From the NCBI GenBank assembly GCA_032718475.1, contig JAUCBJ010002482.1:1-50504 (forward strand): a DNA stretch of 50,504 nt. The letters are read 5' to 3'. How positions within the stretch are numbered: position 1 is the first letter of the stretch; each line of letters opens with the position of its first letter. Both the position numbers and the translations under genes were made by a program. Source of the stretch: Nemertoderma westbladi. Its lineage: Eukaryota > Animalia > Xenacoelomorpha. The notes below the pieces were generated by a model. It was given only the letters and a program-made list of their open reading frames with translations, ran no database searches and had not been told where the DNA came from. Shown in pieces: positions 1 through 50,504 of this stretch.

Positions 1-399
1 CATACACACGGACTGGTTTTGGGTGCCTCAGGTAAGGAGGATTGATTGCATTAGTTTAGTGTCCGTCTTCCACCTATCCCCCCCTACACACGGACTGGTT
101 TTGGGTGGCCTCAGGTAAGGAGGATTGATTGCATTAGTTTCTAGTGTCCGTCTTCCACCTACTCCCCCTACACACGGACTGGTTTTGGGTGCCCTCAGGT
201 AAGGAGGATTGATTGCATTAGTTTTAGTGTCCGTCTTCCACCTACTCCCCCTACACACGGACTGGTTTTGGGTGCCTCAGGTAAGGAGGATTGATTGCAT
301 TAGTTTAGTGTCCGTCTTCCACCTACTCCCCTACACACGGACTGGTTTTGGGTGCCTCAGGTAAGGAGGATTGATTGCGTTACTTTAGTGTCCGTCTTA
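1..399 (+). repeat. 80-84-bp tandem repeat (about 5 copies, cut by the window edge) containing an exon end and a splice donor
   Basis: Unit ...cttccacctactccccctacacacggactggttttgggtgcctcag|gtaaggaggattgattgcattagtttagtgtccgt. Confidence 0.9.
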
Positions 400-634
400 C
401 AACGCTATGCTCATTACCCTGTTGGACTTACAGAGTTAGTAGCTGTTCTATTTATTATATGGTCATATTCGATTTGAATAGCTCCATCTGTTGCATGTGA
501 TTAAATATTTCGGAACTTTCCCAGTGAACAAACTAACGAACACAAAAAATGTTTATTTTTATTTATCTCTGTGTAATTTTATATATTTATTTATGCCACC
601 CCCCCCCCCCCCCCCCCCCCCCTCCCTTATACAG

Positions 635-765
635 GTAATTACACCCCAGGTTCCGTAGTCCACTACGGATGTTCTTTTGGTATGCAACCTGTTGGGGATA
701 CAGTTACAGAATGCGGTAACAATGGTCAATGGGCCGAGGTCAAATACAGTTGCATTGAGGAAGAA
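635..765 (+). CDS. Exon of giant CCP/LDLa gene (second half of a CCP)
   Basis: Poly-C tract then acag|gt at 634/635; reads (G)NYTPGSVVHYGCSFGMQPVGDTVTECGNNGQWAEVKYSCIEEE; gtgagt donor at 766. Not in the ORF track. Confidence 0.88.
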
Positions 766-3700
766 GTGAGTTAAACGATACAACAACAACAAATAATAAT
801 GGTTTAACGAGTTATTTATATCAGCGCGAAGTTAAAAATTAAGGTTACACTTCCGTATTTCTATCCAACTAAATATATTATTGTTATAGCATATTCAGGG
901 CCAATCTAACTCTGGTCAGAGCGGCCCTGGGCAGTCTCCGCAGGTTGAATGTATCCCTCCGAACTTAAAAGTGGAGCGTGGTAAACTGCTGACGAAAACT
1001 ACGGAGACGTCGTATAGGGAAGGTGCGAAGATGGATGTGGGATGTATTGAAGGTAAGTTAACAGAGACAAGGAAGGTACAAAGATTGATGTGGGATGTGT
1101 TGAAGGTAAGTTACAGAGACGAGGAAGGTACAAAGATTGATGTGGGATGTGTTGAAGGTAAGTTACAGAGACAAGGAAGGTACAAAGATTGATGTGGGAT
1201 GTGTTGAAGATAAGTTACAGAGACAATGAAGGTACAAAGATTGATGTGGGATGTGTTGAAGGTAAGTTACAGAGACAAGGAAGGTACAAAGATTGATGTG
1301 GGATGTGTTGAAGATAAGTTACAGAGACAATCAAGGTACAAAGATTGATGTGGGATGTGTTGAAGGTAAGTTACAGAGACAAGGAAGGTACAAAGATTGA
1401 TGTGGGATGTGTTGAAGGTAAGTTACAGAGACAAGGAAGGTACAAAGATTGATGTGGGATGTGTTGAAGGTAAGTTACAGAGACAATCAAGGTACAAAGA
1501 TTGATGTGGGATGTGTTGAAGGTAAGTTACAGAGACAAGGAAGGTACAAAGATTGATGTGGGATGTGTTGAAGGTAAGTTAACAGAGACAAGGAAGGTAC
1601 AAAGATTGATGTGGGATGTGTTGAAGATAAGTTACAGAGACAAGCAAGGTACAAAGATTGATGTGGGATGTGTTGAAGGTAAGTTAACAGAGACAAGGAA
1701 GGTACAAAGATTGATGTGGGATGTGTTGAAGGTAAGTTACAGAGACAAGGAAGGTACAAAGATTGATGTGGGATGTGTTGAAGGTAAGTTAACAGAGACA
1801 AGGAAGGTACAAAGATTGATGTGGGATGTGTTGAAGGTAAGTTACAGAGACAAGGAAGGTACAAAGATTGATGTGGGATGTGTTGAAGATAAGTTACAGA
1901 GACAATCAAGGTACAAAGATTGATGTGGGATGTGTTGAAGGTAAGTTAACAGAGACAAGGAAGGTACAAAGATTGATGTGGGATGTGTTGAAGATAAGTT
2001 ACAGAGACAATCAAGGTACAAAGATTGATGTGGGATGTGTTGAAGGTAAGTTAACAGAGACAAGGAAGGTACAAAGATTGATGTGGGATGTGTTGAAGAT
2101 AAGTTACAGAGACAATCAAGGTACAAAGATTGATGTGGGATGTGTTGAAGGTAAGTTACAGAGACAAGGAAGGTACAAAGATTGATGTGGGATGTGTTGA
2201 AGGTAAGTTACAGAGACAAGGAAGGTACAAAGATTGATGTGGGATGTGTTGAAGGTAAGTTAACAGAGACAAGGAAGGTACAAAGATTGATGTGGGATGT
2301 GTTGAAGATAAGTTACAGAGACAAGGAAGGTACAAAGATTGATGTGGGATGTGTTGAAGGTAAGTTACAGAGACAAGGAAGGTACAAAGATTGATGTGGG
2401 ATGTGTTGAAGGTAAGTTAACAGAGACAAGGAAGGTACAAAGATTGATGTGGGATGTGTTGAAGGTAAGTTACAGAGACAAGGAAGGTACAAAGATTGAT
2501 GTGGGATGTGTTGAAGATACGTTACAGAGACGAGGAAGGTACAAAGATTGATGTGGGATGTGTTGAAGGTAAGTTACAGAGACGAGGAAGGTACAAAGAT
2601 TGATGTGGGATGTGTTGAAGATAAGTTACAGAGACAATCAAGGTACAAAGATTGATGTGGGATGTGTTGAAGGTAAGTTACAGAGACAAGGAAGGTACAA
2701 AGATTGATGTGGGATGTGTTGAAGATAAGTTACAGAGACAATCAAGGTACAAAGATTGATGTGGGATGTGTTGAAGGTAAGTTACAGAGACGAGGAAGGT
2801 ACAAAGATTGATGTGGGATGTGTTGAAGGTAAGTTACAGAGACGAGGAAGGTACAAAGATTGATGTGGGATGTGTTGAAGGTAAGTTACAGAGACGAGGA
2901 AGGTACAAAGATTGATGTGGGATGTGTTGAAGATAAGTTACAGAGACAATCAAGGTACAAAGATTGATGTGGGATGTGTTGAAGGTAAGTTACAGAGACA
3001 AGGAAGGTACAAAGATTGATGTGGGATGTGTTGAAGATACGTTACAGAGACAATCAAGGTACAAAGATTGATGTGGGATGTGTTGAAGGTAAGTTAACAG
3101 AGACAAGGAAGGTACAAAGATTGATGTGGGATGTGTTGAAGGTAAGTTACAGAGACAAGGAAGGTACAAAGATTGATGTGGGATGTGTTGAAGGTAAGTT
3201 ACAGAGACGAGGAAGGTACAAAGATTGATGTGGGATGTGTTGAAGGTAAGTTTACAGAGACAAGGAAGGTACAAAGATTGATGTGGGATGTGTTGAAGGT
3301 AAGTTAACAGAGACAAGGAAGGTACAAAGATTGATGTGGGATGTGTTGAAGATACGTTACAGAGACAATCAAGGTACAAAGATTGATGTGGGATGTGTTG
3401 AAGGTAAGTTAACAGAGACAAGGAAGGTACAAAGATTGATGTGGGATGTGTTGAAGATAAGTTACAGAGACAATCAAGGTACAAAGATTGATGTGGGATG
3501 TGTTGAAGGTAAGTTAACAGAGACAAGGAAGGTACAAAGATTGATGTGGGATGTGTTGAAGATACGTTACAGAGACAATCAAGGTACAAAGATTGATGTG
3601 GGATGTGTTGAAGGTAAGTTAACAGAGACAAGGAAGGTACAAAGATTGATGTGGGATGTGTTGAAGATAAGTTACAGAGACAATCAAGGTACAAAGATTG

Positions 3701-6700
3701 ATGTGGGATGTGTTGAAGGTAAGTTACAGAGACAAGGAAGGTACAAAGATTGATGTGGGATGTGTTGAAGATACGTTACAGAGACAATCAAGGTACAAAG
3801 ATTGATGTGGGATGTGTTGAAGGTAAGTTAACAGAGACAAGGAAGGTACAAAGATTGATGTGGGATGTGTTGAAGGTAAGTTACAGAGACAAGGAAGGTA
3901 CAAAGATTGATGTGGGATGTATTGAAGGTAAGTTACAGAGACGAGGAAGGTACAAAGATTGATGTGGGATGTGTTGAAGGTAAGTTTACAGAGACAAGGA
4001 AGGTACAAAGATTGATGTGGGATGTGTTGAAGGTAAGTTAACAGAGACAAGGAAGGTACAAAGATTGATGTGGGATGTGTTGAAGGTAAGTTACAGAGAC
4101 GAGGAAGGTACAAAGATTGATGTGGGATGTGTTGAAGATACGTTACAGAGACAATCAAGGTACAAAGATTGATGTGGGATGTGTTGAAGGTAAGTTAACA
4201 GAGACAAGGAAGGTACAAAGATTGATGTGGGATGTGTTGAAGATAAGTTACAGAGACAATCAAGGTACAAAGATTGATGTGGGATGTGTTGAAGGTAAGT
4301 TACAGAGACAAGGAAGGTACAAAGATTGATGTGGGATGTGTTGAAGGTAAGTTACAGAGACGAGGAAGGTACAAAGTTGATGTGGGATGTATTGAAGGTA
4401 AGTTACAGAGACAATCAAGGTACAAAGATTGATGTGGGATGTGTTGAAGGTAAGTTAACAGAGACAAGGAAGGTACAAAGATTGATGTGGAATGTGTTGA
4501 AGGTAAGTTACAGAGACGAGGAAGGTACAAAGATTGATGTGGGATGTGTTGAAGGTAAGTTACAGAGACAATCAAGGTACAAAGATTGATGTGGGATGTG
4601 TTGAAGATAAGTTACAGAGACAAGGAAGGTACAAAGATTGATGTGGGATGTGTTGAAGGTAAGTTACAGAGACAATCAAGGTACAAAGATTGATGTGGGA
4701 TGTGTTGAAGGTAAGTTAACAGAGACAAGGAAGGTACAAAGATTGATGTGGGATGTGTTGAAGGTAAGTTACAGAGACAAGGAAGGTACAAAGATTGATG
4801 TGGGATGTGTTGAAGGTAAGTTACAGAGACGAGGAAGGTACAAAGATTGATGTGGGATGTGTTGAAGGTAAGTTACAGAGACAAGGAAGGTACAAAGATT
4901 GATGTGGGATGTGTTGAAGGTAAGTTACAGAGACAAGGAAGGTACAAAGATTGATGTGGGATGTGTTGAAGGTAAGTTACAGAGACAAGGAAGGTACAAA
5001 GATTGATGTGGGATGTGTTGAAGGTAAGTTAACAGAGACAAGGAAGGTACAAAGATTGATGTGGGATGTGTTGAAGGTAAGATACAGAGACGAGGAAGGT
5101 ACAAAGATTGATGTGGGATGTGTTGAAGGTAAGTTACAGAGACAAGGAAGGTACAAAGATTGATGTGGGATGTGTTGAAGGTAAGTTAACAGAGAAAAGG
5201 AAGGTACAAAGATTGATGTGGGATGTGTTGAAGGTAAGTTACAGAGACAAGGAAGGTACAAAGATTGATGTGGGATGTGTTGAAGGTAAGTTAACAGAGA
5301 AAAGGAAGGTACAAAGATTGATGTGGGATGTGTTGAAGGTAAGTTACAGAGACGAGGAAGGTACAAAGATTGATGTGGGATGTGTTGAAGATACGTTACA
5401 GAGACAATCAAGGTACAAAGATTGATGTGGGATGTGTTGAAGGTAAGTTAACAGAGAAAAGGAAGGTACAAAGATTGATGTGGGATGTGTTGAATATAAG
5501 TTACAGAGACAAGGAAGGTACAAAGATTGATGTGGGATGTGTTGAAGGTAAGTTAACAGAGACAATCAAGGTACAAAGATTGATGTGGGATGTGTTGAAG
5601 ATAAGTTACAGAGACAATGAAGGTACAAAGATTGATGTGGGATGTGTTGAAGGTAAGTTAACAGAGACAAGGAAGGTACAAAGATTGATGTGGGATGTGT
5701 TGAAGATACGTTACAGAGACAATCAAGGTACAAAGATTGATGTGGGATGTGTTGAAGGTAAGTTAACAGAGACAAGGAAGGTACAAAGATTGATGTGGGA
5801 TGTGTTGAAGGTAAGTTAACAGAGAAAAGGAAGGTACAAAGATTGATGTGGGATGTGTTGAAGGTAAGTTAACAGAGACAAGGAAGGTACAAAGATTGAT
5901 GTGGGATGTGTTGAAGGTAAGTTACAGAGACAAGATACAAATATTGATGTGGGATGTGTTGAAGATAAGTTACAGAGACAATGAAGGTACAAAGATTGAT
6001 GTGGGATGTGTTGAAGGTAAGTTAACAGAGAAAAGGAAGGTACAAAGATTGATGTGGGATGTGTTGAAGGTAAGTTAACAGAGAAAAGGAAGGTACAAAG
6101 ATTGATGTGGGATGTGTTGAAGGTAAGTTAACAGAGACAAGGAAGGTACAAAGATTGATGTGGGATGTGTTGAAGGTAAGTTAACAGAGACAAGGAAGGT
6201 ACAAAGATTGATGTGGGATGTGTTAAAGATAAGTTACAGAGACAATCAAGGTACAAAGATTGATGTGGGATGTGTTGAAGGTAAGTTTACAGAGACAAGG
6301 AAGGTACAAAGATTGATGTGGGATGTGTTGGAGGTAAGTTTACAGAGACAAGGAAGGTACAAAGATTGATGTGGGATGTGTTGAAGGTAAGTTAACAGAG
6401 ACAAGGAAGGTACAAAGATTGATGTGGGATGTATTGAAGGTAAGTTACAGAGACAATCAAGGTACAAAGATTGATGTGGAATGTGTTGAAGGTAAGTTTA
6501 CAGAGACAAGGAAGGTACAAAGATTGATGTGGGATGTGTTGAAGGTAAGTTTACAGAGACAAGGAAGGTACAAAGATTGATGTGGGATGTGTTGAAGGTA
6601 AGTTAACAGAGACAAGGAAGGTACAAAGATTGATGTGGGACGTGTTGAAGATACGTTACAGAGACAATCAAGGTACAAAGATTGATGTGGGATGTGTTGA

Positions 6701-9700
6701 AGGTAAGTTAACAGAGACAAGGAAGGTACAAAGATTGATGTGGGATGTGTTGAAGATAAGTTACAGAGACAATCAAGGTACAAAGATTGATGTGGGATGT
6801 GTTGAAGGTAAGTTAACAGAGACAAGGAAGGTACAAAGATTGATGTGGGATGTGTTGAAGATAAGTTACAGAGACAATCAAGGTACAAAGATTGATGTGG
6901 GATGTGTTGAAGGTAAGTTAACAGAGACAAGGAAGGTACAAAGATTGATGTGGGATGTGTTGAAGATAAGTTACAGAGACAATCAAGGTACAAAGATTGA
7001 TGTGGGATGTGTTGAAGGTAAGTTAACAGAGACAAAGAAGGTACAAAGATTGATATGGGATGTGTTGAAGATAAGTTACAGAGACAATCAAGGTACAAAG
7101 ATTGATGTGGGATGTGTTGAAGGTAAGTTTACAGAGACAAGGAAGGTACAAAGATTGATGTGGGATGTGTTGAAGGTAAGTTACAGAGACAAGGAAGGTA
7201 CAAAGATTGATGTGGGATGTGTTGAAGGTAAGTTAACAGAGACAAGGAAGGTACAAAGATTGATGTGGGATGTGTTGAAGGTAAGTTACAGAGACAAGAT
7301 ACAAATATTGATGTGGGATGTGTTGAAGATAAGTTACGGAGACAATGAAGGTACAAAGATTGATGTGGGATGTGTTGAAGGTAAGTTAACAGAGAAAAGG
7401 AAGGTACAAAGATTGATGTGGGATGTGTTGAAGGTAAGTTAACAGAGAAAAGGAAGGTACAAAGATTGATGTGGGATGTGTTGAAGGTAAGTTAACAGAG
7501 ACAAGGAAGGTACAAAGATTGATGTGGGATGTGTTGAAGGTAAGTTAACAGAGACAAGGAAGGTACAAAGATTGATGTGGGATGTGTTGAAGATAAGTTA
7601 CAGAGACAATCAAGGTACAAAGATTGATGTGGGATGTGTTGAAGGTAAGTTTACAGAGACAAGGAAGGTACAAAGATTGATGTGGGATGTGTTGAAGGTA
7701 AGTTTACAGAGACAAGGAAGGTACAAAGATTGATGTGGGATATGTTGAAGGTAAGTTTACAGAGACAAGGAAGGTACAAAGATTGATGTGGGATGTGTTG
7801 AAGGTAAGTTAACAGAGACAAGGAAGGTACAAAGATTGATGTGGGATGTGTTGAAGATACGTTACAGAGACAATCAAGGTACAAAGATTGATGTGGGATG
7901 TGTTGAAGGTAAGTTAACAGAGAAAAGGAAGGTACAAAGATTGATGTGGGATGTGTTGAAGATAAGTTACAGAGACAATCAAGGTACAAAGATTGATGTA
8001 GGATCTGTTGAAGGTAAGTTAACAGAGACAAGGAAGGTACAAAGATTGATGTGGGATGTGTTGAAGATAAGTTACAGAGACAATCAAGGTACAAAGATTG
8101 ATGTGGGATGTGTTGAAGGTAAGTTAACAGAGACAAGGAAGGTACAAAGATTGATGTGGGATGTGTTGAAGATAAGTTACAGAGACAATCAAGGTACAAA
8201 GATTGATGTGGGATGTGTTGAAGGTAAGTTAACAGAGACAAGGAAGGTACAAAGATTGATGTGGGATGTGTTGAAGATAAGTTACAGAGACAATCAAGGT
8301 ACAAAGATTGATGTGGGATGTGTTGAAGGTAAGTTAACAGAGACAAGGAAGGTACAAAGATTGATATGGGATGTGTTGAAGATAAGTTACAGAGACAATC
8401 AAGGTACAAAGATTGATGTGGGATGTGTTGAAGGTAAGTTTACAGAGACAAGGAAGGTACAAAGATTGATGTGGGATGTGTTGAAGGTAAGTTACAGAGA
8501 CAAGGAAGGTACAAAGATTGATGTGGGATGTGTTGAAGGTAAGTTACAGAGACAAGGAAGGTACAAAGATTGATGTGGGATGTGTTGAAGGTAAGTTAAC
8601 AGAGACAATCAAGGTACAAAGATTGATGTGGGATGTGTTGAAGGTAAGTTACAGAGACGAGGAAGGTACAAAGATTGATGTGGGATGTGTTGAAGGTAAG
8701 TTACAGAGACGAGGAAGGTACAAAGATTGATGTGGGATGTGTTGAAGTTAAGTGAATTTCAGATGTAAGGTGCGAAGGTGGATGCGGGATGTTAATACAG
8801 TAGTGCTGACAATTACTTTATTATGTTTTTTAGGTTACCAAGTCAGAAATGCAAAGGTCACGGAGACAGTATGCACCGAAGATGGGACATGGAGTCCTGT
8901 AGATTACACGTGCGAACGGGTTAATTGTAATAGCCCACCCCCAGATGCGCCTAATAACGTGGTTATAAATGGACACCCCGAGTTGAGGCTGGTTTACAGT
9001 TGTCGTCGGGGTTGGAAGGGGGTTGCTGACATGGGTTCCGTAGAGGTTGTATGCGCCCCTGGAGGGGAGTGGGATCCGGATACCGTAACCTTGGAGTGCG
9101 AACAGAGAACGGGACCAGGGAAGGAGTGCGGTCGAGCGCCAGATCCTCCAGCACATGGGGTCATCCTAACGGATGGGTCGAAAGAAAATAGCGACACTGT
9201 CGACCATTCTGAAATATTTGCTATTATGTTATCTGGGAAACGCGGATTGTGGCAAAAATACATTAGTGGTGATGTCCTGAATTATGGCTGTGAAGATGGA
9301 TTTTCAGTCACAGGTATTAATTAAACTAAAATCATTATACCTGAGTTCTATGTATGCTATAAATAATTATGTAACTTAACATAAGGATTTAATAACACAA
9401 TGTTACTAAGGGTCAAATATTAATGGCCGATTCCTCGCTAGTGAAAATAGATTCACATAAACAATTAGCTATTATATGCGATCAATTAAATAGTTCCGCT
9501 AGCGAGATCAGAAATCCTGAGCCATAACCTGGGGACATAAATCCGGAATCCGGAAATCCGGAATTTGGTTACACTTACAACGGTTGCAATTATTTATTAT
9601 ACATTTACTTAAACTAACTATTGCAGGAACACAAACTGTGACAGGGTGCAACGAGAAAGGCCAATGGGAGATAGCCCCACAATATTCCTGCTCAGAAATC

Positions 9701-12700
9701 ATTACCACCTGCCCGATGGCACCACAACCACCACCCAATGGGCGTGTAGTACAGGGAACAAGGGGGCAGTACAATACCAATGATATGGTGACCTATGGGT
9801 GCGTTTCTGGATACCATCGAGCTAACCAATCACAAGACGAAATCAATGAGTCTGTTAACCAATCACATGTGGAGATCACAATCACCTGCACAAGACTGGG
9901 GGAGTGGGATAAACAAGTGGATTATTCCTGCGAAAAGAATACGTGCGTAACGCCCACAGTAGAGGATCAAAATGCCGTTATAATAAAAGGGAGGAATGGC
10001 AGTTACTATGTGGGGGACACAGTTGAGTATGGGTGTACGGAGGGTTATATAGTTACTGGGAGAGGCAATGTGTATCTGGAATGTGGAGAGGATAGCAAGT
10101 GGCATAACACGTTGGAGTACCGATGTCGAGCTGAAGATGATTTGTGCCGCAAGTTGCCAACATTGCCGATACACGGAGTGGTAGTTAGGTCATGGGGGTC
10201 AGATAACAGAACTACCAACGACAACAACTCTGTGAATGATACAGAACCTCTTAATAGTTCTGTCCCTGTTGTAATCCATCATATATTAAAAGAAGGGGAA
10301 TTGGGGAGTGGTGTGGAAGAAATGCCGGATTCAGTGGAACAGGCTGCTGAGTCTAGTGAAGAAAACTCTGCAGAAGATGCAGCTAATGAGTCTACTAGTA
10401 CAGAAAAACCTACAGGAATTAAAGATAACGGATTAGAACAAGAAAAACCTGGAGAACAAAAATCTGAGAAATTCCAGGAATCAGAAAAAGAAAACTCTGG
10501 AGAGGAAAAAACCAATAAAAAAGAAAACATAGAAGAGTCGCCTGATACATACGCGGTGGAAGTCAAAGCAGGGGGGATTGGCACAGCAACTCAAAGCAAA
10601 GTTGACAAGAGCAAAACAACAAATCGCAATAGAATAGCTGATATTTTTAAAGAATATACTGAAAAATCTAGAATGAAAAATGAGAATATTGAAAGGAGGA
10701 AAAAATCCAGGAGAACCGCAAGTTTAAGTGTTAAGGATCAATTATTAAACAACGAATATGAGATGCAACAGAAAATAAGACGGAGAAGACAGATTGGTCA
10801 TAGGAATATAGTAAAGACAGTTGTCATGGGATGCGATAGCGGATACAAGATTGCTAGTTCATCGAAGAGTCACGTAACAGCTACTTGTGACACAAACGGT
10901 CTCTGGGTCAATAAACCATACAGTTGTGAGCCACTACGCTGCGGCGAAATCACACAGAATCATCTCCGCATTGACGACAATTTATCCAAACTAACTTCCT
11001 ATAATCCGGGAGATGTGGTCCGATTAACTTGCGAGAAAGGTTACATGCCGCAGACTGGGACTGCCAAGCTAACCGCAAGTTGTGGTACAGATGGTGAGTG
11101 GATAGTTCCGCATATTAAATGCGTTCCAACTAGGTGCATCCTTAGAATAGGGGAAGAAGGAATGATAAAATCATCTCAAAATAAAACTATAAACAAAACC
11201 GAAGATGAGTACATGGTAGGGGAAACCATCACTGTAAACTGTGACACGGGATACCTTATTAATGGGCAGGGAAGCATCGATATTACCTGCATGAAGGACG
11301 GCAGTTGGTCGCATCCGGCATTCGTTTGCGACAAGGTGTGTTCACCACCAGCAGAGCCACCCAACAGTAATATTGCCTTACATGGAGACAGACCATTCTA
11401 TATTGAAGGAGACATCGTCACCTATGAATGCAACGATTTAGTCTACTCAGGTGAGATTATGAATGATTAAAGTAGAACTACTTGTAAGTACGCCTACCCC
11501 ATTACTGATCTGCACCACATCATATATACAGCAATAAATATATAGTTAGTACCAGGTCTCAGCCAGTATATATCTGACAGCTGGCACATATATAAGAACC
11601 ATACGCAGTCGCAGTGTGCAGTGCATATTCATATCATAACAGATAACAAGTATTCATATCCTTTCTATGTAGACACATAAGGTGCTCAACAATTATGGGG
11701 GCACCTTCTTCCAAAAACTCAGCCCCACCCTGCAATCCTACAGCTTAAAGCTCCTGGCGGACTGCAAGCAAGATCACGACCTTGTTACTATGGCAACCTC
11801 CTTGTTGGAACAAACATGAACAAACATGGATGGTGTGGTCAATAACTTTCCTTTGTCGGCTCTCCAAGGACACTTGTCTTGTGAATATCACTGAACTTAG
11901 AAAGTTTATGACTGACCAAGTGATTTGGGGCGGTTGTTTCATGGTCTGCCAGCCAGCATTGCAGTCCCACCATTCATTATGCCATTTATTAAACCATTTG
12001 TTTGTATTAATAATATTACTTTATCACTAGGCATTGCCACTATTAGTGTCTCCACCCGATGTGAGGCCAATGGACTTTGGGAACCATCAACAATCGACAT
12101 TGATTGTAGTGTCTGTATCAACCCACCTGCTCCCAAGGTTCACGCTTCAAGAATGGGAGGTAGAGTAACATTCAGACCGGGAGAATCAGCAAAGTACAGT
12201 TGCGACAAAGGTGTGTATTTTAGTGCGACAATGTATTTTAATGCGCTAACCTTTGGTATTTTAGTGCGACAATGTATTTTAATGCGCTAACCTTTGGTAT
12301 TTTAGTGCGACAATGTATTTTAATGCGCTAACATTTGGTATTTTAGTGCGACAATGTATTTTAATGCGCTAACCTATGGTATTTTAGTGCGACAATGTAT
12401 TTTAATGCGCTAACCTTTGGTATTTTAGTGCCAGAATGACATTAAATGTGAAGTGTGACTTGGCATTTTTTCCAATAATAAATAAATAAAAAAAACAACA
12501 ATAATAATATAACAACAACAAATAAATAATAAAATAACATAATAATTATGTTATGCAGGTTTCGTCCAGGTTGGGGAATCGAACAATGTGACCTGTCTGA
12601 AGGACGGCGTGTGGGGGCCGGACCCCGATTACAGATGCAAGAAATCCTGCGACCCAAGAGACACCAGTAAAGCCATCGGTGATCTTAATGTAACAGACAA

Positions 12701-15700
12701 ACGGAGTCTGGAGAGCGGGGGAGGGCGGTTGGAGTGCGGGAAGGGGTTGGCAGCAGAGGCTACAGGGACTCTGGATCTATTCTGTAACGAGGACGGAGAG
12801 TGGGAGAGGAATCTACGTTACCAGTGTGTTATCGTATGCGGTAGACCACCCTGGCCCCCTGGTCGGGGGGTGGTTGTCTCGGGGGGATCGTTAACCAATC
12901 ACAAGCCAGGAGATCGCGTTTCCTACGGATGCGAACGGGGTTTTATAGGTACCTAATAAAAAATATAACGAGAAGCTAAATTTATACAACTTTCGAATTT
13001 TTTTATTACGTCACTCACTAATTAATTGATATATTTAATTTATTTAAATATTGCCTATATTTATAAATTATAAATATAGCTTATTGAAATACAAATATTT
13101 ATTTAACGATTTGAAAACCTTAAAAAAGAGACTTTAATTTACCCAACGGAATATAATATATAGATGTTATATCAATTTAATACAGGTGGTCTACAACCAC
13201 CAGAGATAATAACAGCTAATTTGTTGGTCTCTAGTTTATGTTTTATGAATTTAATAAGGCATAAATAATTTATTAATTTATTTATTAATAAATTAATATA
13301 ATTATTTTGCCTTTCAATTGCCGCGCCTTTCACTTGGTGGTTATGGGGTCACGGTCAATTTAAAATATGGTGCTTTTAATTTTAGTTTTAATTAATGTTA
13401 TTTATTTTAGACAATTTTAAATCAATTTTAATCCATGTAGATATGATAAAAGACACTTGGAACCAATTAATATAATTAGCTCATGCATTTTTTCAGGCAA
13501 AACGTTATTCAAATATATTCCATATTTATTATTCATGTTTTAATTTTACATAATTGAAAATTTCCATTTATATTTAAATTAAATAATATTAATTTTCAGG
13601 AAATATTTACATCGAAAAAAAAACAAGTATTTTATTTACCGAAAACTTATTTATAACTTTACCAATAATATTTATTATTCAGTTGAAGGCAACAGCCTGT
13701 TAATGTCGGAATGTGGAGCAAACGGAACCTGGAGTGACATCGATTACGGATGCGTGGTTCCGGATGCGGTGTGCACTGCTAACCCCCCAGAACCACCGGT
13801 ACATGGAGTTATTGTGGCGAGTCAGGAGCTCTACGTCGCCGGTGACGTTGTACAGTACCGGTGCGAGGAGGGTTTCATTCCGTCGCACAATCTATCCGCG
13901 CGGTGTAACGCCGATGGGGTCTGGCAAGGACCGCCCTCCGACTATATCTGTAACAAAGTTGAGCGCCGATGTCCGGAACCTCCCACCGCTCCGATCCACG
14001 GACTGTACGTGAATCACGGGGGACCGAATCATCTACCGAGTGAGACCATAGAGTACGGGTGTCAGTCACGGTACACTGTGGTCGGGGCGACGGGGTCGTT
14101 GGTGGCTGTCTGCTCCGAGGATGGGGTCTGGGTGTATTCGTGGAACCGGGGTCCCCAGTACCAGTGTATGAGGAAGGTAGTCTGTCGCGTTCCGGTACCA
14201 ATGCCGCCCGTACTATTGGTTGCTAGGGATCCGGGCGGGGTTGTAGTGGGCGGTGAAACAGCTGGAATGTCGGGGAGTAGTGGGGGGCTGGAGTCTGGAA
14301 TAACAAACAGCTGGCCTACCGATGGAATACAGACGCTCACAGGAAAAAGTACAAAGATCAATATTACTGAACTTCTGAGTCAGGCCGACTCAAACAAGAG
14401 CAGTGGGGAGCATGTAGAAGTTAGCAACAAGTTAGAGGATAGTGACAATAATGTGGGAGTGAGCAATGAGTTAGAAAACGGTGACGATAACTTTACAGGA
14501 GCAAGTGATGAGGTTATGGATGCATCACAAGAAACTCATAATACTCTTATAGGTATAGTTGGAGCAGAAAGCGACTCTGTGAATCAGGAGTCTATAGATT
14601 TTGTGCCTCTACAACGTGTTAAATCGCGAAAAAAACGATCAGACAATGATGCTGAAACAGACACCGATAACAATGCTATTGAGATTGAGCCATTATCCAC
14701 AGACAATGATGCTGAAACGGAAACCGATAACAATGCCATTGAGATTGAGCCATTATCCACAGACAATGATGCTGAAACGGAAACCGATAACAATGCCATT
14801 GAGTTGGAGCCATTATCCACCTTACAATATTATTGTCCAGAAAATTTTAATTTAATTTGTAAGTATATAATTATTTTGTTCTTGTAATTAATAACTATTT
14901 TGCTACAATCAATCAGCTTTAGTAAAATGCATTCTAAGATATTGAACTAATTTTACTACCGCCACTAACTTTTAATATTTATATATAATAAAAATCACTT
15001 TCTCAGTGTAAAATAAGTGGTACTTTCTGATGACAGATTGCATATTAAGATTTAAAAAAAAGTAAATATTTTTGGTGGAATTTTGTGCGGTTAATTAATT
15101 GTAGTAAATATTAATAAACTTAGATTTACTGTTTTAAAATAGTTGTTGGAGAATTGAATAATGATTGAAATGTTTCACTTTATTCCAGCTAGGAAAGCCA
15201 AATTACAAACCATCTGGAGAAGAACTTGTACAACTAAAGGAAGTTGGGATTCCCACCGAGATGTAATGTGTGTGACCTCTAGCTGCGGGCTACCCCCTCA
15301 ACCCTCGCTACGGGGGTCTATCATAGCGACCAATAGCAACGGTACATCGGTTCAGTACAGCTGTACTCGTCCCTACCACAAGATGGCGCTAACAACCACA
15401 TCCGACCGCAGTCATTGCGTATCTGGAGAATGGAGTCCGACGCAGTACGCATGTCTGCTTCCCAACGAGACCTGTTCGAAGCCACCCAGACCCCCCATCT
15501 ATGGGGTCTATCTATCCGGCTACAGAGAACACATTAAATGGCAAGTCTTCCACAAGGTCACTTACAGTTGCCACAAGTACTACACCTCCCCCGAGGTGCC
15601 CTTACATTCAATCTGTCAACCAGACCTCACCTGGAGTAAGATATCTTACACCTGCGAGTTAGCTGATGTATTCTGTAAGAGGCTACCTGCCCCCATACAA

Positions 15701-18700
15701 GACTCTATGATGTCTTCCATATCTGCACCTCATGTAGACATAGATGACGCCAATGCAATCATTGTCAGTAGAGACCTTACAGACAAGAGAACAGCTACTA
15801 AAGAATACCCCCCAGATACCGTTGTATCATACACGTGTAGGGAAGGATATTTATTGACGCCAGGTAACTGTAAACTTAAATAATAACTTTATAGTTACAA
15901 AGGTAATCTATGTTACGTATTGTCTAGGAAATATCGTTAAAAATATGTTAAATCAAACAAAACTGTATCCTTAAAAACTGGGGGAAGATGGAATAATATA
16001 CAGTGGGATGGTACTAATTACACCAAGTACAGATTAACGGCAGGTGTATTGCTCAGCAGGTCACAAAAGTTTCAGTTTACTGAAACAACATACATTTAAA
16101 ACGATTCTTTATTTTATTTATTTTAAAAGTCAACGTGTTGTTTTTAATTTAATCTTTCGTAAACGACTATTAATTATTCCTATTGCAAATTTATTTCATG
16201 AAAAATGATGAAAATATTCAAATGAGATATAATATTTGGGCCGTTGAACTGATTTGATTATTATTTTCCGCAATAAAATAGTATAGTTTTCAAACAATTA
16301 TCCTGATTAGCTGTGGTGATTATTTTAATTTATTTTCCAGCTAATAGCGAGTACAAATACCCAGCTAACAGTTCGGAACGCGCTAACCTTTCCTATACAT
16401 GCGACGGAAACGGTAAATGGCACAGCAATGGTAAATATTTCTGTGTGAAACAAACGATACCTTGCCCCTTACCCCCTGCACCTCCATCTAACGGAGTTAT
16501 GTTAACCCAGATCACCTCGGAACAACTCCTCCCTGGGAGCAGTGTATCCTACGGTTGTCGCCAGGGCTACACTTCCGCCATTCCCTCTCTACTCGAGGTA
16601 ACTTGTACCGAGGACTCCGTATGGACAGAACTGTACCGGTACAGTTGCGACAAGCTGCCGGTAGGTTGTCCCACACCGGTGGTACATAAACCCCATATGG
16701 TGGTGGTGGACGGTGTGCGCAGTGAATACCGTGAAGGCGACGTGGTCGTGGTGGGGTGTTCCCCTGGTTACTACTCCTCGCACCATATCAACTACATCAA
16801 TATGAGCTGCACTAATGATGCAACCTGGACTCCGCTACTAGGTCTAGGATGTCAACCCCTCCCAGAAGCGTGTCCTACTATCGATTTCCGTGGTATAATA
16901 CTGCATGGGGACACAACCAGGCCAATGTTCCCTGGGGATTCGCTGGTGTTGGGATGCCCTGTTGGACATAAATTCGAAGGTGAGTCAATGATATTATGTG
17001 TATTCTGTAGACAATAATTTAATGAAAAGCTAATGTTTAAATATTACATTATATAAGGTTTTGGTGTAGTTTATTTTATAACAACCAAAACTGAACTCTA
17101 ATGGATAAATAACAAAGTAATGACATTATATAACAACTAAAAATACTCACTGGATTACATGGCTCGCCCCATACCAAACTTAATAATTTAATTAGCATTA
17201 ACATTCGTGTTAATTTTTAGCATTTATTATAATCATTATTTGGAAGCGGTTTATTTAAATACAATTCACTGAATACATTGAGTCCAATCAGCTACAACTC
17301 GGATTTATTTACAGTTAAAGATTTCTGTCTAATAACAGTAATATTGAGATTGCCTTTCCTGTTCTCTGAGATTTCTTTAACAGTTAATCTTCTTAGAGTT
17401 ACAGTATTCTTATCAGTGTCTTTGTTAACATACAAATCAACTACATCCCCTTCTTTAAGCCGCTGTCCGCTCTTTGTTAGAACTCTACGGTTGTATATGA
17501 CTCGACCTTTAAGAATCTCCTTGCCTACACTTTCTCGAGATATGCCCATAGCCTTTGCGAACACGCCATCAACTCGAGTACCAGGACTAGAAACAGTTCT
17601 CAATACGCTCCCACGAGGTATGGAATCTTTTATATTGTCATCATCAACATCATCATTATCTACATCAACATGATCAACATTCCCGGTTTCAGAAAGGAAC
17701 TCATCTATACTTACATACTCTGTATCGTCATCATCCTCACTCTCTGAGGGTTTAGTACGTTTATATCGCCGAAGTGATTGGATACTTACAGGTGCGAATA
17801 AGTGAGGGAACACAACACTCAGTGGAGTAATGGGCACCTTGGTGTAGAATGATTTGGGGTGGAGTTGTGTTGTATTGGTTGAGGGCACCTTGGTGTAGAA
17901 TGATTTGGGGTGGAGTTGTGTTGTATTGGTTGAGAGGAACTTAGGCGGCTGATGGGACGCCCTTAGCGGGGGAATCGGTAGTCGATTTATAAAATAATTA
18001 ACCCATGCCATAAATGTTAGTTAGTAATGAATGGAACAATTACAATACAGAAACAACAATGGCCAACAGACTTATATACTATATTTAGTATAACTTAGTA
18101 TTATTTGTTTAACAAGGTAAAATAATGTCGTTTAATTTAGGCACTTAGGTCTCAATTGTAAATAAAGTACAAAATCGTCTTACAATACAAACATAATAAT
18201 GTTATTCATAATAATAATACATAACATAATTATACTGTATTTATATATAATATGTTAATATACAAATGATAAATTAATTAATATTTAGAAAGACTTGAAC
18301 CCGTAAAAAATACATAAAGTGGGACTCGCCAGCACCAAAAAATAATATAGTAATAATTGACAACCTGCACCAAAAAATAATATAGTAATAATTTACAACC
18401 TGCACCAAAAAATAATATAGTAATAATTGACAACCTGCACCAAAAAATAATATAGTAATAATTGACAATCCCATTAATCCCAAATATAAATACCAATAAC
18501 AGTTACCTGTGTAATGTAATGCACAACCCCACACTACAGTAAGTTTAATCTCTCCCAACAGAATGGGATACAGAGGGTCTGTCTATTCTGTACAACCAAT
18601 CTGCCGGCACAAAGTAGCCCTCATAGACCACGTCTTCAGTCTCGTCTCCATGGTAATGACCTCCGCCACTGGGTGGGTTTACGCTGTGGCAGTGTGTGTG

Positions 18701-21700
18701 CTCTACCCGTAGATCCAACCCGGGGTCGTACGACACAAACTCGGAGTAACAAACGATCGGGGCCGGTAAACTAAAGAACTCCAGCCAGTCGTTAACCTGT
18801 GGGTCGCTAGTCAAGGGTGTCTGGGAGAATGACGGGGGCATTACGTGTATCCTAGCAACGCCGCTACGCATAACAAAGACCCCGCCCAAAGCGACCGCTC
18901 GCGTGGAGTAGTGGTCGGCTAGAGCTAGACGGATGGCGGTAGGGAAGCTAGAAACGGACCCAGTTCGCTCGCTAACAGACACCCGGAGGACCTCCCCTGG
19001 TTCACCGTCGCTTAGCAACATATTAACCAATAAGCTGCAGTCCGTTGTGTTGTATGACTCCTGTAACTTCTCTAGAATCATCCACCGGTCGGACAGTTGT
19101 GTCCGGGGTTCCAGTGTCCGGGCTACACGCGACTCGTTCCGGAATGTCTGGTGTCCGCCCCGCGCCCGGACGTTAACCATGAGCTCGCAGTTGACTCCCG
19201 TCCGTTTATTGGGTCCGGCTCCCGCCCCTATCAGTAAACCCCCTGGCAGCTCGGCTGACTCTGCGATACGCTCGAGGTTGTAGTCCTTAGTTAGGTCTAC
19301 TACCGGTACCAGATTTGGCGGGCCCCCCACATCCACTATCCGAGGTCGGCCGCATATTCCGGCGGAGGCGAGACCCCAGGGAGGTACGGATAGGTCGGGA
19401 CAGGGCACCACACTCACACTGACACACCCGTAGTTACTTATCAACGATTGTTCTAGAACATTGGCTATCTCTTGCAGAGCAGGAACAGTCAGTTGGTAAG
19501 TTTCTACTGGCATATTGAATTTAATCAATCCATCACCACAATTCTCCAATTCCAATTAGTTCGGGATTATCGAATCACAAAATAGACACACACCAGTCCT
19601 TACAAGTTCAAAATGCCTATTCGGAATAGCTATTCGGTAGGGCCTACCTATTCGGTATGCGATAATACGGGTGTAGTTTGGTAGTTAGCCGTAGGCTAAT
19701 TCCTGAATTCAATCTCTAAATAATAATAGGGCTTAATTATTATTATTTCGTAAAAAAGGCAACCATAACAAATAAATGTTCTACCGTAGTTGAACAATAA
19801 ACTCAATATAATACGATTCCGGTACTACATTGTACACAAAACTAGCCAATTTTGAATTTATAAATAACACTACTTTAATAATACAGTAATACGAATTAGG
19901 AATATAAAATAAGCTACCGTACCGTACCCAGCAGCCCAGTACCCACCCGTCAGCCCAGGGCCTGATCAAGGGATGGTGGAGCCCTGGGCATGGGCGGGCA
20001 GTCACCTACCGTTACTTTCATCAGTTTGGGCAGAAAGAATATTGCGAATGTCAGCACATCAAAGATCTTACAACATATCTTGACACAGTGACAGGAGATC
20101 TACAGCAAGATCTATAACAAGATGACAGCGTCAGCCCGACCCTTGACGCTGTAAATTCATTCATACTGGCCAAAAGAAACACCCAAAAATCCAAGTACCC
20201 AAATTATACCCAAAACAGTACCCAAAAGATTGTCTTTTGGGTAGGTCTTTGCAAAGTCTTTTTGGGTACTTTTTGGTTCTTTTGGGTGTTTCTATGGATT
20301 CATGTGTATCTGTGTATGTGCTACGTAATTAAAATAAATCTTCTGAATAATTCTTGCTGAGCTCTGAGTGAGAGTAAGGGTGAAACGAATTAATTCTTAA
20401 TGGGAAAATAATAATCGATATTTCATATGATTATCTATCTGTTTGGATCATACTATCAATCCCCAGCCATTGATTATAACTTGGTGATAGCGAAATAGCC
20501 CAACTGTTGTAGCACAAATTCTACCCAGTTCCGTCTGGTTGATTTAAACTGTCTGGTCTGGCAATGTTTGTGCGACTTTCAGGTACTACTTCGCCATGTC
20601 GACACCCCCTGTCATTTTTTTAAAGGAATTAATGGTCAGCCTTCTGGTTCTGGGTTGCAATTATCAGTGAAATCTGAGGGTTGTTTAGTCCCATCTCGGC
20701 GAATAAATATTTAGTTTATAAATAAATAAAAATAAAAAAAATTGATAAATAAATTATCAATTTAGGGAAAGGAGCAGGATATAGTGGCACGTCATTCTAA
20801 CCAAAACAATAACGATAGTCAATACACGAAGTGGGGACTTCGCGCAGCACGAAGTTGGCAGAGCCTTAGCGAATTGACACTGTTAGGGGGTAGGTCAATT
20901 TATGCAAATAGTCACGTTGGCCCTCTAGCGGCAGACTGGAGAACTGCAGATGGATTCGCCTCCTTTGAAAGTCACAGCTAATGGTCTAATACATATCTGC
21001 CAAGTTTCAGCTTAAACGGATTAAAAGCAAAGAAATGGGAGGGCATTTAATGTTTAGACATGTGGCCCTCTAGCGGGAGACCATTGCACTGATGGTGTCT
21101 GAAAGTCTCTCAAAAATCTCAACTTTTGCTCATATTGATACCTACAAATTTTCAACTTGGCAGCTTTAAATCCGACAAAGTTATTAGCATGTCAAAATCG
21201 TAACGACGACGACGACGACAACGACGACGACGACGACGACGACAACGACGACGACGACGACGACGACAACTATTTGCATAAATTGACCCACCCCCTAACA
21301 GTGTCAATTCGCTAAGGCTCCGCCAACTTCGTGGCTCGCCCCACAACAGGCTACAGTTTTATTTTTGAAAGTAAATGAGCTGTTATTTGGGTCAATTTTC
21401 CAGTGGTAGGGAGGGATGAATTTTGATTCCTATCTGCTGCTGGGAGGCCTATGTATTAAATTTATTAATACAAATATAATTATTGACAAACTGAAATTAA
21501 CAAATAAAATAACACAACTCACACTGAAAAGGTACATACTGTATAGGACGGGTGAGGAGGTTATTTACTATTTACCGGTATTCAATTGTCATGTCAATGG
21601 TGGCTTAATTCTGGGCTCAGTAACATTGGGATTTTTTGACCTTGAATCTTGAGATTGACCTTGAAACTAACCTTGAATCTATTTTACTATTATTCAAATG

Positions 21701-24700
21701 TTTTGAGTTACACTGACACCGCCCTGTACCGGTAATTGTTATTGTCAATTATTATTTTGTACCGGTACCTATTGACTACTGTACTACAGACTATAGACTG
21801 ATAGAGGATCAACAAATAGGCCTACAGAAAGAGTGGATCTTGGGATAAAAATCAAATAAACCCAATTACTGACAATGGACAGTTTACCTAAGACCGCGAT
21901 GGGGGCCGTTACACCCAGTTCGATGTCAGCCCCGACCCACTTTATCGCGCTGTTGTGGCTCGGAAAGTTCCTCACAGCAGTTGGAGTTTACTTAGCTTAC
22001 GACTCACTAAAGGCAATCCATTTAGTTCAGTTCCTCTTCATCGCTAAACTCGCATCCACTGCGTTCATGCTGATTTTACAGAAGCCTTTGTCGGGTAGAC
22101 GGTTGTCGGTGCGACAATGGCTCAGTGTGCTACGACACTCTGCCGCACACGTCGCTATCCAGTTGCTATGGCTACTGGGACTTACTCTATGCGGCCCTTT
22201 GCGGTCGCTGTTAGTGTTCTTTCAACCGGACATAGTAGTTATTACCGCGATCGCGATATGTTTTGGGACAGGTAAACCTACGCCATCTAAGAGTCGGGGG
22301 GTTATCCTCATGGTTATAGCGGTTGTGACTCTAACCTTGTTGGACGTAGACAATCCAATGCCGGTACCAGATCACCCAGAAGGGTTCCCTCACACCAGCT
22401 CAGTCACTCACGCAATATTCTACATCATCTCTTTAGTCGGCGTCTCCGACCATAAAGGTGGTCTCTTCCTTCTAATACTCGCGGTCCTCTGTAACGTGGC
22501 TGTCCGTTCTGTAGGCCGACGTCTGGCTGTCGATATCGGTGGAGGTAAGCGCCTATATGTTATCAGCTCCCTACTCAGCACACTGATGCTTCTACCCTGG
22601 GCTGTCTACTCATTCATTGTCCATCCAATACGAACCGAATGGACCTCTTTAGTTGTCCCTTTGGCTCTCATATCGACTATTTTGTTTGTGCTTGACTTCT
22701 ACATCGAAACATACGCCTCCAGCAAGGTATCTGAGCTGAGCGCGGGGCGAGCCATCCATCTCGCGGTTATATCGAGCGCGTTGCTATTGGCTGCGGTCTG
22801 GACGCATCCGTTCACGGTGCAGCTCAGCCAGACGGTGTCCCCGGTGGGGATGGCCACCGAGGACCACGCGCTCACCACGGGGGTCTGGGTCTCGGCGGCG
22901 CTGCTAGCCACGGCCTCCTTCGTGCTAACGGCCCCCAACCCACGGGGTTCAAGGGGCTCCTTCGTGGGCTACACCCCCGAGGGACAACCCTTGTTTGTGT
23001 TTGCGGAACGGACCCTACGCGATACGGGGCAGTCGTTGATGGCGTTCGCGCGACACACACTGCGACAGATCCTGGAGGAGCGAGACTCCCGTTGGATATT
23101 CTACTTCCTCTGTATCAACCTCGCGTTCACCTTCGTCGAGCTCCTCTACGGCACTCTCACTAACAGTCTCGGCCTCATCTCCGACGGTTTCCACATGCTA
23201 TTCGATTGTACCGCGTTGGTTATGGGCCTCGTGGCGGCTGTCATCTCCCGTTGGCCACCTTCCCAACTCTTCCCCTACGGTTATGGTCGCATCGAGGTCC
23301 TCTCTGGGTTCATCAACGGCCTCTTCCTCACCGTGGTCGCCCTCGTCGTCTTTGTAGAGTCCATCGACAGGTTTGTAGACCCACCTGAGGTATCCACAGA
23401 CAAACTGTTGGCGGTCTCGGTGGCCGGGTTGCTGGTCAACCTTATCGGGATCCTTGCCTTCCAGTCCTCCCATGGTCACTCCCACGGCGGCGGCGGTTCC
23501 CATGGACACAGCCACGGCGATTCGACCAACATGCGCGGCGTCTTCCTCCACGTACTCGCCGACACTCTCGGCTCGGTCGGGGTCATCATATCCTCGCTAC
23601 TCATCCAGTACTTCGGGTGGCTGATCGCGGACCCCGTCTGCTCCATCTTCATCGCCATTATGATCTTCCTCAGCGTTATCCCACTGCTCAAGGAATCCGT
23701 GTCCATCTTAATGCTCCGAACTCCCATAGGATGCGAGTCCCAACTCCAAGAAGGACTCTCCAAGCTGCTCACCCTGGAGGGCGTCCTATCCTACAGCGAG
23801 CAGCACTTCTGGCAACATTCCTCGAGTGTCCTGCTCGGTATGATTCACGTACAGGTGAGCCCGAGTGCCAACGAACAGAAGGTAGTACAACAGGTGGGAT
23901 CGGTGTTCCGGGACCGAGGGATCACTAATCTAGTCGTACAAGTAGAGAAGGAATCCTTCTTCCAACACAGAACGGGACTCAGCGCCTCCCAGAACCAGAT
24001 CTCGGACATCCACAACGATCTACATAAATTCAAACAGTTTACCTTCTACTAGTCGGTCAACCACTTTCTTATTAAATAATTAAACCACCGCTGATTTTAA
24101 CTTCCTTGGGGATTTGTTTGTGGTCCAGTTGACTTTGTTTGTTCATTTTATTTTATTGGTGCAATGCAGACATTAAATGTGTATTTTTTGTTTCTTCGTT
24201 GAAATAAATATTGAAAAAAATATATTTTTTATCGTGGATTATATGATTAATCTCTGGCATTATTTATTTACATAAAGAATTATACGAAATAGACCAATCA
24301 ACCTGGAACCTGACTTAAAAGCGTTACTATTCCCAAACTCATTGTTTATTTCAATTAATAATTAATTATTAGTATTCCAAAATAGTTTCAACATTACTTA
24401 ATGCGCAGCAGTATTGACATTGTTATTATCAGTTATTGAACTGACGTGGACAACTTTTCGTTCAGTTTCATATGCAGTTTTCACCAGAAGCCATTTTGTA
24501 ATTTTAATTTAATATCATACTCAAGCACGCTTTAGGATATAAAATCAACATTAGAGCAATATACAGAAGTAAAATAACAACATAATAAAGCAAAATAACC
24601 CCGATCCCGATCCCGTAAAATAGGGATCCCGAGAGTGATAATCCCGATCCCGGAAATCCTGGTAAATAGCAATTATTTTAGTTTTAAATATCGCTAAATT

Positions 24701-27700
24701 TGCTTATTTCTGGTTTAATGTGGAAGTAACAGATCTGTTTGGATCATACTATCAATCCCCAGCCATTGATTATAACTTGGTGATAGCGAAATAACCCAAC
24801 TGTTGTAGCACAAATTCTACCCAGTTCAGTCTGGTTGATTTAAACTGTCTGGTCTAGCAATGTTTGTGCGACTTGGGAACCCTATAAGATTGGAACCCAC
24901 GACCTCTGGTTTACAACTCCAACGCGATATCCATTACACTACAGTGACACGAGGTAAAAGTGATATGGTACTCGGTGTAACTGCTACTATATGGCCGGAC
25001 ACACTAAGATAAGAGATGCAAAATCAGTCAGTTATTGATTCTCAATTATATAAGGAGTCATTGTAATAATTACAACTAAATAAAAGGGAGATTCATTAGA
25101 AGTAGTAGAGGCATTCAATGTGTGTGTCTGGACTAACAACGCTCACCAATAGTAGTAGAGGCATTCAATGTGTGTGTGTCTGGACTAACAACGCTCACCA
25201 ATAGTAGTAGAGGCATTCAATGTGTGTGTCTGGACTAACAACGCTCACCAATAATAGTAGAGGCATTCAATGTGTGTGTCTGGACTAACAAAGCCCACCA
25301 ATAGTAGTAGAGGCATTCAATGTGTGTGTCTGGACTAACAACGCTCACCAATAATAGTAGAGGCATTCAATGTGTGTGTCTGGACTAACAAAGCCCACCA
25401 ATAGTAGTAGAGGCATTCAATGTGTGTGTGTCTGGACTAACAACGCTCACCAATAGTAGTAGAGGCATTCAATGTGTGTGTCTGGACTAACAACGCTCAC
25501 CAATAGTAGTAGAGGCATTCAATGTGTGTGTCTGGACTAACAACGCTCACCAATAGTAGTAGAGGCATTCAATGTGTGTGTCTGGACTAACAACGCTCAC
25601 CAATAGTAGTAGAGGCATTCAATGTGTGTGTCTGGACTAACAACGCCCACCAATAGTAGTAGAGGCATTCAATGTGTGTGTCTGGACTAACAACGCTCAC
25701 CAATAGTAGTAGAAGCATTCAATGTGTGTGTCTGGACTAACAACGCTCACCAATAGTAGTAGAGGCATTCAATGTGTGTGTCTGGACTAACAACGCTCAC
25801 CAATAGTAGTAGAGGCATTCAATGTGTGTGTGTCTGGACTAACAACGCTCACCAATAGTAGTAGAGGCATTCAATGTGTGTGTCTGGACTAACAACGCAC
25901 TACTACTACTAGGATCGGCATGCTGCATTGCAGCTGCATTTTTAAGAATGCTGTGCCGGCTTGTCAACAAAATTGCACCGCCACAACTCCCTATCACCCA
26001 TGACATTTGCTAGATCATCCGCATCTTTAAGGCCAGTGTCCTTTAAGATGCGTCTCAAGAAAGTCATGGGCTGTCCACCATGCTTATTCACTCCATGAGG
26101 CTGCCAAAGTACAAGCATTATGCACTGGCTGGTCCTCACGGCGAAAGCAATGCTCCTGCAAAGCGGAGGCGGTTTTGTTCTAGTGTCAAGCTTGGGGGAA
26201 CCAATGAGACACCTCCCAATGTTATATAGTGTCTGGTTGGAGATGTGTGCATTGTACTTGACACAATGAACCCGGCGTAGCATTCTTGTGAATGTGCCAT
26301 CCAGAGATTTGGTGTCCTCAGCAGTTAGAGCCCAGCATGGACTCCCATAGAGGAGTACTGGAACTACTGCTGCTCTACCAATAATCGGACCTTAAGTTTC
26401 CGATTAATTCTCGGTGACTTCCAAATCCTGGAAAGCCTATTCAAGGCTGCCCATGCCTTTCCCTTACGTATTCGAAGGTCCTCACCTGACTTCCGGATCC
26501 ATGATCCCAGGTAACAGAAGTCGTCCACATGCTCAAGCATACCATCCTTTGAGCTTATGCTCATCCTATCAGAGACTTGCTGAGGACTTTCCAAGTTAAC
26601 GGTCAGAATTTTGGTCTTTCTGGAGTTAATAAAAAGACCAACACTAGAAGCAGCATGTTCTAATGAGCTGAGGAGCCGTTGGGCTCCCTCTAATGATTCT
26701 GAGAGTACTCCTAAGTCATCAGCAAAGTCTAGATCAGTTAGGTACTTGGCAGGATTTCCTCGACTTCTGGAGCCAGTAGGTGGAGTTATCATCACCCCAT
26801 CATCATTATGATGATCTAAGGACATGCGTAGAACATAGTCAACCACAATAATGAACAAGAATGGTGCAAGTGTGTCTCCTTGGAGGACGCCCCATAACAC
26901 TTCAAATGGTTCTGTGTCACCGTCAACAGTAGACACAAATGTTGTCGAACCATCGTATACTGATCTGATTGCTGCAATAATTTCATCAGGAATCCCATAT
27001 AATGAAAGTATGCTGAACATACGTGAGCGAGAGACTGAATCAAAGGCCTTGAAGAAGTCAACAAAGATAACAGCCAGATGCCTGTCTTTCTTTTTTGATA
27101 ATTCTTCAATTATCCTTCTAAGTGCCAAAATGGGCTCCATGGTCCCACGACCTTTACGGAACCCATTCTGATTTCCACGGAGCAGTCTCTCAATGGGATC
27201 CCTGATGCGATTTAATAGAATCCTATTGTATAGCTTTGCAGCAATCGAGATCAATGAGATTCCCCGAAAAGAACCATAGACACAACGCACACCAATAGTA
27301 GTAGAAGCATTCAATGTGTGTGTCTGGACTAACAACGCTCACCAATAGTAGTAGAGGCATTCAATGTGTGTGTCTGGACTAACAACGCTCACCAATAGTA
27401 GTAGAAGCATTCAATGTGTGTGTCTGGACTAACAACGCTCACCAATAGTAGTAGAAGCATTCAATGTGTGTGTCTGGACTAACAACGCTCACCAATAGTA
27501 GTAGAGGCATTCAATGTGTGTGTCTGGACTAACAACGCTCACCAATAGTAGTAGAAGCATTCAATGTGTGTGTCTGGACTAACAACGCTCACCAATAGTA
27601 GTAGAGGCATTCAATGTGTGTGTCTGGACTAACAACGCTCACCAATAGTAGTAGAAGCATTCAATGTGTGTGTCTGGACTAACAACGCTCACCAATAGTA

Positions 27701-30700
27701 GTAGAAGCATTCAATGTGTGTGTCTGGACTAACAACGCTCACCAATAGTAGTAGAAGCATTCAATGTGTGTGTCTGGACTAACAACGCTCACCAATAGTA
27801 GTAGAAGCATTCAATGTGTGTGTCTGGACTAACAACGCTCACCAATAGTAGTAGAGGCATTCAATGTGTGTGTCTGGACTAACAACGCTCACCAATAGTA
27901 GTAGAAGCATTCAATGTGTGTGTCTGGACTAACAACGCTCACCAATAGTAGTAGAGGCATTCAATGTGTGTGTCTGGACTAACAACGCTCACCAATAGTA
28001 GTAGAAGCATTCAATGTGTGTGTCTGGACTAACAACGCTCACCAATAGTAGTAGAAGCATTCAATGTGTGTGTCTGGACTAACAACGCTCACCAATAGTA
28101 GTAGAGGCATTCAATGTGTGTGTCTGGACTAACAACGCTCACCAATAGTAGTAGAAGCATTCAATGTGTGTGTCTGGACTAACAACGCTCACCAATAGTA
28201 GTAGAAGCATTCAATGTGTGTGTCTGGACTAACAACGCTCACCAATAGTAGTAGAGGCATTCAATGTGTGTGTCTGGACTAACAACGCTCACCAATAGTA
28301 GTAGAAGCATTCAATGTGTGTGTCTGGACTAACAACGCTCACCAATAGTAGTAGAGGCATTCAATGTGTGTGTCTGGACTAACAACGCTCACCAATAGTA
28401 GTAGAGGCATTCAATGTGTGTGTCTGGACTAACAACGCTCACCAATAGTAGTAGAGGCATTCAATGTGTGTGTCTGGACTAACAACGCTCACCAATAGTA
28501 GTAGAGGCATTCAATGTGTGTGTCTGGACTAACAACGCTCACCAATAGTAGTAGAGGCATTCAATGTGTGTGTCTGGACTAACAACGCTCACCAATAGTA
28601 GTAGAAGCATTCAATGTGTGTGTCTGGACTAACAACGCTCACCAATAGTAGTAGAGGCATTCAATGTGTGTGTCTGGACTAACAACGCTCACCAATAGTA
28701 GTAGAAGCATTCAATGTGTGTGTCTGGACTAACAACGCTCACCAATAGTAGTAGAGGCATTCAATGTGTGTGTCTGGACTAACAACGCTCACCAATAGTA
28801 GTAGAAGCATTCTTCAATGTGTGTGTCTGGACTAACAACGCTCACCAATAGTAGTAGAAGCATTCAATGTGTGTGTCTGGACTAACAACGCTCACCAATA
28901 GTAGTAGAAGCATTCAATGTGTGTGTCTGGACTAACAACGCTCACCAATAGTAGTAGAGGCATTCAATGTGTGTGTCTGGACTAACAACGCTCACCAATA
29001 GTAGTAGAAGCATTCAATGTGTGTGTCTGGACTAACAACGCTCACCAATAGTAGTAGAAGCATTCAATGTGTGTGTCTGGACTAACAACGCTCACCAATA
29101 GTAGTAGAGGCATTCAATGTGTGTGTCTGGACTAACAACGCTCACCAATAGTAGTAGAAGCATTCAATGTGTGTGTCTGGACTAACAACGCTCACCAATA
29201 GCAGTAGAGGCATTCAATGTGTGTGTCTGGACTAACAACGCTCACCAATAGTAGTAGAGGCATTCAATGTGTGTGTCTGGACTAACAACGCTCACCAATA
29301 GTAGTAGAGGCATTCAATGTGTGTGTATGGACTAACAACGCTCACCAATAGTAGTAGAAGCATTCAATGTGTGTGTGTCTGGACTAACAACGCTCACCAA
29401 TAGTAGTAGAAGCATTCAATGTGTGTGTCTGGACTAACAACGCTCACCAATAGTAGTAGAGGCATTCAATGTGTGTGTCTGGACTAACAACGCCCACCAA
29501 TAGTAATAGAGGCATTCAATGTGTGTGTCTGGACTAACAACGCTCACCAATAGTAGTAGAGGCATTCAATGTGTGTGTCTGGACTAACAACGCTCACCAA
29601 TACAGTTACGGTAAACGGTTACCAGACCCATTTTAATTGTTAGGTTATTTTGGCTGAGTTGTTAGTTTTAATGTGATTGCGAGTCTGGGTGTGTTTTTAT
29701 TCTTAAACTTGGAAGAAAAATATTTGTTGTAAGAAAAAAAAAGTTAATGTAAAAGTATTTTGAATAAATTGAGATGTCTTTATATCATTGAAACCAACTT
29801 ATTCATATTAATAAAGTGTTACCCCTATAGAGGTGAACAGGCACTCCTTGGCTTAACGAGCCTAATAGATTCTACCATTCAATAGTACTGGTAAACGATA
29901 CACAACCACAACCAGAACCAACAACCAATTAAATAGATTTTCTGTTATCAAAGAACAAAGGCGGGAAATTTAAATAGGCCTCAAATGTAAACTTGAATTC
30001 AACGTTACCACTTGAATTTGCAATACTACTAGCATTGTACCGATTGATATCCATATCTTACAAGCTGGTTTCTTAAATTCCGTTACAGTTGTATTTTTGG
30101 TGTATAATTTTGAGGAATATAATATATATAAAATGCACAGAATATTACAAAACCTTCGTCCTTCAATAACTTCACGTGACAAACACAGAACCTACTCAAC
30201 AGAACACCGCAGATCGGGTTTAGTGCTCGGGGTTTACGGAAAGACATTTACACCGGAGGCAGAACAATTCAACTGGCAGCACGGTGGTCTACTACACAAG
30301 GTACTGGGTAACAGCGAGCCTCTAAAAGTAGGGGGGACGATGGTTCTACATGGAGTGGGAGAGCACACGGCAACATGTCTGGTAGGTCTAGGGGAGAGAA
30401 GGGAGGTCCCTAACAATGATCGGGACCCTAGCAACGAGGAGGTCCCTAACGACGAGCGGGAGGGGCGGGACGAGGCTGCGGACAACATTAGACGGGGGGT
30501 GGCCGCCGGTTGCCGCGCGTTACAGACCCTAAAGATCCCTGATATATCTATAGACCCCTGCGGACGCCCCCAAGCGGCGGCCGAGGGCGGCTATCTGGGG
30601 ACATTCAGTTACGATGGATTGAAGGCGGAAGCTAAGCGGCGGGTGCGGGTGAATCTGGTTGGGTTGGGGGCCGACGGGGGCGGCTGGGAGGTCGGGAGGG

Positions 30701-33700
30701 TCTACGCTACCGCCCAGAACCTGGCCCGGGAACTGGCGGAGACCCCGGCCAACCTGCTGACTCCGTCTGGGTTCGCGGACCGCACGCTCACCGAGTTGCA
30801 GGGACTCCCAGAGGTCGAGGTGCTGGTCCGGGACCGTGAGTGGATAGCCGCCGAGCGAATGGGCGCCTTCCTGTCTGTCTCTCAGGGGTCGGTGGAGCCA
30901 CCGGTGTTCCTGGAGGTCCGCTACACCGGCGGTGCAGCGCAGCAACCACCGCTGGTGCTGGTAGGGAAGGGCGTCACCTTCGACTCGGGGGGATTGAGTA
31001 TAAAACCCGCGAACTCGATGCCGCCTATGCGAGGTGATATGGGCGGGGCAGCGGCCGTGGTCGCGGCTGTCTCAGCGGTTGCTAGGTTACACGGACACAT
31101 CAACGTGGTCGCCTTGGTGCCGCTCACAGAGAACATGATCAGCGGGTCGGCAACCCGACCCAGTGATGTGGTGACCGCCCGTAACGGGTTGACCATACAG
31201 GTGGATAACACCGACGCGGAAGGGCGCCTGATACTGGCGGACGCGCTGAGTTACAGCGCCACCTACCAGCCGCGCGCGGTACTGGATGTGGCCACGCTGA
31301 CTGGCGCCATGTCCGTCGCGTTAGGGGAGGGCGCAGCGGGGGTCTTCTCTCGCTCCCGGTCGCTATGGGAGCAGTTAGAGACGGCGGGGTACCGGACTGG
31401 AGACCGTTTGTGGCGGTTCCCGTTGTACAAACTGTACGAGGAACAGGTGAGCGAGAGCCGGTTGGCGGACGTTAACAACGTGACCACGTCGCCCGGGGCG
31501 GGAGCCTGTACCGCTGCCGCCTTCCTTGGGAAGTTCGTGGAGACAGACAACTGGGCGCATATCGATATAGCGGGAGTGATGGAGAGTAAGGGAGGGGAGT
31601 ACCAGGTGAAGGGGATGACAGGGAGACCGACACGGACCTTGGTACAGTATCTAATGAATCAGGCAGAGATTGGAGGTGATAATTAATTAGTAGGTTAATA
31701 TAGTCCATACGTTATTATAGCAAATCAATTAAAGATAATAAATGTTTAAGGAGCAACTGTAATTATTTAGTATTTTATATTGTACATCGTAAAACTGTGT
31801 TCCTATATGATGTCGCATATCATTGTGTCATATGGAATCTAATTTACATGGGTGTGTGTTTGTAAACGACTATATATTATAAATTAATAAATGTATTATG
31901 AATTATTTTGTTTAAATTAACATTATTTTTTGCCATGTTTGGATCATACTATCAATCCCCAGCCATTGATTATAACTTGGTGATAGCGAAATAACCCAAC
32001 TGTTGTAGCACAAATTCTACCCAGTTCAGTCTGGTTGATTTAAACTGTCTGGTCTAGCAATGTTTGTGCGAATGGAGAAATATTATACCCAATGAGAAAT
32101 ATTAGACCGAATTTGAGCATTGTTGAAATAGTAACTAAGATTATTAGTAATATTACAATTAGAACAATCTACACCTAAAGTACCTGCATATATAAATAAT
32201 ATTGAAGTTTCATTGTATTTTGGGCAGGTCTTGGATCTATGAGTGTAGATGAGATTGGTGCAGCAGTCTCATATAAACTGCGCCCCCAGGGGGAATTCAA
32301 ATACTTCACAAAATTTTCCACCATCTCATAAAATACTCGATTTTATTCCTTACAGGGTTTACTGACGCCACTATAAATCTACGTTGCCTTAGCGACAGCC
32401 AATGGAATATGGCGCCTTCAACCAGTTTAAATTGTGTAAAGGCACTGGCTGGGTGTAAAGACCCGCCTATAGCACCAGAACATGGACGACAAGATAATAT
32501 AGTGCGGTCCCACAAAGAGACGGTACCACTAAACTCCAGAGGTTCCGTTACAGTGCGTAGACGCAGGTCTACCGATATAGATGGAGATAGTGAGGTTTCC
32601 TTGATAGGGGAACCCCTTGTTGTAGAGAACCCGTCGTTGGAACCAGTTGAAGTAGATGAACATTTGGTAGAATCTCTCCTGGGTGATGTTCATGCAGAAG
32701 AACTGAATTCAAACGAAGATGCTGGTGGCTCAACTGTATATGACGATACTAGTGACCCTTTAACAGAGGGAACCGTTATAGTTATGAATAATTCACCAAT
32801 CAGCGACTCACATCGCAGCAAAGCCAGCCAATCGCAATGGAGTTTCGGTAGCCGCGTATCGTACGCTTGTGATCCCGGTTACCAGATAGCGGGGAACAGA
32901 GAGGTGGTTACTGTGTGCACAAACTCGGGGGTCTGGAAGCCCAAGCCGGTGTACACCTGCGAACCAATAGTATGCGAGGCCCTTAAACCGCCCCCTCGAA
33001 ACGGGGCCCAGCATACAGACAGACTCCCCGGCGACCACCACTATCCCGGGGACACCATCACCTACAGCTGTCTCCAGGGATACAGTCTGTTAGTGAGTAA
33101 CATCCGGTTGGACGCGTCAGGTAGCGAGGTAGTCACCAAGGTAACGTCGGTCTGCATGGAAGACGGGACCTGGTCCACCGTGGATGATTACATATGCGTG
33201 GCCTGCAACGAGAACTCGCGTCCGACTGCCCCGGATAACGCCGTGGTATCTCTACTGAGTGGCGAACGTGGGGGGCCTACCGACCCCACTATGTACCCAC
33301 TGGGTAGCAAGTTATTGTACAGCTGCAAGAAGGGATACATAGTATCAGGTACGTTACTGTTTATAATATGTTTACTATGTTTGTTAATTAATATGTTTGA
33401 ATTATTTTATTAAGCATAATTGGCATTGCAAAGTGAATGTTAGGCTAGTAGTAGAAATATTGATTGATAAATTATGTTGTTTAAATTCACACGAATAATA
33501 CAAGGTTTTTACTTTTCGATGGTAAAATTTTAATATGATATGAAGACTTTGTAATTTTTCAATTTACCTTGTTTCGATTTCTTGATTGTGTTTTATAGCG
33601 CTTATTTCTATCTTATAACCAGTACACATACTAATTTGTTTATTGTTTTGGTTAGATTCAGCCCTTCTGTAACCTGGGTTTTTAGTGAAAACCTGGAATT

Positions 33701-36700
33701 CTTCACATTGCGGTAAACTGTAAAGTGAAATAAATTGTAACAGCAGAAAGTCCGGTATACTACATATCGGCCGTTGTTTATGTCTGTTGCCTTGGTAATG
33801 TTAGCTGGTGATGGGATAATAGGATAATAAGGTTTGGTGCAATATTGAAATTATTAATATTTTTTAAAACCATGTTGGGAAATAAAGTCCTACATTACAA
33901 AACGCTATCAATAGTATCTGATTTTGGTACTGCTGTAATAATATAGAGTAATTATTGACGATTATTTCCAGACGACATAAAGGATACCACAGTAGTCTGT
34001 ACCGGAATGGGAGTCTGGGCGCCTCCCTCGGTTTACTTTAAGTGTGAGCGTCGTGTCTGTCCGTCGGCTCCCGAACCACCACCCCATGGGATAGTCCGCG
34101 AGTCGGGAACCGAAGTCCTGTACGACTGCGAGGCGGGCTACATGGTGAACGCCTCTAGCGGAGACAACCGCACACTGACCTGTAAGAACTACCAATGGGA
34201 ACCGGCGTCGCCTAGTTACACGTGCCAAGCCGAGCCAATGGGATGCCCCGCCCCGCCCCAGCCGGTAGGTAACGTGCGAATCGATAAAGGAATAGATATC
34301 AGCGGCATCTATAGACCCGGTCACGTGATGTTGTACGGATGCGACTCTGCGTTCCGAGTTGGCGGCAACAAACGGATCGAGATCACCTGCGAGAACGGCA
34401 AGTGGTCGCAGACGTTGGACTACTCGTGCGTGCGACGCGACGAACCCTGCAGTGCCCAGTTACCGAACCCGCCGCCAGGGGGACACGTTGTCGACATATC
34501 TAAACCCTCTCGGCCCTATCTGAAGGGGGTAACTGTTACCTACGGATGTGTGGACGGATATAAAATGCAGGGTAAGGTGATTGGATAATAAGTAGTAATA
34601 TGTTCTGTAAAACGTAACATACAAACGTACACCGTCCTGGAACACAGTGTCATTATTCAGGTACCTGGATCCCCCCTCCCCCTTGATTCCCCCCCACCCC
34701 CCAATTTTCTACAAATCTTAATGAGATTGCATGAAATTTGAAACACAGATAGTTGCACCTCCCTCCTCCTCTGTGGGTGAGCCAGACATTTTATTTTCAT
34801 TTTCATTCTTTAGATACAAGCATTTAATAAAATGTCTCCAGCGATATTACACCAGTTACACCGCAGTTATTATTCTTCCTTATAGCTGTTTGTTGGTACT
34901 TGTACTGATTAATTTTATAATTATTGATTACAGAAGGTTTTGTGAGTCGCATCGAATGCAGCCAATCAGGAAACTGGGTACCCAAACTGGATTACACGTG
35001 TCGCAAAGCTTTGTGTATGACCCCGCCAGAGCCACCAATGAATGGGGTCATAATCCCTGAGACCATGAGGATTGAATATCTAGTAGGAGACGGGGTCAAC
35101 TACAACTGTATCGAGGGTTACAGGGTAAAACGCAATTCGCGAAATGTTCTAAGGGTTACGTGCACTCTGGATAGCACTTGGGACTCCATCCCTAGTTACA
35201 CCTGCGCTAAAGTGAGGATCCCTTGTGGCCACCCGGACCCCCCAGCGGTGGCCCACTCCCATATGGAGGTTAACCATCATTTACTTAGTAAGGGGATATC
35301 CCGTCCTGGAGACACTGTGAGGTATGTGTGTGACGATAATTACGTAGCTACCAGCACTACAGAGGATGTCCCCGTCACAGTTATACAGTGCATGGACGAT
35401 GGTTTATGGACAGACAGACTGGCATTCTCTTGCGAGATCGATACCACGCCATGTAGACACGCCCCTCTACCTCCCCAATACGGATATCAGGTAACTGCCA
35501 AGGCATCAGACTACCCTCATAAATCTATAGTAGAATACGCATGCAAAGGGCCATATAGAGTGTTAGTTGGTAACAGAGGCGGGGAGGCCATATGTCTGAG
35601 TGGCGTGTGGAAGACTAAAAGGGGTTTTTCGCCGATAGATGGGCCGTTTTTCTACTGTATTAGGATGCCTTGTAACTGGCCGCCACAGGCACCACAACAT
35701 GCGACCGTTAAAATGAGTTCAGATATCAAGAGAATGTTAAATCGTAGGAGAGGATCGTTAGAAGACTCCAATCGACCACTGAGTGGGGATAAACGACTCT
35801 ATAGCTGTCAGCGTGGTTACACGATGGTCGATATGAAAGGGTATGAATACACAGGAGAGGCCAAGAATGGAATAGTAGAGGTTGTCTGCACGGTGGAAGG
35901 GAGATGGTCCTCGAACCACATCGATTTCCGGTGTTCCTCCGATGAAGACATGAGAATATGTACCTTACCAAGTTTCCCGAATAAAATAGGGTATTTTAGA
36001 GGTCATAATCATAAAGACACTTTGCATCAAGAGATGCTGCTCAATGTTGGCGATAAGATATACTGGGAATGTCCAGACCAGTACCAGGTAGTGCCTAAAG
36101 GTTACTACGTCCAAGCGCAAATATCGCCTGATAGGAAGTCAGTAGCAACGTATTGTCTCAATGCGGGAATGTGGAGCGTTAATATAGACAATTTCGATTG
36201 CGAGGCTGTAGAAGGGGGTCGGAATAAACCTGCAAACAAATGCTCTCCTCCTGAGAAACCCGATGATGTAGGATGGTTTTACGATCCATTGAATTACAGT
36301 CCATGGCTGATGGAGATGTCAAAGTCGAATACATTACTAAAAGAATACAAAGAAGGAGATATTTTAATTTGGAAATGTCCAGATGGTCACAAAATATTAT
36401 CAATTCCAGGAAACCAAAACACTGTTCCACCGGAAAGACAAAACATTTCATCAGCATCTATAATGTGTCTAAAAACTGGAAAGTGGAATGTGAATCTAAA
36501 GGGATACATCTGTTACACTCCTGATAAAAATCTTACGGAACTCCAATCTAGAAGTTTACCGCCGTGCAAGAACCCGGATCTAAGTTCATCAATAGTTGTT
36601 TCATCGTCAAGTTCTATACCGTATTCCAACACTGGGTTGTATCCGTCTGGGAGCCGGTTGTCATTAAAGTGCGTCATTATGAATGTCAAAGACTCATCCA

Positions 36701-39700
36701 GGCAGATATATCTTCCAGTTGCTATGGTTCATTGTTTGAATGGGGCCTGGCAGCCAGCCCTCTCAGACGTAGTCCATATGTGTCATAGTGACAAACAAAG
36801 TTCTTATCACCCTGGAGACACAGCCACACACACCCGCCCCTGTAAACAACCCTCTAATATGTGTCAATGCGACAGCCCCCCAGCACCTCCAGATAATGCA
36901 ATACGAATCAGTCTGAAGAGAAGAAAACGATTCGATCGGGTAAAACAACAAAAGGAAGTCTACATGGTGAATGATAGGGTTCAATATAAATGTAGGGATA
37001 ATTATATTTTGGATAGGGCATTCGGTGATGCATCCACAACCATTACTTGCGTGGTTAAACGAGTTAAAAGTTCACCGGCTCTACCACAATTATCCGATAA
37101 TAAACTCTACTCATTGTTACATGGTAATCACTCAGGAGTTCAAACCTCTAGTGAAGTACAAGACAAACCAGACATAGTTTATCTTAGACAAATGTTAGAG
37201 AACATGGTTGGTAGTCTTGAACGAGAAGCCACCTGGACAAACTTGCACAAAGATTATTATATACCAAACTTTGCATGTAAACGGGTTATCTGCAACATGG
37301 CGGCACCAATGCCACCGGAGTATGGAAAGGTAGATACAGTATCAGGAAGGTTAATTCAAGGAAATGCATATGGAACCGACAAATCTTTGGAACAACCAGG
37401 GTTTTACAGTGGCGATTCAATATTCTATGGATGCGAACAGAATTATGTGCTAAAAAGAGTGGGATCAGCTGTGGCCAATACAAGACAAGTAAAAGACAAA
37501 GTTATAAGTATAAATTGCAACATGTTTGGCGAATGGTCAGATAATACACTGAACTATATGTGCGTAAAGGAATGTACGACCTTGCCCAAACCGTTAATAG
37601 AACATGGAGAATTGAAGGAAGGTAGAACGTCTGCTTACGTGGTCGGTGAAATAGTTCGTTATGGTTGTGAATCTGGGTTCAAGTTAGCCGGAAACAAACA
37701 AGTGCGTCTTGTTTGCGATCCACAAGGTATCTGGAAAGGGTCATTGGACTATGTCTGCGAAGAGAATGGAAGTCATACGGAAATAGCAAGAAAGTTTCCA
37801 AACGTTCAATGCGCTGACCTGCCAAATCCACCAGAGAACGGATTGATTCACAATTACACAAGTTTATCCGTCGGGGTTTCGGTATCGTACGGTTGTAGCG
37901 ATGGGTATATCGTATCAGAGAATAGCATCACAGAGTCAGCTTGCAACGAAAAAGGCACATGGGAACCAAAGCCAACCTATTCGTGCTACAGCAAATACAG
38001 TATATGTCCCAACCCACCTATCCCGCCCCCAAATGGAATCATTGGCCATGGTGGTAAAACATCCGCCTATATTCCAGGGGATACTATTACGTACGCGTGT
38101 CGGCAAGGTTACGACAGCTCCCCTGGTAAGGTTACATCTCTGTGTCGGAATGGGGATTGGGAGGCGGTTAGTTACAGCTGCACATTGAGGGTGAGGCAAT
38201 GTAAGGGTGCAGGCTACCCCGAGGCGCCTCCTAACGCCCAGATGGTGAACCACCTAGATCAGGAATCATACGCCCCAGGATACAAGATTAAATATGAGTG
38301 TGATAAAGGGTATATGGTGTCTGGGAGAGAGATGACGATCCTTCAGTGCGCGATCGACGGAAGGTGGGAACCGAAGAGACCAAACTTTATATGTCTAAAT
38401 GAAGCGAGTTACGAATGTGCTACTAACTGCGGTATAGATAGCTGTGTGCCTGCTAATAGGGTGTGTGACGGGGTTAAAGATTGTAAGAGTGGCAGTGATG
38501 AGGCTTCATGTCCTATCGATGGAAACATACGAAGACCGGCGAAACATGGTGAAACTTCGTGTAAAGTACCGTGGCCTGTAGCCCAAACGAAACACTCATT
38601 GGTAGAAATGGTGGGAGACAAGGTAAGTCGACGAAAATATCACTAACAATTAATTTAAATCTGCTCTACTAGATAAAAAACAAAAATTTTACAAATATAT
38701 ACATCGTAAACGATGAAACAGACATATATAAATCAGACTGACCAGCAAAAAAAAGGAAAAATACAATAGGTGGGATGAAATTTCCTTACTATATTCTGCT
38801 AATTAGTAAAAATATAGTTTATTAGCACGGAATTTAGTGAAAAAATGTGATAACACGACCATAACCGAAAATGTAATTAATTAAATTATTTAATGGAATT
38901 AAAAGTTAGCAATATCAACATTCATGAATATTACAAAATAGTTAATTTAATATAATATTAATGTAATATTATTAACTAGTGAGTTTTTTCAGGTAATGGG
39001 AATACTCTTCTAACTATAATACTACTACGGTGAAATATATTTATTTTTTATTTATAATCTATAAGCATGTGCTTATTATATTAATATATTGGCAAATGTT
39101 GTATTAGTTACTGTTTTGTTGTTTTATAGTATTGAATTTCTTGTTTTATTGTTAATGGCAGTAAACCAATGGTCAGAGAACTGAAAGTAAAAGGTAATGA
39201 GGTACAATATGGGATGTACAATCAAACATTCTCATCCGTCATATAAAACATTCTCACCCGCCATATAAAGTTTATCTCTTTCCACCTCCGTCACATAATA
39301 TTTACATTCTCGACAAACTGTATATATCCTTTATAATTTCCACAGAAGAACGGCTATAAATTGGTATACACTTGCGAATCTGGATTTCTTGTTTCGGGTA
39401 AAAAGTTTACAGAACTGCAGTGCACACCAGAAGTTCTAGAACAACCGCAATATATGTGTGTCAATGAGAACAACGCCGATTGCGCAATAGAATGTGACGA
39501 AGACAACCATAAACAATGTATTGATATTGACAGAGTTTGCAACGGAGTAAGTTGATGTAGAACATATATAAATCTACGGTTGTGTAGAACATATGTAAAT
39601 CTACGGTTGCGTAGAACATATATAAATCTACGGTTGTGTAGAACATATGTAAATCTACGGTTGTGTAGAACATATGTAAATCTACGGTTGTGTAGAACAT

Positions 39701-42700
39701 ATGTAAATCTATGGTTGTGTAGAACATATGTAAATCTACGGTTGTGTAGAACATATGTAAATCTACGGTTGCGTAGAACATATATAAATCTACGGTTGTG
39801 TAGAACATATATATATCTACGGTTGTGTAGAACATATGTAAATCTATGGTTGTGTAGAACATATGTAAATCTACGGTTGTGTAGAACATATGTAAATCTA
39901 CGGTTGTGTAGAACATATGTAAATCTACGGTTGTGTAGAACATATGTATATCTACGGTTGTGTAGAACATATGTAAATCTACGGTTGTGTAGAACATATG
40001 TAAATCTACGGTTGTGTAGAACATATGTATATCTACGGTTGTGTAGAACATATGTAAATCTACGGTTGTGTAGAACATATGTAAATCTACGGTTGTGTAG
40101 AACATATATAAATCTACGGTTGTGTAGAACATATGTAAATCTACGGTTGTGTAAAAATACGGTTGTACTTTCATAAATATTCCTTCCTCTTACATTCCTA
40201 TAGAAACGCGAGTGTCTGGACGGAGCCGATGAGTTACACTGTCCGCCGCTAGGGGTCGCTCTAGAACATCCTTCCTACCTCAAGGCGGTTAGGAAGGCGT
40301 GTCCCCAGCCCCCGCCAGGGTCTGTAGTACTCAACGGACGACATATGAACCCGAAGGGCCGGTACATCGAGGGGGACACCGCGGTCTACGGTTGTCGCCC
40401 TGGTTACATAGTCTCCGGTATGGCACTCACCACAGTGGTCTGTATGAGTAACGGCAGTTGGGATGGACTCCCAAGGTATATATGTCTGATGAACAATAAT
40501 TCCGAGTGCAGCTTTAAGTGTCGGAACGGAGACTGTCTGAGGGCCGATCAGGTCTGTAACGGTCGGGCGGACTGCGACGACAGCCTCGATGAGACCTACT
40601 GCCCTGACAGGGGGCAAATGGTGAGACCCGTCGTAAAGGACACCTGTACGAGGCCGGGAGGTGTAAACATCCCTCACAGTGTACAGCTAACAGACGATAA
40701 TAAAGTATATAATATAGGTTAGTATATCCAATACATCTAGCTAACGTCAGTGTGATCTTCACAGGACGAAGTAGGCAGCTTAGCACACTGATATAAATTT
40801 GAACCGTTATCTACTTATCCTCTAGCGGCAGGCAGGGGAACTGTTGCTCCCCCACGCAAATTATATTTCATACTATTGACAGACAACATGAGTAGAAAGT
40901 TTAGTTTAAATTCATTAAAGCTTCACTTTGTTTGTTAGTCTTCAAACATTTGCCGACAGCGGTATGCTTAGCTCGCTTACTTCCGAGTATTTTTCATGTA
41001 TTTTTTGCATTTAAAAGAGCGTTTAATTCTAAGCTTCATTGAAACATACCCAAGGTAATAATAACCTGAATCATAGACGTTGCATGAGTGATTTCCACCC
41101 GCCAAATGGCGCCAATTTCTCTAGAATACTCCATTTCAATAATCTTGGCATTAATTAACAAATAAATAATTAATAGGTTATTTTTTGGCTATTTATAATG
41201 GTTTGTTTCTACAAAGTACATAAAGTTGTATGGGCGGACAATAAAGCTGTATGGACGGGATATAAAGCTGTATGGGCGGTCTATAAAGCTGTATGGGCTG
41301 GCTATAAGGTTGTATGATGGGACTATATAGATGTAGGATCGGGTTAGTTGAGTGGGCGAGAGAGTAATTAATGTTGGGACAATAATTATTTATAAATTAA
41401 TAACAGGTGATATAATTCGGTACGGATGTTTGAAGTACTACACGGTGTCTGGGCTGGAATTAACAGCTATCCAATGTAAAGCTAACGGAAGATGGAGCGG
41501 GGAGCCCAACTTTCTGTGTCTCAACACGAGAGACCCAACGTGCGCCCTGACCTGCGACCAGGGGCTGACCTGCGTTAGTGTGGGGGAGGTCTGCGACAGC
41601 GTCAAGCATTGTCTCGACACTGCGGACGAACTATCCTGCCCGGTAGATGGCGCTGCGATAAGTAAACCTAAGTACGAACAGCGAGTGAAGGATAAATGTG
41701 GATCTATTCCCGAAGTTTACGTAAAATTCGGTAAAGTTACATCCGGGAAGAAAAGTTCCTCGTATGTGGTCGGTGATTCGATAAAGTGGGGCTGTATCGA
41801 AGGGTTTGTGGCGACAACAGGAGGTGGTAAACTCAGTATGGAGTGTCGCAGTGGAGGAGAATGGGAGATAAAACCCTCGTACGTGTGTCTACACGCCAGC
41901 GACGGGAGTTGTCCACTAAAATGCGACGACGATGTGTGCGTGACTGCGAACCGGATCTGTAACAAAGTCATCGACTGTCTGGACCAAACGGATGAGTCAT
42001 CGTGCGGTGAGGGTTTCGCGATACCGAGTTACAAGAGCAAAGCAAAGTGCAAAGCGATCCCATCCTTAAACATAGCTAACAGCGTGTTGCTACGCAACCG
42101 AGGTAAACAAGAGTACGAAGAGGGTGAGACATTGGAGTTCGGTTGCTACGAGGGGTTTATAGTTAGTGGCATGTCGGTAGTTGATACGGTTTGTAGCTCT
42201 AAAGGCACCTGGAGTCAGTCCCCTAACTTCCTGTGTCTGGACAGTAAGAATTACCAGTGCGCCCATCTGTGCGATAAGGGAACCTGTATCCCCGCCAACA
42301 AGGTCTGTAACGACATCATCGATTGTTTCGATAAAACCGACGAGATCTCGTGTCCGGAGCCGGGCTCCGAGATCGAACGTCCCCCTTTCGTTCCCAAGAC
42401 CCGGGCAACCTGCGGGAGCCCGCCCGGGGACTACGTGAAACACGGGGTGCTGCTCTACGGGAGTCACCCGCTGCCGTACAACCAGGGGGATTCGATAACG
42501 TTCGGCTGCGTCGCGGGGTACATGGTGTCCGGGGCCGGAGTCGTACAGATCAGCTGCACCAGTAGCGCAGTCTGGTCGGCCTCACCGGACTATCTGTGTC
42601 TGGTGGAGAAGGACTTCTACTGCGCCATGCGGTGCGCCAACCAGCGGTGTGTACCCGCGGATAAAATATGTGATGGTGAGTAATGCAATACTGTTAATGT

Positions 42701-45700
42701 AATTAGTACCGGTACTTTTTTATTCACTCAATTTATTAGTAATAAAAAGTTTGAAACTGAAAGTAAAATAATTATTTAACTTGAAAATGTACATTCAAAT
42801 TTAAAATAAAATAGTAAAACCCAACCGTAAATTTTATATAAGAATGGTATTGGTGAAAATATCGAGACTTGAAAAATACCGTGATATTTTTACTCTCGTT
42901 ATTTTTCATGTCTCGCTATTTTTCAATATAACCATAAGAATTGTTAACTGAAAGTTAATTCTGGATATAATTATGGTTAAGTAAAATTAAACAATAACGC
43001 GATATATTTCCATCTAGGTCTGGTATTCTGCGACGATGAATCCGATGAGTCATCCTGTCCTGCGAGCGGGAGCGGTACGCCTCTAGCGTTACCATTCCGA
43101 GGTCCGATAGACCCGGCGTTGGCCTGTCCCGAACCGCCGTACGTCCCGATACGCAACGCGGTTATAGAGGAAGGACTGCACACACGGGCCTACAGACCCA
43201 ACGACCTGGTCCGTTACGGGTGCGCGGATGGATTCATAGTCTCCGGCATAGAGGAGACGGAGTTGAAGTGTCTCAATATCGGCGTCTGGAGCGGTGTCCC
43301 CAAGTATATATGTCTGCGGGAGCGGGATTACCAGTGCGCGTTGGAGTGCGACACGGGACTGTGCGTACCCGCAAATAAAATCTGCGACGGTAAACCCGAA
43401 TGCAAAGATATATCGGATGAAACTTACTGTCCTACCGACGGGAGCAGAATAAACCTCCCGCAGTCGCCCCGGAGTAAAAGGACCTGCAGGAAACCCGAGA
43501 GAGTAGAGACGAAACACAGCGTTATCGTATCGGGGATAGCGAAGTCGGAGTATCTACAGGGGGAGAGGATCGTGTACGGATGCGAGAAGGGATGGATGCG
43601 GTCGGGGTTACAACTGGTAGAAGTGGTCTGTAGGAAGGACGGCAGTTGGAGCGATAAACCCAGCTTTATATGTCTCGACGCAGCCTCTTACCATTGCGCT
43701 ATGCGATGCGATGTGGACACCTGCGTGCGGGCCGATAAGATCTGTAACAACATTGTGGACTGTATTGATACCGCGGACGAGATATCCTGTCCCAAAGGGG
43801 GTCTCTCGATCCCGAGACCGGTGTTCGCCCCAAGGAAGAGGGTTCACTGTCCGTCCTTACCTCGGGTCGACATATCCAACTCGTTTATAGAGTCCGGAAG
43901 TCATGCGGAACCTTACATAGAGGGCGACGTGGTCACCTACAACTGTCTGAGTAACTACTCCCCCTACGGAGCCAATGTGAACTCGATAAAATGTGTGGAA
44001 CACAGAAACAGAGGTAAAATTTACATTAATATTTCCCCACATTTTAATATTTAGAAAAATAAATTTGGTTAAAATGTAGTTCAGGTAATTAAAATTTTTT
44101 CCTTTGTTTATTTTAATAATTTTTTTCAGATACTTAAAATGTTTTCGACTCGTTGAATCATAAATATAAATGCTTTAATATATTATATTTATTACCAGTA
44201 TATTATATTTCACGCCGCGAAATATAGTGAAGTTGGACTACAGGCACTATATTTGACGTATTAATTTATAATTACTTATTACTATTAGTGTTACTTATTA
44301 TTATGGTGTAAAACGTTACCACACAGGACAATGGGAAGGGCGACCGAAGTTTGTATGCATCGAGAGGAACAGACCCCGTTGCGCGCTGAAGTGCGACAAC
44401 CTGTGTGTCGGAATGGAGTTTATCTGCGACGGTCGGGACGACTGCAGGAATAGGGAGGATGAGATATACTGCGGACCGATACGGAGATGTTTGGGGTTAC
44501 CGGAGCCGCCTCAATTCGCGAAAGTGCTGACACCAGCTGTACCAAAGGGTAAGACTGTGGGAGCAGTACGGCATGGGACAGTGTGAGATGGGACAGTGCG
44601 AGATGGGACAGTGGGGAATGGGACAGTGGGGAATGGGACAGTGAGAATTGGGACAGTAAGAAATGGGACAGTGGGGGATGGGACAGTACGGGTTGAGATA
44701 GTGCGAGATGGGACAGCGCGGGTTGGCGGGATTAGTTTACTTGAATTATCTTAATAATTTATTGTCTTCCTTTACACATTATTTACAGCGACTCAACACG
44801 TGGCCCGATACGGTTGTGTGAATGGATACGGGCCAACGAATCCTCTCGGAACCGTTATACATTGTCGCAACGGTCAGTGGACACAGCCGTTCTTCGAGTG
44901 TAAGAAAACCTGTCCTCGTCCGCCATTACTAGACGTTGCTCACGCAGTAATAAAGAAAGGAGCTAGGAAAGGAAATAGTTTCAGTTTGGGAGGCGATGTG
45001 ATAATTTACGGTTGTAAAAGGGGTTATAAACCAATAGGTTAGTACAGGTACGCAAATAGTTTCAGTTTGGTAGGCGATATGATAATTTACGGTTGTAAAA
45101 GGGGTTATAAACCATTAGGTTAGTACCGGTACGCAAATAGTTTCAGTTTGGGAGGCGATGTGATAATTTACGGTTGTAAAAGGGCTTATAAACCAATAGG
45201 TTAGTACCGGTACGCAAATAGTTTCAGTTTGGGAGGCGATGTGATAATTTACGGTTGTAAAAGGGGTTATAAACCAATAGGTTAGTACCGGTACGCAAAT
45301 AGTTTCAGTTTGGGAGGCGATGTGATAATTTACGGTTGTAAAAGGGGTTATAAACCAATAGGTTAGTACCGGTACGCAAATAGTTTCAGTTTGGGAGGCG
45401 ATGTGATAATTTACGGTTGTAAAAGGGCTTATAAACCAATAGGTTAGTACCGGTACGCAAATAGTTTCAGTTTGGGAGGCGATGTGATAATTTACGGTTG
45501 TAAAAGGGCTTATAAACCAATAGGTTAGTACCGGTACGCAAATAGTTTCAGTTTGGGAGGCGATGTGATAATTTACGGTTGTAAAAGGGGTTATAAACCA
45601 ATAGGTTAGTACCGGTACGCAAATAGTTTCAGTTTGGGAGGCGATGTGATAATTTACGGTTGTAAAAGGGGTTATAAACCAATAGGTTAGTACCGGTACG

Positions 45701-46355
45701 CAAATAGTTTCAGTTTGGGAGGCGATGTGATAATTTACGGTTGTAAAAGGGCTTATAAACCAATAGGTTAGTACCGGTACGCAAATAGTTTCAGTTTGGG
45801 AGGCGATGTGATAATTTACGGTTGTAAAAGGGGTTATAAACCAATAGGTTAGTACCGGTACGCAAATAGTTTCAGTTTGGGAGGCGATGTGATAATTTAC
45901 GGTTGTTAGACAATTAATATAACATATGCAATGCACCCCACCCCACCCCACCCCACACAGTGTATTACAGTGTATTACGGAGTGTATTGCAGTGTATTAC
46001 ATGTATTACAGTGTATTACATGTATTGCAGTGTATTACATATGTATTACAGTGTATTACATATGTATTACAGTGTACAGTGTATTAAGGAGTGTATTACA
46101 TAATATTATATTATTACATGATAAAACTTAGATTACGCTATTTCTAATTATACATACATCCCCACAGGGCCACGATTATCTATATCTTGTGGTAACAACG
46201 GAGAATGGAGTGGAGAGGCGGCCTTTACATGCCGCAGTATGGAGTGCGCGGTGAGATGCGACGAGAGGAAGCTCTGTATAAAGAGCGAGTACATCTGCGA
46301 TGGAGTTTACGATTGTATGGATTTATCGGACGAATCAAACTGTGTTGACGAGTAG
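635..46355 (+). CDS. Giant multi-exon sushi/CCP + LDLa repeat protein, 5'-partial (19 exons in window, about 4,860 codons, about 52 CCP and 11 LDLa modules); probably extracellular
   Basis: Manual splicing at GT-AG sites gives one continuous frame: 635-765, 890-1052, 8834-9313, 9627-11450, 12031-12210, 12559-12948, 13683-14858, 15189-15863, 16341-16979, 32356-33348, 33972-34571, 34934-38622, 39346-39546, 40204-40717, 41407-42675, 43018-44013, 44327-44548, 44789-45037, 46168-46355. Intron phases match at every junction and split modules are completed (C-x-x-P...HG...Y-x-C-x-x-G-Y...C...G-x-W...C; C-D-G-x-x-D-C-x-D-x-S-D-E-x-x-C). No transmembrane segment seen. Confidence 0.88.
890..1052 (+). 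CDS. Exon of giant CCP/LDLa gene
   Basis: ttatag acceptor (an in-frame alternative ttcag would start the exon at 899); ...VECIPPNLKVERGKLL...SYREGAKMDVGCIE-G; gtaagt donor at 1053. Confidence 0.85.
1020..8790 (+). repeat. 52/53-bp minisatellite (about 147 copies) filling an intron
   Basis: Unit gaaggtacaaagattgatgtgggatgtgttgaag|gtaagttacagagacaag; variants include gataag/gatacg and ttaac/ttac. Confidence 0.97.
8834..9313 (+). CDS. Exon of giant CCP/LDLa gene
   Basis: ttttttag acceptor; GYQVRNAKVTETVCTEDGTW completes the CCP begun in 890-1052; donor gtatt at 9314. Confidence 0.88.
9627..11450 (+). CDS. Exon of giant CCP/LDLa gene (CCPs plus a long charged insertion)
   Basis: ttgcag acceptor, gtgag donor at 11451; lies in ORF 9584..11470. 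Confidence 0.9.
11660..11985 (+). mobile_element. Degraded 3' fragment of a related RTE-like element
   Basis: LLWQP..NKH...TFLCRLSKDT.L....L...M.D...W resembles LVLWQP..NKHGG..TFLRRILKDTGL....L...MGDRELW at the end of the 25901-27281 element. Boundaries approximate. Confidence 0.6.
12031..12210 (+). CDS. Exon of giant CCP/LDLa gene
   Basis: cactag acceptor; GIATISVSTRCEANGLW...AKYSCDK; gtgtgt donor. Confidence 0.85.
12215..12432. repeat. 41-bp tandem repeat (about 5 copies) at an intron 5' end
   Basis: Unit gtattttagtgcgacaatgtattttaatgcgctaacctttg. Confidence 0.92.
12559..12948 (+). CDS. Exon of giant CCP/LDLa gene
   Basis: atgcag acceptor; GFVQVGESNNVTCLKDGVW...VSYGCERGFI; gtacct donor. 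Confidence 0.85.
13683..14858 (+). CDS. Exon of giant CCP/LDLa gene (CCPs plus an acidic insertion)
   Basis: attcag acceptor; VEGNSLLMSECGANGTW...LQYYCPENFNLI; gtaagt donor at 14859. Confidence 0.88.
14640..14820 (+). repeat. Coding 60-bp tandem repeat (3 copies)
   Basis: DNDAETETDNNAIEIEPLST x3 within exon 13683-14858. Confidence 0.92.
15189..15863 (+). CDS. Exon of giant CCP/LDLa gene
   Basis: ttccag acceptor, gtaact donor; CCP motifs in ORF 15161..15883. Confidence 0.88.
16341..16979 (+). CDS. Exon of giant CCP/LDLa gene
   Basis: ttccag acceptor; ends mid-CCP at LGCPVGHKFE-G; gtgagt donor at 16980. Confidence 0.88.
17292..18011 (-). CDS. MTRES1: Mitochondrial transcription rescue factor 1 (C6orf203)-like S4-domain RNA-binding protein, intronless
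   Basis: Basic, acid-poor N-terminus (transit-peptide-like), an acidic stretch, then an S4-like motif RVDGVFAKAMGISR...KGRVIYN...KSGQRLKEGDVVDL and C-terminal ITVIRQKSL; layout recognised from the MTRES1 family. Confidence 0.78.
   Translation of the reverse strand: MAWVNYFINRLPIPPLRASHQPPKFLSTNTTQLHPKSFYTKVPSTNTTQLHPKSFYTKVPITPLSVVFPHLFAPVSIQSLRRYKRTKPSESEDDDDTEYVSIDEFLSETGNVDHVDVDNDDVDDDNIKDSIPRGSVLRTVSSPGTRVDGVFAKAMGISRESVGKEILKGRVIYNRRVLTKSGQRLKEGDVVDLYVNKDTDKNTVTLRRLTVKEISENRKGNLNITVIRQKSLTVNKSEL
18332..18468. repeat. 35-bp tandem repeat (about 4 copies) between C11orf54 and MTRES1
   Basis: Unit gcaccaaaaaataatatagtaataattgacaacct. Confidence 0.9.
18545..19513 (-). CDS. C11orf54: C11orf54/PTD012 ester hydrolase homologue (DUF1907), intronless
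   Basis: CPDL..PPWGLA..GICG, VGGPPNLVP, GAGAGP, HVMP, DPGLDLRVEHTHCHS...GGHYHGD (Zn-binding His cluster), C-terminal HSVGRD. First ATG at 19513; the ORF track starts upstream at a TTG. Confidence 0.92.
   Translation of the reverse strand: MPVETYQLTVPALQEIANVLEQSLISNYGCVSVSVVPCPDLSVPPWGLASAGICGRPRIVDVGGPPNLVPVVDLTKDYNLERIAESAELPGGLLIGAGAGPNKRTGVNCELMVNVRARGGHQTFRNESRVARTLEPRTQLSDRWMILEKLQESYNTTDCSLLVNMLLSDGEPGEVLRVSVSERTGSVSSFPTAIRLALADHYSTRAVALGGVFVMRSGVARIHVMPPSFSQTPLTSDPQVNDWLEFFSLPAPIVCYSEFVSYDPGLDLRVEHTHCHSVNPPSGGGHYHGDETEDVVYEGYFVPADWLYRIDRPSVSHSVGRD
20437..20578 (-). mobile_element. Headless copy of the SINE-like body
   Basis: Near-identical to 24733-24874 (tgtttggatcatactatc...aatgtttgtgcga), with a few substitutions. 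Confidence 0.7.
20831..21344. mobile_element. Non-autonomous inverted-repeat element (MITE- or Helentron-associated-like) with internal (ACG)n microsatellite
   Basis: Approximately 63-bp inverted repeats at 20848-20910 and 21269-21333, an internal direct repeat tggccctctagcgg, and (ACG)n at about 21203-21268; no coding capacity. Confidence 0.7.
21875..24052 (+). CDS. SLC30A5: Zinc transporter 5 (cation diffusion facilitator), intronless
   Basis: Long N-terminal multi-TM region followed by the CDF core: [31 protein letters not shown], His-rich loop [36 protein letters not shown]. Confidence 0.93.
   Translation: [725 protein letters not shown]
24733..24948 (-). mobile_element. tRNA-derived SINE-like element (longest copy)
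   Basis: Minus strand begins GTCACTGTAGTGTAATGGATATCGCG...GTCGTGGGTTCCAATC (Pol III A- and B-box-like), followed by an approximately 136-bp body also found at 20437 and 31936. Confidence 0.65.
25101..29602. repeat. 50-bp tandem satellite (about 16 + 46 copies) split by the RTE insertion
   Basis: Unit agtagtagaRgcattcaatgtgtgtgtctggactaacaacgctcaccaat. Confidence 0.97.
25901..27281 (-). mobile_element. 5'-truncated, frameshifted non-LTR retrotransposon (RTE-like reverse transcriptase)
   Basis: FRGISL..AKLYNRILLNRI, QNGFRKGR, FVDFFKAFDSV, GVLQGDTLAPFLF, DFADD, FCYLGS; frameshift near 26380 continues as VPVLLYGSPCW...RMLRRV; (TAG)n 3' tail at 25901-25911; 9-bp direct repeat acaacgcac at 25892-25900 and 27282-27290. 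Confidence 0.9.
30133..31686 (+). CDS. LAP3: Cytosol leucyl aminopeptidase (peptidase M17), intronless
   Basis: QNLARELAETPAN, VGKGVTFDSGG, MRGDMGG, NTDAEGRL signature, DVATLTGA, WAHIDIAG, GMTGRPTRTL. First ATG at 30133. Confidence 0.93.
   Translation: MHRILQNLRPSITSRDKHRTYSTEHRRSGLVLGVYGKTFTPEAEQFNWQHGGLLHKVLGNSEPLKVGGTMVLHGVGEHTATCLVGLGERREVPNNDRDPSNEEVPNDEREGRDEAADNIRRGVAAGCRALQTLKIPDISIDPCGRPQAAAEGGYLGTFSYDGLKAEAKRRVRVNLVGLGADGGGWEVGRVYATAQNLARELAETPANLLTPSGFADRTLTELQGLPEVEVLVRDREWIAAERMGAFLSVSQGSVEPPVFLEVRYTGGAAQQPPLVLVGKGVTFDSGGLSIKPANSMPPMRGDMGGAAAVVAAVSAVARLHGHINVVALVPLTENMISGSATRPSDVVTARNGLTIQVDNTDAEGRLILADALSYSATYQPRAVLDVATLTGAMSVALGEGAAGVFSRSRSLWEQLETAGYRTGDRLWRFPLYKLYEEQVSESRLADVNNVTTSPGAGACTAAAFLGKFVETDNWAHIDIAGVMESKGGEYQVKGMTGRPTRTLVQYLMNQAEIGGDN
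31936..32071 (-). mobile_element. Headless copy of the SINE-like body
   Basis: Appears identical to 24736-24871. Confidence 0.7.
32356..33348 (+). CDS. Exon of giant CCP/LDLa gene (first after the gene-containing intron)
   Basis: ttacag acceptor; GFTDATINLRCLSDSQWNMAPSTSLNC supplies Cys3, Trp and Cys4 of the CCP left open at 16979; gtacgt donor. Confidence 0.88.
33972..34571 (+). CDS. Exon of giant CCP/LDLa gene
   Basis: ttccag acceptor; DDIKDTTVVCTGMGVW...; gtaagg donor. Confidence 0.88.
34934..38622 (+). CDS. 3.7-kb exon of giant CCP/LDLa gene (about 13 CCPs and the first LDLa)
   Basis: ttacag acceptor, aag|gtaagt donor; ORF 34924..38646. Confidence 0.92.
39346..39546 (+). CDS. Exon of giant CCP/LDLa gene
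   Basis: ccacag acceptor; KNGYKLVYTCESGF...CIDIDRVCNG; gtaagt donor. Confidence 0.86.
39556..40166. repeat. 27-bp tandem repeat (about 22 copies) filling an intron
   Basis: Unit tgtagaacatatgtaaatctacggttg. Confidence 0.95.
40204..40717 (+). CDS. Exon of giant CCP/LDLa gene
   Basis: ctatag acceptor; KRECLDGADELHC completes the LDLa; gttagt donor. Confidence 0.86.
41407..42675 (+). CDS. Exon of giant CCP/LDLa gene (alternating CCP-LDLa)
   Basis: taacag acceptor; GDIIRYGC...DKICD; gtgagt donor. Confidence 0.9.
43018..44013 (+). CDS. Exon of giant CCP/LDLa gene (alternating CCP-LDLa)
   Basis: atctag acceptor; GLVFCDDESDESSC...; gtaaaa donor. Confidence 0.88.
44327..44548 (+). CDS. Exon of giant CCP/LDLa gene
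   Basis: acacag acceptor; GQWEGRPKFVC...CDGRDDCRNREDEIYC...; gtaaga donor. Not in the ORF track. Confidence 0.86.
44555..44720. repeat. Degenerate approximately 15-bp G-rich repeat at an intron 5' end
   Basis: Recurring atgggacagtg. Confidence 0.8.
44789..45037 (+). CDS. Exon of giant CCP/LDLa gene
   Basis: ttacag acceptor; ATQHVARYGCVNGY...IIYGCKRGYKPI; gttagt donor. Confidence 0.86.
44973..45905 (+). repeat. 81-bp tandem repeat (about 11.5 copies) spanning an exon end and donor
   Basis: The first copy is the last 65 nt of exon 44789-45037 plus 16 nt of intron. Confidence 0.95.
46168..46355 (+). CDS. Probable last coding exon of giant CCP/LDLa gene
   Basis: ccacag acceptor; GPRLSISCGNNGEW...CDGVYDCMDLSDESNCVDE then TAG. 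Confidence 0.82.
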
Positions 46356-46357
46356 GG

Positions 46358-47892
46358 GTTCTAGAAAACTGTTGGGGAAGAATTCCAGAACAAAGTTACA
46401 GTGCGGGAAGAATTCTAGAACAAAGTTACAGGGCGGGAAGAATTCTAGAATAAAGTTACAGTGCGGGAAGAATTCCAGAACAAAGTTACAGTGCGGGAAG
46501 AATTCCAGAACAAAGTTACAGTGCGGGAAGAATTCCAGAACAAAGTTACAGTGCGGGAAGAATTCTAGAATAAAGTTACAGTGCGGGAAGAATTCTAGAA
46601 TAAAGTTACAGTGCGGGAAGAATTCTAGAACAAAGTTACATTGCGGGAAGAATTCTAGAATAAAGTTACAGTGCGGGAAGAATTCTAGAATAAATTTACA
46701 TTGCGGGAAGAATTCTAGAATAAAGTTACAGTGCGGGAAGAATTCTAGAACAAAGTTACAGTGCGGGAAGAATTCTAGAATAAAGTTACAGTGCGGGAAG
46801 AATTCTAGAACAAAGTTACAGTGCGGGAAGCATTCTAGAATAAAGTTACAGTGCGGGAAGAATTCTAGAATAAAGTTACAGTGCGGGAAGAATTCTAGAA
46901 TAAAGTTACAGTGCGGGAAGAATTCTAGAACAAATTTACATTGCGGGAAGAATTCTAGAATAAAGTTACAGTGCGGGAAGAATTCCAGAACAAAGTTACA
47001 GTGCGGGAAGAATTCTAGAATAAAGTTACAGTGCGGGAAGAATTCCAGAACAAAGTTACAGTGCGGGAAGAATTCCAGAACAAAGTTACAGTGCGGGAAG
47101 AATTCTAGAATAAAGTTACAGTGCGGGAAGAATTCCAGAACAAAGTTACAGTGCGGGAAGAATTCCAGAACAAAGTTACAGTGCGGGAAGAATTCTAGAA
47201 TAAAGTTACAGTGCGGGAAGAATTCTAGAACAAAGTTACATTGCGGGAAGAATTCTAGAATAAAGTTACAGTGCGGGAAGAATTCCAGAACAAAGTTACA
47301 GTGCGGGAAGAATTCCAGAACAAAGTTACAGTGCGGGAAGAATTCTAGAATAAAGTTACAGTGCGGGAAGAATTCTAGAACAAAGTTACATTGCGGGAAG
47401 AATTCTAGAATAAAGTTACATTGCGGGAAGAATTCTAGAATAAAGTTACAGTGCGGGAAGAATTCTAGAATAAAGTTACAGTGCGGGAAGAATTCTAGAA
47501 CAAAGTTACAGTGCGGGAAGAATTCTAGAATAAAGTTACAGTGCGGGAAGAATTCTAGAACAAAGTTACAGTGCGGGAAGAATTCTAGAATAAAGTTACA
47601 GTGCGGGAAGAATTCTAGAACAAAGTTACAGTGCGGGAAGCATTCTAGAATAAAGTTACAGTGCGGGAAGAATTCTAGAATAAAGTTACAGTGCGGGAAG
47701 AATTCTAGAATAAAGTTACAGTGCGGGAAGAATTCTAGAACAAATTTACATTGCGGGAAGAATTCTAGAATAAAGTTACAGTGCGGGAAGAATTCTAGAA
47801 TAAAGTTACAGTGCGGGAAGAATTCTAGAATAAAGTTACAGTGCGGGAAGAATTCTAGAATAAAGTTACAGTGCGGGAAGAATTCTAGAACA
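46358..47892. repeat. 30-bp tandem repeat (about 51 copies) directly after the stop codon
   Basis: Unit aattcYagaaYaaagttacagtgcgggaag. Confidence 0.96.
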
Positions 47893-48793
47893 TTGTTTTG
47901 GAAGAATTATTGAACACAGTTTGGAAATGAATTCTAGAACACAGTTGAGGAATAATATGAGAAAGAAATTGTTGCCAAAATAAGAGTAGAGAGTTGCACT
48001 TGTTCAAGACTGTAGGTGGGGACGATTTGTTGTAAGTATAACTGTTTCTCTCGGATTTTGGTCTATTTAGTGATCCAATTAAATATTGTGTAATTTTAAT
48101 TTTACTAAATTATTACGAACAAATAAATAATAAACATAATTGATTTTGTTATATTATTGTTTAATTTTAACAGCCCTTGCGCGGCGTGTACAACAAACCT
48201 GATATGTAATATCACGATGTTACATTCCGATAATTTTCTCACAGAAACAAAAACTCAATAATAATTATAATAATGTTTGATTACCTGTTATATAATGACC
48301 AATCGTATAATTTATATAGGCAGGAGGGTAACTGACCTGAGAGAAGCCACCACGGTGGGTTTCTTTTCTTTAAAACGACCAATAACAGCGCCAATAACTA
48401 CAGCCGCATAGGGCGAGAACTTTTTCCGCAACCCCACAGCTAGTTGGTGCAAGCATTTACCAGCAACAGTTACCAACATAACGTTAGAATCTTTCTGGAC
48501 AATCTAAATATCAAATAATAAATAAGTTAGTAGGAATAATAATTATTTTACGTTTAAAGATTTACAATACAATATTTACTTACGAAAATGTTTACTGTAC
48601 CTACCCTACTCTCTCTGCTACTCGTGGTGACTTCTACATTCAAACAGATCGTTTAACTTCGACACAACGATCAATTAGCTTTCAAGGTCCCCTGATCGGA
48701 ATGACAGAAGGGGGGGGGGGGGGGGGGGGGGTGACTGGATGCAATCCAACTTTACCAATCCGCTAAAAATTTCTAAAATTAGAGTAAATTCTT

Positions 48794-49167
48794 AAAAGTA
48801 AGTCAAAAAGTAAGTCAAAAAGTAAGTCAAAAAGTAAGTCAAAAAGTAAGTCAAAAAGTAAGTCAAAAAGTAAGTCAAAAAGTAAGTCAAAAAGTAAGTC
48901 AAAAAGTAAGTCAAAAAGTAAGTCAAAAAGTAAGTCAAAAAGTAAGTCAAAAAGTAAGTCAAAAAGTAAGTCAAAAAGTAAGTCAAAAAGTAAGTCAAAA
49001 AGTAAGTCAAAAAGTAAGTCAAAAAGTAAGTCAAAAAGTAAGTCAAAAAGTAAGTCAAAAAGTAAGTCAAAAAGTTAGTCAAAAAAGTAAGTCAAAAAGT
49101 AAGTCAAAAAGTAAGTCAAAAAGTAAGTCAAAAGGTAAGTCAAAAAGTAAGTCAAAAAGTAAGTCAA
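48794..49167. repeat. 12-bp tandem repeat (about 31 copies)
   Basis: Unit aaaaagtaagtc. Confidence 0.96.
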
Positions 49168-50172
49168 TCCGGCCAATTTCACTCAGCACAAGACGCTACA
49201 CACTGTGGGTGGAAGTTAAATTGATAGGAATAAAATAAAAAAATAACTAGAAAACATTTAATAATATTAATTGTTTTCTTTAGATATTTATGGGGTGGGG
49301 TATCACAGATTAAAAAAGGACTATTATTCGAAAAAAATATGTAAGCGGAAAACACCTTTGTTTCACTCATTTTCAATTTAGCGAAATTCAACTATTCTGT
49401 CCGAGTTGTTGAGTTTTACACGAGTTGGCAGGTTTTTAGCAAGAGCGAAGCGAGTGTTAAAATGCAAACGAGTCAAGGGCAGAATAACTGATGATTTGGC
49501 TCATGATTTAACAGATAGTTTTCTACTTAAAAACAGTTAATTCCCTACTGTTGTGGGCACTGGTAGACAAGCACATTTTACTGGTAGCATCAGTATTCAG
49601 TATGGTATAGCCTACAAGGCCTTCTTCTAGAAGGCCTTCTTGGCAGTATACTACTACTACTGTACTAATACCGTGGCGGAACAGCATATACCGGTAGACA
49701 CAGCATGACTGCCTACAACCTAACGTTACTTACCGGTACAGCGTTAATTCAGTAGGCCTAATTAGTAATTATTTTATTAGTAATTAGTGTAACGGTTTAT
49801 TAATTAGTGTTTCAATTGTTACATTACAATACAACCATCCCAAGTCTTTATTATTATTGCAGTATCGGTATTGCATATTATTTTACATTACCGGTACCGC
49901 TTGCAGGCTTGTATTACTGTATTACAGTATTAACGGTATAGGCCTATCTAAAACAAAGAAATACACCTTGAACCTGTGAACTGTTGAATTTGACAATAAA
50001 TCAGACAATTGGTGTTGCAGTGTTGGTGTTGGTGTATGGCTTGGGCCTAATAATACTGTAATAATAAGAACAGAAGAAGGCCTATTCAATTGAGGTAATT
50101 TAAATAGGCCTACGAGTTCAGGAGTTCAGGAGTTACAGAGTTCAGAGTTAGGCTTATTGATAAAACAGTAAA

Positions 50173-50504
50173 ATGGACGACGAAGATCGTGTAGAGGATG
50201 TAAACGACTTCGACCCCAACGTAGTGATGAGTAACCAGCAGTCCGGGATTCTCGCGTCCTACGTGGAGATGGGATGGGGGGTCGTGCAATCCTACGGCTG
50301 GTTCCTTTTACTCGGGGTGCTGGTAGCGATGTACCTCCGGAGTAAGTGGGAGTCGCGACCGGTGAGACAATCACAGGAAGGGCTGCAGTACGACGGGGAG
50401 AAAGCGATACAGAGGCAGGAGGCAATGGAAGCTCACCGGAGGCGACTGCAGGAGGAGTTGAACGCCAAGGCCGCAGTGGTTGCGGAGCAACAGCGAATCA
50501 AAGA
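50173..50504 (+). CDS. SELENOS: Selenoprotein S (VIMP)-like, 3'-partial
   Basis: Open from the ATG to the window edge: acidic N-terminus, YGW followed by one TM helix, then RQEAMEAHRRRLQEELNAKA, resembling the SelS coiled coil. Missing from the ORF track because there is no stop in the window; any Sec codon or SECIS lies outside it. Confidence 0.8.
   Translation, partial: MDDEDRVEDVNDFDPNVVMSNQQSGILASYVEMGWGVVQSYGWFLLLGVLVAMYLRSKWESRPVRQSQEGLQYDGEKAIQRQEAMEAHRRRLQEELNAKAAVVAEQQRIK

What the first reader, a model, noticed from the sequence alone, without database searches (positions are those of the whole stretch)
1..49167. Tandem arrays repeatedly arise at, or amplify, splice donors and other RNA-processing signals of one gene
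Seen: six unrelated intronic arrays are anchored at the 5' end of an intron. Three have units made of exon 3' end + GT donor + intron start (1-399, 1020-8790, 44973-45905). Three begin within about 10 nt of a donor (12215, 39556, 44555). A seventh array starts right after the stop codon and carries AATAAA, and an eighth (48794) is a GTAAGT 12-mer. The units share no sequence, so these are independent events with a common positional bias. Inference: either a mutational process tied to 5' splice sites, or a filter in which donor-spanning duplications survive because the most upstream donor still gives the correct mRNA. If functional, the arrays would be dense U1 snRNP landing pads; U1 binding is known to suppress premature polyadenylation in long genes.
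Basis: partly seen in the sequence, partly recalled or inferred. Interest (0 to 1): 0.85.

Follow-up and report, generated by a model that had tools for sequence, protein, structure and literature searches.

The report
Mirage minisatellites crowd sushi-gene donors
In a giant animal sushi-domain gene, three exon ends with their splice signal are copied head-to-tail into the next intron (up to 148 times) and three other repeats start just inside very short introns; this is a repeat type already known from lancelets and human genes, likely harmless because the first signal is likely the one used.

Summary
The gene model holds: 19 GT-AG introns give one open frame of 4,869 sushi/LDLa residues. Six of 11 independent non-coding arrays in its introns start at a donor, against 0.7 expected under uniform placement (P about 2e-5, window chosen post hoc). 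Only three copy the exon end plus GT; three start 4-9 nt inside. These six introns are very short once the array is collapsed (68-290 nt). Given that, and barring the last 35 nt, the excess is not significant (P 0.11-0.25). The GTAAGT 12-mer lies outside this gene model, antisense to a CKAP5-like exon's flank. AATAAA is in 28 of about 50 copies of the 3' array. U1 pads are unlikely: 40 of 148 copies lost the +1 G, and the one long complex intron has no donor array. The class is known ('mirage' minisatellites; human F7, CBS). This scan's unchecked notes report donor and acceptor arrays in many other windows of this genome, so the bias is likely not donor-specific. No genome or RNA run was available, so first-donor use is inferred. 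Why array-bearing introns are otherwise so short is unexplained.

The parts
1..46355 (+). Visible part of a giant sushi (CCP)/LDLa gene: 20 exons, 19 GT-AG introns, 4,869 aa to the stop at 46353-46355; the 5' end lies before the window
   Evidence: about 51 sushi-like and 11 LDLa-like matches; model not tested with RNA
3..398 (+). A1: 83-nt donor-spanning array (at least 4.8 copies; about 55 nt exon-derived + GTAAGG + intron start); start not visible
1018..8753 (+). A2: 52/53-nt donor-spanning array, 148 copies (35 nt exon + 17-18 nt intron); first donor 1053; 40 copies lack the +1 G; an old diverged partial copy follows at about 8768-8794
12215..12438 (+). A3: 41-nt array starting 4 nt after donor 12211; no donor-like site at 6/9 or better
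39551..40166 (+). A4: 27-nt array, about 22 copies, starting 4 nt after donor 39547 and ending 37-50 nt before the acceptor; 15 weak (6/9) donor-like sites
44558..44720 (+). A5: degenerate G-rich 15-nt array starting 9 nt after donor 44549; no donor-like site at 6/9 or better
44973..45906 (+). A6: 81-nt donor-spanning array, 11.5 copies (65 nt exon + 16 nt intron); first donor 45038; ends in a partial exon copy without a donor
46375..47890 (+). 30-nt array, about 50 copies, starting 20 nt after the stop codon; AATAAA in 28 copies, AACAAA in 22
48794..49167 (.). 12-nt array, 31 copies, GTAAGT on + strand; outside the sushi gene model and antisense to the flank of a CKAP5-like exon
48336..48503 (-). 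Single CKAP5/XMAP215-like coding exon with AG and GT borders; no other CKAP5 exon found in the window
25101..29602 (.). Counter-example: two blocks of one 50-nt minisatellite (16 and 46 copies) flanking a reverse-transcriptase fragment in mid-intron 10, over 8 kb from the donor
41220..41343 (+). Counter-example: 21-nt array in intron 15, 502 nt from the donor, ending 63 nt before the acceptor
45957..46100 (+). Counter-example: 10/19-nt array in intron 19, ending 67 nt before the acceptor
18332..18468 (.). Counter-example: 35-nt array in intron 10, about 80 nt past the stop of the nested DUF1907 gene

Best explanation
Three arrays are head-to-tail copies of an exon end plus its GT donor and three are ordinary minisatellites starting 4-9 nt inside very short introns; all six are likely neutral repeats that fill the free space of the intron and likely survive because splicing uses the first donor. 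Shown: the anatomy, the open frame through the first donor, the premature stops from later donors, the short intron skeletons, the G-rich sense strand, and homogenised interiors with diverged edges. Inferred: (1) a short G-rich segment is duplicated by slippage or repair, and donor regions are the G-richest sequence next to unconstrained intron; (2) unequal exchange or conversion expands and homogenises it, probably with loss of neighbouring intron sequence; (3) the array can reach or cross the donor at its 5' end, since an extra exon end downstream leaves the first donor and the mRNA intact, but it stops 37-120 nt short of the acceptor, where branch point and pyrimidine tract lie; (4) rare use of later donors would be cleared by nonsense-mediated decay. 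The donor bias would thus be mostly geometry plus filter, with a smaller compositional bias.
For: Open 4,869-aa frame using the first donors; sushi domains bridge 15 of 19 junctions. Later donors give premature stops in 105/106, 10/10 and 4/4. Collapsed lengths of the six introns are 290, 97, 165, 68, 92, 143 nt against 124-734 nt (and 12,193) for the other 13 (Mann-Whitney P 0.002). Given those lengths and a 35-nt bar at the 3' end, 4.3 of 11 donor starts are expected against 6 seen (P 0.11). Six arrays end 37-120 nt before an acceptor. 10 of 12 arrays have G>C on the + strand against skew -0.007 in array-free introns (P 0.015-0.02); donor-spanning 52-mers have 25% G, acceptor-spanning 20%, interiors 14%. 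In A2 the distal partial copy keeps three bases of the true exon that the interior has replaced, as described for mirage edges. Donors are not conserved: +1 G lost in 40 of 148 A2 units. Precedent for first-donor use and normal mRNA: PMC1557585, PMC3087553, PMC3902484.
Against: Under uniform placement the excess is strong (P 1.6e-5) and remains with G-rich seeds only (6 of 8, expected 1.5-1.8, P 0.0006-0.0014). The conditional test removes it only by taking the short skeletons as given, and the 35-nt bar is my assumption; without it P is 0.004-0.013. Why the array-bearing introns are otherwise the shortest is unexplained. All three spanning arrays end in a partial exon copy (about 27 and 42 nt in A2 and A6), more than a single slippage at short microhomology would leave. 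In human 6-16 and CBS, two pseudo-sites are used besides the authentic one, and one unchecked note reports splicing from an internal variant copy in this genome (e1-10614089). The +1 G loss in A2 is mostly one linked variant (34 of 39), so it is one or a few events.
Confidence: 0.6

Rival explanations
1. A transcription- or splicing-coupled mutational process seeds duplications at exon-intron borders in this animal (for example DNA breaks or slippage at R-loop-prone, G-rich sense-strand sequence where the spliceosome engages), and the growing array replaces the intron body.
For: Excess over uniform placement, P 1.6e-5, persisting for G-rich seeds. Sense-strand G skew in 10 of 12 arrays. Unusually short skeletons and out-of-phase distal ends. 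A seventh array at the stop codon. Unchecked notes of many junction arrays in this genome, one reporting 10 junctions in a 22-exon gene. The origin of mirages is called unclear in PMC3087553.
Against: One gene picked for this pattern; excess not significant in the conditional null with a 3' bar. Five of 11 arrays, including the second-largest family, are far from donors. No decayed exon-end copies in the 16 introns without a spanning array. No direct test of R-loops or breaks; the R-loop papers were seen only as a search listing.
Confidence: 0.24
2. The extra donors are used at a low, copy-number-dependent rate and tune the gene's output through unproductive splicing and nonsense-mediated decay.
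For: Nearly all later donors give premature stops. Pseudo-site use is reported for 6-16 and CBS, and a cited title links the CBS repeat to reduced activity. A2 holds 107 extra sites at 7/9 or better.
Against: No RNA evidence here. Three of six arrays carry no donor copy. Leakage, if any, need not be selected.
Confidence: 0.07
3. The arrays are selected U1 snRNP landing pads that suppress premature polyadenylation in a long gene.
For: A1, A2 and A6 hold 5, 108 and 12 sites matching the donor consensus at 7/9 or better. U1 suppression of premature cleavage is established (search listing only).
Against: A3 and A5 hold no site at 6/9 or better; A4 only 6/9 sites. 40 of 148 A2 copies lost the +1 G. 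Five of the six array introns have no AATAAA, while intron 10 (15.4 kb, 19 AATAAA, two same-strand nested genes) has no donor array. The 12-mer is outside the gene model.
Confidence: 0.05
4. The arrays, or their copy numbers, are assembly artefacts.
For: A1 copies differ mainly by homopolymer indels and the window starts inside it. No reads could be laid.
Against: A2 has 31 distinct unit types, linked variants in higher-order patterns and a diverged distal edge; eight unrelated units. Read error does not readily give this.
Confidence: 0.04

Closest known systems
Lancelet 'mirage' minisatellites (Adh3, globins BflGb6 and BflGb9, troponin C, PGBD5). PMC3087553: abstract, section 16 and passages read; PMC3902484: passages read; Adh3 and troponin C known only as cited there
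   Same: Tandem copies of a unit spanning an exon-intron border; several in one gene; units of tens of bases; homogenised interior with diverged edges; mRNA reported normal; origin called unclear
   Different: Copy number up to 148 (7.7 kb) against 2-7 in the globin and PGBD5 cases read; only donor-side examples in this gene while lancelet has both; three further arrays abut the donor without copying it; normal splicing not tested here
Human minisatellites whose first unit spans a donor: F7 IVS7 (37 bp, 5-9 copies), 6-16 (25 pseudo-sites), CBS IVS13 (15-20), lamin B2 (10-15), PDGF intron 4 (16-18). PMC1557585: abstract, passages and Discussion read
   Same: The authentic donor is followed by identical pseudo-sites; the most upstream one is used in F7, lamin B2 and PDGF
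   Different: Far more copies in A2 and three cases in one gene; length polymorphism and site use not tested here; 6-16 and CBS also use two downstream sites
U1 telescripting (search listing only; mechanism otherwise recalled)
   Same: Dense donor-like sites could bind U1 in a long gene
   Different: No sign of conservation of the GT, and no array where polyadenylation signals are dense

Membership tests
Mirage / junction-spanning minisatellite | Head-to-tail repeat whose unit spans an exon-intron boundary of the host gene | tested here: met
   A2 and A6 directly; A1 by in-frame continuity of its exon part with the next exon, start not seen
Mirage / junction-spanning minisatellite | Same criterion for A3, A4, A5, the 3' array and the 12-mer | tested here: not met
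   No significant likeness to their own exon ends: 11-55% of coding windows score as well (12-mer not in that test, it has no adjoining exon); they are ordinary minisatellites
Mirage / junction-spanning minisatellite | Copies reiterate the splice signal, many but not all intact | tested here: met
   GT kept in 108 of 148 A2 units, all 11 full A6 units and all 5 visible A1 copies
Mirage / junction-spanning minisatellite | Concerted evolution inside, edges excluded | tested here: met
   A2 modal unit differs from the exon copy at 4 of 33 coding bases; the distal partial copy keeps 3 exon bases
Mirage / junction-spanning minisatellite | mRNA spliced normally at the authentic site | tested here: inconclusive
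   Only frame logic; no RNA holder was listed
Mirage / junction-spanning minisatellite | Length variation between alleles or cells | not testable with these tools
   No second haplotype, genome or reads
U1 telescripting element | Conserved U1 sites placed ahead of cryptic polyadenylation signals | tested here: not met
U1 telescripting element | U1 binding and premature cleavage on U1 loss | not testable with these tools
   needs CLIP or knock-down data

The most novel reading that the evidence does not exclude
This animal has a transcription- or splicing-coupled mutational process that seeds tandem duplications at exon borders (donors here, acceptors elsewhere) and lets them replace the intron body, so that its satellites are built gene by gene from its own splice junctions.
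Probability: 0.22. Interest if true: 0.75.

Novelty: new member of a known kind. Interest (0 to 1): 0.36.

Why it matters
How mirage repeats arise is called unclear in the lancelet paper, and how one donor is chosen among identical copies has been tested on 5-9 copies in F7. A gene with three independent donor arrays, one of 148 copies, in a genome that seems rich in them is good material for both questions. This window adds two leads for a genome-wide test: array-bearing introns are otherwise the shortest, and arrays are G-rich on the sense strand. By itself it shows no new mechanism or function.

Tried and rejected
No whole genome is held, so the genome-wide test was not run. A search for longer relatives of the largest exon found none at E<=0.001 among 934 candidates (weak evidence). 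The metagenome scan gave one 25%-identical locus, L001, useless for intron ancestry. No Rfam match. Decayed 'ghost' mirages: exon-end or exon-start likeness was significant only in the three introns with spanning arrays, 3 of 38 tests; A3 shares an 8-nt word with its exon end, but 11% of coding windows do as well, so it was not counted as a mirage. A shared family origin of the units was rejected. tblastn with two lancelet CKAP5 proteins found one exon only. The ZnT5 search did not place the organism: about 45-50% identity over near-full length to vertebrates and several invertebrates alike. Literature searches for a genome-wide enrichment of tandem arrays at donors gave only the lancelet and human single-gene cases; passages of PMC10078293 did not address it. 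The original Adh3 and troponin C papers were not read, and the library lacks most subscription papers.

Full report
The host gene. The + strand carries the 3' part of a very large animal gene made of sushi (CCP) and LDL-receptor class A repeats (Pfam). I picked 19 GT-AG introns by reading the sequence. Splicing them out gives 14,610 nt and 4,869 codons with no internal stop, ending at the TAG at 46353-46355. As an independent check I built a profile from 26 sushi domains lying wholly inside single exons. It finds one domain spanning 15 of the 19 junctions, each scoring above either half alone. The four others are junction 1 (cut by the window edge), junction 2 (between domains) and junctions 14 and 16 (inside LDLa repeats). 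Near each array donor the chosen GT has the best consensus among those that keep the frame. The model was not tested with RNA or with an orthologue.

The arrays. All eight are present. A1 (3-398, 83 nt), A2 (1018-8753, 52/53 nt, 148 units) and A6 (44973-45906, 81 nt, 11.5 units) are copies of exon end + GT + intron start. The window begins inside A1, so its first copy is unseen. A3, A4 and A5 start 4, 4 and 9 nt after a donor and show no significant likeness to their exon ends. The units are unrelated. Arrays with lower scores and coding arrays were left out of all counts.

The seventh and eighth arrays. The 30-nt array starts 20 nt after the stop; AATAAA occurs in 28 copies and AACAAA in 22, and 7% of local non-coding 30-mers hold AATAAA. 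The 12-mer lies 2.4 kb past the stop. Its neighbour is a minus-strand exon at 48503-48336 with AG and GT borders that matches XMAP215-family structures (E 3e-14) and lancelet CKAP5 (65-67%). For that gene the GTAAGT is antisense. No + strand coding exon precedes the 12-mer; a non-coding exon cannot be excluded. The chance that one of nine such units holds GTAAGT on either strand is 0.15.

Is the donor bias more than chance? With each array collapsed to one unit and placed uniformly over all introns, 0.7 of 11 would start at a donor; 6 do (P 1.6e-5; 5 of 10 without A1, P 1e-4). The window was chosen for this pattern, so these values are optimistic. The six introns are very short once collapsed: 290, 97, 165, 68, 92 and 143 nt, against 124-734 nt and 12,193 nt for the other 13 (P 0.002; intron 14 is 81 nt if the degenerate tail is not counted). 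Given the host intron, P rises to 0.004-0.013, and to 0.11-0.25 if the last 35 nt are barred as branch point and pyrimidine tract, a figure I assumed. Several arrays simply run from the donor to 37-120 nt before the acceptor. Composition adds to this: 10 of 12 arrays have G>C on the + strand while array-free introns have no skew, and donor-spanning windows are G-richer (25%) than acceptor-spanning (20%) or interior ones (14%). Allowing only G-rich seeds raises the expectation from 0.8 to 1.5-1.8 of 8, still below 6 (P 0.0006-0.0014). No acceptor array is seen, but only 0.8 is expected (P 0.42).

How it likely works. Any later donor copy breaks the frame or meets a stop in 105 of 106 (A2), 10 of 10 (A6) and 4 of 4 (A1, relative to the first visible copy) cases. 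An intact gene therefore needs the first donor, which is what F7 IVS7 does experimentally (PMC1557585). The arrays look like ordinary turning-over minisatellites. A2 has 31 unit types; its interior differs from the exon at 4 of 33 coding bases, while a distal partial copy keeps three exon bases. That matches the edge exclusion described for lancelet mirages. All three spanning arrays end in a partial exon copy, which points to deletion at the distal end or to an offset seed duplication; I cannot tell these apart. I commit to neutral growth bounded by splicing constraints (0.6). Junction-coupled mutagenesis is the main rival (0.24), because the short skeletons and the residual excess are unexplained.

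U1 pads. A1, A2 and A6 hold 5, 108 and 12 sites matching a recalled 9-base donor consensus at 7/9 or better. A3 and A5 hold none at 6/9; A4 holds 15 at 6/9, the level of 10 of the 19 model donors. The +1 G is lost in 40 of 148 A2 units, mostly as one linked variant (34 of 39 in the 146 segments). Five of the six array introns have no AATAAA. Intron 10 has 19 and two same-strand nested genes, yet no donor array. I rate this reading at 0.05.

What is known. Tandem copies of exon-intron borders are published as 'mirages' in lancelet Adh3, globins, troponin C and PGBD5, at both 5' and 3' borders, with normal mRNA and unclear origin (PMC3087553 section 16; PMC3902484 passages). Human F7, 6-16, CBS, lamin B2 and PDGF are donor-spanning cases. 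I reached these papers through earlier notes of this scan and read them myself. Those notes, unchecked, describe donor arrays and acceptor arrays in many other windows of this genome; 66 and 71 of 79 noted windows fitted the loose word look-ups, of which I saw 8 per call. My searches found no paper on genome-wide enrichment. Supplements were not opened; those of PMC3087553 hold the repeat alignments and could refine the copy-number comparison.

Verdict. The core observation is real, the class is known, two of the eight arrays do not belong, and the functional reading is unsupported. New member of a known kind; interest 0.36.

Noticed in passing
window 16980-32355 (intron 10): This 15.4-kb intron holds four apparently single-exon housekeeping genes: MTRES1-like (18011-17292, -), DUF1907 (19513-18545, -), zinc transporter ZnT5/SLC30A5 (21875-24052, +) and an M17 aminopeptidase (30133-31686, +). 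Two run on the host strand. A sushi domain spans the intron.
   Followed up: partly
window 48503-48336 (-): A lone, intact CKAP5-like exon; no other CKAP5 exon in the window. If it is part of the real gene, the next intron exceeds 48 kb and contains the sushi gene with its four nested genes, and the previous intron contains the selenoprotein S gene; otherwise it is a stray copy.
   Followed up: partly
window 25899-27281 (-): A reverse-transcriptase (LINE-like) fragment sits between two blocks of the same 50-nt minisatellite.
   Followed up: partly
window 20440, 24737, 31937: Three near-identical copies of a dispersed element of about 135 nt inside intron 10.
   Followed up: no
window 21817, 49753, 49939, 50105: All four TAGGCCTA palindromes lie shortly before gene starts (ZnT5, selenoprotein S); possible promoter motif.
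   Followed up: no
window 50173-50504 (+): Start of a selenoprotein S gene, cut by the window end.
   Followed up: no
window 14640-14820 (+) and 17832-17934 (-): In-frame coding repeats of 60 nt (three copies, sushi gene) and 51 nt (two copies, MTRES1-like gene): exonic duplications survive when their length is a multiple of three.
   Followed up: no
window 1019-1051 versus A2 consensus: The four differences between the true exon and the array consensus read in frame as conservative changes (A to T, M to I, I to V); could be chance or a trace of an older exon allele.
   Followed up: no
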